This document shows, one piece after another, positions 1 through 64,000 of a stretch of 64,000 nt of DNA (positions within the stretch are counted from its first letter, which is position 1; each line of letters opens with the position of its first letter). The translations under genes were made by a program, and so were the position numbers. Location: positions 744,001-808,000 of the forward strand of contig OZ176060.1 in the NCBI GenBank assembly GCA_964247055.1. Reading direction: 5' to 3'. Under the pieces are notes generated by a model. That model had not been told where the DNA came from. It worked only from the letters and a program-made list of their open reading frames with translations, and did not search any database. The stretch is from Paragordius varius (Eukaryota > Animalia > Nematomorpha).

Positions 1-104
1 AAATATTATTATTTAAATATTTTTATAAAAAAAATTATATATTAGTAATTCAAATAAAAAAAAATATTTTTTAATAAAATTTTTTTTTTATTTTCTGTTT
101 TCAG

Positions 105-219
105 GTATGTTGCTTGTTCCAATTTCTATGCTTGGTTCATGTGTTGTCCACATGGAACACTTTTTGATGTTCGGTCAAACATTTGCGAAACAGCTGATAA
201 AATAACATGTGATTATTGA
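105..219 (+). CDS. Terminal exon of chitin-binding (CBM14/peritrophin-A) gene, copy A; rest of gene lies upstream of the window
   Basis: Acceptor ttttcag|G at 104/105. Translates (W)YVACSNFYAWFMCCPHGTLFDVRSNICETADKITCDY* with TGA at 217-219. Near-identical to terminal exons at 16888-17002 and 46500-46614, which complete a six-Cys ChtBD2 domain. Confidence 0.85.
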
Positions 220-365
220 CAACAGCTGTTATTGAATTGTTATTGAAATAAATTTATTAATAATTTATAATTTTATATAATTTATTTATTTGATTATTAA
301 ATTTATTAGTATTTTTAATTTATATTTTTAATGATTTTTCTAGAACTAAATTTTTTTTCAAAAAA

Positions 366-750
366 ATGCGAAACAGCTGATAAAATAACATGTTATTACT
401 GAACAGCTGTTATAATTAAAAATTTAATAAATTAATAAATTTTTAATAATTATTTATGTTATAAATATATAGACATATATATATATATATATAGTAATTT
501 TTAATTAATATTCTTTAAATATTGAACATATATTTTCGAAAATACTAAAATTGCGAAACAGCTGATAATGTGATTACTGAACAGCTGTTATTGAATTGAT
601 ATTGAAATAAATATTATAATTAATTGATTTATATAATCAATTATATATATAATTTATGTATTATTAATTTTTTTTACATATTTATTATTTTAGATATATT
701 TTTAATAAAAGTAGATAAAATTACATGTGATTCTTGAACAGCTGTTAATA
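366..750 (+). repeat. Degenerate reiterations of the 3' end of the chitin-binding terminal exon (copy A)
   Basis: tgcgaaacagctgataaaataacatg(tg)attactgaacagctgtt recurs at about 366, 552 and 720, separated by AT-only spacers. Confidence 0.85.
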
Positions 751-1084
751 ATTATTTACGTTATATAATTTATAAATATAATTAATATTGAATATATATA
801 ATTTGGTTTAAAATGGTTAAAAATACAAAAAATCCGACAAAAATTGCATAAAAATTGATTGAAACAGCTGATTTATTTGAGCTAAAATTGAAAAATACAA
901 AATATCCGTAAATTGAATAAAAATTGTTTGAATTTTGTAGAAAATTCTGAAAATTGACAAAAATTGTAAAAAAATTGAATAATTAAAATAATCTACCAAA
1001 AACAGCTGTTCATATCAAAAAGATTTGATTTATTATTAGATTTATTTCTTAAATTTTTTGTTAAAAAAATAGTTGAAATAAAAT

Positions 1085-4000
1085 TTTGCCCTCATAGATG
1101 AGATTGGTCTTGACTCAGCTGTTTCTGTTATTAGGAACCCAGCTGTATAAAATAGCTGACTAAAGTTTCTAAAGTAATTTTTCAAGATTAAAAGTTTGAA
1201 AAAATCTATATTTGTGACAAAAAAACGAAAAATAAACCGTCAAAAATTGATAAAAATTAAAAAAAAATGACAAAAATTGATAAAAATTGAAAAAAAACAG
1301 CTGATTTGGTATAAAATTGTTAAAAATACAAAAAATTCGACAAAAAATGAATTAAAATTGTTTAAAACAGCTGATTTTTTTATTAAATCTACCAAAAACA
1401 GCTGTTCATTCATAAAGATTTAATTAAAAAAAAATAGAATTATTTCAATTTAAATTTTTTGTTAAAAAATTGAAATAAAATTTTGCCCTTATCGATAAGA
1501 TTGGTCATGACTCAGCTGTTATTGTCATCAGAAACCCTGAAAATCAGCTGATCAAAATTTCTAAGAAGGTTATTTTACAAAGTTTTAAACTTTAATAATT
1601 CTTTGAAAAAAAGAAAAAAAATGAAAAAAATATAAAAAGTTGATTAAAACAGCTGATTTGGTTTAAAATGGTTAAAAATACAAAATTTGAATAAAAGTAG
1701 TTTAAAACAGGTGATTGGGCTAAAAATTCTAAAAAAATGACAAAGACTGACAAAATTCAAAAAAAAATTGAATCAAACAGCTGATTTTTATTAATTTAAA
1801 GAAATAAAAAATAAAAAGTGGTGATTGTCTAAAAAGTTTAAAATTAAATTTATTCTTTTTTCAATATATTTTAAATTTTTTCAAAAAATGAAATTATTTT
1901 CATTCATCGATGAAATTGGTCATGACTCAGCTGTTTCGGTTATCAGGAACCCTAAAAAACAGCTGATTAAAATTTCTAAAGTAATTTTAAAAGATTTTTT
2001 TAAGAAATTTTAATAAAAACTTTATTGAAACAGATGATTTGAAATAAAATTATAAAAAATACAAAATTACCGTGAAAAATTATTAAAAATTGTTTGAAAC
2101 AGTTTTTTTCGAAAGAAAAAAATCTATAAATACAGCTGATATTACTCAAAAAGTTTAGATTTAAAATTTATAGATTTTTTAGGTTTAAATTTTAACAAAA
2201 TATTAGTTAAATTAAGCTTTTGCCCTCATCGATGAGATTGGCCATGACTCAGCTGTTTCTGTCATCAGGAATCCAGCTGAAAAACAGCTGATCAAAATTT
2301 CTACGAAAGTAATTTAAAATTTTTTGAAAGAATTATAAAAAAAACGAAAAAAATTGATAAAATTTAAAAAAAACAGCTGATTTGAGGTTAAAATTGTTAA
2401 AAATGATAAAATTAAAACAAAAACTGATTTGATTAAATATTGATCGAAACAGCTGATTTTGTAAAAATCTACAAAAAAACAGCTGATAATACTGTAAAAA
2501 TTTAAAAATCAAATTTATCAGATTTTTAAATTTTTTAAAAAAATTGAAGTTCTGACGTGGCTTTCGCCCTCATAGATGAGATTGGCCATGACTCAGCTGG
2601 TCATCAAAAATCCAGCTGAAAAACAGCTGATCAAAATCTCTAAAGTAATTTTTAAAGATTAAAAGTTTGAAAAAATCTATATTTGTGACAAAAAAACGAA
2701 AAATAAACCGTCAAAAATTGATAAAGATTCTAAAAAAACAGCTGATCTGGGTTAAAATACAAGAAAACCGTGAAAAATTGAATAAAAACTGATTGAAACA
2801 GCTGATTTAATATATTTCAAAAAAAACTGTTTTCCGAAGAAAAACACAGAAAAACCGTAAAAAATTGAATAATAATTTTTTTTCAAAAAAAAGCTGTTTT
2901 TGTTAGAAAATAGAAAAAAACCGTGAAAAATTGAATAAAAATTGTTTGAAACAGCTGATTGGGCTTAAATATTAAAAAACCACACAAAAAACAGCTGTTC
3001 ATTCGAAAACGCTAAAAATTAAAATTATTAGATATATTTCGGTTAAAAATTTCACAAAAAAATAATTGAATTTAAATTCTCCCTCATCGATGAGATTGGA
3101 CATGACTCAGCTGTTTCTGTCATCAGGAACCCTGAAAAACAGCTGATTAAAGTTTCTAAAAAGGTAATTTTTGAAGATAAAAAGTGCGAAAAAAATTATT
3201 TTTTTAAAACTAATTGTAAAAAAACGAAAAAAAATGAATAAAACAGCTTTTTTTGAAAGATAAATACAAAATATATGTGAAAAATGGAATAAAAATTGTT
3301 TAAAACAGCTGTTTTTAATATATTTTTTTAAAAAAACTGTTCTCCGAAGAAAAATAGAGAAAAACCGTAAAAAATTGATTGAAAGCTAGAATCAAAAAAT
3401 CTACAAAATAATTGAGTATAAATTTCGCCCTTATCGATGAGATTGGACATGACTCAGCTGTTTCGATTATTAGAAACCCTGAAAAACAGCTGACTAAAGT
3501 TTCTAAGAAAGTAATTTAAAGTTTTTTTAAAAAAACTATATATATGACAAAAAACGTAAAAAATACCATTTTTATGAATTAATCTTTAAAAATAGCCATT
3601 TTTGGAAGAAAAATATAAAAAACCGTAAAAAATTAAATAAAATTAAATAAAACAGCTGATTTGGGCTAATAACGTTAAAAATTCGATAAAAACCAGCAAA
3701 ATTTAATAAAAATTGAATAAAACAGCTGATGTATAAATCTAAAAAACAGACAAAAAACAGCTGTTCACATCATTTAAATTTAAAATTATAAGATATATTT
3801 TGGTTTAAATTTTTAACAAAAATTAAATTATTCGCCCTCATCGATGAGATTGGACATGACTCAGCTGTCTCGGTTATCAGAAACCCTGAAAAACAGCTGA
3901 TTAATGTTTCTAAAAAGGTAATTTTTGAGGATAAAAAGTATGAAATAATTTATTTTTTTAAAAAAAATTGTAAAAAAAACAAAATAAATAAAACAGCTGT

Positions 4001-4110
4001 TTTCATTAAAACATGGAAAAAGCGTGAAAATATAAATAAAAAGATATACATTTGACTCAGCTGTTTCAGCGATTAGGAACCCTGAAAAATAACTGATTAA
4101 CTAAGAAAGT
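1085..4110 (+). repeat. Array of about 8 copies (plus a partial) of a ~95-bp coding-like exon unit ending in a splice donor, in CAGCTG-rich degenerate spacers
   Basis: Core tt(t/c)gccctcatcgatgagattggNcatgactcagctgtttctgtcatcaggaaccctgaaaaacagctgatcaaaatttctaa(aaag)|gtaatt at about 1085, 1481, 1897, 2219, 2563, 3077, 3424, 3832, with a partial at 4054. Translates FALIDEIGHDSAVSVIRNPEKQLIKISK(K). Confidence 0.85.
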
Positions 4111-4632
4111 GATAAGTTTTTTAACCCTTTTTTTGCAAAGAAAACAGTTGTTTTGGGAGGGAAAATATTTAAAAAAAACCATGGGAAATTAAATAAAAAA
4201 TGTCAGCTGTTTGATTTATCAGGAACCCTGATTTGTAAAGAAAAATGGAGTTCCTTGAAATTGACAAAACAGCTGTTTTTTTGAAAAATGCAATTGTATA
4301 ACAGCAGCTGATATATATTTTAGATATCAATATATATATTTATATATATATATTTTAGATATCAAAAATATTAAATATTTATTAAAAATATGTTTTTTAC
4401 TAAAATAAATAAAAAAATTTAATATTTATAAATAATTTTTTGGAAAAACCATTAAATAAATTTAAATTAATTATATATTTTCAAAATAAAATATTTATAA
4501 AATAAATAATTATAAATTAAATTATTTTCAAAAAATATAAATTTTGAAATATAAAAATAATAAATTATAAAATTTTTCAAATATACAATCAAAAAAATAA
4601 TTATATTACTATTTTCTTATAATTATATTTAG

Positions 4633-7600
4633 AAACCATTATCATCTGATGCCGAGACCAAATCAGGTGATCTGCCTCCTTTTTCGCACACATTCATCCC
4701 ATCAGCTGCAACTGACTTTAGAAAATTTCAAACAGCTGTTCCAACCAATAATTTTGGAAATAATAATAATTTTCAAATTCCTACTGATTATGATTTTGGT
4801 ATTTATTTTATAAAACAGCTGATATTCATTAAATTCTAAAATACAGCTGTTTATAAATTTATTAATATTTTGTCAACATTTATTTATTCTTATTTTAAAA
4901 AATTATTTAAGTTTTTTAAATAATTATAAAAGGATAATTTTCAAATTCCTACTGATTATGATTTTGGTATATATTTTTTAATAAAACAGATATTATATAA
5001 AAACAGCTGTTTATAAATATTAATTATTTATTTAAAAAATATATATTTAAATTTTTTATATTTTGTTATAATTTATTTATTTTTATAATGATATTATATC
5101 TTTAATATCTTTTTTACATATTTAATGTTTTATTTAAATTTTTTAAAAATAAAATATATTTGAATAACAGCTGTTTTTATTAAAAATTTAACACAAAATA
5201 ATAATTTTCGAATTCCTACTGATTATGATTTCGGTATTTAATTATTTATTTCATAAAACAGCTGATTTATATAAAAAAAATATTTATATGTCTAAAACAG
5301 CTGTTTCCAGATAGATATTTATATGTATAGATAAATTGATTTGTAAAAATTTATTTATTTATTTAATAAATTTTTTTTTAATTTTTTAATATAAATATAT
5401 ATAAAAGCTGTTTTTGCTTATAATTCACTAAAAATAATAATTTTCAAATTCTACTGATTTATTTTTAAAAATTTTTAAAGACAGCTGTTTATATATTTAT
5501 TAATTATAAGTTTTTTGTAATGTTTAAAACAGCTGTTTTTATATATTATATTTTATTTTTTTTAATATCTTAATTATTTTTATTTATAATTTAATTTAAA
5601 TGTTTTAAAAATAAAATATATTTTAAAAACAGCTGTTATTTTTTAAAATTTAATGAAAAATGTTAATTTTTGAATTCCTACTGATTATGATTTTGGTATT
5701 TATTTATTTTTTTCATAAAACAGCTGATATTATTTTAAAATGTTTATTAATCCTTAAAACAGCAGTTTTCAGATAATATATATATAAAAATTATTTTATT
5801 TACATTTAATAATAAATTAAATTTTTTTAAAAAAAAATATATTATTTTTAATAATTATATTGAATATTAATTTATTAAATAAAATAAATTTTTGAAAACA
5901 GCTGTTTACAAAATCTTAAAAAACAGATTTATCTGAATTATATTATTTAAATATTATTATAATATAAAAAAAATATTTTATAAAAAAATTATAAAAACAG
6001 CTGATTTATAAAATTATTAAATTGTTTTAATTTAATATAAAATAATTTTTTTAAAATAAAAATTATCTATTTATATTATATAAATAATTAATCTTATTAA
6101 AAAACAGCTTATTAATTAAATTGTTTTAATTAATAATAAAATAATTTATTTAAAATAAAAATTATCTATTTATATTATATAAATAATTAATCTTATTAAA
6201 AAACAGCTTATTAATTAAATTGTTTTAATTAATAATAAAATAATTTATTTAAAATAAAAATTATCTGTTTATAATATAAAAAAATAAATTGTTTTATAAA
6301 AAAACAGCTGATTTAATAAAATAAATTTTAAACTAAAAATATAAAATAATTATTTTTTTAAAAAATAATTTATATTAAAAAAACAGCTATTTATTAAAAA
6401 AAATTTTATTTTATAAAAATATAATTATAAAATATTAAATTTATTTTTTTGATAAATAAATAATTTTATTACAAAACAGCTGATTTATAAAAAATTTTTA
6501 AAAAAAACTGCTGATTTATTAATTAAATTTTTTTAATATAAAATTTTAAATTAATATCAAATTTTTTTAATTTAATTATAAAATAATTTTTTATAGATTA
6601 ATTAATTTTATATTAAAATTAAAAAACAGCTGATTTATTAAAAAAATTAATTTAATTTTTTAATTTAATAGAAGAAATTGGCCATAATAGGAATTTCGAA
6701 CAAACTTTTCAAAGGCCGAAACCTCTAACAGCTGGTTATTTTATTTTTTTTATTTTTATTTTTTTAATTTTATTTTTTTATTTAAAATTAATATTTAAAA
6801 AATATTAATTTAATATAATATATAAATTAAATAAAAGATTAATTTAATTAATTTTTTTTTATTTTATCAAAAATTGAAATAAATATTATATTTTTATTAA
6901 AAAATTAATATAATAAAACAATAAAAACTTAATGAAAAATATATTTATTTTTTTTATATTTTTTTAATTTTATTTTTTTTATATTTTTTTTATTTTACAT
7001 ATTTTTTAAAAAAAGAATTTAATAATATATTTTAATAAAAAATTTAATTTTTTTTCTAATATATTTTTAAATTTTTCTTTTCAAAATTTAATATTTTTTT
7101 ATTTTTTTTATTAATTTTTAAATATATTTTAATATTTTTTTTATTTTGTTATTTAAAAATTAATAATTAATAATTAAAAAATATAAATTTAATAATTTTA
7201 TTTTTTTTATTTTTTTATATTATTTTAATTTATTTTTTTGTTATTTATTTCTTTTATTTTATTTATTTTTTTTATAAATAATTAATAATTAATTTAAAAA
7301 ATATAAATTTAATATAACATATTTTTTTCATTTAATTTATATTATTCAAAAAATAATATTTATTATTTAAATTATTTTTATTTATATTTTTAATTTTTTT
7401 TAAGAATAAAAAATTAAATATTATTTTAAAAAACAATTTAATTTTAGATTATCCAAATTTTATTGATCATATTGGCGGTTCTCATTTTCAATCCACGAGG
7501 TTTTTAATTAAAAAAATTTTAAATTAATTAATTTTTAATAATTATATTATTTATTTTTAATTAATTAATAAATATATTAATTAATTTCTGTTTTTTTTAT

Positions 7601-10600
7601 TAATATTTTTTTAATAAAAATTTTGGTTTATATAATATAAAAAAATAAATAAATTTTATAAAAAAAAGATATTTTATTAATATTTTTAATTATTTTAAAA
7701 ATTATAAAATATATCTTTATAATTATTTTTATTTTTTAATATTATTTTTTATAAAAAAATAATTAAAAATATTTTAATTTTAAATAATATAAATATTTTA
7801 TTTTAAAAAAAAAATTTTAAAAAATTTATTTAGTGTATAAAATTTTATAAATTAATGTTTTATTTTTTTTATAAAAATTATTTTTTATTTTTTTAAATTT
7901 ATATTTCTTATAGAATAATTATTTAAAATTTTAATTTAACTTTAATATTTTTATTTTTTAAAAAATTAAAAAAAATATATTAAAAAAAATAATATTTTAA
8001 TTTAAATATTTTTTAAAAATTATTAAAAAAATATTATTTTTATAAAAAATAACTATTATTTTTAAAAAATTACAAAAAATAAATATTTTTTATATTTTTT
8101 TAATAAAAAATAAAATTTTAATTAAAAATTTATATATTTTAATATTTAAAAAAAAAATTATTAAAAAAATATTTTTTTAAAAAATAATTAAAAAATTTTT
8201 TTTTAAATAATTTTTTTAGATTTGAAACTCAACCGTTCTCACCTGATTTATTATTGCCGAGATCAGCTGTTCCCTTAACTGCAAAAAGTGTTAAAAGGTG
8301 ATTTTAAATAATTTTTTTGAAATATTATTTTAAATTAAAAAAAAATTTTATTAAAATTAAATAATTTAATTACAATTTGATATTTATTTAAAAATTAAAT
8401 TATTTTATATATATATATTTATATAAAATTAAATATTTAAAAATAATATTAATTTTACTATTTAAAAAATAATTTTAATATTATTTTATTTATTATATTA
8501 AAATTTATTTAAAATATTATATATCTTTTAAAACAAAACTATAAAATATTTAAAATTTAAAATAATTTATTAGTTTATTAAAATAAAAAAATAATACATA
8601 ATATATATTTATCATTATTTATAAAATTAAATAATTAATTATATGTATTTAAATTAATTTTAAAAAAAAATTTAATTTTTTTCAATATTCTTAATTTTTT
8701 TGTATTTTTTATTTTTTTAATAATTTTTAATAATTTTATTAATTAATTAAAATTAAGTATATTTAAATATTATATCTTTTAAAAAACTTTAAATTTTTTT
8801 TGTTTTAATTTTATTTTTTTTATTTTTAATAATTTTTGGTAATATTATTAAATCAAATATTTTAATTTTAAACAAAAAGATAATTTTTAAAATAATTTTT
8901 TTTTAAATAATATAATTAATATTTTTTAAATTTTTTTTTTAATAGTTTTTTTAATTTTTTTTGTATTAATTTTATTTTTTAATTTTTTTGTTTTTGATAA
9001 TTTTTAAAATTTTTTTTATTATTTTAAAAAAATTTTTAAATGATTAATTTTAAAATTAAATATTTAAATTTTAAAAAAAAATTATATTTTTTATTATTTT
9101 TTTATTTTTTATTTTTTTTTATTATTTTAGAATAACCGCCCCCTTTAGACGTCAAATATTTACGACAACACCTGTTCGCCCAATCAGCTGTTTAATTTAA
9201 TATTTTTTATTTTTTTATTTTTTTAAAAATATTAATTTTTATAATTTAAATTATTTAAAAAATATTTTAAATTATAAATTATTAAAAACTTAAAAATATT
9301 GATTTTAAAAATATTTTAGAAATATATTTATTTTAATAAAAAAATTAATTTATAAAAATATAAATAAAATAAATTAAATTTAATTTAAAGGAATTAACTT
9401 TTTATTTTTTTAAATTATTTTTATTTCCTTAAAAAAATTATTAAATTTTAATAAAAAATAAAAAATATATTTTTTATTAAATAATTAAGTTTTAATTTTT
9501 TTTTAGTATTTTCTAGAAGAACTTTGCCATCTATACCAGGTTTTTATTTTTTTTTATTTTTTTTTAATTTTTTATATTATTTTTTAATTTTTTATAATTT
9601 TTTTTTATTTTTTATTATATATAAAAATATTTTTATTTTATATTTTTTTATTTTTTTATAAATAAATTATATTTTTATATTTTTTATATTTTTTTTTATT
9701 TTATTTAATTTTTTTATTATTTGTTTTATAAATTAAATAAATTATATTTTTTTTTATTCTTTGTATTTTTTATTTTACATATTTTTTTATTATTTTTTAT
9801 ATTGTTTTTTATTTAATATTTTTTTAATTAAATAATTTAATATTTTTTATATTTTTTGTATTTTTTATTATGTTATTTTTTTTATATTATTTTATTGTTT
9901 TTTTAAATATTTTTTTATTTAAATAATTTAATATTTTTTTAGTTTTTTAGGTAAAAAATGAAATTAAATAAATTATATTTTTTATTTTTTATATTTTTTA
10001 ATTATTTTATTTTTTATATTTTTTTATTTTTTGTAAAAAAAATTTATTTATTTATTTTTTTATTTAACTTATAATTTTATAAATATTTTTATTTAATTTA
10101 AAATTTTATAAAATATTTTATTTAATTTTTTTAAGATTATTAAATATTTATTTTTAATTACTATTTATAATTAAAATAAATTAAATAAATTATATTTTAT
10201 ATATTTTTTTGTATTTTTTTTATTTTTTTTAATTTTTTTTTATTTTTTTCTTTTATTAAAATTTGAAATATTTATATTTTGATTGATAAATTTTTATTAA
10301 TTAAATATTTAATATATTTGAATTTAATTATTTTTATTAATAATTATAAATAAAATTACTTTTAATTTATATTTTAAATAATAAAATAACAATTTTAATA
10401 TATTTTTATTAATAGTATAATTTCTAAAAATTTAAATTAATTAATTTATAAAATATTTTAATTAATTTATATTTTAAATAAAAAATAATTATTTTTTATT
10501 TAAAATCAGCTGTTAGATTAGAAACAGCTGGTTTTGGAAGTTCTAGAAGTTCGGCTGTTTTTACACGTGCCCGAGTTACAGGTAAAAAATAAAAACTAAA

Positions 10601-13600
10601 AAAAATATTTTAAATTATTTTATTTAAAATATTTTATTAATATTTTATATAATATTTAAAAAAATAAAAAATTTAAATGAATACATATATATATTTGAAA
10701 TTAAAAAAAAGAAATTTATTTAAATTATTAAATATTTTATATAAAAATTATTTAAATTATTCTTATAAATTAAATTTTTAAATTATTATTAAAAAATATA
10801 TTTTATAAATATTTAAATAAAAATATTTAAAAATTATATAAATATAAAAAAAAGTTATAAAATATATATTAAAAATTAATTATATATATAAATATTAAAC
10901 ATTTAAAAATTAAAAAATCAATTATTTTAAGTTTATTAAATTAATAAAAAAAATTTATTAAAATAAAGAAGATATATTTAAAATAAAAATGTATATATTA
11001 TATTTATAAACTTTGATAAAAATAATAAAATATAAATTTTATTATAAATATATTTATATAAATAAAATAAAAAAAATTTAAAAAATAAATTAATTTTTTT
11101 AAAAAATATATTTAAATTTTTATAATAAATAAGAAAATTATAATTTGATTAAATTAGAATATTAATCAAATATTCAAAATAATTATTTTTAATTTTTATT
11201 AGGTTTTTTTTAAATAAATAATAAAATTATATATAAATTAATTTTTAAATATTTTTCCATAAAATAAAATTAAATAATAAAATTTTTAGTTTTAAAAAAT
11301 ATATTTTTCTTAATATTATTATTATCAATAAACTTAAATAAATATAAAATTAAAATTAAAATTTTTAAATATATTTTTTAATAAAAAATAAATTATTAAA
11401 AAAAAAAATAATTTTATGATTTATTTTTATTATCATTATTATATATAATTTTATTAATTAAATATTGTTTTTATTAAAAATAAATAAATAAATATAATTT
11501 ATTAAAAATTTAATATTTTTTAATTAAAGCGCCACCTTTTGTTCCACGAACGCCCAGGATTTCGCCTTTTACCATTAATTCTGGTAAATTTATTTTTATA
11601 AATTTATTTAAAAAAATATATATTTTATTAATTTTTAAAAAAATTATTTAAATTTATTTAAAATATACAACTTTTAAAAATTTTATTTTGATTTGAAATA
11701 ATTTTTCTAAAACATTATTTAAATTCTTTTTTAATTATAGATATTTTTATATTTTTGAATTTTTTAATATTTTAAATCTAAAAATATATTTTTAATTTTT
11801 ATTTTAAATATTTTCTTAAAATTTAAATATTTTATTTTCTATTCTTTTTTTGTATTTTTTGAAATTAATTAATTTTTTTTAATTGTTTTTTAATAATTTT
11901 TTTAACGTTTTAGAATTTTTTTTAATTTTTTTAAGATTTTTAATATTTTTATATTTAATAATTTTTTTAAATCCTTTTTTACCATTTTTTAAAATTTTTT
12001 TAATTTTTTAAAATTAATTTTATTTTAATAATTTAAATTTTTAATTTTTTATTTTTCATTTTTTTTATTTATTTTAAAAAATGATACATAAATATTAATT
12101 TTTTTGATTTTTTTATTTATTTTTTAATTTTCTTTTTATATTTAACATTTTTTAATTTTTTTTATAATTTTTTGATTTTCTATTCTTTTTTATTTTATTA
12201 AATGTATTTTAATATATATTTTTATAAAATATTTAAATTATAGTATATATTTTTTATTCTCATTTTTTTATTTTATATATTTAATAATTTTTTATAATTT
12301 TTTAATTTTTTTTATTCTTATTATTTTTAATTAAAATTTCTATACTTTTTTTTATATTTAATAATAATTTTAATTTTTTTATATTTTTAATATATTTTCA
12401 ATAATTTTTAGATTTTTCTTTTGATTTTTTTAAAAAATTTTATTTTTTTTATATTTTTTAACATTTTTTAAATAAATTTATATTTAAAATATTTTTTATG
12501 TAATTTTATTTTTTAAATATATTTAATACTAAATAATAAATTATATTTGAAAAAATGATATATATATATAATATGAATATATTTAATTTTTAAATATTTT
12601 TTAGTTTTTTAAAAAAATATTATTTTTTATATATTTTAATATATAAATTTAAAATTTTTATTTTTTTAAATTTATTTTAATAATTTTTTTTTAATTTTTT
12701 ATTTTATATTTTTTTAGTTCCTCCAATAATAAGAACTCCATCAGCTGTTCAGCCAGCTGGTTTACCTCGAGGTAAAAAATATTTTTTTATAAAAATTTCA
12801 AAAATTATTATATTTTAAATATTTTTAAAAAATTTTGATTATTTTGATTTTATAAAATTAATTTTTAAGTAAAAAAACATAAAAAAATTTTAAAAAATTA
12901 ATTTTTTTTTAATTATTTTTATTATTTTTTGTTTTTTATAAAATATTTAAAAAAAATTAATAATATTAAAATATTTTTAATTTATTTTATTAATTTTATA
13001 AAATTAATTTTATTTTTAAATAAAAAATATAATATTAATTTTTTATAAAAAAAATTAATAAATTTTTTTTATAATTTTTATATTTTATATTTAATTTATA
13101 AAATATAAAAAGAAAATTAATAAATTTATTCAAATATTTTTAATTTATTTTATAAAAAAATTTTTTAAAAAAATTAATTTTTTTATTTTTTTTATTTAAT
13201 ATAAAATTATAAATTTTTAAAAAATAATTTAATTTTTATAATTTATTTATTTTTATTTTTTTATTTTAATAATAATTAAAAATATTCGTTTATTTTAAAT
13301 TTTTTTGTTTGTATTTTTCCATTTATTTTCATTTATTTACATTTTAAATATTATTTATTTTAATTTTTTTAAAAAAAATTTAAGTTTTTATTTATTTATT
13401 TTCATTCTGAAAAATAAAGAAATAAAAAAAATTTAATTTTTTTTAAAAATAAAAAATAATTTATTTTATAAATATTTTAAATTTTAAATTTTTTTTAGAA
13501 AATAATTTTTTTAAATTATATATATAAAAATTAATTTATTATAATAAATTTATTTTATTTATTAATAATTTTTCGTTTTTTATTATTTAATAAAATTAAA

Positions 13601-16600
13601 TTTAATTTTTTTAGTACTTTTTTGTTAATAAAAATAAATAATAATTTTTTAAAATTAAAAAAAAATTATTTTAATTTTATTATTTTTTTAATACTTTTAT
13701 TATTTAGAAATTATTTTTTTATTTTTTTAATTTTATTTATTCTTTATTTATTTTTTAATTTTTTAGTTTATATAATTATTTTAATAAATCAATTTATTTT
13801 TTTAGTATTAATTTATAAAAAAATATATAAAAAATTATATTTTTAAAAAATAATTTTAATAATTTTTTTTTCACAAAAAATTAATTATTTTTGTTTTAAT
13901 ATCTTTAATAAAGTTAATTATTTTATTTTATTTTTTTTAAACATTATTTTATTTTTAATTTTTTATTTAAAAATTAATTAATTAAATTTTTTAATACAAT
14001 ATAAATAATTTTATTTATTTAAATTTTTTAGTTTTTGTTCAATTTATTTTGATTAAAATATATATATTTTTTAAATTAAAATATTTTATTAAATTTTTTA
14101 TTTTATTTTTTTTATTAATTTTTTATTTTTTAATAATATATAAATAATTTTATTTATAAAAATATAAAAATTAAATATTTTTTTTAAATTTTTTAGTTTT
14201 TGTTCAATTTTTTTTAATTAAAATATATATATTTTTTAAACATTAAAAATATAAAATTAAATTTTTTTAAAAAATTATCATTTTTATTTTTTAATAATAT
14301 ATAAATTTTTTTAAATTATATATATAAAAATTAATTATGTATAAAATAAATTTTTTTAAAAAATTTTCTTATTTTATTTTTTTTAATAAAATAATAATAT
14401 TTATTAAAAATATAAAATAATTATTTTTATTTTTTTTTATTTAAAAATAATTAAAATAATTAAATTATTTTTTTAAAAATTATTTATTTTTTAAAAAATT
14501 AATTTTATTTTATATTTTATGAAATTAATTATTTAATTTATTATAATTTTTATTTATATTTAATAGATAATTTTAAAAAGAATAAAAATAATTATTTATT
14601 TTAAAAAAATAAAAAATTTAATTTTTTTAATTTAGTTTTTATATTTTTTAATAAAAAAAAATTACTTTAATTTTTTTTAGTTTTTGTCCCAATGAGCATA
14701 ATGGCAATGAATATGGATGAATGGCAATGCGAATTTGATGTAAAATTATTTTTATTTAAAATCAGCTGTTTTTTTTAAAAAAAATTTATTTTTTAAATAT
14801 TTATTAAAAATTAAATATTTAAAATTAAGTATATATTAAAACAAAAAAATTAAATTTATTAATATAAAATATATATAATTTTATAAATTTTGAAAATTAA
14901 AATATTTAAGTTTTTAAAAAAATATTTAAATATTTAATAATATTAATTTTAATTAAAAATTTTATTTATAATATTTTAATTCATTAATTTAATAAAATAT
15001 AATATATTTAAAATTTTAAGTTTTTATTAAAAAAACAGCTGTTTATTAAATATTTTTAATTAAATTATATTAAAAATTTAAAATCTTTAATATTTTAATA
15101 AAATATACTATTTTCATATTTTTCAAAAACAGCTGTTTTTTAATGAAAAATATAATTATTAATATAATTTTTTATATAAATTATAAAATTTTAGTTTTTT
15201 TTATAAAAATTATAAATATTTTTATAAAAAAATTATTTTCCAAACAGCTGTTTTTTAATTAAAGAAATAATATTTTTTCCACTAGAGTATGAAAATAAAT
15301 GCAAACAGGAAAGAAATAAATTTTGAATGCAAATCAGCTGATGGAATATATCCTGTGCCTGGAAAGAATTGTGTTTGGTAAATTAAATTTATTTTTAAAA
15401 AAAAATTTTTTTTTTATAAAAAAATTTAAAAATAATTTTATAAAATTTATTTTTTATAAAAAAAATAATTTAAAAATTATTTAAAATTATTTATAAAAAA
15501 ATATTTTAATTAATTAAAAAAATATAAATTTTAAAATATATTTATATTTTATAAAAATTATTTATAAAAAAATATTTTGATAAATTAAAAAAATATAAAT
15601 TTTAAAATATATTTATATTTTATAAATTTTAAAAAAATTTAATTTAAATGATATTTTTAATTTATTTTTTAATAAAAAATTAAAATATTTTTTAAAAAAA
15701 TATATCTTAAAAACTAATAAAATAATTTAATTAAATTATAATTTTTAATTAAAATTTTTTAAAAAAAAAAATTTTCCAATAATAATTTTTTTTTTGAAAA
15801 AATTAAAATTAATTATAAATTAAATTATTTTTTAAAAATTTTATTGATTACATTTATATTTTTTATTTTTTATAAATTTTAAATAAATTTTTTTTTATAA
15901 ATTTTAATATTTTATTATATAATTTTTTACATAAATTTATTTATTTTTGAAAATAATTAATTAAATTTATATATATATAAAATTATATAAATAAAATATT
16001 TAAAAAAATGGTTTTAATAATACAAATAATTAATTAAATTTTTTTATAAATTTTTTTAAATTAAATTAATTTATTTAAAAAAAAATAATTTTAAATATTT
16101 TTAAATTATTTTTAAATTAATAAAAAATAAAAAAAATTAATAAAAAATTAATTATTTTAAAATTTTTCCTATAAAAAATATTTAAATTTTTTACAAATAT
16201 AAATATTTTTATTTTAAAATTAATAATTAATATAAAAAATTATATTTTATTTTTAAAAAATTTAATATTTTTTATATAAATTTATTATTTTTATATTTTT
16301 TTTTTTAAATTAAATTTATTTATTTATAAAAATAATTAATTAAATTTATATATATATATATATATAAAATTTTAAAAAATTAAATTTTAATTAAAAAAAA
16401 TTATATTAAAAATAATTATTTTTGGAAAAATAATTTAAAAATAAAAAATAATTAATAAAATTTATTTTAAAAATAAATAATTTTGGAAAATTAATTCAAA
16501 AATAAATATTGTTTTGTAAATAAATATTTTTATAATTATAAAAATTATTTTTTTATTTTTAAAATAAAAGAATTTTTTAAATAATTTTTATTAAATTTAA

Positions 16601-17002
16601 TTCTTTTTTAAAAAAAATATTTTATACAAAAAATAATATTTAAATAAAATTTAAATTATTTTTTTAAATATATAAACATCTTAATAAAAATTTTTTAACT
16701 AAATTTAAATTAATTTATTGAAAAATTTTTTTTATAAAAATTATATATTTTATTAAATAATATAGTTATTTATTAATTTTTTTTTTAAAAAATAATTAAT
16801 TAAATTTATATATATATAAAATTTTATAAAATTTAAAAAAATATTTTTTTTTAAATAAAAAAAATTTTTTTAATTTATTTTTTTCAGGTATGTTGCCTGT
16901 TCCAATTTCTATGCTTGGTTCATGTGTTGTCCACATGGAACACTTTTTGATGTTCGGTCAAACATTTGTGAAACAGTTGATAAAATAACATGTGATTACT
17001 GA
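4633..17002 (+). CDS. Multi-exon Pro/Ser/Thr-rich protein with C-terminal chitin-binding type 2 (CBM14/peritrophin-A) domain, copy B; 5' end not found
   Basis: Exons 4633-4798, 6672-6734, 7448-7499, 8220-8297, 9131-9189, 9507-9539, 10510-10581, 11530-11583, 12718-12771, 14681-14739, 15286-15377, 16888-17002. All GT-AG and phase-compatible; 897 nt = 298 aa plus stop. C-terminus CKSADGIYPVPGKNCVWYVACSNFYAWFMCCPHGTLFDVRSNICETVDKITC has Cys spacing C-x13-C-x5-C-x9-C-x12-C-x7-C, typical of ChtBD2. Confidence 0.85.
4935..5720 (+). repeat. Intronic reiterations of the 3' end and donor of the first identified chitin-gene exon (copy B)
   Basis: aattttcaaattcctactgattatgattttg|gtat recurs at about 4935, 5203, 5437 (degenerate) and 5665. 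The same is seen in copy C at about 31385 and 31655. Confidence 0.85.
6021..6270. repeat. ~99-bp tandem repeat, about 2.4 copies, intronic
   Basis: aattatctatttatattatataaataattaatcttattaaaaaacagcttattaattaaattgttttaatt begins at 6061 and 6160, with a partial copy at 6259. Confidence 0.8.
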
Positions 17003-17159
17003 AAACAGCTGTTATTGCATTGATATAAATATTTTGAATAAATTTAATAAATAATTTTTTATTTTATATATATATATATATAAAAGTAATTTTTAAATTT
17101 TTTATAAAATACTTATATTTTAGGATATTTTTTAAGATTAAAAAAATTTTAAAAAAAAT

Positions 17160-18385
17160 TGCAAACAGCTGATAAAACAACATGTGATTACTGACAACAG
17201 CTGTTATAATTGAAATTTGATAAATAATTTTAATAAATTCTATAAATATATAATTTATTTTATATATATATAATAATTTTAGAATATTTATATTTTAGAT
17301 TATTTTTTAAGATTAAAATTTTTTTAAAAATATTTGAGAGCAGCTGTTATAATTGAAATTGAAATAAAATTAATTAATAAATTATAATTTTATATAATTT
17401 ATTTATTTGATTATTAAATTTATTAGTATTTTTAATTTATTCAATATATAAATTTTATGTTAATTTCTAAAAAAATTGCAAACAGCTGATAAAATAACAT
17501 GTGATTACTGAAAACAGCTGTTATAATTGAAATTGAAATTTTGAATAAATTTAATATTTTTTATATTTTATATATATATATATCAATATTGTATTTTATA
17601 TTTTTTAATTTTTCTAATATAAAGTTTTAAAAAATTATTAAGAAACAGCTGATAAAATAAGATGTGATTATTGAACGGCTGTTATAATTGAAGGATATTC
17701 AAATAAATTCATTAATAATTATTTATGTTATATAATTTATAAATATATATATAATATTTAATTTTTTAATAAATATTTTTCTTAAAAAAATTTAAAAATA
17801 AATTAAGAAATAGTTGATCAAATAACATGTGATTACTGAAAACAGCTGTTATTGAATTGAAATTTAATAAATAATTTTAATAAATTTTTAATTTATTATA
17901 TATATATATAAATATGAATTTATTATAATATTAATTTTTAATATTTTATTTTATTAATAAAAATTTTTCTTAAAATTAAAAAAAAATTTTAAAATGCGAA
18001 TCAGCTAATAAAATATAACATGTGATTATTGAACAGCTGTTATGATTGAATTAAAATAAATTAATAAATTTTTAATATTTATAATTTATTTAAATATAAA
18101 TATATTTAATATGGAATATAAATATTAGTGATTTTTCTAAATCTATATTTTTAATGATTTTTTAGGACTAAAATTTTTTTCAAAAAAAATTGCGAAACAG
18201 CTGATAAAATAACTTGTAATTACTGACAACAGCTGTTATAATGTAAATAAATAATTGAAATAAATTTATTTATTTGATTCTTAAATTTATTATTTTTTAA
18301 AATATAAAGTATTAATTATTAAATGTTTAAATTTTTTGAAACAGTTGATAAAATAACATGTGATTACTGAAAACAGCTGTCATAT
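17160..18385 (+). repeat. About 8 reiterations of the chitin-gene terminal exon end including the stop codon (copy B)
   Basis: (tgc)gaaacagctgataaaataacatgtgattactga(a)aacagctgttat at about 17160, 17340 (partial), 17477, 17641, 17806, 17995, 18192 and 18338. Confidence 0.85.
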
Positions 18386-19647
18386 TTAAAATTAACTTTT
18401 TGACTAAATTTTAGGTAAATTAATAATTAATATTTTTTTAATATATTAATATATTTGATAAACCTTTAAAATTGAAAAAATAAATAAAAAATTAACAAGC
18501 ATCAGCTGATAATATAAAAATTATTAAAAAATTTAAAAAAGATATTTTTACTTGAAATAAAATTTGGATATATTAAATGAATTAAATAATTATATAAAAA
18601 TATGAATTCTAAAATAATTCATATAAAAAGTGTAATTGTTTATTAAAAATATAAAATATATTATAAACTAATTGTATAAATAAAAAATATTTATAATAAA
18701 ATTTGAATTTGAAATTTATTTACAAATAAATTATTATAAAGTAAAATAAAATTTTTTAAATATTTTTCAAATAAAAATTAAATTAATTGAACAATTAATT
18801 TTAAGAAAATTTAAAAATAATTTTATAAAATATATTATTATTATATATATTTATTGTTAAAATATATAATATATATATAAAATATATATATTATTTTCAA
18901 GTAAATTATAAATATATATATAATGAATTAAAATTAAAAATTTTAAAAAAATTTCATAAAGAATTTTTCTAAAATTTAAAAAAATAAATATTTTTTTTTT
19001 AAAATTTAATTATTTTTAATAAAATAAAATTCAATTTTAATTATTTGTAATAAAATGATATTTCTTTTTTATATTTGTTTTAAATATAATAAAATTATAT
19101 ACGAATAATTTATTAAATAATATTCTTAATAAAATTAATTATAAATCAAATTAAAACTATATATTTAAAAAAATAAAATAAATAATAAACAAAATTGATT
19201 AAAAATTATTATTTAATTAAAATAAATAAAATTAAAACGTAAAATGCGTTTTATAAAGTAAAATTAAAAATTATATTAAATAATATGATAAAAAATATAT
19301 AAATTATATTAAATATGTAATTATTTTAAAAATATTAATTTTTATTATAAAATTATAAATTTTATTTAAAAAAAATATATATATAAATATATTATTATTT
19401 TAAAATAATTTTTTTAATTTAATAGAGTATATATATATATATATATAATGTTTATATTTTGTAAAATATTTTTAAATATAAATATATTAAATAATATAAA
19501 AATTAATTTAACAACATTTAAATTATAATTATTTAAATATAATAAATATTAAATTTATTAATTATTTTATATACTAATATTTTTTAAAAAAAAGTTATAC
19601 ATAAGATTCTTAAAAAAATATAATTTGATTAAAATTAAATTGACTTA

Positions 19648-19678
<31 letters not shown>

Positions 19679-19770
19679 TAAATTGAAATTAAATTTAATA
19701 TAATAAATATTAATAGAATAAATAATTATTTATAATATATTTTATTTTTTTTAATAAATTAAATAAAACT

Positions 19771-19846
19771 AAAACATGCGTTTTTGTTTTCATTCATTTG
19801 TTTGCCGTTTTAAATTTCGAATCGAAAAAGCGCAAAAATATATTTT
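19771..19846. other. 76-bp element identical in both duplicated units; function unknown (regulatory element or small RNA)
   Basis: aaaacatgcgtttttgttttcattcatttgtttgccgttttaaatttcgaatcgaaaaagcgcaaaaatatatttt is 76/76 identical to 50833-50908, while the flanks are poorly alignable. Confidence 0.7.
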
Positions 19847-20402
19847 TATAAAAATATTTTTATTTAATAAATTTATTTTAATTATTTATAAAAATATTTT
19901 ATATATTCCTGGAAAAGTATATTTATATTTATTATAATTTAAATATTTTAATACATTTGTTTAAAATTATTTATTTTTTATAATAATATATATATATTTT
20001 AAATTTTTATTTTCATATTTTAAATAATTATTTATTTTTTACAATGTTTTTATAATTAACTTTAAAATTTAATAAATTATTTATGATTTAAAATATTTCT
20101 GGAAAAGTATATTTATTTCAAACTATATTTTAAAATTTTTAATTATTGATATATTTTCTAAAATTATATCTATATTATTTTAAATTAGATAATTTTTAAA
20201 ATTACTTTATATATTAATATTTGATTAATAATTATCAAAATAAAGCTTCTTTTAAATTTTATTTAAATTTATTAATATATTTTATATTTTTGAATTATTT
20301 TTATTTTCCAAAGTATTTCTTTATTTAATTTTTTTCTTAATAAAATTTATGATTTAAAAAATATTTAATTTATATTATTTAAAAATTAGTTTTAATTAAA
20401 AA

Positions 20403-23400
20403 ATCGTCTGCTTCCACAATTTTAAATTCGTCTGCCCTTTTAAAATATAATTTAATTCAACTATCGTCTGCTTTACTAAAAATAATAACCACCTGTTGTT
20501 AAAAAATTAAAATTAGAAAATTAAATCATCTTCTGCTTTTTCTATATATTTTAAATCGTCTGCCCTTTTGAATAATTCAATTTAACTATCGTCTGCTTTT
20601 TGGTATATCGTCTTTTTTTATAATATTTTAGAAATTTATGATCGTCTGCATTTTTTATAGTAGATTTATAATCGTCTGCTGGTTTAGTAGGTAAATATAA
20701 TTTAAAAAATTATTTATCGTCTGATCTTATTATTGCTGTTCAGAATCTTATAATCGTCTGTTTTTTGTTTTTTCAGGAAATTACTTAATATTCAATCGTC
20801 TGCTTTTTGTATTTTAGTAAATCATCTATATATTTTAATCGTGTGCTTTGTTTAGCAATTTATTTATATATATTCTTCAGCTTTTTTAGGTAATTTAAAA
20901 ATTGATTTTTTGGGTTTTATATTTAATTATCGTCTGCCCTTTCTATGAATGAAAAATCGCCTGCTTTATTGTCTGCTGATTTTTTAAAGGTTAATTATCT
21001 AGAAATTTCGATTTGTCTGATTTTACCATATTATAATCGTCTGATGTTATGACATATAATCATCGTCTGCTTTTAGTATAAAAAGGTGAATATCAAAATG
21101 TTTATTTATAAAATTTTATATATCGTCTGCTTTATTATTGATTTTTGATTGTCTGCTATGTTATGACATCTAATTATCGTCTGCTTTTAGTATAAAATGG
21201 TTATTTTTTTAAATATTTTTTCATAAAATTTTGTATATCGTCTGCTATTTTCTATAAATTTAAAATCGTCTGATTTTTAAGGGTTATGCTGATTTATTAA
21301 AGGTTAATTTTCGTCTGCTTTTAGTTTAAAGATCGTCTGCTTTTATTTTAGTTTAAAATCTTTTACTGTTTTTAGTATTTTTAGATTAAGTACCATTTAA
21401 TTATCGTCTGCTCTTCCAATATATTATAATCGTCTGCTTTACTATAATTTATTGATCGTATGTGGATAAATATCGTCTGATTATACTTAGTTTAACAGCT
21501 GTTTTTATCACATTCGGTTTAACTACTTTTTAATTATTGTCTGCTAATTTTTTTTATTATCGTCTGCCAATTTTTTAAATAATTTTATCGTCTGCTGATT
21601 TTAGGATTCAATGAGAATTACCAATTTTTTTTAGATTTGTTTAATTTTTTTATGTTTTATTATAATTTATTTTTTTATAAAAAAATTTATTTATTTTAAT
21701 TAAATTTTACTTAAGTTTTTTATTTAAAAATTATTTTTTCTCTTAATTTAAAATATTTTTTTATATTAATTAATGTTTATATGTCATTTATTTCAGATTT
21801 TTTTCTATAATTGTCTTCTGCTGTTTTAAAAAAAAATACCTATCGTCTGCTTTTATTAATAATGTTTGATTGTCTCCTATTTGATGGTAATTTAATAGTT
21901 TGTTTGGGCAAATATATGTTTTTCTGATTATCATTTTCTTTTATTATGTTTATTGTCTGCTGATTTTTAAAAAGAAATATAACTATCGTCTGCTCTTACT
22001 AGAAATGTTCGATCGTCTTATTTTACTAGAAATGTTGGATCGTCTGCTCTTTTATGGTAATTAGATATTTATAATCATCTGCTTTTATTATGTTTTGATT
22101 GTCTGCTGATTTTTAAAAATGAAAATTAACTACCGTCTGCTTTTACTAGAAATATATGATCGTCTGCTATTTTATGCTAATTTAAATATTTAATAATCTG
22201 CTTTTCCTGTAATGAAACCGTCAGTTGATTTTTAAAAAATTAGTTTAGATTTTAATAATCATCTGTTTTTAGGAAAAATAATATTCATATCGTCTGCTAA
22301 TTTTTTAAAATATTTTATCATTAAAATTTAAAAATCGTCTGCTATGATGATAATTTAAATATTATTAATCATTTGCTTATATATTAAAATCATCCGTTGA
22401 TTCTCTAAAATAGGTTTAGATATTAATCATCATTTTTTTAAAAATTAATTCTTATCGTCTGCCAATTTTTAAATAAAATCAACTATCGGGCTCTCTTAAT
22501 ACATATTTATAATCGTCCGCTTTTTTAACAAATCATCTATTAATCAAATTATCGTTAGCTTTTACTCTAAATTTATAATCTTCTGATCTTTAGTTATCGT
22601 CTGCTTTTGGTCTTAATTTAGAATCTCTCATTATATAAATCGTCTGCTCATTTTCTACTTAAATTTAATTTGGATATTAAGTCTGCTTCCAAAAACATTG
22701 TAATTGTCTGCTTTTACTTAAGTTTTAAATTTCTGTTTTTAGGATATTTATTTAAAATATTTTTTAATTACGTTGTTATTTCTGGTACTTTAAGTATCGA
22801 CTGCTTGCTATTTTTATTTTTAGGTTTAATTATTATTAAATTATTGTTTCCTATTATTTTATGATCGTCTGTTTCAAGAAAATCAAGAATCGTCTGATTT
22901 TACTGTAGTTTAAATCATCACCTGATTTTTTAATTGATTTATCGTCTGCTATAGTCAGGCTATAAAAAATTTGTAATCGTCTGATTTTATTAAAAAACGA
23001 TTTTCTGTTTTTAGGATATTTGTTTTAATATTATTTAATTATCGTCTGCTTTTACTGTAATATGATCGTCTGATGAGTTTGATTATAGTTTGCTTACATA
23101 ATCATCTGCTTTTACTATTAATACAGTTTGCATATTTTAGCAGAAATATTTTAAAAATATCGTCTGCCTTAACTATATGTTTATTATCGTCTGCTAAATT
23201 TTTCAATTAATTTATCGTCTGCTGATTTTAGGTTAAATCTCAGGAAACCTCTGCACAATTTTTTACATTTGTTCAAATTTTGGATGTTTTAATTTTTATT
23301 AGTTTTTTAAATTAAATTGCTTATTTTAATTTATTTTTTTAATTTAATTTATATTTTGTATTTAAAAATTATTATTTCTTTTATTATATTTATTATATTT

Positions 23401-24627
23401 ATTATAGTTTTTTATGTGATTTATTTCAAATAAACCTATATCGTCTGCCATTTAATTTTAGATATCGTCTGCCTGATATTCACAAGTTCATTTATAATTT
23501 CGTCTGTTTTAGTAAACAACTCGAAAATTTATAATCGTCTGCCTTCACTTTAAAATGAAATTTTAAATTGTCTGCTTATATAAATATAATTACGAGTTTT
23601 ATCGTCTGCTATACAAGATATATTATCGTCTGCTTTTTTATATATATAACTCGTGTCATCTACTTTTCTATTTAAATAATTATCGTCTGCTATATATCAG
23701 TAAACAAGATTATATAAAATCGTCTGCTAATTATTTTTATTAGCATCGTCTGACATACATCAACAAATATTCGTCTGCTTCTTTACATTTATAAAATATA
23801 TTAATCGTCTGCCTCTAATCTATAAATTTCTAGAATCTATCGTCTGTTTTTACACCTTAAATTAATTAAAGTATCCGTTGTATTCGTCTGCCGTAATAAA
23901 ATCGTCTGCTATAAAAATGTTTTTATTGTCTGCCCAAATTATTTGAACTGTAATCGTCTGCTGATTTGATTTTAAATTATTTTATTATCGTTTGCCCTAA
24001 ATTATTTTGGGCAATATTATATATTTTCGTCTGCAGATTTTAATTTGATCTACTAATCGTCTGCCGATCCCACAAATCATATTTATCGTCTGCTCTGTTT
24101 TAAACAAATTTTTATTATATCATCTGATTTTTAACAAAAAGTCTATATTATAAATCGTCTGCCGATATTTACACATAATTATCGAATCTTCTGCTTTAAA
24201 TATATATTTTATTTATATCGTCTGCTTTAAAATATTCAATTTCTATCGTCTGCTAAGTGTTACAAAGTCCGTATTTTTTAATCGTCTGCTCTTGATATAA
24301 TTAAATTTATTGATATAAAATCGTCTGCGGCTTTTAAAAATTAAATTTATTGATTGAATATCGTCTGCTGTTATAAAAATTAAATTTATTGATATAATAA
24401 TCGTTAAAAATTAAATTTATTGATATAATAATCGTCTGCTGTTATAAAATTTTACTTTATTGGTATAATCGTCTGCTGTTAAAATTTTAAATTTATTGAT
24501 ATAATAATAATCGTCTGCGTCTTTTAAAAAATTTATTGATATAATAATCGTCTGCTCCTGATATAAGATTTATATCGTCTGCTTCTGATATAAAATAAAT
24601 AATCGTCTGCTCTTCATATAATCGTCC
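20403..24627 (+). promoter_or_regulatory. Strand-polarised array of ATCGTCTGC(T) motifs upstream of cyclin A copy 1
   Basis: On the order of 100 exact or one-mismatch copies (by eye), essentially all on the + strand, about 30-45 bp apart with variable AT spacers. The last (degenerate) copy lies 12 bp before the ATG at 24640. A regulatory role is inferred from position only. Confidence 0.65.
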
Positions 24628-24639
24628 AAACAAAGCATT

Positions 24640-27600
24640 ATGGATGAAAATTGTTATACTACTACAAATAATGCCAATGTATTAAAAATGGCGTCGGCAA
24701 AAAACATGTGTTTTAATGATGAAACAGCGACATTAAAACACCTGATGGGAGGAAAATCAGCTGATATCGAAAACAGCTGTTTTGCTCAAAAAGGTGTTAA
24801 TAAAAAACGTAAAGCTCTCGGCGCCATAGATGTTAACATAAACAATGTTGCTAATAATAAAAGTTATGTAACTATCAATAAAAGTTATGTAACTATCAAT
24901 AAAAATTATGTAACTATTAATGATAAAGAAAATAATGTAATTAACAATGAAAATTATGTAACCAATAATGATATTAATGTAAGTATTAATGAAGAAAATT
25001 ATGTAATTAATAATGAAGAAAAATTTGTAGTTAAAAACCGCGAATTTAATAATGATAATTTTAATGTAACTAATAATAAAAGTTATGTAATTAATAATAA
25101 AAATTATGTAACTAATAATAAAAGTTGTGTGGCTAATAATGAAAATTATGTGGCTATTAATGAAGGAAATAATGTTAATATCTATAATGAAAATTATGTA
25201 ACTATTAATGATGAAGAAAATTATGTAACTAATAATGAAGGGAAACAGAACGATGTTAGTATTATGGATTATTCTTTTAATGAATCTACAGCAAAAACAG
25301 CTGAAAAAGTTTATTCACAAAAAAGTAATTCGGAATCAAAAACAGCTGATTTTATTGGACTTGGAACAGCTGATGAAGGGTTAATAAATAGTTTTGGGAG
25401 AAAAACATCTGTTGAAAGGTTAAGAAAAAGTTCTGAAGTAAAAACATCAGTTGAAAGGTTAATAAAAAATGTTGATCCAGAAACAGCTGTTACCAATTTT
25501 CCGAAAACAGCTGACTATTTAAATAATTATGATGCAAAAACAGCTGATGAAAAAGATTATAAACTATCTGATGGAAGTTTTAAACAAAAAACAGCTGATT
25601 ATTTCTTTAATAGTTCAGAGGAGGAAAAAAGTAGTTTTGAAATAATATCAACAGCTGTTAAGAATGCCGAAAAGTGTTTTGGAACATCTGATGAAAAATC
25701 GTCATCAGGTGTTTCAATGACAATCTGCGAATCAGGTGATGTGACAAAAGTTGAACCATCAGCTGACAAAAATGTCATGGATATAAAAAGTTTGTTTTAA
25801 TTTTTTTAAAAAAAATTTTATTAAATTATTTTATAATAAAAAAGATTTTTATAATAAATATTATTTTTTAATAAATATTATTTTTATTTTAAAAATATAT
25901 ATATATTAATAAAACTAAAATATTTGCTGATTTTTAATTTTTTAAATGATTAATTATTTATTTTTGGTTAATATATTTATTTAATAATTATATATTTTTC
26001 AAATAAAATAATTTAATATTAATTAGACAGCTGTTTAATATTATTATGAATTTAATTATTTTTCATAATTTTACGTTAAATTGTTTATTTTACATATAAT
26101 ATTTAGTAAAATTATTAAATAAAAAATATATATATTATATAAAAAAATAATTTTTAAATTAAACAAAAATTTTATTACAGCTGATTTAGAGTTTATATTT
26201 TTATCTCTTAATAAAAATTAATTTTTAAATTAATCAAATAATTATGCAATTAATATATTTTAATTTATTTATATATATATATATAGTTTTCAAAAATAAT
26301 TTTAATTTTACTAACAGCTGGTTTAGTGAATGGCCCCGAAGCAGACGAAAAGTGTTCGCTCGAGCAGACGGTAACTTTGCTCGATATGTTTTGTATGCCG
26401 GAATATGTTTTGGATATTTTTCAGTTTTTAAAGAATATTGAAGTAAAAATATAAAATATTTATAAACTTTTTTAAATATATTAATTTTTTAAATAAATTT
26501 AATAAAAATGATTAAATTAAATTTAATATAAATTATTATTTTATTAATATTCAAAAATATTTTTTTAATTTAAAATTATTTTTTTAAATTTTTAGAATGA
26601 ACTAAGACCCAAACCCACTTACATGAGTAAACAACCAGACATAAGTCACGTGATGAGAAGCACAGTCATTGATTGGTTGGTTGAAGTGTCAGCTGAGTAT
26701 AAATTCAGCTGTCGCACACTTTACTGTGCGGTCGATATGATTGATAGGTTGTTAGAATGTTTTAAAATATTTGATATTTTTATTTTAAAAATTAATTTTA
26801 AATTTTTTTAAATTATTTTTTTTATTTTAAATATAATTTTATAAAAAATTACAACAAATTTAAAAAATTAATTATTTTAATATTTTTGAAATTAGAAATA
26901 AATTTTCTATTTTTTTTTTATATTGTATTAATATAATCACAAAACAATATATGTTTTTAAATAATTTAAAATCAATAAAAATTATTTTAAATAATTTAAT
27001 ATTATTTAAATTTAAGAAAATATGTTTTATAATTATGAAGTTTAAAAAATGAAAAATGAAAAATATTATATTTTAAATCAGCTGTCGCACACTTTACTGT
27101 GCGATCGATATGATTGATAAGTTAGCATTTGGAAGTCAAATTATCCTTGAATATTATAAATTATATTCATTTTAAATATATATTTTTTTTAAAAAATTTA
27201 TTTATTAATATTTATAAATTTTTTAGAAATATTATATTTTTTATAATATGTATTTTAAATATTTTTAACAAATTTATAAAATTATATTTTTAATGATTTA
27301 ATAAAACTATTTTATTTAAAAAAATAAATAATAGTATTCAAAAAAATATATTATTGTTTTTAAATTTTTAAATAATTATTTTTTTGATTTTATTAATAGA
27401 CATTATAAATTAATTTTAATAAATTTGTTTATTAAATAAATTAATTATAGTATAAAAAAATAAATAAATTTTTTTATTATAATAATTTTTAAATAAAATA
27501 TTTTTTATAATTTTATATAAATTTTAAATTTAATTATTTTTTTAAGTTTATTTATTTATATTTGTAATTTTTTTTATTTTAGATTTTTATCACTAATGGC

Positions 27601-30060
27601 AGTTAGTCGGGGGAAATTACAGCTGTTGGCAACAAGCGCTCTATATATAGCGGCGTATTTATTTTTATTTAATTTATTTTTATTTTAAAAAAAATTTATA
27701 TTTTTTGTAAAAATATATAAAATAAAATTTAAATTTAATTTTTATTTATATGATAAAAAAATTAAATAAAATTATAAAATTTTTTAAAATAAAATTTACT
27801 TTTGATTTTAAATAATTTTTTATTATATTTTAATAAGATATTAAATTTTAAAAATTTATTATATTTATATTTTAATAAATTTAATATTTTTATTATATTA
27901 AAATAATTAAATTTTTTATCATAAAATAATATAATTTCATACATTTTTATAAATTATAAATATATTTTTTTAATAAATTTTTTTATTTTTAATAATAATT
28001 TTATTTTTCTAAAAAATTAAGAAATATAAATTTGAATATTTTAATAAATTTATTTTATTAATTATAATAAAATAAAAAAATTTACCAAAAATTTTTATAA
28101 ATAATTTATTTTACAATTTTAATTTTTTTTATAATTAAAGAAAAGATTATTTTTGTAAAATATTAATTATATATATTTATTTATTGAAAAATTAAATTAA
28201 AAATTTTAATTTTTCAAAAAATTCGAAGAATTTTACTCATCAGATATCAATTTTTTATATTCAAAAAATAATAATAACATCTAAAAAAATAATTAATTCC
28301 TAATAATTTTTAGGGAATTTCGAAATAATATATATAATATTTATAATATAATAAAATAATTTGTTTTATGTATTTTTTTTTAAAAAAAATTTAATTTTCT
28401 ACAAAATTCGAAGAAATATATAAAAAATTTTATATATTGATTTTAATATTTTTATAATTTTTTTTTTAATTTTTAATTTGTGATAAATAATATAAATGAT
28501 ATTTTTTAATTTTTGAAAGATATTTTAATTAAAATATTTTTTTATAATTTAAAATTTTTAAAAAAAAATATACTGAAAAATATAATAAAATTTTTTAAAA
28601 AATTTTAATTTTCTAGAAAATTCGAAGAAATTTACCCCCCTGATATAAATGAATTTGTTAATTTTAAATAAAAAATATTAAAATAAAATTTTTGTAATTT
28701 TTAAATTTTAGAGAAAATAAATTTATTTTTATTTTTAAATTAATAGACAAATTTAATTATTAATTTGTTTATTTTTTTAAATTTTTAAAGAATAAAATAA
28801 ATTTATTTTTATTTTTAAATCAAATAATTTTTTAATTCCCAAAAATATTTTCAATTTTTCTAGAAAATTCGAAGAAATATACCCGCCTGATATAAATGAA
28901 TTTGTTTACATAACTGACAACACATATTCACGCGAACATGTGATTAGGATGGAACAGCTGATTCTCAAAGTTTTACATTTCCGGGTTGGTACATCAGCTG
29001 TTACGAGTGACTGGTTAGATGCATGCGTGCGAATTATGTTTACAAACCAAAAATCAGGTAATCTAAGAAATTTGAAAGGATATTTATGTTAATAAATATT
29101 AAATTTAGACTTAAAATAATTATTTTTTTACTAAAAAAATATATTTTTTAAAATAATTTAAATAGTTCTCATAAATATATGTAATTTTTTTATATAAAAT
29201 TTATACAAACTATATAAATCTGGTTAAATGCATGCGTGCGAATGGTGTTTTGATAGAAATTTTAATTTTTAAATAAATTTAATTTTTTCAGAAAATCAAT
29301 ATAGAATATTTAAATATTTAGAAATATTTATTAAAAAATAATTTTATAAAAATATTATAAATGACAGGTTAGATGCATGCGTGCAAATTATGTTTACAAG
29401 CCAAAAATCAGGTGTTTTATAATTTAAAAAGATATTTAAAAATTTTGAGTTTTTAATAAAAAAATAATTGATTTAAATAAAAAATAAAATATTTAGTTGA
29501 AATTATTTTAAGTTATAAATATAAATTTTTTTAAGTAAATATTATTATAAAGAAGAACTGGTTAGATGCATGCGTGCGAATCATGTTAAAAATTAAAAAA
29601 TCAGGTGTTTTAAATAAGAAAATTTTATAAAGATATATTTGATTTTATAATAATAGAATTTGAAAAATATTTATTAAATCATTTTTAATAGTCCTCTAAT
29701 ATAATTTAATTTTAAAAGACTGGTTAGATGCATGCGTACAAATTATGTTTATAGGCCAAAATCAGGTGTTTTATGTTTTTCAAAAAAAATAATTTTTTAG
29801 ATATTAAATCGTTTTTGATAACAATCAAAAATATGTCTATTTTGTGAAAAAATTGAAATTTTTTTATTTTTCATAAATTCGATCCTATCTGATTTTAAAT
29901 TCGAAATAAAAAAAATGTGTAATGACTAGATGCATGCGTGCGAATTTAGTTTAACAGGCAAAAATCAGGTGTTTATGATTGTTATTTTTATTCATTCATT
30001 CATTTATCAGGTGATGGCAAGTTGACAGCTGTTCAAAGGAAAGTACACTATTTAGCAAAA
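24640..30060 (+). CDS. CycA: Cyclin A, copy 1; exons 1-6 only (3'-truncated by duplication breakpoint, possibly the 5' half of a chimera)
   Basis: Exons 24640-25789, 26318-26442, 26596-26747, 27583-27654, 28864-29057, 30011-30060 (581 codons, open). D-box-like [10 protein letters not shown]. Cyclin box [30 protein letters not shown]...[39 protein letters not shown]...MEQLILKVL. Exons 7-10 of the second copy are absent downstream. Confidence 0.85.
27077..29975 (+). repeat. Intronic reiterations of cyclin A exon ends with splice sites (copy 1)
   Basis: Exon 3 end plus donor at about 27077. Exon 5 acceptor plus 5' end at about 28219, 28403 and 28612. Exon 5 3' end at about 29219, 29362, 29557, 29718 and 29923 (gactggttagatgcatgcgtgcgaattatgtttac...aaaaatcag|gtg), most retaining the donor. 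Confidence 0.85.
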
Positions 30061-30812
30061 GTATCAAATAATTGTTTTATAAAATTAATATATTTTAATC
30101 ATCTGTTTTAAATATTTTTTTATTTAAAATAATATATTTTATTAAAACAATATAAATATTTTTTTTATTAATTGTAATTTTTCATAAATAAAAACTAAAC
30201 ATCTGGTTCATATTTATGAATCACCTGTTTTTATTGTAAGAAATCATGAGCAACAGCTGATCACAAGATTTTATGGTGATTTGTCAGTTATATTAAAGGA
30301 AAAAAATTAAGATTTCCGTAAAATTTAAAAACAGCTGTTTTTTTAAAAAATACAACATTATGTTTATTTTATATTTTTAGGTATTAAAAATTATAAATAT
30401 ATATATTTACATATATTATCAATATTATAATTAAATATATATGAAAAATAAAAAAATTATTAAATTAAAAAATTTAATATTTGTTTATTAAACAAATATA
30501 ATTTAATATTTTCAAATTATATTATCAATATATAAAGTTACTTATTTTTTAATTTAAAATTATTAAACATATATTTTACTAAAATAAATAAATATATATA
30601 AATATTTTTTTAACCATTAAAAGTAAATTATATTAATTATATATTTTTAAAATAAAATTATCTTATAAAAATTATTTTTCAAAAAATTATATTTAATAAT
30701 TAACAAATAAATAATTTTCAAATTATATATATTCTATTAATAATATATAAATATATTTTTAGATTATTATCAAAATAAAAAATATATCAATTTATTCTTA
30801 TATTTATCATAG

Positions 30813-33800
30813 AAACCATTATCATCTGATGGAAACGTGAAATCAGGTGATCTGCCTCCTTTTTCGCACACATTCATCCCATCAGCTGCTGTCGACTTTA
30901 GAAAATTTCAAACAGCTGTTCCAACTAATAATATTGGAAATAATAATAATTTTCAAATTCCTACTGATTATGATTTTGGTATTTATTTTATTTTTTCATA
31001 AAACAGCTGTTTTTATTAAATTTTCAAAAACAGCTTTTATATTTATTAATATTTTGTTATATATATTTATTAAATATTTTGTTAAAATTTTTTTGTTTTA
31101 TTAAAAATTATTTTTTGAAAATAAAATACTGAAAAGCAGCTGTTTTATAAAAAGATTCAAATAAAACAGCTGTGTTATTAAATTTTAAAAATCAGCCGTT
31201 TTCAGACATTAAAATGTATATATTATATTTTAATTTTTTTAAAATAAATTTAAAAACAGCTGTTTATGTATATTTATTATTATGTTAAGATTTTATATAT
31301 ATTATTTAATATTATATTTAAATTTTTTAAAATAAAATATAATTTAAAAACAGCTGTTTTTAATAAAATTCAATAAGTAATGATAATTTTCAAATTCCTA
31401 CTGATTATAATTTTGGTATTTATTTTATTTTTTTCATAAAACAGCTGATTTTCAATTGAAATATTTTTTAATGCCTAAAACAGCTGTTTTTAGATGGATA
31501 TATATTTTAATTATTTTTACAAAACAAAATTTTTATATAATATACGTATAATTTAATTTTTTTATATATCCTAATTATATATATTTAATAATTTTATTTA
31601 AATTTTTTAAAAATAAAATGCATTTTGAAAACAGCTGTTTTTCTAAAAAATGATAATTTTTAAATTCCTACTGATTATTTTTTTAAATAAAACAGCTGAT
31701 GTTTTATTTAAATTTTTTATCCAAATATTTAAAATGGTATTTTATGTCTATTTAAATAAAAAAATATTTATTAAATTTTAAAATAATTATTTTTCAATGA
31801 TAAATCATATATTTTTCATTGAAATATAATAATTTAATTTTATATAAGATAAATAATTTTAGGAATTTAGTAAATAATAATATTTTTTTAAAATAAATTA
31901 TGCGATAAAAACAGCTGATTATTAATTAAATTTTTTTATTTTAAAATAATTTATAAATTCTTTAATAAGAATGTAATAGATATTTTTTAATAAAATAAAT
32001 AATTTTATAAAAAAAACCTGATTTATAAAATTTATAAATTTTTTTAATTTAAATTTATTATAAAATAAAATAATTATATTTATAAAATTTTATATTTAAT
32101 AATATAAATTAATTTATTTTTTTATTATAAAAAAACAGCTGATTTATAAAAAAAATTAATTTAATTTTTTTATTTGATAGAAGAAATAATATATTTTTTT
32201 AAAAAAAAAATTATTTTATAATAAAAATAATTTATTTGATAATAAAAGTAATTTAAAAAAACAGTTAATTTTTATTAATTTTTTTAAATTATTTTTAATA
32301 AATACTAATTTTTTTTAAATAATTTATTTTTTTTAAAAAAACAGCTGATTAATAGTTATTTTATAATAAAAATTAATTATTTATATTATGAAAATAAATA
32401 ATTTATTTAAAATTTAATATTTTTTAATTTTTTTTATTATTTTTTATATTTGTATTTAAAATTTAATATTTTTTTATTTTTTTTGTTTTTTTATTCATAA
32501 AAATTATTAATTAATATATTTGATTTTTAATTTAAATTTAATATTTTTTAAATTAAAAAATTCAATATTTTATTTTTTATTAATTTTTTAAATTATTTAA
32601 TTATTATTTTTATTTTTAATACTTTTAATTATATTATTTAAATTTTAATATTTTTATTTTTTTAAAAAATAAAAAAATAAAATATTTTTTTTTCTAAAAA
32701 TATATTTTTAGATTATCCAAATTTTATTGATCATATTGGAGGTTCTCACTTTCAATCCACGAGGTTTTTTATTTTATTAAATTTATTCTATTTGAAATAA
32801 ATTATTTTAATTTAAAATAAAAAAATATTAATTTTTATTAATAAATATATTTAATTTAAAGAGTTTTTGTAATTTCATTAAATTATAATTTTTTATAGTC
32901 ATAATAAAAAAATATTTAATGAGTATTTTTAATTGTTATCAATTATATTATAAGAAATAAAGAGATTATAAAATGAAATTAATTATATTAATTAAATTAT
33001 AAATAAATTATAATTAAAATTTAAATAGATATTTTAAAAATAATTTTATTTGAAAAAACATATTTTAATTTACATATATTAATTTTTATAAAAATTAATA
33101 TTGATTAATAAAATTAAATTTATAATTATTTTCTCACCTCTATTTTTGTTTATTTGTTTATTTAATTTTAAGTTTTTGTATTTTAAATAAATTGTTTATT
33201 TTTTAGTAAAATTAAAATTATATATTTTAATTTTATAAAAAAATTTTTTTTAAAATATTAATTCAATTTTTTCATGAGTATTTATTTTTTTTGATAATTT
33301 ACATATTTTTATTTAAAAAACATATGAAATATAAATTTATAAAAATTTAATTTTTCTTATTAAAATATTTTATTTTTTTTTTTTAACTTAATTATATTTT
33401 TACATTATAAAAATAATTATATTTTTTTAATTTTAATAATACTTTTTTATTATTACAAATATAAATATTTTAAAAATATTTAATAAAATATTTTTATTAT
33501 TTTTGAAAATTTAATTTATAATAATTTAAATATTTTTTATTTTTTTGTTTTAAAAATGTTTTTTTAAAAAAATTATAAAAAAATTATTAAAATTATTTTA
33601 TTAATTAAAATATTTTTTTTTAATTTATATTTTAAATAAAAAATAAAATTTAGAAATTTTTAATAATTTAATTTTAAAAAATTATAAAAAAATTATTTTT
33701 ATTAAAAAATTATTTTTATTATAAAATATTTTTTTATAAAATTTTAAAATTAATTAATAAAATATTTAAAAAATAATTAAAAATATTTTTTTAAAAATTA

Positions 33801-34198
33801 TTAAAAAATAAATTTTTTTAATAAAATAATTTTTTAGATTTGAAACTCAGAAACCGTTCTTACCTGATTTATTATTGCCAAGATCAGCTGTTCCCCTAAC
33901 TGCAAAAAGTGTGAAAAGGTGATTTTAAATTAAATTTATTAAAAAATTTTAATTTATTTAATTTAATTTAATATTTTAATTTTTTTTAAATTAATATTTT
34001 AATTTAATTAAATAATATAATTTTTATATTAAATATTTATTAAAAATTTATAAAAATTATTTTAATATTTATTTAAAATTAAATGTATATATATACATAT
34101 ATATTTATAGTATTTAATAAATTTTATAAATATATATGTAAAATTAATTAAATAATATAATAATTTTCAAAAAATATTATTTTTTATTAAAATTAAAT

Positions 34199-34253
<55 letters not shown>

Positions 34254-37000
34254 AAATTAAATATTTAAAAAAATTTATATAATTTTTTAAAATTTATTTA
34301 AAATTAAATATTTAATAAATTAAATAAAAATTTATTGAAATTAAATAAAAATTTATTGAAATTAAATAATATAATTGATAAAATAATAATTTTTTAAATA
34401 TTTATTTTTAATAAAAAAATAATTTTTTATGAAAATTTATTTTTTAAAAAATATTATATAATAAATATTTATTATTTTTTCTTATATGTATATTATAAAA
34501 TTAAATAATTTAATTAAATGAATATATAATTTTTTTAAAAATATTTATTTTCATAAATTTTTATTTTTTTAATATTAAAATTTTTATAAAAAATATAATT
34601 TTTTAAAAAATACTAAAATTCATATTTTAATATATAAAAAAAATATTATCACTATAAATAAAAATATTTTTTAAATTTTAATATTATATTATAAAATTAT
34701 ATTTAATTAAATTAATTAATTTATATAAAATAATTTAAAAATATAAAATGATATATTTTTTAACTATATATAAATTATTATATTTAAAATATTGAAAAAA
34801 AAATATTAAAATTAATTTATTTTTTAATTTTTTATATATATAATTTTTATTTATTTTTTTAATTTTAATTTAATTTAAATTAAATTTAAATTTTAAATAT
34901 GAAATTATATTGAAGATATAATTAATTTTATATAAAAAATTATAATTATATAATAAGAAAATTATTAAAAATATAATATATTTTAAATAATTTTAAAATA
35001 AATTTAAATAAAATAATTAAATAAATTTTAAAAAATTAATATTTTACTTTTTTTAAATTATTTTTTTTTAAATTTTATAACTTTTTAATTTTTATTTATA
35101 TAAATTATTTTTATATTTTAAAATAATTTAATATTTTGAAAATTTTAATTTTTTTAAATTTATTAAATTTTATTAAATAAATTAATTATTTAAATTTAAA
35201 ATAAAATAATTTTCGTTTAATGTTTCAACATTTTTTATATTTAGAATAATTTTTTAAATAATTTTAAAAATTTCAAAATAAAATATTTAAATTTTAAAAA
35301 AAAATATTTTTATAACTTTTTTTAATTTTTAATTTTTATTTATTTTTTTAGAATAACCGCCCCCTTTAGATGTCAAATATTTACGACAACACCTGTTCGC
35401 CCAATCAGCTGTTTAATTTAATATTTTTAATTTTTTAAAATATTTTAATTTAAATTATTTTATATATATTTTAAAATATAAAATATTAAAAACATAAAAA
35501 TATATATTTTTAATAATATAGAAATATATTTGTTTTTAAAAAAATATATTTATTTTATTATTTTACAAAAATGTTTTTTTTTAAATAATATATTTTTTAA
35601 AATGATATACACATCTTAAAAATAATTTATATTATTAAAAAATATATATAAAAAAATATTTTATTTAATTTTAAATTTATTTTTTTTTTTAAATTTGATT
35701 ATTTATGGAATTTAAATAATTTAATATATATATAGTTTAAATAAATTTAAAATATTTTTATTTTCATATTTTTTAATAATTTATTAATTTTAAAATATAT
35801 ATATTATAATATTTTGAAATAATATTAATTTATTATATAAATAAATTTTAAAAATCTATAAATTATGTTATATATTTTATTAAATTATTTTTTTTTCTCC
35901 AAATTTTAAATTTATTTAATTTAAAAGTAATTTTTTATTTTTTAATTTTAATAAAATATAAAAAAATTAGTTTTTAATAAATTTTTTTAATAAATAATAT
36001 AATAATTTATTTTATTATTTATTTTTTTTGAAAATATTTTAATTTAAAAAATATTTTATTTTTTTAGTATTTTCTAGAAGAACTTTGCCATCTATACCAG
36101 GTTTTTATTTTTTTTTATTTTTTTAATTTTTTTAATTTTTTTATTTTTTTTTATTTTTATTTAAAATAAATTAAATAAATTATATTTTTTATATTTTTTT
36201 GTATTTTTATTTATTTTTTTTTTTAAAAAAAATTTATTTATTTTAATTATTATTTATTATTCAAATAAATTAAATAAATTATATTTTTTATATTTATTTA
36301 ATTTTTTTTATTTTTTTATTTTTTTTATTTTTTTTTTATTTTTTATTTTTTTTATTTATATTTTTATTTTTTTTAATTTTTTATATTTTTTAATTTTTTT
36401 GTATTTTTATGTATTTTTTTCATGTTTTTAATTTTTTGTAAATATATTTATAAATATATATAATTTTTTCAGATACTTTTTTATATATTCTTATTAATTT
36501 TATTAAATTAAAATTTATTTAATATTTTTTAAATATTTGTTTTTTTTATTTTTAATTATAAATTTATTTTATTTTAATCTATTTATATAATATTTTTTAT
36601 GTAAAAATTATTTTAAATTTTTATAATTTTAAAATATTTATATTAATTTATTTTAAGTTTTAATTTTTATTAATAATATAAAATAAATTCTAAAAATTTA
36701 AATTAATTTATATTTTTATTAATATTAATTAAGTTTTATATATTTTTATATATTAATTTAATTAAATAATATAATTAATAAAAATTTAATATTAATAAAT
36801 TTTTAAAATTTGAATTTAAAATAAAAATTTTATTATTTAAAATCAGCTGTTAGATTAGGAACAGCTGGTTTTGAAAGTTCAAGAAGTTCGGTTATTTTTA
36901 CACGTGCTCGATTTACAGGTAAAAATAAAAATATTTTAAAAAAAATATTTTTAAATTTTTTTATTTAAAGTATATTTTATATTAAAATAAAAATATTTTA

Positions 37001-37048
<48 letters not shown>

Positions 37049-40000
37049 TATAATTTTTAATAATTAAAAAAATATTAGAAAAAATAAAAAAATAATAAAA
37101 AAAAAAAAATAAAAAAAATATTTAAAAAAATCATATTTAAAAATTAAAAATTTACCAAAAATTATATAAATATATTTTAAGAATTAAAAAATTGAAATAA
37201 AAATTAAAAAAGATATATTATATATAATATTAAAAAGAATTAAATTGTTTTTTATTTATATAAATGAATAAATTTAATAATTTTATTAAAAAAAATTATT
37301 TATTAAATATAGTTTAATAATTTTTATAAATATAATTTTTTTTATTCAATACATTAAGTATATAAATAAATATAATTTATTTATATTAAAAAAATTAAAA
37401 TAAAATAAATTTCAAATCAATATATTATTAAAAAATATAAATTAAATAAATATTATTTAATTTTGTAAAAATTTCTAAATTATTTTTTTAAAAAAATATT
37501 TTTTTTTAATATTTTATTATTAAATAATTATATATAATAATTTAAATGAAATTTATACAATTAAATAAATATAAAATATTTAATAAAAAAATTTTTTATA
37601 AAATATTTAATAAAAATTTTTTTTAATATTTTTTATTTAAAGCGCCACCTTTTGTTCCACGAACGCCCAGGCTTTCGCCTATTACCATTAATTCTGGTAA
37701 ATTAATTTTTTTTAAATTTTTTAAAAAGTATATATTTTTTTTTAAATGTTAAAAAAAATTATATTTTATTAATTTTAATTAATTAATATTAAAAAAAAAA
37801 TTATTTTATAAAATATAAATTTTAATTTATTTAAAATATATAATATTTTTTATATATTTTCTAAAAAAAAATTTTTATTTTTTTTAAATTTTTTTTATTT
37901 TTAATAAATTAATATTATGTTTTTCTTTTTTTTTCATTTTAAAAACATTAAAAAAATTTAATATATAATATATTATATATTTTTATTATAAATATTTTTA
38001 TATATTAATTTAAAAATATTTTTTATGTTTAATTTTTTAAAATATATAATACTAAAATAATAACTTATAAATTTTTTTAAATTATTTTAATATTTCATTA
38101 CATTCTTTATTTTTTAACTTTTAAATTTATATTTATATAAAATATTTATAAAATATAATATTAAAAAACATTAAAAAATTTTTAAAAAATATATTATATT
38201 ATTTTTTACTTTTTTATTTTTTTCAAAAATTATTATATTTATTATATTAAATTTTTAAAAAATAATGAATATTTATTTTTTAATTTTTAAATTTAAATCT
38301 TTATAATATAACCAAAAAAATTAAATTTAATTAAATATAATTGTTTAATTATTATATATTTAAATAGCAATTTTATTTAAATAATTTTATATATTTTATT
38401 TTTGAAATTTTTTTATTTTTTTTAATTTTTTATTATTATTAATTTATATATATAATATGTATATATTTAATTTCAAATTTTTTATATTTTAAATTTTTTA
38501 ATATTTTTTTAATTTTTTAATTGTTCTATATTTTATTATAATTTTTTTAAAATTATTAAATATTTTTTTTATTAAACATTTTTAGTTCCCCCAATAATAA
38601 GAACACCATCAGCTGTTAAGCCACCTGGTTTACCTCGAGGTAAAAAATATTAATAAAAAATAATTTTTTTATTTTTTTAAATATTTTTTTTATTTGAAAA
38701 ATTAAATAAATTTTTATTATTTGGTTTTTTATAAAATATTTATAAAAAATTAATAAATTTATTAAAATATTTTTGATAAATTTTCTGAAACATTAATTTT
38801 TAATTAAAAAAAAATAAAAAAATTTTTATAAAATTATTTTATTTTATTTTTTATTTATTTTAAATAAAACATTTAATTATTTTAATATTTTATAATATAT
38901 TATATTAAAATTAATAATTTTATTAAAATATTTTTGATAAATTTTCTGAAAAATTAATTTTTAATTAAAAAAAATAAAAATTTTTTTATAAAATTATAAT
39001 TTTTTATAAAAAAATTTAATAAATTTTTTTTTAATAATTTTTATATTTTACATTTAATTTATAAAATATTAAAAGAATATTAAATATTTATTAATATATT
39101 TTTAATTTTATTATTTTTATAAAATTAATTTTTTAAGTAAAAAAAATAAAAAAAAAATTTTTTATTAAAAATTTAATAAATTTTATTTTATTTTTATTAT
39201 TTTTAATTTCTAAAATATTTTAAAAAAATAAATTTAACAAAATATTTTTATTAAAAATTATACTTTTTATTTTTTAATATAAAATTATATTTTAAAAAAA
39301 TTTTATTATTTTTTATTCTTTTATTTTAATAATAATTAAAAATATTCGTTATTTTAAAATTTTTTTTTGTTATTTTTCTATTTATTTACATTTTAAATAT
39401 TTTTTTAATTTTGATTTTTTAAATAATATAAAATAAAAAATAATTTTTTCAGAATTTAATTTATTATTTATTTTTTTAACCTAATTTATTTGATTTACAA
39501 CAAATTACATTAGTATTAAAAAATTAATAAAATTAAATTTTATTAAAAACAAAATAATTTTTTTTATTTTTTTATTAAAAAAAATAATTTTAATTTTTTA
39601 TAAAAATACATAATATTAATTTTAGAAAAATGAAGAAATAAAAAAATTTTATTTTTTTAACAATAACAAATAATTTATTTTATTAATATTTTAAATTTTA
39701 AATTTTTTTTAGAAAATAATTTTTTTGAAATTATATATATAAAAATTAATTATGTATAAAATAAATTTTTAAAAAAATTTCTTATTTTATTTTTTTTAAA
39801 AAAATAATAATATTTTTTATTAAAAATATAAAATAATTATTTTTTATTTTTTTTTATTTAAAAATAATTAAAATAATTAAATTATTTTTTTATAGATTAT
39901 TTATTTTTTAAAAAAATAAATTTTATATTTTATGAAATTAATTATTTAATTTAATTTATTATAATTTTAATTTATATTTATTATATAGTTTTAAAAAAAT

Positions 40001-43000
40001 TAAAAATAATTTTTTAATTTTTTTAAAATTTATAAATATAAAATTAACTTTATTTAAATAATTAATATTTTAATATATAATTTTAATTTTTTATGAAAAA
40101 AAATAATTATTTTTTTTTTATTTTTTTTTATTTTTTTAATTTTTTTAATTTTTTTTGTTTTTATTTTTATGATTTTTTAATAAAAATTGAAAAATAAACT
40201 AAATTTAATAAAAATAAATAATTAATAATAATAATTATTTTATTTTTTAATTATATATACATTTTATTATTTTATTTAAATTATTTTTTTTATAATATTA
40301 AAAAAAAATTTATATATATATATATTTTATATATATATCTATATATATCAAAATAAATATGTGAAAATATATTTATTTAAATTTTTAAATAATTTAAAAT
40401 AAAAATTATTTAAATTATTCTTATAAATTAAATTTTTAAATTATTATGAAAAAATATATTTTATAAATATTTAAATAAAAATATTTAAAAATTATATAAA
40501 TATATAAAAAAATAATAAAATATGAATTAAAAATTAAATATATTTATTAAAATTATTAAATATTTATATAATATATATAAATATATATTTTTAAAATTTA
40601 TTAAAATATATTAAAATAAAAATTATATATTATAAAATAAAGAAAATAATATTTAATTATTAAATTTATAAAATATTTAATTATTTAGAATTTATAAAAA
40701 ATAAAAAACATTTAAAATTATATATATTAAAAATAAAAATTAAAATATAAATTACAAAAGCTATGTTATAATATAATATTAAAAAAGAATAAAATTGTTT
40801 TTTATTTTATGAATAAATTAAATATTAAAAAAAAATATTTATTTAAAATACTTTTAAATTTTAAATAAATTTAAATTCTTTTTATTTTTCAATATATTAA
40901 ATATATAAATCAATATAATTTATTTATATTAAAAAAATTATAATAAATTAATATTTAATTTTAAATCAATATATTATTAAAAAATATAAATAAAATAAAA
41001 ATATTATTTAATTTTGTAAAAATTTTAAAATTATTTTTTTATAAAAAAATATTTTTTTGTAATATTTTATTTTTTGATTAATTTAAAATTTTTAATATCA
41101 TATTGAAATACATATTTTAATAAATAAATATAAAATATTTAATAAAATTTTTTTCACAAAAATAAATATTTTTTTAATATTTTTATTATAAAGCGCCACC
41201 TTTTGTTCCACGAACGCCCAGGATTACGCCTATTACCATTAATTCTGGTAAAAAAAAAATTAAATTTTAATTAATTAATTTTTTAATTTTTTAAATTAAT
41301 TTTTTTAAAAATATAAATAAATTTATATTTTATTAATTTTTGAAAATTAAAAAATTAATTTTTTTTAATTTACTTAAAATATATAATTTTTAAATATTTT
41401 GTTTATTAATAATATTATAAAAACATTAAAAAAAATTTAAAACAATATATTATATTATTTTTTACTTTTTTTATTTTAAATATTTTTATAGATTAAAAAA
41501 ATAATATTTTATTTAAAATATTTTTTATGTAATTTTATTTTTTTAATATATATAATACTAAAATAATAACTTATAAATTTTTTTTAAAAAATGATATATT
41601 TTTTACATTTTTTATTTTTTTTAAATTATTTAATATTTTTAATTTTTTTAAATAAATTTATATTTTTCTAAAATATTTTTTAATTATAATATTTTTTAAA
41701 TAAATTTATATTTTTTCAAATATTTATTTAAAATTATTAATTTTTTAAATTTAAATAATGATATATATTTAAAATTTTATTAATTTTAATTTATGATTTT
41801 TTTAGTTCCTCCAATAATAAGAACTCCATCAGCTGTTCAGCCACCTGGTTTACCTCGAGGTAAAAAATATTTATAAAAAATATATTTTTTATTTTTTTTT
41901 TATTTTTTATTTAAAAAAATTAAATAATATTTTTTATTTTAATAAAATTATTATTTTAATTAAAAAATTAATTTTTTAATTAAAATATTTTTAGTTAATA
42001 TTTTTTATTCAAAAAAAATAAAAAGAAAATTAAATATTTATTAATATATTTTTAATTTATTTTATTAATTTTACAAAATTACTTTTTCATTAAAAAAATA
42101 TGAAAATTAATGAATTTATTAAAACATTTTTAATTAAAAATTAATTTTTAATTAAAAAAAAAATTAAATTTTTATAATTTTTTCTATTTTTTATATAAAA
42201 TTATAAATATTTTAAAAAATTGTTTAATTTTTTATTTTATTATTTTAATAAAAAGATTCGTTTATTTTAAATTTTTTTTGTTTGTAATTTCTACTTATTT
42301 ACATTTTTTAGTATTTTTTTATTTTAATTTATTTAAAAAATAATTTTTATTTTTATTTAGTTTTTTCATTTGTTTATATTTTAATTTAATTTAAAACAAA
42401 ACTTACATTTGTATTTGAAAATTAATAATTTTATTTATTAACAAATAAAAATTTTCTCTTTTTTTATTTTGTTAAAAATTAAAAATAAATTTTTTTATAT
42501 TTTTATTTATTAAAAAAAGGTATTTTTTTAAAAAATAATTTTTTTTAAATTATATATATAAAAATTAATTATGTATAAAATAACATTTTTTGTTAAATTA
42601 ATATAATCTTTTATTATTTTAATTTATAAAAAAAATTAAAATAATAATTTAAGAAAAAAATATAAATTATTTTTTAAATTATTTTATATTATTTTCTATT
42701 TTAAAAATATTATTAGTTAAAAAATAATAATTAAATTAAATTTGTTTTTTATTAAAATTAAAATAATTTCATAATTTATATTTATCTTTTTATTTTTATT
42801 TGATTATTTGGTTTTTTTTAGTTTTTTATATAAAATAAAAATAAATGATTATTTTTTAAAATAAAAATAATTTATATTTTTTTTAATTTTATTATTTTTT
42901 ATTTCTTTTATTATTTAAAAATTATTTTTTTTTTTAAATTTTTTAGTTTTTGTTCAATATTTTTTAATTAATATATATATATTTTTTAACAAATTAAAAT

Positions 43001-46000
43001 ATCTTTATTAAATTTTTAATTTTTAAATATTTTTTAAAAATCTAAAATAATTATTTTTTAATTTTTATTTTTAAAAGATTAAAAATATAAAAATAAATTT
43101 TTTTAATTTTTTTTAATTTTTTAATATTTATATTTAATTTTAGATTTTTTTTAATTATTTATAATTTTTTATAAAATTAAAAATTTTTAAAAATACATAA
43201 ATTAAATTTTTTTAAAATTTAAAAAAAATAAAATAATTATATTTAAATTTTTTTTTTATTTTTTTAATAAAAATTAATATTTTATAGAAATAATTTTTTT
43301 TTAATATTTTTTTTTTTATTTTTTTTAATTAATAAATAATTTTTTTATTAAAAACAAAAATAATTTTTTTTTATTTATTAATTTTTTTTTTTAATTTTTT
43401 TTATTTTATTTATTTTTTTTAAATTTTTTTTTAGTTTTTGTCCCAATGAGCATAATGGCAATGAATATGGATGAATGGCAATGCGAATTCGATGTAAATT
43501 ATTTTTTATTAAATCAGCTGTTTTTTATAAAAGAAATATTTTTTTTTAAAAAAAATTTTAAAATAAAAATATTTATTTTTATATAAAAAGATAGTTTTAT
43601 TAAAAAATAATTAATTTGGAATCTAATATGAAATATTTAGAATTAAAAATATATATTTTAAAATTTAAATAATTTTAAAATTTTATAAATAAATATAAAT
43701 ATTAAATTTTTATAAATATTTAAATATTTATTTAATTAGAATATTTATTTAATTATTTTATTTAATATTTTAAATTTTTATTTAAAAAAACAGCTGTTTT
43801 TATAAATATAAAAAAATATTTTAATTTATTTAAATATTTATAAATAAATCAATTATTAAAATAATAAAAAAGTTGTTTTTTAATGAAAATTATAAAAAAA
43901 TATAAATGTAATATAATTTTTCAATATTTAAATTAAAGTATTTTCAAATAATATATGTATATAATAATTTTTTAAAATAAAATTTTATAAAAATTATAAA
44001 TTAAATAATTTAATTATTTAAATATTTTCCTAAACAGCTGTTTTTTAATTTTCCACTAGAGTATGAAAATAAATGCAAACAGGAAAGAAATAAATTTTGA
44101 ATGCAAATCAGCTGTTTTTAATAAAAAAAAAATTAAAAAAAAAATTTTAAATTTATTTAAATATAATAATAAAAATAATTAAATTTTTATAAATTTATTA
44201 ATTAATTAAAAATTTTAATTATTTTTTTAAATATTTTTAAATAACTGTATTTTAAACTAAATAATTAAATTTTTAGTATTTTTAAAAATATTTTTAAAAT
44301 TATTTAATTTATATATTAATTTTAATTTTATTTTATTTTTTCAAAAAATATTTTTAAAAATCAGCTGTTTTTTTAAAAAATAAAATTTCCACTAGAGTAT
44401 GAAAATAAATGCAAACAGGAAAGAAATAAATTTTGAATGCAAAACAGCTGATGGAATATATCCTGTGCCTGGAAAGAATTGTGTTTGGTAAAATAAATTT
44501 ATAAAAAAATTTTATAAAAAAATTTAATAAAATATTTTTATAAATAAAATATTATTAATTTATAATCTTTAAAAATATTTTAAATAATTTAAAATATTTA
44601 AAAAAATTAAAAAATAATTTTATAAAATACATTTTTTTGAAAAAAAATATTTTAATTTAAAAATTTTATTAATTAAATTATTAATCTTTTTTTTATAAAT
44701 TATTATTTATTTTTTTAAAAAAAATCAATTTATAAATAAATAAATTTTAAATATATTTTCTAAAATATTTTTATAAAAAAAGATTTTAAATTATTTAATA
44801 TTATTTTCATATTTTTGTAAAAATTAAAAAAATTTTTTATAAAAATTTATTATTTTTCATATATTATTTATTTATATTTATAAAAATTATTTAGAATAAA
44901 TTATAAAAAATTTATATAAAGATATTAATTTAATTAATATTAAAATATTTTTTTATAAAAAAAAAATTAATTAAAAATAAAAAAAAAATATTATATTTAA
45001 ATTATTTAAATAGTTTTAAAAAATAATTTCTTAGAAAATTATTTAAAATTATTTCTAAAATAAATTATTTTTTATAAAAAAAAATAAAAATTTTATTTTT
45101 GTTTTAATTTTTAAATAAAATAATTTTAAATTAAATATATTTATTATAAAAAAACATTTTTAAAAATTTCTTAATAAAATATAATAAATAAAAATAATAT
45201 TTTTTAATTATTTAATTGATAAATCAATTTAAATGGATTTATTTTATTTAAATTTTTTAATATTTGCTAAAAAAAATAATTTTTTAAAAATAAAAATTAA
45301 TTTATTTTTAAATAAATATTTATTAAAATTAATTTTTAAAAATTTTTTTTAATAATTGTTGAATTAAAATTATTTTTGAAAAAATATTCCATTTTTTTAT
45401 TAATTTTTAATTATTTATATAATTAAAATATAAAAAAATTAAATAATTTTGTAAAATATTAATTTTAAAAATATTTTTATGTAATTTTTTTTAAATAAAA
45501 TTAAAAAATTAAAAAAAATTTTTTTTAAAAAAAATATTATTGTAAAATATAAAAAAAATAAAAAAATTAAAAAAAAATTTTTTTAAAAAAATATAAAAAT
45601 ACTAATTTTTTTATTTTTAAAAAAATTATTTTATTTAAATTTATATATTTTTAATAATAATTAAATTATTTAATTAAAATTAGAAAAAATAGAAATTAAA
45701 AAAATATTTGAATTTATTTTATATAATAAATAAAAATAAATAATTAACTAAATATATATTTTTTATATAATAAATAAAAAATTTTTAATTAAATTTAAAT
45801 TAATAATTTTTTTTAAAATATTTTAAATAAAAATTATTTTAAAAAAAATTATTTTTTTATTTTTTTTTAAAAATAAATAAATTTTTTTTATTTATTTTAT
45901 AAAAAAATAAAATAAAATATTCTAAATTATTTTTTATAAAAATAATAATTTATTAAAAGAGATTTTTTTTAAAAAAATTTAATTTTTAGAATAAAAAATA

Positions 46001-46614
46001 AAAATTTTATATTTTTTATATAAATTAATTATTTAAATAATTTTTTTTGATAAATTCAATTAATTTAATTAAAAACTATTATTAAATATTTAAAATAAAA
46101 ACTTAAATTTAAATAAAATAATTATTTTATGTTTAAAATATTATTTAAAAATATTTTAAAAAAAAATTATTTTAAAAAAATATTATTTAAAAATAATTTT
46201 TTTTATTTTTTTATTTTTTAAAATTATTTATTTTTTTAATTTATTTATAAATATTTTTTTATTTTTAAATTAATTAATTTATTTTTAAAATATATTTTAA
46301 AAAAAAATATTTATTAAAAAATATTTTTATTTATTTTTATTTATAAAAAATTATTTATTTATAAATATATTAAATTTAAATATTTATTAAAAAATTTTTT
46401 TTAAAAAAAATATTTTTTTTATAAATAATTTTTATAAAAAAAATTTAAAATAATTATTTAATTTATTTTTTTTTAATTTATATTTTATTTTCTTGTAAGG
46501 TATGTTGCCTGTTCCAATTTCTATGCTTGGTTCATGTGTTGTCCACATGGAACACTTTTTGATGTTCGGTCAAACATTTGCGAAACAGCTGATAAAATAA
46601 CATGTGATTATTGA
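30813..46614 (+). CDS. Pro/Ser/Thr-rich chitin-binding (CBM14) protein, copy C; lacks one exon, has two exons duplicated; no start of its own found
   Basis: Exons 30813-30978, 32712-32763, 33838-33918, 35352-35410, 36068-36100, 36847-36918, 37643-37696, 38586-38639, 41194-41247, 41806-41859, 43435-43493, 44396-44487, 46500-46614. 945 nt, open, 314 aa plus stop, same six-Cys domain. No frameshifts or stops relative to copy B. Confidence 0.85.
34202..34246. repeat. (TA)n microsatellite
   Basis: About 22 TA units. Similar tracts at about 19645-19672, 37006-37044, 48360-48393 and 56923-56960. Confidence 0.9.
44035..44114 (+). repeat. Truncated duplicate of the acceptor and 5' part of the penultimate chitin exon (copy C)
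   Basis: cagctgttttttaattttccactag|agtatgaaaataaatgcaaacaggaaagaaataaattttgaatgcaaatcagctg, then AT filler. The full exon follows at 44396. Confidence 0.85.
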
Positions 46615-46749
46615 TTGGAAAAAAACGTTTTTATTGAAATAAATATTTTTAATAAATTTTTAATAAATATATAAATAATAAATTTGAAAATTTTCTATAT
46701 TCATATTTTTATTGATTATTCTAGAAATATAAATATTTATTAAAAAAAT

Positions 46750-46897
46750 TGCGAAACGGCTGATAAAATAACATGTAATTATTGAAAACAGCTGTTATAA
46801 TTGAAATAAAAATTTTGAATGAATAATAAATTCTTAATAAATTAAATAAAATTTTAAAAATATATAGATATATATTTAATATATTATTTTATTAATA

Positions 46898-46947
<50 letters not shown>

Positions 46948-48355
46948 TTAATATTTTTAATTTATTATATATATATAAATATATATTTTATATATATATT
47001 TGTATTTTATTAATAAATATTTTTCTTAAAATTAAAAAAATTTAAAAATAAATTAAGAAACAGTTGATTAAATGTAGTTATTGATTGAAAAATAGCTGTT
47101 ATAATTGAAATAAATATTTTGAATAAATTTATTAATATATATATATGAATTAAAATAATATATATATATATATAATTAATATAATTTATACATATATATA
47201 TATATAATTAATATAATTTATACATATATATATATATATATATATATATTAGTAAATTTAAGATATTTTTAGTTTTTATTAAAAAAATTAAAAAAAAATT
47301 TGCGAAAGAGCTGATAAAATAACATGTGATTATTGAAAACAGCTGTGATAATTGAAATAAATATTTTGAATAAATTTTGAATATATTTTGAAAAATTTTA
47401 TATTTATATATATGAATTTATTATAATATTAATTTTTTATTTTATATTTTTTGATTTTTCTAATATAAAGATTTAAAATAATTTGTGAAACTGCTGATAA
47501 AATAACATGTGATTACTGAACAGCTGTTATGATTGAAAATTTGAAATTAATTTATTAATATTTTTATAAATTTTTATAATATATTTATATATAATTTTAA
47601 AATAATTTTAAAATAATTAATATTAAATATTTATATATATATATGTATATTAGTGATTTTTCTATATTTATATTTGTAATGATTTGAAAAGTAAATTTTA
47701 AAAATATGAAACAGCTGATAAAATAACATGTGTTTATTAAACAGCTGTTATAATTGAAATTGAAATAAATTTATTAATAATATATATAATTAATTATGTA
47801 TGAATTAATTCATATAATAATATATTTATAATTTTTAAAAATTTTCCTGCAATAAATATTTTGGAAAACAAAAAAATAATTAAAAAACAGCTGATAAAAT
47901 AAAATGTGATTATTACACAGCTGTTATAACTGAAATTGAAATACATTTATTAATTATATAATTTTTATAATAATAAATATATTTTTAATCTTTTATTTTA
48001 TTAATAAATATTTTTATTAAAATTAAAAATTTTTTATTTAATTTGCGAAACTGATTAAACAACATGCGATTATTGAACAGCTGATATTATTGAAATAAAT
48101 ATTTTTCATAAATTAATTAATAATTATTTATGTTATATAATTTATAAATATATTTAATATTGAATATATATATATATATATATATGTTATTCTATTTGAA
48201 AAATAATAATAAATATTATATATATATTTGATAAAATTAAAAAAATTGTAAAAAAAATTTGCGTGATAAAATAACATGTGATTACTGAACAGCTGATTGA
48301 AAATTTGAAAAAAATTTATTAATAATTTTTAATAAATTTTTAAAATATATAATTT

Positions 48356-48397
<42 letters not shown>

Positions 48398-48424
48398 AAT
48401 ATTTTATTTTATTAATAAAATACT

Positions 48425-48455
<31 letters not shown>

Positions 48456-49020
48456 TTATTAATATTTTATTATTTTAATTTTTATGATTTTTCCTAAAAC
48501 TAAAAATATTAAAGAAAATTAAAGTAACAGCTGATAAAATATGTTATTGATTGGAAAACAGATGTTTTTTTTGAATTATATAAATTTATTAATAAAATTT
48601 TTTTTAAATTTTTAATAATATAATTTATATAATTAATTTTCAAAAATTATTATCAAAAAAATTTAAAAAAGTTTTGCGAAACAGCTGATAAGATTTGATT
48701 ACTGATTGGAAAAATTGATGTTTTTAAAAAATTCGAATAAATATATTCAAACTTTTTTAATAATTTTATAATAATTTTATAATTATAGATAAATTTATTA
48801 ATATTATTATATTTAATAAAAATACCTTGAATATTAAATATAAATTTTAGAAAAAATTTAAACATTATTAATTAAACAGCTGAAAAAATAACGTATTGTT
48901 AATGAACGGAAAACAGATGTTTTTATTGATGAATATATATATTATTACCAAAAAAAATATTAAAAAACAGATGATAAAATAACATATGATTTTTGATTAA
49001 AACAGCTGTTTTTTAATTAT
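46750..49020 (+). repeat. More than 10 reiterations of the chitin-gene terminal exon end (copy C), decaying distally
   Basis: gcgaaacagctgataaaataacatgtgattattga...cagctgtt variants at about 46750, 47056, 47301, 47484, 47706, 47885, 48044, 48260, 48526, 48674 and 48965. Confidence 0.85.
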
Positions 49021-50395
49021 ATAAATATTTTTACATATAATAAAATTAATTATTTATATATAAATAAATGTATTTTTGATTTGAACTTTATAGTTTATTT
49101 ATTTTTAAATAAAAAAATGCTAAACAGCTGATTTGTTATATTTATATAAACAGATATAGATAGTAAAAAAACAGCTGATTTTTTAAAAAAAATATATTAT
49201 TTAATTGTATATTTTTTTAATAAAAAAATAATTTTTAAAGACTAAAAAAATAAAAACAGCTGTTATATGAAAAAAATAAATATAATGAAATTAAATTATA
49301 TTATATTTTTTATAATTAATTAATTAAAAAAAATAATTAAACAGCTAATTAATATAATAAAAAAATTTATATAAAAATAATATTATTGAAATATAATTTA
49401 TGTATTTAAAACAGCTGATTTGAACATAAAATGGTTTTGTAAATAAATATATTATAAATTATAAAAACATATAATTGATATTATTTTAATTATTTCAAAT
49501 TATAAAAAAAATTGGATATTTCTTTAAATAAAAAAAATTTTTATTATAAAACAAAAATTTATATATATAAAAAAAATAAAAAATATTAATAAAATTTTTA
49601 TATATTTAAAACCGCCAATTAAATTTTGCTTTCTTAATAATATTTAAATTAAAAGCTATATAAAAAATTCAAAGTTTTAATATTTAAGAAAAATTATAAT
49701 TATAAATTATTTTATTAATTCTCAAAAATTATTTAAATATTTTTCATAATTAAAAAATATATATTAAATTTTTATATAAAAACCATATTTATAAATAAAT
49801 AATTTAAATAAAATAATTAAATTATTTTGAAAAATAATTAATATTAATAAAAAAATAACAGAAAAATATTAAAATATTAATTTTTTATTGAGATTTATTA
49901 TTGTTAAATTAAAAAATTTATACAAAAATAAAAATTTATTATTAAAATAATAATTTTAATAACATTAGTATATATTAATATTTATATATAAAATATATAA
50001 ATATTTGAAATATAATAATTAATTTTATTAAATTATATATAATATTTAGAAAAATATACATAAGATAAAATTATAAAAAAATAAAAAAAATAATGAAAAA
50101 AATTTCTAATATAAAAAATTAATTTTTATAAAAAATATTAATTTAATAAAATATTAATATATATTATTTTAACATAAATGGAAATAATATAAATATAGAT
50201 TTTTTATAAAAATAAATAAATAAATAAAATTTTTATTAATAAATTATATTTTTATTTATTTAAAAAAATAAAATTTTAAGTAAAATTAAATTTATATTTT
50301 CATTAAATTTTTTTATTTTTCTAAAAACAATTAAATTTTATTGATATTAATAAAAATAAATAAATATATATATATATATATAATATATATATATT

Positions 50396-50429
<34 letters not shown>

Positions 50430-50832
50430 TATATTTATTAGAATAAAATAATTTAAATTATTAAAAAAAAATAAAATAAAATCAAAACATTTTGTTTTTA
50501 AAAAATAAAATTTATTATATATTTATTAAAAGTTTATTAAATATCAATTATATAAAAATATATAAAAATAAATTAAATATATAATTATTTAAAATAAAAT
50601 TATAAAGGTTTTTTAAAAAAAATTAGTTTAAAATAAAATTATAAAAAAAATAAAATATAATAAATTATATATTTGATACTTGCAATTGAATTTTTATTTT
50701 TAATACAGCATTATTAAATAATAATAAAAAATAAATAAAAATATTATTTAATAATATTATTTATAAAATAAATAAAATTTAAAAATAAGAATTATTCAAA
50801 ATATTTTTGAAAATAATAAAAATACAAATAAA

Positions 50833-50908
50833 AAAACATGCGTTTTTGTTTTCATTCATTTGTTTGCCGTTTTAAATTTCGAATCGAAAAAGCGCAAAAA
50901 TATATTTT
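50833..50908. other. Second copy of the invariant 76-bp element
   Basis: Identical to 19771-19846. About 55 bp downstream lies tattcctggaaaagtatatttata (50961), also conserved at about 19904. Confidence 0.7.
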
Positions 50909-51350
50909 TAATTTTTTAATAAAAATATTAAAAATAAAAAATAAATTTATAAATTTATTTTATTCCTGGAAAAGTATATTTATATATAAATGTATATATA
51001 TTTTATTATTTTAATAAAGTTTAAAATTATAATTTTACCATTTTTATGTTTTTTTAAATTTTATGAAATTTAATAAATTTTTTTAAAATTATATATTTTT
51101 AACAATATTTTATTAATTTTCAATATTTAGCTTATTTAAATTAAACCAATTATTTTTAAAAAATATATTTATTATATATTTTTAAAATTATTTGTTAATT
51201 TTATAAAATTTCAAAAAATCAAAACATTTTTTAAATATATATTTTATAGTTTAAAAATTATTTTTTTTTATTTTTATTTTTCGTTATACATAGAATTTAT
51301 AATAATAAATATTTTTGTATTATTTAAAAATTAGATAGTTGATTAAAATA

Positions 51351-54300
51351 ATCGTCTGCTGTTTAAATAAAATTAAATTATCGTCTTTCCTAAAAATCAT
51401 AATCGTCTGCTGTAAGAAAATCTAATTATCATCTGCTTTTGGTATAAAAATAATACTGATTTTTTTTTAAAAAATATAATTTAACATTTGAATATCGTCT
51501 GCTCTTTAAGAATCATATTTTAAAAATTTATGATCATCTGCTTTTTCTATAGTAGATTTATAATCGTCTGCTCTTTTTTAGGAATTATAATCCAAAAACT
51601 TAATCGTCTGCTTCTAGAAAATTAAAATCGTATGCCCTTTATTATGGAATAAAATTTAAAAAGATATGATCTGCTTTATTAAAAATTATAATCACCTTAA
51701 TTATTTTAAAAAAATTAATTAAATTATCGTCTTCTTTTGGTATAAATTTATAATCGTCTGCTCTTTTTTATGAAATATAGTTTAAAAAGTTATGATCGTC
51801 TGCTGGTTTTTAGGTAAATATAATTTTATAAATTGTTCTTACTACTGCTGTTTTTCTGGTAAAGATTCCTATGATCGTCTGCTTTTTGTATTTTGGTAAT
51901 TTGTCAATATAATCGTCTTTTTTTTTAGAAAATTATCATATTTTAATTGTCTGCCATTATTAGGTAATTTAAAAATTACCGATTTTATGGGTTTTAATTA
52001 AATTATCGTGTGCTGATTTTTAATGTTTAATTATTTAAAATTTCTATTTGTCAGATTATACCATATTATAATCGTCTGCTGTTATGAAATCTAATTATCG
52101 TCTGCTTTTAGTATAAAATGGTTATTTTATTGTTTTAATTTTAAAATTTTATATATCGTCTGTTTTATTTTATAAATTTATAATCATCTGCTGATTAAGG
52201 TTAATTACCAAATTCCTAGTTTAATTTTACCATAAATTTATAATCGTCTGTTGTTATGACTTATCGTCTGTTTTAAGTATAAAATGGTGATTTTTTGTAA
52301 GATTTGATTTTAAAATTACCATATCGTCTGCTTTTTTTCCATAAATTTAAAATCGTCTGACCTTTTGAATATTTCACTTAAACTATCGTCTGCTTTTTGG
52401 TATAAATATATAATCGTCATTTTTTATTATAGCTATAAATTTATGATCGTCTGCTTTTTCTATTAAAAATTTATAATCGTCCGCTAGTTTTTTAGGTAAA
52501 TATAATTTAATTATATTATCGTCTCTCTTTCCTATAAATTTCTAATCGTCTGCTGTTTTTTTTGGAAATATATAGAAATTTAATTATCATCTGCTTTTAG
52601 TAACGATTTATAATCGTATGCTCTTTTTTTAGGTAAGATATATTTAAAAATTTAACTATCGTCTGCTTTTGGTATAGATTTATGATCGTCTGCTTTTTTA
52701 AGAAATATATTTTAAAAATTTAATTATTGCCTGCAAATATAATTTACGAAATAACTATCGTCTGCTTTTTGGCATATTTAATCGTCTGCTGTTTTTTAGG
52801 TAAATAATTTAAAAAATATTTATCGTATGATCTTACTATTGCTATTTATATTTTTATAATCGTCCGTTTTTTGTTTATTATAATATTGTCAATATGTTTT
52901 ATTCGTCTGCTTTCTGTTTTTTTGCAAATCATCTATATATTTTAATCGTGTGCTTTTTATATTTTGGTAAATTATCTATATATAATTGCATTTTTAAATT
53001 AATTTATAAATGTTGCTTTTATGGGTTTTGATAATATAATTATCGTCTGCTCTTCCTATAAACAAATCCTCGTCTGATTTTACAATACAATTATGATTGC
53101 CTGCCTGTTTTTAAATGTTAATTACCAACAAATTTCTAGTTTGATTTTACCATAAATTTATAATCGTCTGTTGTTATGACATCTAATTATCGTCTGCTTC
53201 TAATATTAAATGGTGATTTTTTGTAAGGTTTGATTTTAAATTTACCATATCGTCTGCTTTTTTTCCATAAATCGTCTGCTGATTTTTAAGGGTTATGCTG
53301 ATTTATTAAAGGTTAATTATCGTCTGCTTTTAGTTTAAAGTTTTATATATCGTCTGCTTTTACTTTAGTTTAAAATCTTTTACTGTTTTTAGTATTTTTA
53401 GTTTAAGTACTATTAAATTATCGCCTGCTTTTCCTATATTTTATCGTCTGCTCTTACTATAATTTCATGATCGTATATGGATAAGTATCGTCTGATTTTA
53501 CTATAGTTTAACAGCTGTTTTTATGATATTCAGTTTAACTACTTTTTAATTATTGTCCGCTATTAATTAATTATCGTCTGCCTTTTTAAATAATTTTATC
53601 GTCTGCTCATTTTAGGATTCATTGAGAATCGTTTGTACAATTTTTTTATATTTGTTTTAATTTTTTATGTCTTATAATTTATTTTTTTATTTTAAAATTT
53701 ATTTATTTTAATTTTAATTTTAAGTTTCTTATTAAAAATTATTTTTCTTTTATTATATTTATTAAAAATTATTTTTTTATATTAATTAATGTTTATATGT
53801 CATTTATTTCAGATTTTTTAATATCGTCTGTCAATTTTAGATATCGTCTGTCAGATATTCACAAGATGATTTATATTTTCGTCTGCTTTAGTAAGCAACT
53901 CGAAAATTTATAATCGTCTGCCTCGCTCTTTAAAATCAAATTTTAAATTTGTCTGCTTATATAGATATACTTACTAATTTTTATAATCGTCTGCCATACC
54001 AACAAGAAATATAATCGTCTGCTTTTTATTTATAACTCCTGTCATCTACTCTTATTAAAATTTTAATTATCGTCTGCCACATATCAGCAAACAAGATTTT
54101 GTAATCGAGATTCATCTGCTATTTATTTTATCAGCTTCGTCTAACATATATCATCAAATATTCGTCTGCTTTTTAATCTTTAAAATATAACATTCGTCTG
54201 CCTTTATATTATTTTTTTTAATCTATCGTCTGCTTTACACCTTAAATTAATTAATAAAAAATATCCGTAGTATTCGTCTGCCGTTAAAATATCTTAAAAA

Positions 54301-54984
54301 TCGTCTGCTATAAAAATGTTTTTATCGTCTGCCCAAATTTTATTTAAACTCTAATCGTCTGCTGATTTTCTTCACCTCTATATTTTTTAATCGTCTGCTG
54401 TTTAATTTATAATTATTTTATCGTCTACCCTAAATTTTGGGCTATATTAGAGTTTCGTCTGCAGATTTCAATTTGATCTTTTAATCGTCTGCCGATCTCT
54501 TAAACTATATTTAATATATCGTCTGCTCTGTTTTACACAAATCACTATTAGATAATCTGATTTTTAACAAAAAGTTTATAATTATAAATCGTCTGCTCAA
54601 ATATATATATATATAATATATTTATCGTCTGCTGATATAAACATTTAATTAATTTATATAATACTGCTGTTATAATTTATATCCCATTTATATCGTCTGC
54701 TCCTGATATAAAAATCCATATTTTTTAATCGTCTGCTGGTATAAAAATTTAATATTTTAATAATAATCGTCTGCGGCTTCTAAAAATTTATTTTATTGAT
54801 ATATTAATCGTCTGCTGTTATAAAATTTTACTTTATTGGTATAATCGTCTGCTGTTAAAATTTAAAATTTATTGATATAATAATCGTCTGCTCTTATTTA
54901 TATTCCATTTATATCGTATGCGGCTTTTAAAAATTAAAATTATTGATATATAATAATCGTCTGCTCATTATATAATCGTCTGCT
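51351..54984 (+). promoter_or_regulatory. Strand-polarised ATCGTCTGC(T) array upstream of cyclin A copy 2
   Basis: On the order of 100 copies by eye, same orientation, ending 23 bp before the ATG at 55008. Blocks are colinear with the 20403-24627 array but spacers have diverged. Confidence 0.65.
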
Positions 54985-55007
54985 ACTTATAAATCAAAGC
55001 AAGCATT

Positions 55008-56911
55008 ATGGATGAAAATGCCAATGTATTAAAAATGGCGGCGGCGGCGGCAAAAAACATGTGTTTTAATGATGAAACGGCGACATTAAAACACCTGATG
55101 GGAGGAAAATCAGCTGATGGCGAAAACAGCTGCTTTGCTCAAAAAGGTGTTAATAAAAAACGTAAAGCTCTCGGCGCCATAGATGTTAACATAAACAATG
55201 TTGCTAATAATAATAAAAGTTATGTAACTAATAATAAAAATTATGTGGCTAACAATGAAAATTGTGTAACTAATAATGAAGGAAATAATGCTAATATCTA
55301 TAAAAATTATGAAACTATCAATGATGATATTAATGTAACTAATAATAAAAATTCTATAATTAATAATAAAAATTATGTGGCTAATAATGAAAATTATGTG
55401 GCTATCAATGAAGGAAGTAATGTTAATATCTATAATGAAAATTATGTGACTATCAATGAAAGTTCTGATAATAAGAATTATGTAAATATCAATGAAGAAA
55501 ATTATGTAACTATTAATGAAAATAATAATGTTAATATCTTTAAAAATGAAAAAAGTTATGTAATTATCAATAAAAATTATGTAACTAATAATGAAAATTA
55601 CGTATCTATCAATGATGAAGAAAATTATGTAACTAATGATGAGGAAAATATTAATGTAACTAATAATGAGGCAAAACTGAACGATGTTAGTATTATGGAT
55701 TATTCTTTTAATGATTCTACAATGGAAAAAAGTTCTGAGGAAAAAACAGCTGATTTTATTAGGCTTGAAACAGCTGATGATTTACAAAAATGTTTTAAAA
55801 CAAAAACAACAGCTGATGAAAGGTTAATAAAAAGTTCTGAAGTAAAAACAGCTGTTACAAATTTTGATCTGAAAACAGCTGACGATTTAAATCACTTTGA
55901 TGCAAAAACAGCTGATGAAAGTTTTGAAGGCTCAGCTGATGCGAGTTTTAAACAAAAAACAGCTGATTATTATTTTAATAGTTCAAAGGAGGAAAAAAGC
56001 AGTTTTGAACTAAAATCAACAGCTGTTAAAAATACCGAAAAGTGTTTTTTTGAAACATCTGATGAAAAATCGTCATCAGGTGTTTCAATGACAATTTGCG
56101 AATCAGGTGATGTGACAAAAGTTGAACCATCAGCTGATAAAAATGTCATGGATATAAAAAGTTTGTTTTCATTTTTTATGAAAAATTTAAAATAAATAAA
56201 ATTTTATAATAAATAAGATTTTTTTATAATAAATATTATTTATAATAAATATTATTTTTATTTTAAATTTATGTATTTTAGAGAATAACAGCTGATTTTT
56301 ATTTTAAAATAACTGTTTAATTTATTAAATTGTTTATTTATTTTATATTTTTCAATTAAATTAAGTTTAATATTATCTTGAAATTAATTATTTTTCTAAA
56401 TTTTTTTGTTAAATATTACATTTATTTTATGTATTTTTTAAACTATTATATATAATTTAAATACATTTTTTTATATAAATCAAATATTTATACAATTAAT
56501 AAATTTAAATTATTTATATTATATATTTTCCATAAATTGATTTTAATTTTTTTACTAACAGCTGATTTAAGGTTTTATTTTTTCTCAGTTGATTTAAAAG
56601 TTTTTTTTTAATTTTAGATTAAAAAATATATTAATTATATATTTATAATTAGTTTATATTAAATAAGAAAAATTAATTAATATTAATTTTATTATTTTAT
56701 TTTTTTTACTAACAGCTGATTTAGTGAATGGCCCCGAAGCAGACGACGCGTTGTCGCTCGAGCAGACGGTAACTTTGCTCGATATGTTTTGTATGCCGGA
56801 ATATGTTTTGGATATCTTTCAATTTTTAAAGAATATTGAAGTAAAAAAAAATTTTATTTAAAAATATTTTAAAATAAAATTAAAATTTAATAAAAATATT
56901 ATAATAATTAT

Positions 56912-56965
<54 letters not shown>

Positions 56966-59900
56966 TTATTTAAAAATATTTTAATATAAAATATTTAAAA
57001 TATTAATTGTTTTTTATAAATATTTTATATATATATATATATATATAAATATTTTAAAAAAATAAGGATATTTTTCAATTTTTGAAGAATATTGAAGTAA
57101 AAAAAATATAAAATAAATGAATTATTATTTTTTTTAATTAATAATATTTTTATAAAATTATTAATTCTTTTTATTAATTTAAAATTATATTTTAAAATAT
57201 GTATTTAAAATGTTAAATATTTTTTATAAATAATAATTTTTTAACATATTTTTAAATAAAATAATGATATATATTAATTATTATTTATTTAAAAATATTT
57301 TTATTATTTATATTTTTTATTTAAAATATTTAAAACAATATTTTTTAAAACTAGCTAAAGTAATATAAAAAATATTTAAATATTAATCATTTTTTATAAA
57401 AATTATTTTTTATATAAATTTACAAAAAAAATTTTATAATTATTATTTCTAAAAAAAAAATTTTTTAATTAAAAATATATATATTTAAATAAAACTATTT
57501 AAAAGTAATATTAAAAATTAGTTTTGGTTTTTTTTTAAAAACTTTTATTTTATTATATTTAAATTTAAAATAATCCTTTATATTTTTAAATTTATATAAA
57601 AATATTGTTTTCTAATTAAATTATTATTTTATTTATATTAAAATTCATAAATATTTTTTTAATTTAAAATAAAAATTTTTTAATTTTTTTAAACAAATAA
57701 TTTTTTCTAGAATGAACTTAGACCCAAACCCACTTACATGAGTAAACAACCAGACATAAGTCACGTGATGAGAAGCACAGTCATTGATTGGTTGGTTGAA
57801 GTGTCAGCTGAGTATAAATTCAGCTGTCGCACACTTTATTGTGCGGTCGATATGATTGATAGGTTAGATTTAGAATGTTCTAGAATATTTAAAATCAATT
57901 TTAAAAAATTAAAATAAATTAAATATTTTTTATTTTAAATTTATTTATTTATATTCAAAGAAATAATATTTTTTAATTTAAAAAACTTTTTTTTATAGAA
58001 ATTAGAAAAATATTTTCTATTATTTTTTTATAAATTTTGTATTCATCAATATATGTTTTTAACATTTTTTATTTTTAAAATTTAAAAAAAAATATATTAA
58101 ATAAAATTATTTTTTTTAAAAAAAAATTAAGAATGAAAAAATATTATATATTAAATTTAATGTCAAATGTCGCACACTTTACTGTGCGGTCGATATGATT
58201 GATAGGTTAGCATTTAGAATGTTAGAATGTTCTAGAATATTCTGTATATTTTAAAATAAATTTTAAATTATATGAAAATTTATTTTTTTTATAAAAAGAA
58301 AATAAAAATTATTTCAAATATTTATATTTTATTTAATTATTATTTAAAAAATTAAATAATATAAAAAAAATCATTATAATAATTAATCTAATATAAAATA
58401 AAAAAACTATTCACAGAAATATATTTTTTAATTATTTAAATATATTTTTTAAATTTTTTTTTATGTTTAAATTCAATATTTTATAAAATTATGTTTTCAA
58501 AATATAATATTTTGAAAAGAATAAAATTTTAAATTAATATATATTTTTAATTTTTATATTAATTTTTTTTTATAATTTATTTTAGATTTTTATCGCTGAT
58601 GGCAGTTAGTCGCGGGAAATTACAGCTGTTGGCAACAAGCGCTCTATATATAGCGGCGTATTTTTTTTTAAATTTATTTTATTTAAAAAAAATAATTTAT
58701 ATTTTTTTGTAAAAATATATAATTTTTAAATTTTAACCTTATTATTCTTATAATTGATGTTTTTTTTAAAAAAAATAAAAAAATATTTTATTTAGTATAA
58801 TTTTTATTTAATTTTTAATTTTATTAGTTTTATTTATAATTTATGCTAAATATCAAATTTTTTTATAATTTTTAATATATTTAATAAATTTCTTATTTTT
58901 TATGAATAGATACTTTATAAAAATTTATATTATATAAAAAATTTTTTATTTTTAAAATATTTTAATTTTCTAGAATCGAAGAAATATTAAAAAATATTCT
59001 CAAAAATTTTATTTTTCTAGAAAATTCGAAGAAATTTACCCGCCTGATATAAATGAATTTGTTTAATTTAATAAAAAATATTAAAATGAATTTATTTTAC
59101 AATTTTTGAATTTAATAAAATATATTTTTATTTTTAAAATTAATAGACTTTAAAATTAAATTTTTTAATATATTTTTTTTTAAATTTTCCAGAAAATCCG
59201 AAGAAATATATATAAATTTTATATTGATAAATTTAATATTTTTATAAATAAAAATTATATTTTAATCAATATTTATATATTTTTAAATATAAATTAAATA
59301 TTATTTTTCTAGAAAATTCGAAGAAATTTACCCACCTGATATAAATGAATTTGTTTACATAACCGATAACACATATTCACGCGAACATGTGATTAGGATG
59401 GAACAGCTGATTCTCAAAGTTTTACATTTCCGGGTTGGAACATCAGCTGTTACGAGTGACTGGTTAGATGCATGCGTGCGAATTATGTTTACGAACCAAA
59501 AATCTGGTGATTATTATTTTAAATAAATGATAATGTTGATTAAAAAAGAAAAAAATGAAATATTATTAGGTATTAAAAAATATTTTCTAAAAAATATACA
59601 TTTTTTCCCTGATATCGGAAATTGAAATTTCAATGTACTGGTTAATTGGATGCGTGCGAAATATGTTTACAGGCATGAAATCAGGTGTCTTTTAAAATAT
59701 AAGATATTTAATTTAAATCTATCAAATTAATAAAAAAAAATTTTAATTCCTAAAATATGTCATTTTATGAGAAAAAAATATATTTTATTTTGACCGAAAT
59801 AAAAAAAATAAATGACTGGATGCATGTGTGCGAATTATGTCCCCCAGTCCAATAATCAGGTGTTTTATGATTAATTATATTTTTACTCATTTATTCATTC

Positions 59901-62900
59901 ATCAGGTGATGGGAAATTGACAGCTGTTCAAAGGAAAGTACACTATTTAGCAAAAGTATATAATTTAAAATATATTTTAAATTAAATAAATTTTTTATAA
60001 TTAAAACAAAAATTGTTTCTTATAAAAATAAAATTTTTATGTTAAAAAATATATTCTTATTTTATTCCTGTTTTAAATATTTTTTTATTCAAATAATATA
60101 TTTAATTAAAATAAATTAATTATAATTACTTATTTTTTTTATTAATTGTAATTTTTCATCAATAAAAAATCAATAAATTATTTTTAGATATATAAAAAAG
60201 CGATTTTTTGAAATTAATAAATATTTTTTTTAAATTATTAAAGCGATTTTTTGAAATCAATAATATTTTTGAGAAAATACATTTTTTAATCAGCTGTTAT
60301 AAAAAATTTATTTTAAATAAAATAAATTTAAATTATAAAAAAATATTTTAATTTATCCTTTTTTGACATAATATTTTTTAGCATTGCAATTAAATTATAA
60401 AAAAAAACTTGATATTTAAATAATTAAATAATAATAATAAATTAATATATTTGAAAGAAAATATTTTTTTGTTATCATAATTTTTTTTTACAAAATTTAT
60501 ATATATATTATTTAAAATTTAAAAATAATTTATATTTATTTAAATCAGCTGTTTTCATTATTTTTACAATTTTTTTAGTATTTATGCGAATTGTGTTTAC
60601 TGGAAGGCGAAACTTTTTTGTTCTTTGAACCGAGCAGACAAGTATCAGCTGTTTTATGTCTGGCGAACCTAACACTCAAACGCGAACCATATGTTTGATT
60701 TAATTTATTTTAAAAAAATTCTAAAATATTTTTTAAATATATATATATATATATTATAAATTATTTATTTTTAAAAAAATTATATATTCTTAAAATTTTC
60801 CTTTTGAAATTAATAAATATAGGTTAGGTTTTCTAGAAAAATTACATTTGAAAAAAATTAATTAACAAAAAGTTAATTAATTTCAAAAAAAATTTTTTAC
60901 AACAAAAATATTTTTTTATATATATTAAACTTATATTATTATAGTATTATAAAAAATAAAAAAAATTATTTTTTTAAATATAAAGCTGTTTTATCTCTGG
61001 CAAACCTAACCCTAAAGAGAGAACCATATGTTTGATTTAATTTTAAATATTTTAATGTTTTTGAATCATATATATAATTAAAATTTATTTTCATTATTAT
61101 AAATTATATATATATATATATATATATTTAGTTATTTAATTCTTAAAAAGGTTATATATTTTTAAAAAATTTCCATTTTAAAATTTTTTATATCTTAAAA
61201 ATATATAATTATTTTTATTTAATATATATAAAACATAATGTTAATTAAAAATAATAATTTTTTTATATATATTTTAAAATTATTATATTTTTATATTTAT
61301 AAGTTTTTATATTTTATAAATAAATAAAATTATTTTTAAAAATAAAGCTGGTTTATATCTGATTAACCCTAAATCTTAAGAGGGAACCATATATTTGATT
61401 TAATATTAATTTAATTTTACGAATAATTGTTAGAAATAATATTAATTTTTTAATTTTTTAATAACCCTTTAAAAAAAATAATATAAATAAATCAAAATTA
61501 TAAATAAATAAAAATTATAAATATTTTAAAATTATATATATATATATTTTATTTAATAAAATTTAAAAATAAATATTGAAAAATATCAAAAATATTTTAT
61601 ATTACATTAAAATTATTATATTACATATATAAAAATTATTTTTTAAAAATATTTAATTAATTTAAATTATTTTTTAGGAACCAATCCTAGAAAAAATAAC
61701 GGGATTTTCCTATAAAGATTTTCTCAGCTGTTTGCAAGCTTTATACGCCACGCAATGTAAATATTATCAGCTGTGCTGTAATCATATGGTAATTATTTTT
61801 TAATTTTAAAATACTTAATTTTTTTATTTAATTAAAATATCTATTTGATAAAATAATTAGTTTATTCATTAAAAATATTAAAATTTTTTAAATTTATTAA
61901 AAAAAAATATCAGCTTAGTCATATGGCTGATATTTAAATTTTTCCTATAATTTTTATTTTAAATAATAATAAATTATTTTATATTTTTAATTTTTTAACA
62001 AAAATTCTATCAGCTGTCCTGCCATATGGTTATTAGCATTATTTATTTTATTAAAAAGTATTTATTTATTTAAATAAATTTATAATTTTTTTTTAAAATA
62101 AAATAATATATCAATAATATAAATTATCAGCTGTAATAAATATTTTTTTATTTATAACATCAATTTTATTAAAATTCCTTTTTAAATAAGATAATTTAAT
62201 ATAATATTTTAATTTTTATATAATATTTAAATAAATAAATTATATTAATTTAATTTTTTATATTATTTATGTTTTAGGAATCCAAATCAACTGATAGTGG
62301 AAAACAACAGCTGTTTAAAGCCGTTTGGGAAAAATATTCTGCAATTGGGTTTTTATTAAATTAAATAATTTATTTTCTAACTATTTTTAAAATTAAAAAA
62401 TATTTTTATATATTAGGTTTATAATTAAATTTTTAGAAAAAATATTTTTCCATATTTTATTGATAATTTTGTAAAATATCAGCTGCTTTGATCAAATGAA
62501 AATAGTTTATTTTTCAAAAATCAGCTGTTTTAATATAAAAATTTAATTAAAATTAAAAATAAAAAATTATTTTATAAATAATATTACCAAATATATAGAG
62601 AGAAAAATTTAAATATTATTAAATATTTCAATTGTTTGTTTAATGATTTTTTATTAAAAAATAATATTTTATGTTTTGGTAATTATTCTTTTATATTTTT
62701 TTACTTAAAATTATATAGAATATAAAATAAAATTTAATTTTATTTCAAAACAGCTGTATAAAAAAAATTTATTTAAATAATAATACATTAACTAATTCTT
62801 ATATTAATATTAAAAAATATTTATTTAATTTATTTTATTTTTAATAGTTTTTTATTAAACAGCTGTAATTATAATTTTATTCTAAATTAATTTAGTATTT

Positions 62901-63340
62901 ATTTTTTTTTATAATTTTTTAATATTTATGAAAAATTTAAATAAATAAATTAAAAAAAAAATAGGGATATTAATATAAAAATAATATTTTTTAAATAATG
63001 TAATTTATATATTTCAAAATAAAAAATTTTAAAATTATTTTTTTATATTTTTATTTAAAACAGCTGTTTAAAATAAATTTATTTTATGGGTATTTAGTAT
63101 TTTTTTATATTTTAAAATGGTATATTAATATAAATACTTATTTTTTAATATTTTTTATTCAAAACAGCTTTTTTAATTCAAAACAACTATTTTAATAAAT
63201 ATATTTAATTATATATTATATTTAATAATTTTTTATTCAAACAGCTGTTTTTTAAAAAAATATTTTTTTTATTCTTTAGATTCGATGAAGTCTCAAAGAT
63301 GGAACCACCGCCCCCTTATAAAATTCTCATTAATAAATAA
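55008..63340 (+). CDS. CycA: Cyclin A, complete 10-exon copy (700 aa) with repeat-expanded N-terminus
   Basis: Exons 55008-56160, 56716-56840, 57711-57862, 58586-58657, 59313-59506, 59906-59955, 60579-60692, 61678-61788, 62278-62348, 63280-63340. 2103 nt, open, TAA at 63338-63340. N-terminal cyclin box as in copy 1, plus C-terminal fold [31 protein letters not shown]...[19 protein letters not shown]...[21 protein letters not shown], matching cyclin A C-termini. Confidence 0.9.
57065..62035 (+). repeat. Intronic reiterations of cyclin A exon ends (copy 2)
   Basis: Exon 2 end plus donor at about 57065. Exon 3 end at about 58165. Exon 5 acceptor plus start at about 58970, 59018 and 59188. Exon 5 end at about 59636 and 59813. 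Exon 7 end at about 60983 and 61346. Exon 8 end at about 61908 and 62008. Confidence 0.85.
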
Positions 63341-63887
63341 AATATTTTATAAACAGCTGTTTAAAATAAATATTTTTATATCAGCTGTTTGAAATAAATT
63401 TTTTTTATATTAATTTGATTTATTTATATATTTTTATTTTATTTTTTAATTATATATTTAGTTTTAATTCGAGATAAATATTTAAAAGTTTAATAAATCA
63501 GCTGTTTGAAATAAATATTTTTGTAAATATTTTAAATTTATATGTTTGCTTGATATATTACTTTTAAAATATTAAATATAATAAATATATAAATTATTTA
63601 TATAATTTTTGTAATTAGTTATTTTTTATTTTTTTTTATTATATAAATTTATTTATAATTTTTTATATTTTCATTTTATCAATTGAAAAAATTTATAATC
63701 AGCTTAAAATTATTTTTTTATATTATTATTAAATAATTATTATAAAATCTAATTTTTTACAAATTCTTAAAAATATATAATATTTTATAAATCAGCTGTT
63801 TGAAATATTATATTACACCAGCTTATTTTTAAAATCAGCTGTTAAATAATTTTTATAATCAGCTGTTATGAGTGGATTTTTTATTCG

Positions 63888-63920
63888 TACGTTTGCTTAA
63901 AGGTCACTACCCTCTTTTTA
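63888..63920 (-). other. Isolated GC island, possibly a terminal exon of a convergent minus-strand gene
   Basis: Minus strand aaaaag|AGG GTA GTG ACC TTT AAG CAA ACG TAC GAA TAA (RVVTFKQTYE*). Supported only by GC contrast with the surroundings. Confidence 0.2.
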
Positions 63921-64000
63921 AAAATTTTAAATAAATTTAAAAAAAAACTTTTTATATATCAGCTGTTAATTAAAATATTTTTTATGTTTTATTTTTATCT

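Follow-up and report, generated by a model that had tools for sequence, protein, structure and literature searches.

Why should a stretch of animal DNA that is largely A and T be studded with copies of a single GC-cored palindrome? The window analysed here (the whole 64,000 nucleotides, positions 744,001 to 808,000 of contig OZ176060.1 of the hairworm Paragordius varius) has a GC content of 12% and holds 202 copies of CAGCTG, where 0.16 are expected by base composition and 0.26 under a first-order Markov model, an enrichment of about 800-fold over composition. The initial annotation, which had put the number at about 200 by eye and the chance expectation at below one per window, is thus borne out by the count and by the Markov background against which it proposed to set the word. 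A search of the literature found no description of such a word for Nematomorpha.

An over-represented palindrome with the form of an E-box

Among hexamers with at least four G/C bases CAGCTG is the most frequent, the runner-up being CGTCTG (136), which comes from the ATCGTCTGC arrays; the maximal-order Markov expectation is uninformative for this word because its constituent 5-mers derive almost solely from CAGCTG itself. The 10-mer A-W-CAGCTG-W-T holds 146 of the 202 copies, the leading 10-mers are AACAGCTGAT (63), AACAGCTGTT (52) and ATCAGCTGTT (25), and the full form AAAWCAGCTGWTTT accounts for 35 copies. When the other E-box hexamers are compared, as had also been proposed, CACGTG occurs 4 times in the window, CATATG 7 times (expected 5.5-8.6) and CAATTG 6 times (expected about 9), and the runner-up core is CAGGTG together with CACCTG (26 combined versus about 0.3 expected, about 80-fold enriched).

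About 50 copies stand in surroundings of less than 10% GC, referred to below as desert. Their flanks are mirror-symmetric at distances 1-7 on each side, with A at 93%, 84% and 73% at -2, -3 and -4 and matching values for T at the mirror positions. One-off variants of the hexamer retain CANNTG: 29 independent clusters differ at a central position versus 16 at an outer one, where the null places one-third at the centre (p=2e-5). The rarest one-off variants are the transition products to be expected from C deamination (TAGCTG/CAGCTA, 5; CAACTG/CAGTTG, 9).

Association with exons and exon-derived DNA

The palindrome had been described as a word of non-coding DNA, which is true of the roughly 50 desert copies, but 148 of the 202 (73%) fall in exons or copies of exons, GC-bearing DNA that makes up 26% of the window. 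Similarly, copies standing alone in A/T do exist, though only 30 have at most 6.7% GC in their +-30 bp flanks, and several apparent intron copies fall within small conserved exons. The reported clustering near exons and gene ends is upheld, with 67, 13, 14, 18 and 21 sites in the five intervals concerned (Table 1). Every recognisable gene in the window lies on the + strand, and the copies keep to seemingly transcribed DNA. The word is 132-fold above local composition in GC islands, with a far higher enrichment in the desert, and it occurs about once per kb in long stretches of 5% GC. Hardly any copies lie in the ATCGTCTGC arrays, which have 23% GC and contain, as had been noted, exactly one each, at matching positions (21496 and 53512); the word is also rare in deep intron. 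The commonest spacing between copies is that of close pairs 30-32 nt apart.

Table 1. Principal features bearing the CAGCTG word in the window
Feature	Coordinates	Strand	Sites and remarks
Densest CAGCTG cluster	1-6750		67 sites, 9.9 per kb
Two sites within a small exon (..PSAVQPAGLPRG)	12742-12759	+	Second site differs between units
Intronic copy, 25 nt past the donor of a small exon	14763-14768		Kept at 43515 in the paralogous unit
Isolated desert copy AAAACAGCTGTTTA	15032-15045		Site also at 43791 in the paralogous unit, despite diverged flanks
CBM14 exon-end 'stutter' array	17000-18520	+	13 sites
Sole copy in the first ATCGTCTGC array	21496-21501		Conserved at 53512 in the second array
Cyclin A paralogue 1, first exon ORF, 386 aa	24640-25800	+	11 in-frame sites, read T/S-A-D/V
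Exon 30813-30977, then repeats of its 3' end with donor	30481-32360	+	14 sites
Paralogous CBM14 exon and stutter array, second duplication unit	46401-49420	+	18 sites
Cyclin A paralogue 2, first exon ORF, 395 aa	55008-56195	+	12 in-frame sites
3' part of cyclin A paralogue 2 and downstream DNA	60201-64000		21 sites, many in <7% GC flanks

The densest cluster comprises a CBM14-type exon copy, an array of eight 'orphan exon' copies with two CAGCTG each, and decayed exon-end repeats. Exon ends are also reiterated in the stutter arrays: the unit of the first CBM14 array consists of an exon tail (..C-E-T-A-D..), the donor CAT|GTGATT and a second CAGCTG 16 nt past that donor, and in the array that follows exon 30813-30977 isolated AAAAACAGCTGWTTT copies fade into the desert at a spacing of about 210-220 bp. 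Of about 11 exons, 3 have a copy 13-27 nt past the donor, as do two stutter families; the majority of exons have no post-donor copy, 4 of 11 small exons have no CAGCTG at all, and the general positional profile around donors and acceptors has no clear peak besides the word's own AAAACAG half.

Within coding DNA, CAGCTG dictates codon choice in the first exons of the two cyclin A paralogues, where the codon GCT is used in 21 of 21 NCA-GCN-GNN contexts; the sites of paralogue 2 mostly occupy positions common to paralogue 1. A synonymous-site test in these exons (four-fold sites identical in 18/18 cases inside the motif versus 60/67 outside) has no power, identity between the paralogues at such sites being 90%. 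With the cyclin first exon as query no relatives were found, and a cyclin A exon query led to one relative, a 3.3 kb Logan contig (L001) of 31% GC with short introns, whose 2 CAGCTG copies, neither within AW..WT, have no bearing on other hairworms.

Conservation of individual sites between duplicated units

The window is made up of a tandem duplication of about 31 kb in two to three copies, and conservation between the units can therefore be tested. We aligned the paralogous units of about 30 kb with the motif masked, because rewarding G/C matches in the alignment would pair motifs by construction. In this alignment 7 of 16 desert CAGCTG sites, a small sample, are common to both units, compared with about 1% under the positional null and a retention of 15-20% for single desert G/C bases, and the conservation footprint at CAGCTG drops to background within about 15 bp. 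The sites thus outlast their flanks, and the initial annotation's claim that AT pressure is resisted at this word gains support from the very comparison of paralogues that it had suggested. Since the word persists between old duplicates while nearby G/C decays, it must be recognised and preserved by something specific; the paralogue comparison is direct evidence that isolated copies are actively maintained rather than left over. The difference is marginal in GC islands, where CAGCTG is kept at 91% versus 71% for other hexamers with four G/C (p=0.045). In the desert, control hexamers of this kind other than CAGCTG hardly exist. Site-level change is also seen in the small exon at 12742-12759, whose second site is CAGCTG here, encoding P-A-G; the other unit has CACCTG, encoding P-P-G, in each of its two copies.

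The stutter arrays offer a comparison among copies of equal age. The CBM14 units have two motif positions separated by 32 bp, each with the complete AW..WT context, of which one is intact in 9/20 units and the other, past the donor, in 18/20; in the second stutter family the post-donor copy is retained in 7/7. Such unequal retention in same-age copies speaks against a blanket mutational shield, and its position-specificity fits selection on particular sites.

Several other identities were considered and rejected. Clustering of the flanks at 80% identity places the 202 sites in 158 clusters, 128 of them singletons, and these unique flanks, together with the return of similarity to background within about 15 bp, exclude the core of a mobile element, MITE or satellite. 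A polyadenylation site is discounted, as AATAAA lies upstream of 17/45 desert sites and its mirror TTTATT downstream of 16/45, against 23% and 34% in random desert. The position of Drosophila E-box1/Ohler motif 5, which peaks just upstream of the transcription start, appears not to match: the interval 18521-20399 holds no copies, and within it lies the one conserved promoter-like block, 19771-19841, upstream of cyclin A; copies occur instead in exons and downstream DNA. The initial annotation's E-box/AP-4/Ohler motif 5 reading accordingly fits the symmetric flanks and the variant spectrum, and probably fails in respect of position. Rfam and tRNA scans of the 64 kb window found nothing.

A proposed selected site and its alternatives

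The hyper-abundance of the word, its symmetric flanks, its E-box-type tolerance at the centre, its conservation site by site between paralogues and its limitation to gene segments (exons, exon-copy arrays and the few tens of bases that follow some donors) are direct observations. We tentatively propose, as the explanation that we find most plausible, that the word is a selected site marking gene segments for a candidate homodimeric bHLH protein of the AP-4 type. A class-A E-box protein acting as a homodimer, most likely of this bHLH-leucine-zipper type, would recognise AAAWCAGCTGWTTT in double-stranded DNA; a bHLH identity of the putative reader is suggested by the CAGCTG core with two-fold symmetric flanks, as for a homodimer, and by a constant CA..TG with a tolerant central pair and CACCTG as secondary core. 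The bound sites may mark or anchor transcribed, exon-bearing DNA amid a landscape of about 4% GC, conceivably by organising chromatin or by slowing polymerase at exons, for which CTCF-dependent polymerase pausing at exons provides an analogy. It counts against this proposal that coding DNA has as much as one site per about 35 bp, which to our knowledge far exceeds any described usage of a transcription factor.

Against reading the word as a protein-binding site in DNA also stands the fact that a self-complementary word is predicted by an RNA-duplex model too. An element acting in RNA, with AACAGCUGUU in the pre-mRNA serving as a splicing or exon-definition enhancer, or with copies pairing (as a self-complementary word could) to fold the long AU-rich introns, would account for the limitation of the word to apparently transcribed DNA whose genes are all on one strand. 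It would also suit the post-donor copies of three independent exons, the amplification of two such donor-plus-motif units as intronic stutter arrays with that copy preferentially kept, and the prevalence of the 30-32 nt spacing. We nevertheless regard it as unlikely: most exons lack the post-donor copy and some small ones lack the word altogether, a single-strand RNA-binding protein needs no symmetry of flanks, the sense strand shows no clear preference for variants that permit G-U pairing (9 versus 5), the favoured variants CAGGTG/CACCTG mismatch in a duplex with CAGCUG, and complementarity ends at the word itself in the stutter and orphan-exon arrays, whose sequences were read by eye.

Quite unlikely, in our estimate, is a molecular drive resembling that of cyanobacterial HIP1, in which a modification enzyme or a bias in repair or gene conversion converts near-matches or restores copies with no site-by-site function. 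Ordinary selection would probably be hard put to maintain sites of weak benefit in their hundreds of thousands, codons take up the word wherever NCA-GCN-GNN permits, the expected products of C deamination are the rarest variants, and HIP1 is likewise hyper-abundant, present in coding DNA and conserved (PMC5861425, PMC4390886). A blanket process, however, should not discriminate among regions or sites, and hence the unequal decay of the same-age CBM14 positions and the scarcity of the word in the relatively GC-rich ATCGTCTGC arrays and in deep intron count against it. That the duplication of about 31 kb and the tandem repetition of exon ends passively copied a few ancestral exon-borne sites without any role has in its favour that this duplication makes up the window and that tandem families hold many sites. 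We consider it very improbable, and as a complete explanation it is refuted: 128 of the 202 sites have unique flanks, so that local duplication does not fully explain them, exons alone have the word at about 130-fold over their own composition, and desert sites outlive their flanks between paralogues.

Parallels among known systems

The reading that we favour, a selected site for an AP-4-type protein, has its closest parallel in AP-4 itself (TFAP4, Drosophila cropped, C. elegans HLH-11), with which the hairworm word shares the CAGCTG core in a symmetric A-W ... W-T frame. This AW..WT frame we take to be AP-4's preferred flank, on the strength of SELEX motifs. AP-4, an obligate homodimer, is reported to bind CAGCTG and, less often, CACCTG (PMC3698521), which is the secondary core in the hairworm too. 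In flies the motif belongs to broadly expressed genes (PMC8842121). A promoter with AP-4/E-box1 sites, however, has one or a few of them, and their distribution peaks immediately upstream of the start site (PMC1779564, PMC8842121), whereas the hairworm word attains up to 10 copies per kb within exons, exon copies and 3' regions, is missing from the promoter-like block, and constrains codons.

HIP1 (GCGATCGC) is a short palindrome of cyanobacteria, 15-300-fold over-represented, present in coding and non-coding DNA and better conserved than the DNA around it, whose function has long been unexplained (PMC5861425, PMC4390886). The hairworm word is similarly a palindrome in great excess, inside and outside coding DNA, that outlasts its flanks. 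It differs in being confined to gene segments, while HIP1 is bacterial and tied to two orphan DNA methyltransferases, transformation and recombination. We know of no HIP1-type methyltransferase or process in this animal. Bacterial uptake sequences (DUS/USS) and Chi are also words skewed genome-wide and written into reading frames where the code permits; they are oriented and non-palindromic, unlike the hairworm palindrome, and their excess stems from DNA uptake or RecBCD, neither of which is relevant to an animal nucleus. In C. elegans, of a sister phylum, the periodic A/T clusters (PATCs) are phased A/T runs in introns that act as a germline 'licence' for genes. They resemble the hairworm word as a feature of gene bodies rather than promoters that sets own genes apart from repeats, and differ in being A/T runs as opposed to a GC-core palindrome. 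We are aware of no link between PATCs and E-boxes, and the resemblance may serve only as a lead.

If one E-box-type word does mark gene segments genome-wide, then a transcription-factor site would shape protein sequence on a large scale, there would be a way into the question of how the cell recognises short exons amid kilobases of almost nothing but A/T, and the purpose of highly iterated palindromes, an old cyanobacterial puzzle, would become testable in a eukaryote. A more far-reaching proposal, which we consider possible though doubtful, is that a palindrome of 10-14 bp constitutes a genome-wide 'this is gene' code, saturating exons and their edges, overriding the choice of codons and even of amino acids, conserved at the level of sites in DNA of about 4% GC, and read by a dimeric factor that defines exon-bearing chromatin or licenses own genes against repeats. 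With such a code, if real, eukaryotes would have their first counterpart of the highly iterated palindromes of bacteria, and it could account for the way in which exons are located within introns of 95% AT.

Abundance of the CAGCTG word

The CAGCTG palindrome occurs 202 times in the window (12% GC) against an expectation of 0.16-0.26, and is its top-ranking GC-rich hexamer; 146 of these copies stand in an A-W-CAGCTG-W-T frame and 35 of the 202 read AAAWCAGCTGWTTT. The remaining E-boxes occur about as often as expected, except for CAGGTG/CACCTG (26 versus ~0.3 expected), the second-ranked core. Counting across the window bore out both the CAGCTG clusters described in the initial annotation and its single copy per ATCGTCTGC array. 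Rfam and tRNA scans of the whole 64 kb returned no matches.

Layout and neighbouring features

The window is laid out as a ~31 kb tandem segmental duplication, each unit carrying a many-small-exon gene, a ATCGTCTGC array and a cyclin A paralogue on the + strand. Exons were called solely from splice signals, open frames and conservation between the paralogues; the small exons of the many-small-exon gene are bordered by clear ..TTTAG/ and /GTAAA or /GTGAT signals.

Features of the window, with positions as window coordinates
Feature	Occurrence	Positions	Strand	Description
Duplication units	two, and start of a third	~4.3-30.5 kb; ~30.5-60.2 kb; third beyond ~60.2 kb		~31 kb
Many-small-exon gene	one per unit		+	collagen-like and chitin-binding (CBM14-like) pieces
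Internal duplication	second unit	36981-39059 vs 40526-42241		~2-3 kb; 73-79% identity; two small exons doubled
ATCGTCTGC array	one per unit	20400-24630; 51300-55000	+, one-directional	~4 kb each; 103 words in the two arrays together, all on +, 0 on -; extends up to the cyclin A start codon; sole CAGCTG at conserved position
Conserved block	one per unit	19771-19841; 50833-50903		~70 bp, upstream of array; ..CATGCG..GCCG..TTTCGAATCGAAAAAGCGCAAAA
Cyclin A paralogue	one per unit	first exons 24640-25797; 55008-56192	+	first exons 90% identical at four-fold synonymous sites
Stutter arrays	four	17000-18520; 46600-49000; 4776-5730; 30956-31700		exon's last ~40-50 nt, donor and next CAGCTG copied in tandem within intron; donor and post-donor motif intact, exonic part decays
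AACATGTGAT	n=16	197-215; 16980-16998; 17489-17507; other copies		second E-box (CATGTG) in the identical A-W...W-T frame; holds the CBM14 exon donor
Orphan exon	eight copies	1085-4110		~100 nt, well preserved, ~350-400 bp apart; ..ALIDEIGHDSAVSVIRNPEKQLIKVSKKV then donor GGTAAT; two CAGCTG per copy; same frame open in all eight

The conserved block, near-identical across units amid diverged desert (nearly pure A/T DNA), is without CAGCTG and resembles an E2F/cell-cycle promoter element that would serve cyclin A. Only 15-20% of G/C bases are common to the units in the desert around the cyclin A first exons, and the similarity of these exons reflects either strong synonymous-site constraint or sequence exchange between them. 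A compact cyclin A on a Logan contig (SRR31795740, L001 1-3272; 31% GC, introns ~60-110 bp) matches the cyclin-box exon of the window at 74% identity.

Location of the copies

With the motif masked, every base was binned by the GC of the surrounding 51 bp. GC islands (>=20% GC; 8.3 kb) hold 83 sites (10 per kb, 132x their own compositional expectation) and intermediate DNA (10-20% GC; 8.2 kb) 65 (8 per kb). The desert (<10% GC) has 52 sites over 40 kb, a density of 1.3 per kb where 0.001 is expected. The ATCGTCTGC arrays (7.4 kb) are avoided by the word despite their 23% GC, with 2 sites (0.27 per kb). Thus, exons and repeats derived from them account for three quarters of the copies, and the earlier description of a word of non-coding DNA is only partly apt, holding for the ~50 copies in nearly pure A/T. 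Apparently isolated intron copies at 8264, 9185, 10507/10525 and 12742/12754 fall within small exons common to both units. Within the first exons of cyclin A it is read in frame as NCA-GCT-GNN, and the alanine codon is GCT in 21/21 NCA-GCN-GNN contexts versus 12/31 elsewhere.

Maintenance of the word between the units

Clustering by the 50 flanking bases at 80% identity, a level reached by 0 of ~20,000 random AT-rich position pairs, gave 158 clusters, of which 128 are singletons. The excess is therefore not a by-product of local duplication, and pure hitch-hiking on duplications is rejected as a complete explanation.

Since alignment scores rewarding G/C matches would pair the motifs by construction, the two units were aligned with each CAGCTG replaced by N, using motif-free anchors and uniform scores. 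In well-aligned desert, 7 of 16 CAGCTG sites, a small sample, have a partner site at most 6 columns away, against ~1% for random desert positions and a calculated ~0.05% for six independent desert bases; single G/C bases are common to both units at 15-20% and A/T bases at 74-76%. Around conserved sites identity drops to background within ~15 bp, indicating a footprint of the word and its A/T frame rather than a conversion tract. Sharing reaches 41/46 sites in GC islands and 26/35 in intermediate DNA. Coding constraint explains much of the sharing in islands, where 91% of motif copies are retained, only marginally above the 71% for other 4-GC hexamers (p=0.045). The isolated desert copies are the strong evidence, on small numbers, that the word is maintained against AT pressure, as initially proposed.

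Symmetry, variants and the putative reader

The flanks of desert copies are mirror-symmetric to seven bases each side, with A at 93%, 84% and 73% at -2, -3 and -4 and the complementary T opposite; AA..AT and AT..TT flanks number 12 and 10. Overall, AACAGCTGAT outnumbers ATCAGCTGTT (63 versus 25), a surplus belonging to exon-related classes and repeat families. One-off variants preferentially differ at the central pair, leaving CA..TG unchanged (29 central versus 16 outer clusters with repeats collapsed; null one third central, p=2e-5). This symmetry and CANNTG tolerance constitute the recognition logic of the word. AP4 is reported to be an obligate homodimer that binds CAGCTG and, less often, CACCTG (PMC3698521).

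Retention is also position-specific within repeat units of the same age. The CBM14 exon-end unit is present in 20 copies, of which 9 retain an intact exonic motif and 18 an intact motif 16 nt 3' of the donor CAT/GTGATT; the two motifs are equally old and both stand in the full AW..WT frame. This disfavours a blanket shield against mutation or a bias in repair, neither of which would tell such positions apart. A second stutter family keeps the motif 14-40 nt 3' of its donor in 7/7. Such decay does not fit a HIP1-like drive, nor does the avoidance of the ATCGTCTGC arrays; the scale of the phenomenon (PMC5861425, PMC4390886) and the codon overprinting in the cyclin A first exons do fit, and we regard this drive as unlikely. 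A role at the RNA level, which we consider rather unlikely, would be in keeping with copies 13-27 nt after the donor in three independent exons and with stutter arrays that amplify and preserve the donor-plus-motif unit; however, the splice-site position profile gave no general rule and a single-strand reader needs no flank symmetry.

Our literature search found no report tying CAGCTG to Nematomorpha, or of such a word in any animal. The present analysis contributes the motif-masked paralogue test on isolated copies, a symmetric frame of 14 bp, the E-box-type variant spectrum and the position-specific decay within repeat families. We tentatively propose that the copies are selected sites for a putative homodimeric, AP-4-type bHLH protein; when bound, they would mark exon-bearing, transcribed DNA, and may serve to anchor chromatin or slow the polymerase at exons.

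What the first reader, a model, noticed from the sequence alone, without database searches (positions are those of the whole stretch)
20403..24627. About 4-kb unidirectional array of roughly 100 ATCGTCTGC motifs running up to the cyclin A start codon
Seen: a 9-10 bp core repeats every ~30-45 bp, all on one strand, with non-repetitive AT spacers, so it is not a classical satellite. Copies become more exact and regular toward the ATG. The motif is essentially absent in this orientation elsewhere in the window. Established: GTCTG/CAGAC is the Smad-binding element, TATCG/CGATA is the BEAF-32/DREF half-site, and DREF regulates Drosophila cyclin A. Inference: an unusually large homotypic cluster (super-enhancer or promoter array), or, given the strict polarity, an RNA-level element in a very long 5' leader controlling cyclin A translation or localisation.
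Basis: partly seen in the sequence, partly recalled or inferred. Interest (0 to 1): 0.82.

Follow-up and report, generated by a model that had tools for sequence, protein, structure and literature searches.

The report
One-way DNA-word arrays flanking genes
In an extremely AT-rich animal genome, a nine-letter DNA word (ATCGTCTGC) is stacked 10 to 100 times, always on one strand, beside cyclin A and three other housekeeping genes at a single duplicated locus. The word is kept while the DNA between copies decays, so something most likely reads it, probably a DNA-binding protein.

Summary
The array is real. Window 20403-24627 holds 55 exact, 89 (≤1 mismatch) or 105 (≤2 mismatches) forward copies of ATCGTCTGC and none in reverse. 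It ends 29 bp before the start codon of a gene whose cyclin-box exons match cyclin A2.

Genome-wide there are 14 such arrays (577 copies forward, 0 reverse within arrays). All lie in two paralogous regions of contigs C10 and C11.

The arrays sit on the 5' side or the 3' side of cyclin A, an ERp44-like gene, eIF5A and eIF1. Five or six unrelated spacer families share only the word. Between paralogous arrays the word's G/C positions are kept 88-97%, against 62-84% for spacer G/C.

This favours a selected DNA-level binding-site array (a landing pad, boundary or enhancer). It argues against a cyclin-specific 5' leader RNA element, a Smad/DREF site or a neutral minisatellite.

No RNA or cross-species data could be obtained, so the function is inferred. 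The scan noted the same word arrays on other DNA of this genome (s1-252988, s1-273720).

The parts
20403..24627 (+). Array 1: 55 exact / 89 (≤1 mismatch) / 105 (≤2 mismatches) copies of ATCGTCTGC, all forward. Three blocks (20403-21595, 21842-23222, 23440-24610) are separated by two motif-free AT-rich gaps.
24640..25800 (+). Exon 1 of cyclin A copy 1: a 386-aa open frame, Asn-rich, with nine in-frame CAGCTG words. No Pfam family and no homologue found for this exon alone.
26321..26449 (+). Cyclin A copy 1 exon 2. It carries two copies of the word on the opposite strand (26341, 26364), 23 bp apart. The pair is conserved in copy 2 (56739, 56762). The C10 locus L007 also holds two minus-strand cores, and its exon-2 homologue lies at 9245-9364.
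26596..26757 (+). Cyclin-box exon (Cyclin_N, E = 2.8e-15; best solved match cyclin A2).
28862..29062 (+). Cyclin-box exon (Cyclin_N, E = 1.2e-12; best solved match cyclin A2). It is the last recognisable exon of copy 1, and partial copies of it follow in the intron.
51351..54983 (+). Array 2, paralogous to array 1 (74% identical in aligned columns): 48 exact / 76 (≤1 mismatch) copies, all forward.
55008..56195 (+). Exon 1 of cyclin A copy 2 (395 aa).
61678..62361 (+). C-terminal exons of cyclin A copy 2 (61678-61755 and 62278-62361). They are present in the C10 copy and absent from copy 1. An antisense array (L009 202-714, which is C11:808202-808714) starts about 1.8 kb further on, just beyond the window's end.

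Best explanation
The arrays are DNA-level landing pads: stacks of 10 to 100 binding sites for one sequence-specific, probably monomeric, DNA-binding protein that reads the asymmetric word [A/T]TCGTCTGC[T/C].

Each array grew by tandem duplication of a unit holding one site, and that alone explains the strict one-strand polarity. Selection then kept the sites while the spacers drifted. The arrays sit at the borders of a few gene islands (cyclin A, ERp44-like, eIF5A, eIF1) that lie in DNA deserts of 3-7% G+C.

My preferred reading is that the bound protein marks or insulates these gene borders, as a boundary or barrier, or as a high-valency enhancer/promoter for the arrays that abut a start codon.

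Shown: the anatomy, the restriction to one duplicated locus, the polarity, and conservation of the word above its spacers. Inferred: that a protein reads the word, and what the binding achieves.
For: (1) Only about 10 positions carry information. The core TCGTCTG is invariant by the way copies were collected, but the flanks at -2/-1 and +6/+7 are also fixed, and nothing beyond them is shared across 488 copies from 15 array segments.
(2) Five or six spacer families have no detectable similarity to each other yet carry the same word.
(3) In alignments of paralogous arrays, restricted to columns anchored by ≥70% identical flanks, the word's G/C positions are kept 88-97% against 62-84% for spacer G/C. 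Fisher p ranges from 1.6e-9 to 1.3e-3 in five of six comparisons (unrestricted version). Copies are positionally homologous across three cyclin arrays.
(4) Array count is 577 forward and 0 reverse. There is a spacing floor of about 23-24 bp and a mode of 24-32 bp, as expected if each site needs its own footprint.
(5) Arrays occur only at C10:3.25-3.43 Mb and C11:0.76-1.05 Mb, plus two small duplicate contigs.
(6) Arrays lie on either side of genes, and 6 of 7 ancestral arrays point into the neighbouring gene. This fits a DNA element better than a sense-RNA element.
(7) There is no RNA structure and no Rfam match.
(8) Spacers hold 15-18% G+C against 5.5% in the neighbouring deserts, and the word contains the only regular CpG in the region.
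Against: Conservation was measured between paralogues inside one genome. Aligners tend to pair G/C-rich words, so the contrast may be inflated despite the anchoring filter. Gene conversion among units cannot be excluded.

The inward orientation (6 of 7) is not significant (one-sided p about 0.06). The number of independent ancestral arrays is small, at six to eight. No known factor's matrix was matched.

Cyclin copy 1, the gene behind the array in question, lacks its last exons, so at least this array may serve a crippled gene.
Confidence: 0.5

Rival explanations
1. RNA-level element. The arrays are transcribed and the word acts in RNA, in one of three ways: as a repeated protein- or RNA-binding site in a long cyclin A leader; as independent transcripts running into the genes from both sides, where sense plus antisense would give double-stranded RNA; or as small-RNA mini-units comparable to nematode piRNA clusters.
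For: The last copies lie 25-35 bp from the cyclin A ATG in all three paralogues, so the 5' UTR almost certainly contains at least one copy in sense. Spacers are T-rich on the motif strand in every array (T 0.44-0.50 against A 0.31-0.41), which could reflect transcription-linked asymmetry. Restriction to two genomic clusters and unit sizes of 24-32 nt recall small-RNA loci.
Against: Arrays 3' of eIF1, eIF5A, the ERp44-like gene and cyclin A copy 2, and the array 5' of eIF5A, are antisense to the gene, so a sense leader function cannot be general. The proximal 300 nt fold worse than 199 of 200 shuffles, and there is no Rfam family. No conserved base lies at a fixed distance downstream of the word, as a small-RNA 5' end would require. 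No RNA run holds the stretch, though that is weak evidence.
Confidence: 0.17
2. Neutral, decaying minisatellite family that spread locally by segmental and tandem duplication. On this view the word persists by chance, youth or homogenisation, and has no function.
For: Tandem Repeats Finder finds local tandem periods. The whole region has been duplicated repeatedly: a 30.4-kb tandem duplication and the C10/C11 paralogy. Some arrays share spacer families (L004/L005, L010, L009 minus-strand array, L003). Arrays occur at one ancestral locus only.
Against: The word is kept well above spacer G/C and spacer A/T in anchored paralogous alignments, in a genome whose unconstrained DNA has fallen to about 5% G+C. 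Homogenisation would carry spacers along with the word, yet five or six spacer families share nothing but the word.
Confidence: 0.1
3. Arms of Foldback-like transposons.
For: The ERp44-like gene is bracketed by convergent arrays in both paralogous regions (L004/L005 with L006; L009 plus-strand array with L010). Cyclin A copy 2 is bracketed by array 2 and the L009 minus-strand array. Foldback arms are known to consist of short tandem repeats (my knowledge). Head-to-head pairs of the word occur in a dispersed repeat family (L136, L140, L144).
Against: The two arms around the ERp44-like gene share no spacer similarity. Arrays 1 and L007 have no partner, and the eIF5A arrays are in tandem rather than inverted. 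There is no dispersal: all arrays sit in one duplicated locus. The arrays in front of cyclin A end 25-35 bp from the ATG in three old paralogues, so they must contain the promoter or 5' UTR. Host-level conservation of the word is not expected of dead transposon arms.
Confidence: 0.1
4. Oriented (polar) barrier in the strict sense. The bound arrays would stop a tracking machine (RNA polymerase, replication fork or a loop-extruding complex) from one direction only. Inward-pointing pairs would then delimit gene domains, as convergent CTCF sites or oriented TTF-I/Reb1 terminator arrays do. This is a sub-case of the best explanation, listed separately because it makes orientation functional.
For: Six of seven ancestral arrays point into the adjacent gene, on either the 5' or the 3' side. 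The ERp44-like gene and cyclin A copy 2 are bracketed by convergent arrays. Polarity within arrays is strict.
Against: Polarity within an array follows automatically from tandem duplication. Six of seven is not significant. The eIF5A upstream array points away from the gene in both paralogues. The word bears no resemblance to the CTCF core (my knowledge).
Confidence: 0.2

Closest known systems
Homotypic clusters of transcription-factor binding sites in animal enhancers and promoters
   Same: Many copies of one short asymmetric motif lie next to genes, and the motif is conserved above the surrounding sequence.
   Different: Known clusters hold a handful to about ten sites per kb, in mixed orientation, genome-wide, for a known factor. 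Here there are 10-105 sites per array with strict polarity, a single duplicated locus and an unknown reader. The arrays also lie on the 3' side of genes.
Insulator or boundary site arrays (gypsy su(Hw) 12-site array, BEAF-32 CGATA clusters in scs', clustered or convergent CTCF sites, DXZ4 and Firre CTCF tandem arrays)
   Same: Repeated sites for one protein sit at the edges of gene domains. Orientation matters for CTCF. Two genes here are bracketed by convergent arrays.
   Different: The word matches none of those motifs. The DRE and BEAF contexts were tested and are absent. No chromatin-contact data exist, and one array pair is not convergent.
Oriented terminator and fork-barrier arrays (mouse rDNA Sal-box/TTF-I repeats, fission-yeast Reb1 and RTS1 repeats)
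   Same: Direct repeats of a short protein-binding word lie just beyond the 3' ends of transcription units and act in one direction.
   Different: Those arrays have 2-10 copies at rDNA or the mating-type locus. Here there are tens of copies at Pol II housekeeping genes, and also on the 5' side.
Foldback (FB) transposons
   Same: Long arms are built from short tandem repeats in inverted orientation around a central segment that can carry genes.
   Different: The arms here are not homologous to each other, several arrays have no partner, and the family is not dispersed.
Nematode piRNA clusters with the Ruby motif
   Same: A short strand-specific upstream word is repeated hundreds of times and confined to two genomic regions.
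   Different: No conserved 5' base lies at a fixed distance, units of 24-32 bp are too short for motif plus spacer plus small RNA, and no small-RNA data exist.
The AWCAGCTGWT word that saturates exons in this same genome (earlier notes s1-285143, s1-252888 and others)
   Same: It is a ten-letter G/C-core word, hugely over-represented in an AT-saturated genome, and it shares 7 of 10 letters with ATCGTCTGCT. The two words occupy complementary territories at this locus: gene bodies for CAGCTG, gene flanks for ATCGTCTGC.
   Different: CAGCTG is a palindrome, occurs genome-wide and lies inside coding sequence. ATCGTCTGC is asymmetric, non-coding and confined to one duplicated locus.

Membership tests
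Homotypic transcription-factor binding-site cluster | Many copies of one short motif within a few kb, far above chance | tested here: met
   170 matches in the window against 0.48 expected; 577 copies in 14 arrays.
Homotypic transcription-factor binding-site cluster | Motif conserved above flanking sequence | tested here: met
   Between paralogous arrays, motif G/C is kept 88-97% against 62-84% for spacer G/C. Orthologues could not be obtained.
Homotypic transcription-factor binding-site cluster | Occupancy by a factor and regulatory activity | not testable with these tools
   No ChIP, ATAC or reporter data.
   0 TATCGATA and 0 GTCTAGAC in the array. CGATA and GTCTG occur only as parts of the longer invariant word, and the T at -3 is present in only about half of copies.
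Classical satellite / minisatellite | Head-to-tail copies of one unit of constant length, with the whole unit similar | tested here: inconclusive
   Local periods of 27-120 bp at 65-85% matches. However, spacing ranges from 18 to 255 bp, and five or six spacer families share only the word.
Foldback-like transposon | Two inverted arms that are homologous to each other | tested here: not met
   No similarity between L004/L005 and L006, or between L010 and the L009 plus-strand array, beyond the word.
Foldback-like transposon | Multiple dispersed copies, target-site duplications, a transposase | tested here: not met
   All arrays lie in one duplicated locus. Target-site duplications and a transposase were not examined.
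CTCF-type oriented boundary | Convergent orientation of sites at the two ends of a domain | tested here: inconclusive
   The ERp44-like gene (both paralogues) and cyclin A copy 2 are bracketed by convergent arrays. The eIF5A arrays are in tandem. Overall 6 of 7 point inward, p about 0.06.
CTCF-type oriented boundary | CTCF core motif; loop anchors in contact maps | not testable with these tools
   By my knowledge the word does not resemble the CTCF core. No contact maps are available.
Nematode-type piRNA cluster | Conserved small-RNA 5' base at a fixed distance from the upstream motif | tested here: not met
   No information content beyond +13 from the core.
Structured RNA leader or known RNA family | Stable or conserved secondary structure, or an Rfam match | tested here: not met
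   z = +2.6, with 199 of 200 shuffles folding at least as well. The only hit is a chance-level miRNA match inside the exon.

The most novel reading that the evidence does not exclude
This genome uses a two-word DNA marking system. The palindrome AWCAGCTGWT would be written through the bodies of chosen genes. The related asymmetric word ATCGTCTGCT would be stacked in oriented arrays at the borders of a few of them. Paralogous readers would recognise the two words and together define and insulate active gene domains in a sea of 95% A+T DNA. The inward-pointing arrays would then be a CTCF-independent, orientation-dependent boundary invented in this lineage.
Probability: 0.15. Interest if true: 0.88.

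Novelty: new variant of a known kind. Interest (0 to 1): 0.64.

Why it matters
In most animal genomes regulatory words are hidden in neutral sequence. Here the background has decayed to about 5% G+C, so whatever is read and selected stands out directly.

The arrays hold 10-100 strictly oriented, selectively kept copies of one word. They are confined to one duplicated locus and flank core proliferation and translation genes. This makes them a natural 'operator array' with an unknown reader.

It could reveal a lineage-specific boundary or activator system, and it would bear on the still unexplained CAGCTG saturation of exons in the same genome.

Tried and rejected
Alignments and BLAST in scripts had the stretch masked with N or started beyond it, simple local motif counts read the unmasked window, and the tandem-repeat and Rfam calls were run beside it.

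2. Protein route to orthologues. The cyclin exon-1 frame found nothing in the large protein collection. A blank there says nothing about longer or shorter kin.

3. Metagenome scan for triple-word patterns. It gave 120+ hits, but all are regular tandem repeats, many with periods that are multiples of three, in DNA of 31-66% G+C. They are unrelated to these arrays.

4. Literature. No paper holds the word in a relevant sense.

5. Dispersed single copies. The 10-mer occurs 575 times genome-wide against 40 for a permuted 10-mer, and about 240 of the 575 are in arrays. Of 20 sampled places, all lie in DNA of 25-37% G+C, and several belong to repeat families or long transposon-like frames, with no shared flank. 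I therefore do not claim functional single sites.

6. The tool's built-in control (the pattern read backwards) is not independent here, because TCGTCTGCT reads the same backwards. Its control counts partly re-count the arrays.

7. Helical phasing of spacings. There is no clean 10-11 bp periodicity. The peaks at 28 and 31 bp are inflated by recently duplicated units.

8. Organism identity. Earlier notes guess a horsehair worm. I verified only that the gene is a cyclin A, hence an animal. Published hairworm genomes are 200-300 Mb against 110 Mb here, so the guess stays open.
Full report
WHAT IS THERE

The window is 12% G+C overall. It has 15-kb 'deserts' of 3-7% G+C and small G+C-richer islands.

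Between 20403 and 24627 the + strand carries ATCGTCTGC 55 times exactly, 89 times at ≤1 mismatch and 105 times at ≤2 mismatches. The - strand carries none. Dinucleotide-preserving shuffles of the window give 0.48 matches at ≤1 mismatch against 170 observed.

The array has three blocks (20403-21595, 21842-23222, 23440-24610) separated by two motif-free gaps. The last exact copy ends 29 bp before the ATG at 24640.

The open frame that follows (386 aa) has no Pfam family. The next exons are Cyclin_N (E = 2.8e-15 and 1.2e-12), and both match cyclin A2 far better than cyclin B1 or E1. The gene is therefore a cyclin A and the organism an animal.

The hexamer core CGTCTG occurs 136 times on the + strand of the window: 73 in the reported array and 63 in a second array at 51351-54983. 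The second array sits in front of a second cyclin A exon 1 at 55008-56195.

A self-comparison shows a tandem segmental duplication of about 30.4 kb, 73-85% identical. Copy 1 of the gene, the one behind the reported array, lacks the two C-terminal exons. These exons are present in copy 2 (61678-61755, 62278-62361) and in a third copy on contig C10.

GENOME-WIDE PICTURE

The window is C11:744001-808000 of a 110.6-Mb assembly. Three pattern scans of the whole assembly find arrays of the word only at C10:3.25-3.43 Mb and C11:0.76-1.05 Mb, plus two small contigs (C32, C40) that duplicate parts of these. I fetched the loci and counted 14 arrays of 0.5-4.3 kb. Together they hold 577 copies at ≤1 mismatch, all in the array's own orientation, and none reversed.

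The neighbouring genes were identified exon by exon:
- cyclin A, three copies;
- an ERp44-like thioredoxin-fold gene, two copies;
- eIF5A, two copies;
- eIF1/SUI1, one copy.

The two regions are rearranged paralogues of one ancestral locus. The number of independent ancestral arrays is therefore about six to eight.

POSITION AND ORIENTATION

- Cyclin A: the array is on the 5' side, in sense, ending 25-35 bp from the ATG in all three copies.
- Cyclin A copy 2: a short antisense array also lies about 1.8 kb beyond its last recognised exon (L009 202-714).
- ERp44-like gene: a sense array lies about 2 kb upstream of the first recognisable exon, and an antisense array lies beyond the 3' end, in both paralogues.
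- eIF1: an antisense array starts about 160 bp after the stop codon.
- eIF5A: an antisense array lies about 0.8 kb beyond the 3' end. A second array 0.4 kb upstream of the start codon is also antisense, so it points away from the gene, in both paralogues.

Six of seven ancestral arrays therefore point into the adjacent gene. This is suggestive but not significant (one-sided binomial p about 0.06). The arrays are not a feature of gene starts, and they are not specific to cyclin A.

THE WORD

A profile of 488 core-containing copies shows information only at [A/T]-T-C-G-T-C-T-G-C-[T/C], followed by a weakly T-rich stretch of about six bases. Nothing further out is shared across arrays.

Among one-mismatch copies, the first and ninth letters vary most, while letters 2, 7 and 8 almost never vary. 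The CpG decays mainly by transitions.

Start-to-start spacing has a sharp floor at 23-24 bp and a mode of 24-32 bp. Spacers are T-rich on the word's strand in every array, and they hold 15-18% G+C against 5.5% in the deserts.

IS THE WORD SELECTED?

The proximal 1.2 kb of the three cyclin arrays align with clear positional homology of individual copies. Over the whole arrays, the word's G/C positions (defined in one paralogue) are kept in both others 74-81% of the time, against 41-47% for spacer G/C. The word's A/T positions are kept 91-93%, against 67% for spacer A/T.

Aligners like to pair G/C-rich words. I therefore repeated the test using only columns whose flanks (word columns excluded) are ≥70% identical with few gaps. 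I applied it to six paralogous pairs, including the ERp44 and eIF5A arrays. The word's G/C positions are kept 88-97% against 62-84% for spacer G/C. Five of six comparisons are significant (p from 1.6e-9 to 1.3e-3).

Independently, an all-against-all comparison shows five or six spacer families that share no similarity except the word.

The caveat is that these are paralogues in one genome, not orthologues.

WHAT IT IS PROBABLY NOT

Smad or DREF sites: the array has no TATCGATA and no GTCTAGAC, and the invariant part is longer than a Smad contact.

A structured leader RNA: the last 300 nt fold worse than 199 of 200 shuffles (z = +2.6), and Rfam gives nothing. A sense-RNA function also cannot explain the antisense arrays beside other genes. 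Even so, at least the last one or two copies must lie in, or immediately before, the cyclin A 5' UTR.

A plain minisatellite: local tandem periods exist, and tandem duplication is surely how the arrays grew. That also makes the strict polarity unremarkable in itself. Neutral decay or whole-unit homogenisation, however, does not explain word-only conservation.

However, the arms are not homologous to each other, several arrays have no partner, the family is not dispersed, and the cyclin arrays must contain the promoter.

MOST LIKELY MECHANISM

A sequence-specific, probably monomeric, DNA-binding protein reads the asymmetric 9-10-bp word. Arrays of tens of sites concentrate it at the borders of a few gene islands. 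I cannot distinguish between a boundary or barrier role and a high-valency enhancer/promoter role.

Several points favour a boundary: placement on either side of genes, the mostly inward orientation, and the location at the transition from desert to gene. Two points favour a promoter-proximal role for the cyclin arrays: the 25-35-bp distance to the ATG, and the 92-100% exactness of the proximal copies.

The anatomy and the conservation are shown. The reader protein and the effect of binding are inferred.

RELATION TO THE OTHER WORD OF THIS GENOME

CAGCTG is the commonest G/C-rich hexamer of the window, with 202 copies. Earlier notes of this scan describe AWCAGCTGWT saturating exons genome-wide.

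At this locus the two words have complementary territories. Array 1 contains a single CAGCTG, while cyclin exon 1 contains nine, all in the same reading frame. ATCGTCTGCT and ATCAGCTGAT share 7 of 10 letters. This is a post hoc observation, but it suggests related readers.

LIMITS

No expression, binding or orthologue data could be obtained. I worked beside them and sent none of their letters to any search tool afterwards.

The dispersed single copies of the 10-mer are 575 in total, about 240 of them in arrays, against 40 for a permuted control. Where sampled, they sit in repeat families and G+C-normal DNA, and I make no claim for them.

The backwards-read control of the genome search is compromised, because TCGTCTGCT is a mirror repeat.

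VERDICT

This is a real, statistically overwhelming and selectively maintained set of oriented word arrays. I file it as a new variant of homotypic binding-site, boundary-type arrays with an unknown reader. Interest 0.64.

Noticed in passing
window 24640-25800, and the whole window: CAGCTG is the commonest G/C-rich hexamer in the window (202 copies). Nine copies lie in cyclin exon 1 between 25298 and 25760, all in one reading frame, where they encode T-A-D/V or S-A-D ('KTAD'). Several more sit a few bases before 3' splice sites, in the form CAGCTGNTTTAG.
   Followed up: partly
window 24640-30300, compared with 55008-62361 and L007/L008: Cyclin A copy 1 lacks the two C-terminal exons that copy 2 and the C10 copy have. 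It looks like a 3'-truncated product of the 30.4-kb tandem duplication. Its exon 1 frame is still open and its cyclin-box exons are 98-100% identical in protein to those of copy 2.
   Followed up: partly
window 26341-26372 and 56739-56770; L007 exon 2 homologue at 9245-9364: Two copies of the word on the opposite strand, 23 bp apart (the array's minimum spacing), lie inside coding exon 2 of cyclin A copies 1 and 2. They are the only reverse-strand cores in the window. L007 also holds two reverse-strand cores, but their position within exon 2 was not checked.
   Followed up: no
the word itself: TCGTCTGCT reads the same backwards (a mirror repeat, not a reverse-complement palindrome). As a result, the genome search' 'pattern read backwards' control partly re-counts the arrays.
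   Followed up: yes
L136 1001-1029, L140, L144 (contig C1): Head-to-head pairs GCAGACGA-(about 10-12 bp)-ATCGTCTGC occur in a small dispersed repeat family in G+C-normal DNA. Other single copies lie in long transposon-like open frames (L142, L145) or in another repeat family (L148, L150).
   Followed up: partly
   Followed up: no
L004 227-4900, L011 2600-9900, L012 1-1650, L015 5400-10000: A long satellite lies between the arrays. It is made of AAT/ATT-type runs interrupted by a conserved G/C-containing unit of about 120 bp, and it gives spurious long open frames in all six frames.
   Followed up: no
L001 5800-9999, L002 1-422, L013 6100-9650: The eIF5A genes are full of partial exon copies and CAGCTG words (25 and 24 copies per 10 kb).
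   Followed up: no
contig C32 (18.6 kb) and C40: These small contigs repeat, base for base over the matched stretches, arrays of C10:3349123 and C11:850592. C32 joins the two within 12 kb. They are probably alternative haplotype or assembly versions of the locus.
   Followed up: no

Follow-up and report, generated by a model that had tools for sequence, protein, structure and literature searches.

Tandem duplications that break inside genes leave junctions at which parts of two different genes meet. In the strongly AT-rich genome of the worm Paragordius varius, one such junction places the front of a cyclin A gene immediately before the back of a chitin-binding gene, and the question that it raises is what, if anything, the joined sequence makes. 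An earlier note on this DNA proposed an in-frame cyclin A::chitin-binding chimera and named a truncated cyclin as an alternative. We analysed the window, by which we mean the whole stretch of 64,000 nucleotides taken from contig OZ176060.1, together with the 110.6 Mb assembly to which it belongs. Our preferred reading, to which we assign a probability of about 0.45, is that the cyclin fragment at the junction is expressed, that its cyclin box is under selection and that its main product is a C-terminally truncated cyclin A.

It is textbook knowledge that new genes can arise from partial duplicates where tandem duplications join, but most such duplicates are young and soon disappear. Sdic and jingwei are classic chimeric genes. 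In a survey of Drosophila yakuba, tandem duplications were found to create chimeric genes at their junctions, and these were often expressed (PMC5460883). The present locus is like tandem-duplication chimeras in that both breakpoints fall inside genes of one orientation and the exons can be joined in compatible phase; the downstream gene contributes its promoter and 5' exons, after which come 3' exons from the upstream gene. It differs from the D. yakuba type in being known from genomic sequence alone and in stemming from an old event (synonymous divergence ~0.13) rather than a segregating polymorphism, and it differs from known chimeras in that its halves come from different compartments, a nuclear or cytosolic cyclin on one side and a secreted chitin-binding module on the other.

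Layout of the duplicated locus

Comparison of the window with itself paired positions 4379-30169 with 30560-60066, which bears out the tandem duplication claimed in the earlier note; the duplication and the truncation of the cyclin gene both clearly exceed chance. Both breakpoints are intragenic, one in cyclin intron 6 and the other in the chitin-gene intron before exon e1, and the two genes lie on the same strand. A tandem duplication of ~26 kb with breakpoints in these two introns, roughly as old by synonymous divergence (~0.13 per site) as the further copy of the locus that contig C10 carries, would have left at its junction a 5' cyclin fragment (cyclin copy 1, or c1, with its motif array, start codon and exons 1-6) followed by a 3' block of the chitin-binding gene (block C). 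The features that precede and follow this junction are as follows.

4633 to 17002, + strand: chitin block B (e1-e11), from which block C probably derives
20403 to 24602, + strand: 55 exact ATCGTCTGC motifs in a single orientation, an array that stops 38 bases short of the c1 ATG
24640 to 25789, + strand: c1 exon 1, with the start codon, a D-box-like motif and Asn-rich repeats; ends in phase 1
26318 to 26442, + strand: c1 exon 2
26596 to 26747, + strand: c1 exon 3, in which the N-terminal cyclin box begins (MRSTVIDW)
27583 to 27654, + strand: c1 exon 4
28864 to 29057, + strand: c1 exon 5, with KFEEIYPP, in which the N-terminal cyclin box ends
30011 to 30060, + strand: c1 exon 6, the final cyclin exon of copy 1, with phase-0 donor AAA/GTATCA
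55008 to 62353, + strand: full-length cyclin A copy 2 (c2)
55008-56160, 56716-56840, 57711-57862, 58586-58657, 59313-59506 and 59906-59955, + strand: c2 exons 1-6
60579-60692, ~61678-61790, ~62279-62350 and perhaps 63354-63405, + strand: c2 exons missing from c1, with approximate borders; the last, possible exon falls beyond the c2 end at 62353

Cyclin copy 1

The six exons of c1 (24640-30060) join to 1743 nt, or 581 codons, free of stops and with AG/GT at all borders. The earlier note had described a copy that stops after exon 6 (HYLAK, then gtatca, phase 0, 30060) and that carries a D-box, repeats and an N-terminal cyclin box, and each of these points was recovered. The D-box-like motif and the Asn-rich repeats both lie in exon 1, and Pfam Cyclin_N matches both exon 3 (E 2.3e-15, model positions 13-64) and exon 5 (E 1.3e-11, model positions 87-126). 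Compared with PDB sequences, exons 3 and 5 place c1 nearer to cyclin A than to the B, E or D types, the best match being human cyclin A2 (1FIN, 7B5L; E 2e-11 and 4e-14, respectively), with cyclins B1 and E1 at E 1e-9, ~4 orders of magnitude weaker than cyclin A2 for exon 5. With A-type cyclins c1 shares the Cyclin_N domain, an MRAIL-type patch (MRSTV), the KFEEIYPP stretch and an N-terminal D-box-like motif, but unlike them it is without most of the second cyclin fold. The C-terminal fold (Pfam Cyclin_C) is present in c2 and in the C10 copy and absent from c1, which ends at about position 27 of the 119-position model, while c2 exon 7 matches positions 28-63; the same exon, too short as a query, had no match among PDB sequences. 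Throughout the 110.6 Mb assembly there are three copies of exon 5 and two of exon 7, both of the latter attached to cyclin copies other than c1, and no exon 7 belonging to c1 was found.

The N-terminal 380 aa of c1 make up an Asn-rich repeat region, and evolution of this region is almost neutral in each of the three cyclin copies. Exon 1 (383 aa) gave zero matches in a protein word search, and no contig on record was found to encode its open frame. The ATCGTCTGC motif occurs 55 times before c1, 48 times before c2 and 45 times before the C10 copy, and within the window none was found outside the arrays upstream of the cyclins.

The junction and block C

The sequence between the last cyclin exon and the end of block C is composed of the following features.

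30061 to 30196, + strand: remnant of cyclin intron 6, by homology to c2 intron 6
30197 to 30208, no strand: duplication breakpoint, ~12 bases of unassignable sequence
30209 to 30369, + strand: the last of the partial copies of the exon that precedes e1 in the chitin gene ("exon 21" type), dead
30379 to 30382, + strand: C-specific acceptor-like site TTTTTAG/GTATTA, in which AG is directly followed by GT
30756 to 30762, + strand: C-specific acceptor-like site TTTTTAG, 50 bases before e1
30813 to 30978, + strand: block C e1 (KPLSSD), with phase-0 acceptor TCATAG
32712-32763, 33838-33918 and 35352-35410, + strand: block C e2-e4, Pro-rich spacer (e2-e8)
36068-36100, 36847-36918, 37643-37696 and 38586-38639, + strand: block C e5-e8, Pro-rich spacer (e2-e8)
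41194-41247 and 41806-41859, + strand: block C e7b and e8b, extra in-frame exons
43435-43493, 44396-44487 and 46500-46614 (with stop), + strand: block C e9, e10 and e11, CBM14 chitin-binding module

Homology between intron 6 of c1 and that of c2 extends to ~30196 (30157-30194 is 97% identical to 60131-60168), and homology to the block A intron before e1 begins at ~30209, with 30208-30369 being 91% identical to a stretch 10949-10790 bases before the window. The cut that the earlier note had put at about 30195 was thus correct to within ~10 bases. The dead exon copy at 30209-30369, 91% identical to the unit before block A e1, is frame-shifted and without a usable acceptor; with its ATGs also running into stops, it was rejected as a hidden first exon of block C. 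Nothing but this dead partial copy separates e1 from the breakpoint, and block C does not have its own start, as had been claimed. Blocks B and B10 likewise are without a 5' end (start codon, signal peptide) of their own.

Block C comprises 13 exons (30813-46614), all with AG/GT borders, which join to 945 nt including the stop and encode 314 aa. Exons e7b and e8b arose from an internal tandem duplication of ~3.2 kb present only in block C; both copies of this duplication are B-like, and an origin of block C by fusion of an A-type with a B-type block was rejected on these grounds. The CBM14 module that had been reported is confirmed by Pfam CBM_14, which matches the last exon at E 4e-5 with 24 bits (cut-off 22.1) over model positions 18-53 of 53; e10 encodes the initial third of the domain. 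Like peritrophin-A/CBM14 proteins, block C encodes in e9-e11 a CBM_14 domain with the cysteine pattern and, before it, a Pro-rich spacer, but it differs from them in being without its own start codon or signal peptide. An exhaustive protein search with the 55 aa of e1 detected no relatives outside this genome and returned only two spurious bacterial repeat proteins, and so yielded no native partner or transcript-derived protein.

The private changes of block C (2 silent, 5 replacing, against 16 silent and 10 replacing in B, A10 and B10 together) look neutral. At this level of private change 40-75% of neutral simulations stay open, so that the intact frame of block C is uninformative.

Probable selection on cyclin copy 1

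The c1 and c2 proteins are identical from LEQTV onward (~185 aa); within the cyclin box c1 shows synonymous changes but none that alters an amino acid. Over exons 2-6 (198 codons) the two copies differ by 16 synonymous changes, with pS 0.128 and pN 0.013. The c1 branch itself carries 3 silent and 2 replacing changes in exons 2-6, both replacing changes preceding the cyclin box, and 10 silent and 25 replacing changes in exon 1. Compared with exon 1, the cyclin box shows change ~6 times more rarely on this branch. These counts are small, and the cyclin box taken alone (2 of 5 changes replacing) gives P ~0.07 against neutrality. In simulations with ~56 neutral substitutions, in which indels were not counted, the 1743-nt frame stayed open in 1-6% of cases. 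All six exons and all 10 internal splice sites of c1 are kept, and its upstream array of 55 motifs exceeds that of either full-length copy. Copy 1 looks alive rather than decaying.

Intron divergence (~70% identity) was considered as a neutral yardstick and set aside as unsafe: some intron stretches shared by blocks C and B are 90-94% identical, which implies that low-complexity intron DNA simply evolves faster, and constraint was therefore judged solely by comparing replacing changes with silent ones. Constraint could be imitated by gene conversion between the three copies of the cyclin gene.

What the junction may produce

In the preferred reading, c1 would still be transcribed and translated, with its cyclin box selected, and, somewhat less firmly, its main product would be a truncated cyclin A of ~581 aa with a short tail. 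Such a protein would retain the D-box region, the MRAIL-type patch and the entire N-terminal cyclin fold and would lose ~3/4 of the C-terminal fold. Its end could be formed in a few ways. First, read-through into the intron remnant adds 16 codons before a stop at 30109, and an AATAAA lies at 30187. Second, a nearer cryptic acceptor could be used: the AG at 30239-30240 adds KS and then a stop, just as the earlier note had it, splicing of exon 6 to 30381 gives 17 codons and then a stop (site score 6.5-9.6), and splicing to 30763 shifts the frame and meets a stop after 25 codons (site score 9.0-9.3). The sites at 30381 and 30763 are absent from block A. The truncated cyclin could associate with CDK or with RxL-motif partners and yet not make up a normal active cyclin-CDK pair, and block C would then most likely be a slowly eroding relic or have some other use.

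Cyclin D1b is a C-terminally altered isoform produced by intron read-through, and c1 would resemble it if the last used intron, left unspliced, supplied a short novel tail and changed its regulation. Cyclin D1b, however, is an alternatively processed product of a single gene and has both folds, whereas in c1 it is the genome that has lost most of the second fold. With no more than a quarter of its C-terminal fold left, a cyclin may be unstable.

It is unlikely, though less so than the explanations that follow, that c1 and block C are both nonfunctional and have stayed intact through shortness of time or through exon patching by gene conversion. Partial duplicates are usually lost (PMC5460883), the exon 6 donor of c1 has drifted to GTATCA, and block C combines a neutral-looking substitution pattern with three eroded acceptors. 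Similarity among the five chitin blocks is a mosaic from exon to exon, which suggests gene conversion, and the c1 branch is oddly short, with 5 changes in exons 2-6 compared with 14 for each of the other cyclin copies. Conversion between c1 and c2 is not recent, however, since they differ at ~13% of synonymous sites, share no long identical tracts and have strongly diverged introns. A relic is also at odds with the relative rarity of change in the cyclin box, with the small fraction of neutral simulations that stay open even before indels, and with the full retention of the upstream motif array.

The proposal that exon 6 is spliced to e1, and that the main product is a translated protein of 895 aa (cyclin A::Pro-rich spacer::CBM14), we regard as doubtful. 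Its structural side stands. The promoter-side array and the start codon are kept in the 5' partner, whose 3' counterpart is without a start or 5' exon of its own after the breakpoint, and local joining of the exon models from 30060 to 30813 reproduced the uninterrupted 2688-nt frame with stop (1743 + 945) and 895 aa (581 + 314) that had been described. All 13 exons of block C retain AG/GT borders and frame, the intron that would result, at 752 nt, has a length typical of this gene, and an AG at a distance of 50 bases is nothing out of the ordinary before true acceptors here (of 72 inferred acceptors, 17 are preceded by another AG at most 52 bases upstream). Splicing of a fragment with a live donor into downstream exons of the same strand is a common outcome, and junction chimeras of tandem duplications are often expressed (PMC5460883). 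The long frame is nevertheless not beyond chance, because the two halves are open by descent and only a match of phase 0 to phase 0 is required, which has a chance of 1 in 3.

Splice signals tilt slightly against the in-frame fusion, and none of them is decisive. In a scoring scheme built on ~54 paralogous sites, which separates real sites from decoys poorly (nine decoys score at least 9 across the 12 introns of block C), the exon 6 donor (GTATCA) scores -2.0 compared with 2.9-3.2 in its two paralogs and is the lowest of all donors scored. The e1 acceptor of block C scores 5.4 compared with 7.1-9.8 in its four paralogs, making it the weakest of the five; the e8 and e11 acceptors of block C are weakened too, and the two better-scoring C-specific acceptors lie between exon 6 and e1. 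The replacing changes in block C point the same way, and RNA-labelled runs under the same species label contain hardly any words from 24600-31000. A six-cysteine CBM14 (peritrophin-A) module requires the secretory pathway to fold. The fusion, which starts MDENCYTT and, judged by eye, has no hydrophobic leader, would thus carry a disulfide-bonded extracellular module without a signal peptide. The splice signals, the neutral-looking changes in block C and the missing signal peptide lean mildly against the chimera, and the truncated cyclin without a C-terminal fold, towards which the splice signals lean, fits slightly better.

An in-frame cyclin A::CBM14 mRNA may exist as a minor form. That the fusion is truly made and kept by selection appears quite improbable; if it were, it would be an old fusion, driven by the cyclin's own motif-array promoter, of a cyclin degradation signal, a substrate-docking patch and a CDK-binding fold with a Pro-rich spacer and a chitin-binding module.

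More improbable still is splicing from c1 exon 6 to c2 exon 7 (60579) over ~30.5 kb, across block C and the front of c2, by which c1 and c2 would act as alternative front halves for common C-terminal exons and c1 would give a full-length cyclin A. The phases are identical by descent, and such splicing would explain why the c1 cyclin box is as well kept as in the full-length copies; however, transcription would have to cross a terminal exon with polyadenylation signals as well as the promoter-side array of c2, 19 compatible exons would have to be skipped, and introns in these genes span just 0.15-3.3 kb. The least credible explanation is a mis-join of the assembly at 30197-30208, with c1 in fact a complete gene, given that c1 is a distinct diverged copy and not a collapsed or doubled c2, that the only two exon-7 copies in the assembly sit on the other cyclin copies, that each side of the junction has a clear homolog of its own up to the 12-base gap, and that four DNA runs from two samples contain 85-95% of the sampled words of 24600-31000.

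To return to the truncated cyclin, c1 has persisted to ~13% synonymous divergence with an open frame of 581 codons, an unchanged cyclin box and a full motif array. If expressed, it would be a natural test of a lone N-terminal cyclin fold, acting as a decoy for CDK or RxL partners or as a competitor of APC/C substrates; if only the relic reading were true, the locus would be ordinary. The locus also offers a handle on the ATCGTCTGC arrays, which are found before all three cyclin A copies.

Organization and probable origin of the locus

The window has a G+C content of 12% (it is part of a 110.6 Mb assembly), and its exons stand out as short islands richer in G+C with canonical AG/GT borders. It carries a truncated (c1) and a full-length (c2) copy of a cyclin A gene together with three tandem blocks (A, B and C) of exons e1-e11 of a chitin-binding gene.

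Features of the locus (window coordinates)
Block A: stop at 219; e1 10241 bases before the window start; many more exons further upstream
810-4040: array of partial exon copies before block B
Block B: e1 at 4633, stop at 17002
Between block B and c1: ATCGTCTGC motif array, single direction
24640-30060: c1, truncated cyclin A
30813-46614: block C
Between block C and c2: second ATCGTCTGC motif array
From 55008: c2, full-length cyclin A

The entire locus occurs a second time, in diverged form and spanning more than 60 kb, on contig C10 (3375001-3445000) in the order A'-B'-cyclin, with chitin gene blocks A' and B' (A10 and B10 below), an array of 45 ATCGTCTGC motifs and a full-length cyclin A; a truncated cyclin and a third chitin block are absent from this interval. 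Exons of the two loci are 92-100% identical, and the low-complexity intron DNA is hardly alignable. The older order could have been A-B-cyclin, as on C10, from which a duplication of ~26 kb, running from the intron before e1 of block B to cyclin intron 6, would give exactly A-B-c1|C-c2. Block C would later have acquired an internal duplication: a ~3.2 kb local tandem duplication at 36990-43100, found in block C only, adds two in-frame 54-nt exons (41194-41247 and 41806-41859), or 36 extra Pro-rich residues. The synonymous distances between c1 and c2 (0.128) and between c1 and the C10 copy (0.129) are nearly equal (c2 to C10, 0.185), which suggests that the duplication is about as old as the split between C10 and the contig of the window (C11).

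Truncation of c1

c1 consists of six exons with AG/GT borders (1743 nt, 581 stop-free codons), the last of which ends in ...HYLAK in phase 0 and is followed by GTATCA. Similarity to c2 intron 6 extends past this exon to about 30196 (97% identity over 38 bases, 30157-30194 against 60131-60168), and at about 30209 the similarity switches to the unit preceding block A e1 (91% identity over 163 bases), so the breakpoint falls at 30197-30208, in agreement with the cut in intron 6 that the earlier note had placed at about 30195. Genome-wide, cyclin exon 5 occurs three times and exon 7 twice; because c2 and the C10 copy account for the two exon 7 copies, the truncation is real within this assembly, and the claim that c1 ends at a phase-0 donor after exon 6 was likewise confirmed. 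Long-range splicing of c1 exon 6 to c2 exon 7 is very improbable, and an assembly artefact at the junction is slightly more so. Four DNA-type sequencing runs from two samples contain 85-95% of the words sampled from 24600-31000; RNA-labelled runs under the same species label contain next to none of them. Protein searches with c1 exon 1 (383 aa) and e1 (55 aa) returned nothing relevant.

Possible constraint on c1

Across exons 2-6, c1 and c2 differ by 16 synonymous and 6 non-synonymous changes (pS 0.128, pN 0.013), and their proteins are identical from LEQTV onward. Substitutions private to the c1 branch in these exons comprise 3 silent and 2 replacing ones, both of the latter before the N-terminal cyclin box. 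In simulations with about 56 random substitutions, the length of the c1 branch (substitutions only, indels left out), the 1743-nt frame stayed open in 6% of cases under a uniform spectrum and in 1% under an AT-biased one. Upstream of c1 there are 55 exact ATCGTCTGC motifs, compared with 48 before c2 and 45 before the C10 copy. Together, the low pN, the simulations, the conserved box and the motif array suggest that c1 is still read, although the counts are small. We tentatively favour, with a probability of about 45%, a truncated cyclin A that may still be used as the product of c1. A dead relic is an unlikely alternative.

c1 is also the shortest of the three cyclin branches over exons 2-6, with only 5 private changes over the 594 nt, where each of the others has 14 (P about 0.06; small counts), which is unexpected for a fragment. 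Exon 1 evolves near-neutrally in all three copies (replacing-to-silent ratios 1.75-3.7; c1 private changes in the alignable part, 10 silent and 25 replacing). It encodes an N-terminal region of 380-430 aa (24640-25789, 55008-56160 and the C10 copy) with Asn-rich NNENYVT-type repeats and many indels, of which the first 70 aa, where the D-box-like motif lies, are conserved, as are the last 60 aa.

A proposed cyclin A::chitin-binding fusion

The earlier note had proposed that c1 exon 6 (ending at 30060) is spliced to block C e1 (30813), creating a chimeric gene at the duplication junction. Block C has 13 exons with AG/GT borders throughout (945 nt including the stop), and we reproduced the joined frame of 2688 nt and 895 aa (581 + 314). 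The domains ascribed to the two halves were recovered by Pfam as Cyclin_N in c1 exons 3 and 5, whose closest solved relatives are cyclin A2 chains, and CBM_14 in the last block C exon; searches were run exon by exon, and joined models served for frame and substitution counts only. The matching phases permit joining. However, the joined frame is open by descent in both halves, the sole chance element being a phase-0 donor meeting a phase-0 acceptor (1 in 3), and the exon type that is copied in the arrays, which is the natural partner of e1, likewise ends in phase 0. The frame allows a fusion but is no argument in favour of one.

Several observations lean away from an in-frame fusion as the main product, which we consider unlikely. 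First, in simple weight matrices built from 52-54 paralog splice sites, c1 and block C sites excluded, the fusion would pair the weakest donor with the weakest e1 acceptor: GTATCA scores -2.0 (3.2 and 2.9 in its two paralogs), the lowest of all donors, and the e1 acceptor TCATAG, at 5.4, falls below its counterparts in the other four blocks (7.1-9.8). The e8 and e11 acceptors of block C are likewise far weaker than those of paralogs. Between exon 6 and e1 lie two acceptor-like sites that block A lacks; use of 30381 would add 17 codons before a stop, and use of 30763 would shift the frame, with a stop after 25 codons. Since the matrices separate poorly (9 decoys score >=9 in block C introns) and 17 of 72 inferred acceptors have a second AG within 52 bases upstream, these signals tilt against the fusion without giving a verdict. 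At 30381, in a T-rich tract (30370-30390), TTTTTAG abuts GTATTA, so that acceptor and donor stand back to back; splicing from exon 6 would recreate AAA|GTATTA, exactly the donor that follows exon 6 in the C10 cyclin. This copy C-specific arrangement resembles a recursive splice site and may be due to chance.

Second, private substitutions in block C are mostly replacing (2 silent, 5 replacing), against 16 silent and 10 replacing in B, A10 and B10 together. Its intact frame carries no weight, because with this much change the frame survives in 40-75% of neutral simulations. Finally, no signal peptide was seen by eye at the N-terminus of the fusion protein, and a CBM14 module, with its six cysteines, would be expected to depend on the secretory pathway.

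The junction, the truncation and the in-frame possibility thus stand, and the chimera proposed in the earlier note is partly supported; the splice signals and block C changes lean away from it as the main product. Tandem duplications with breakpoints in two genes do create such genes: in Drosophila yakuba, 1116 tandem duplications yielded 76, of which 24 had raised expression, and loss is their usual fate (PMC5460883). The c1|C locus is a candidate member of this kind, with an unusual partner pair and age.

Access to the chitin-binding blocks

For blocks B (810-17002) and B10 (32183-50534 of the joined C10 stretch), neither a start codon nor a signal peptide nor an acceptor-bearing exon further upstream was found, and the array copies before both have no acceptor. 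Both blocks are intact (e1-e11 with stop) and kept in both loci, with 12 silent and 8 replacing private changes. Splicing from upstream exons of gene A probably gives access to them, as an alternative 3' cassette. Block C could in principle be reached likewise, or from c1, or not at all. This arrangement suggests that a single upstream gene may use the tandem 3' blocks as alternative 3' cassettes.
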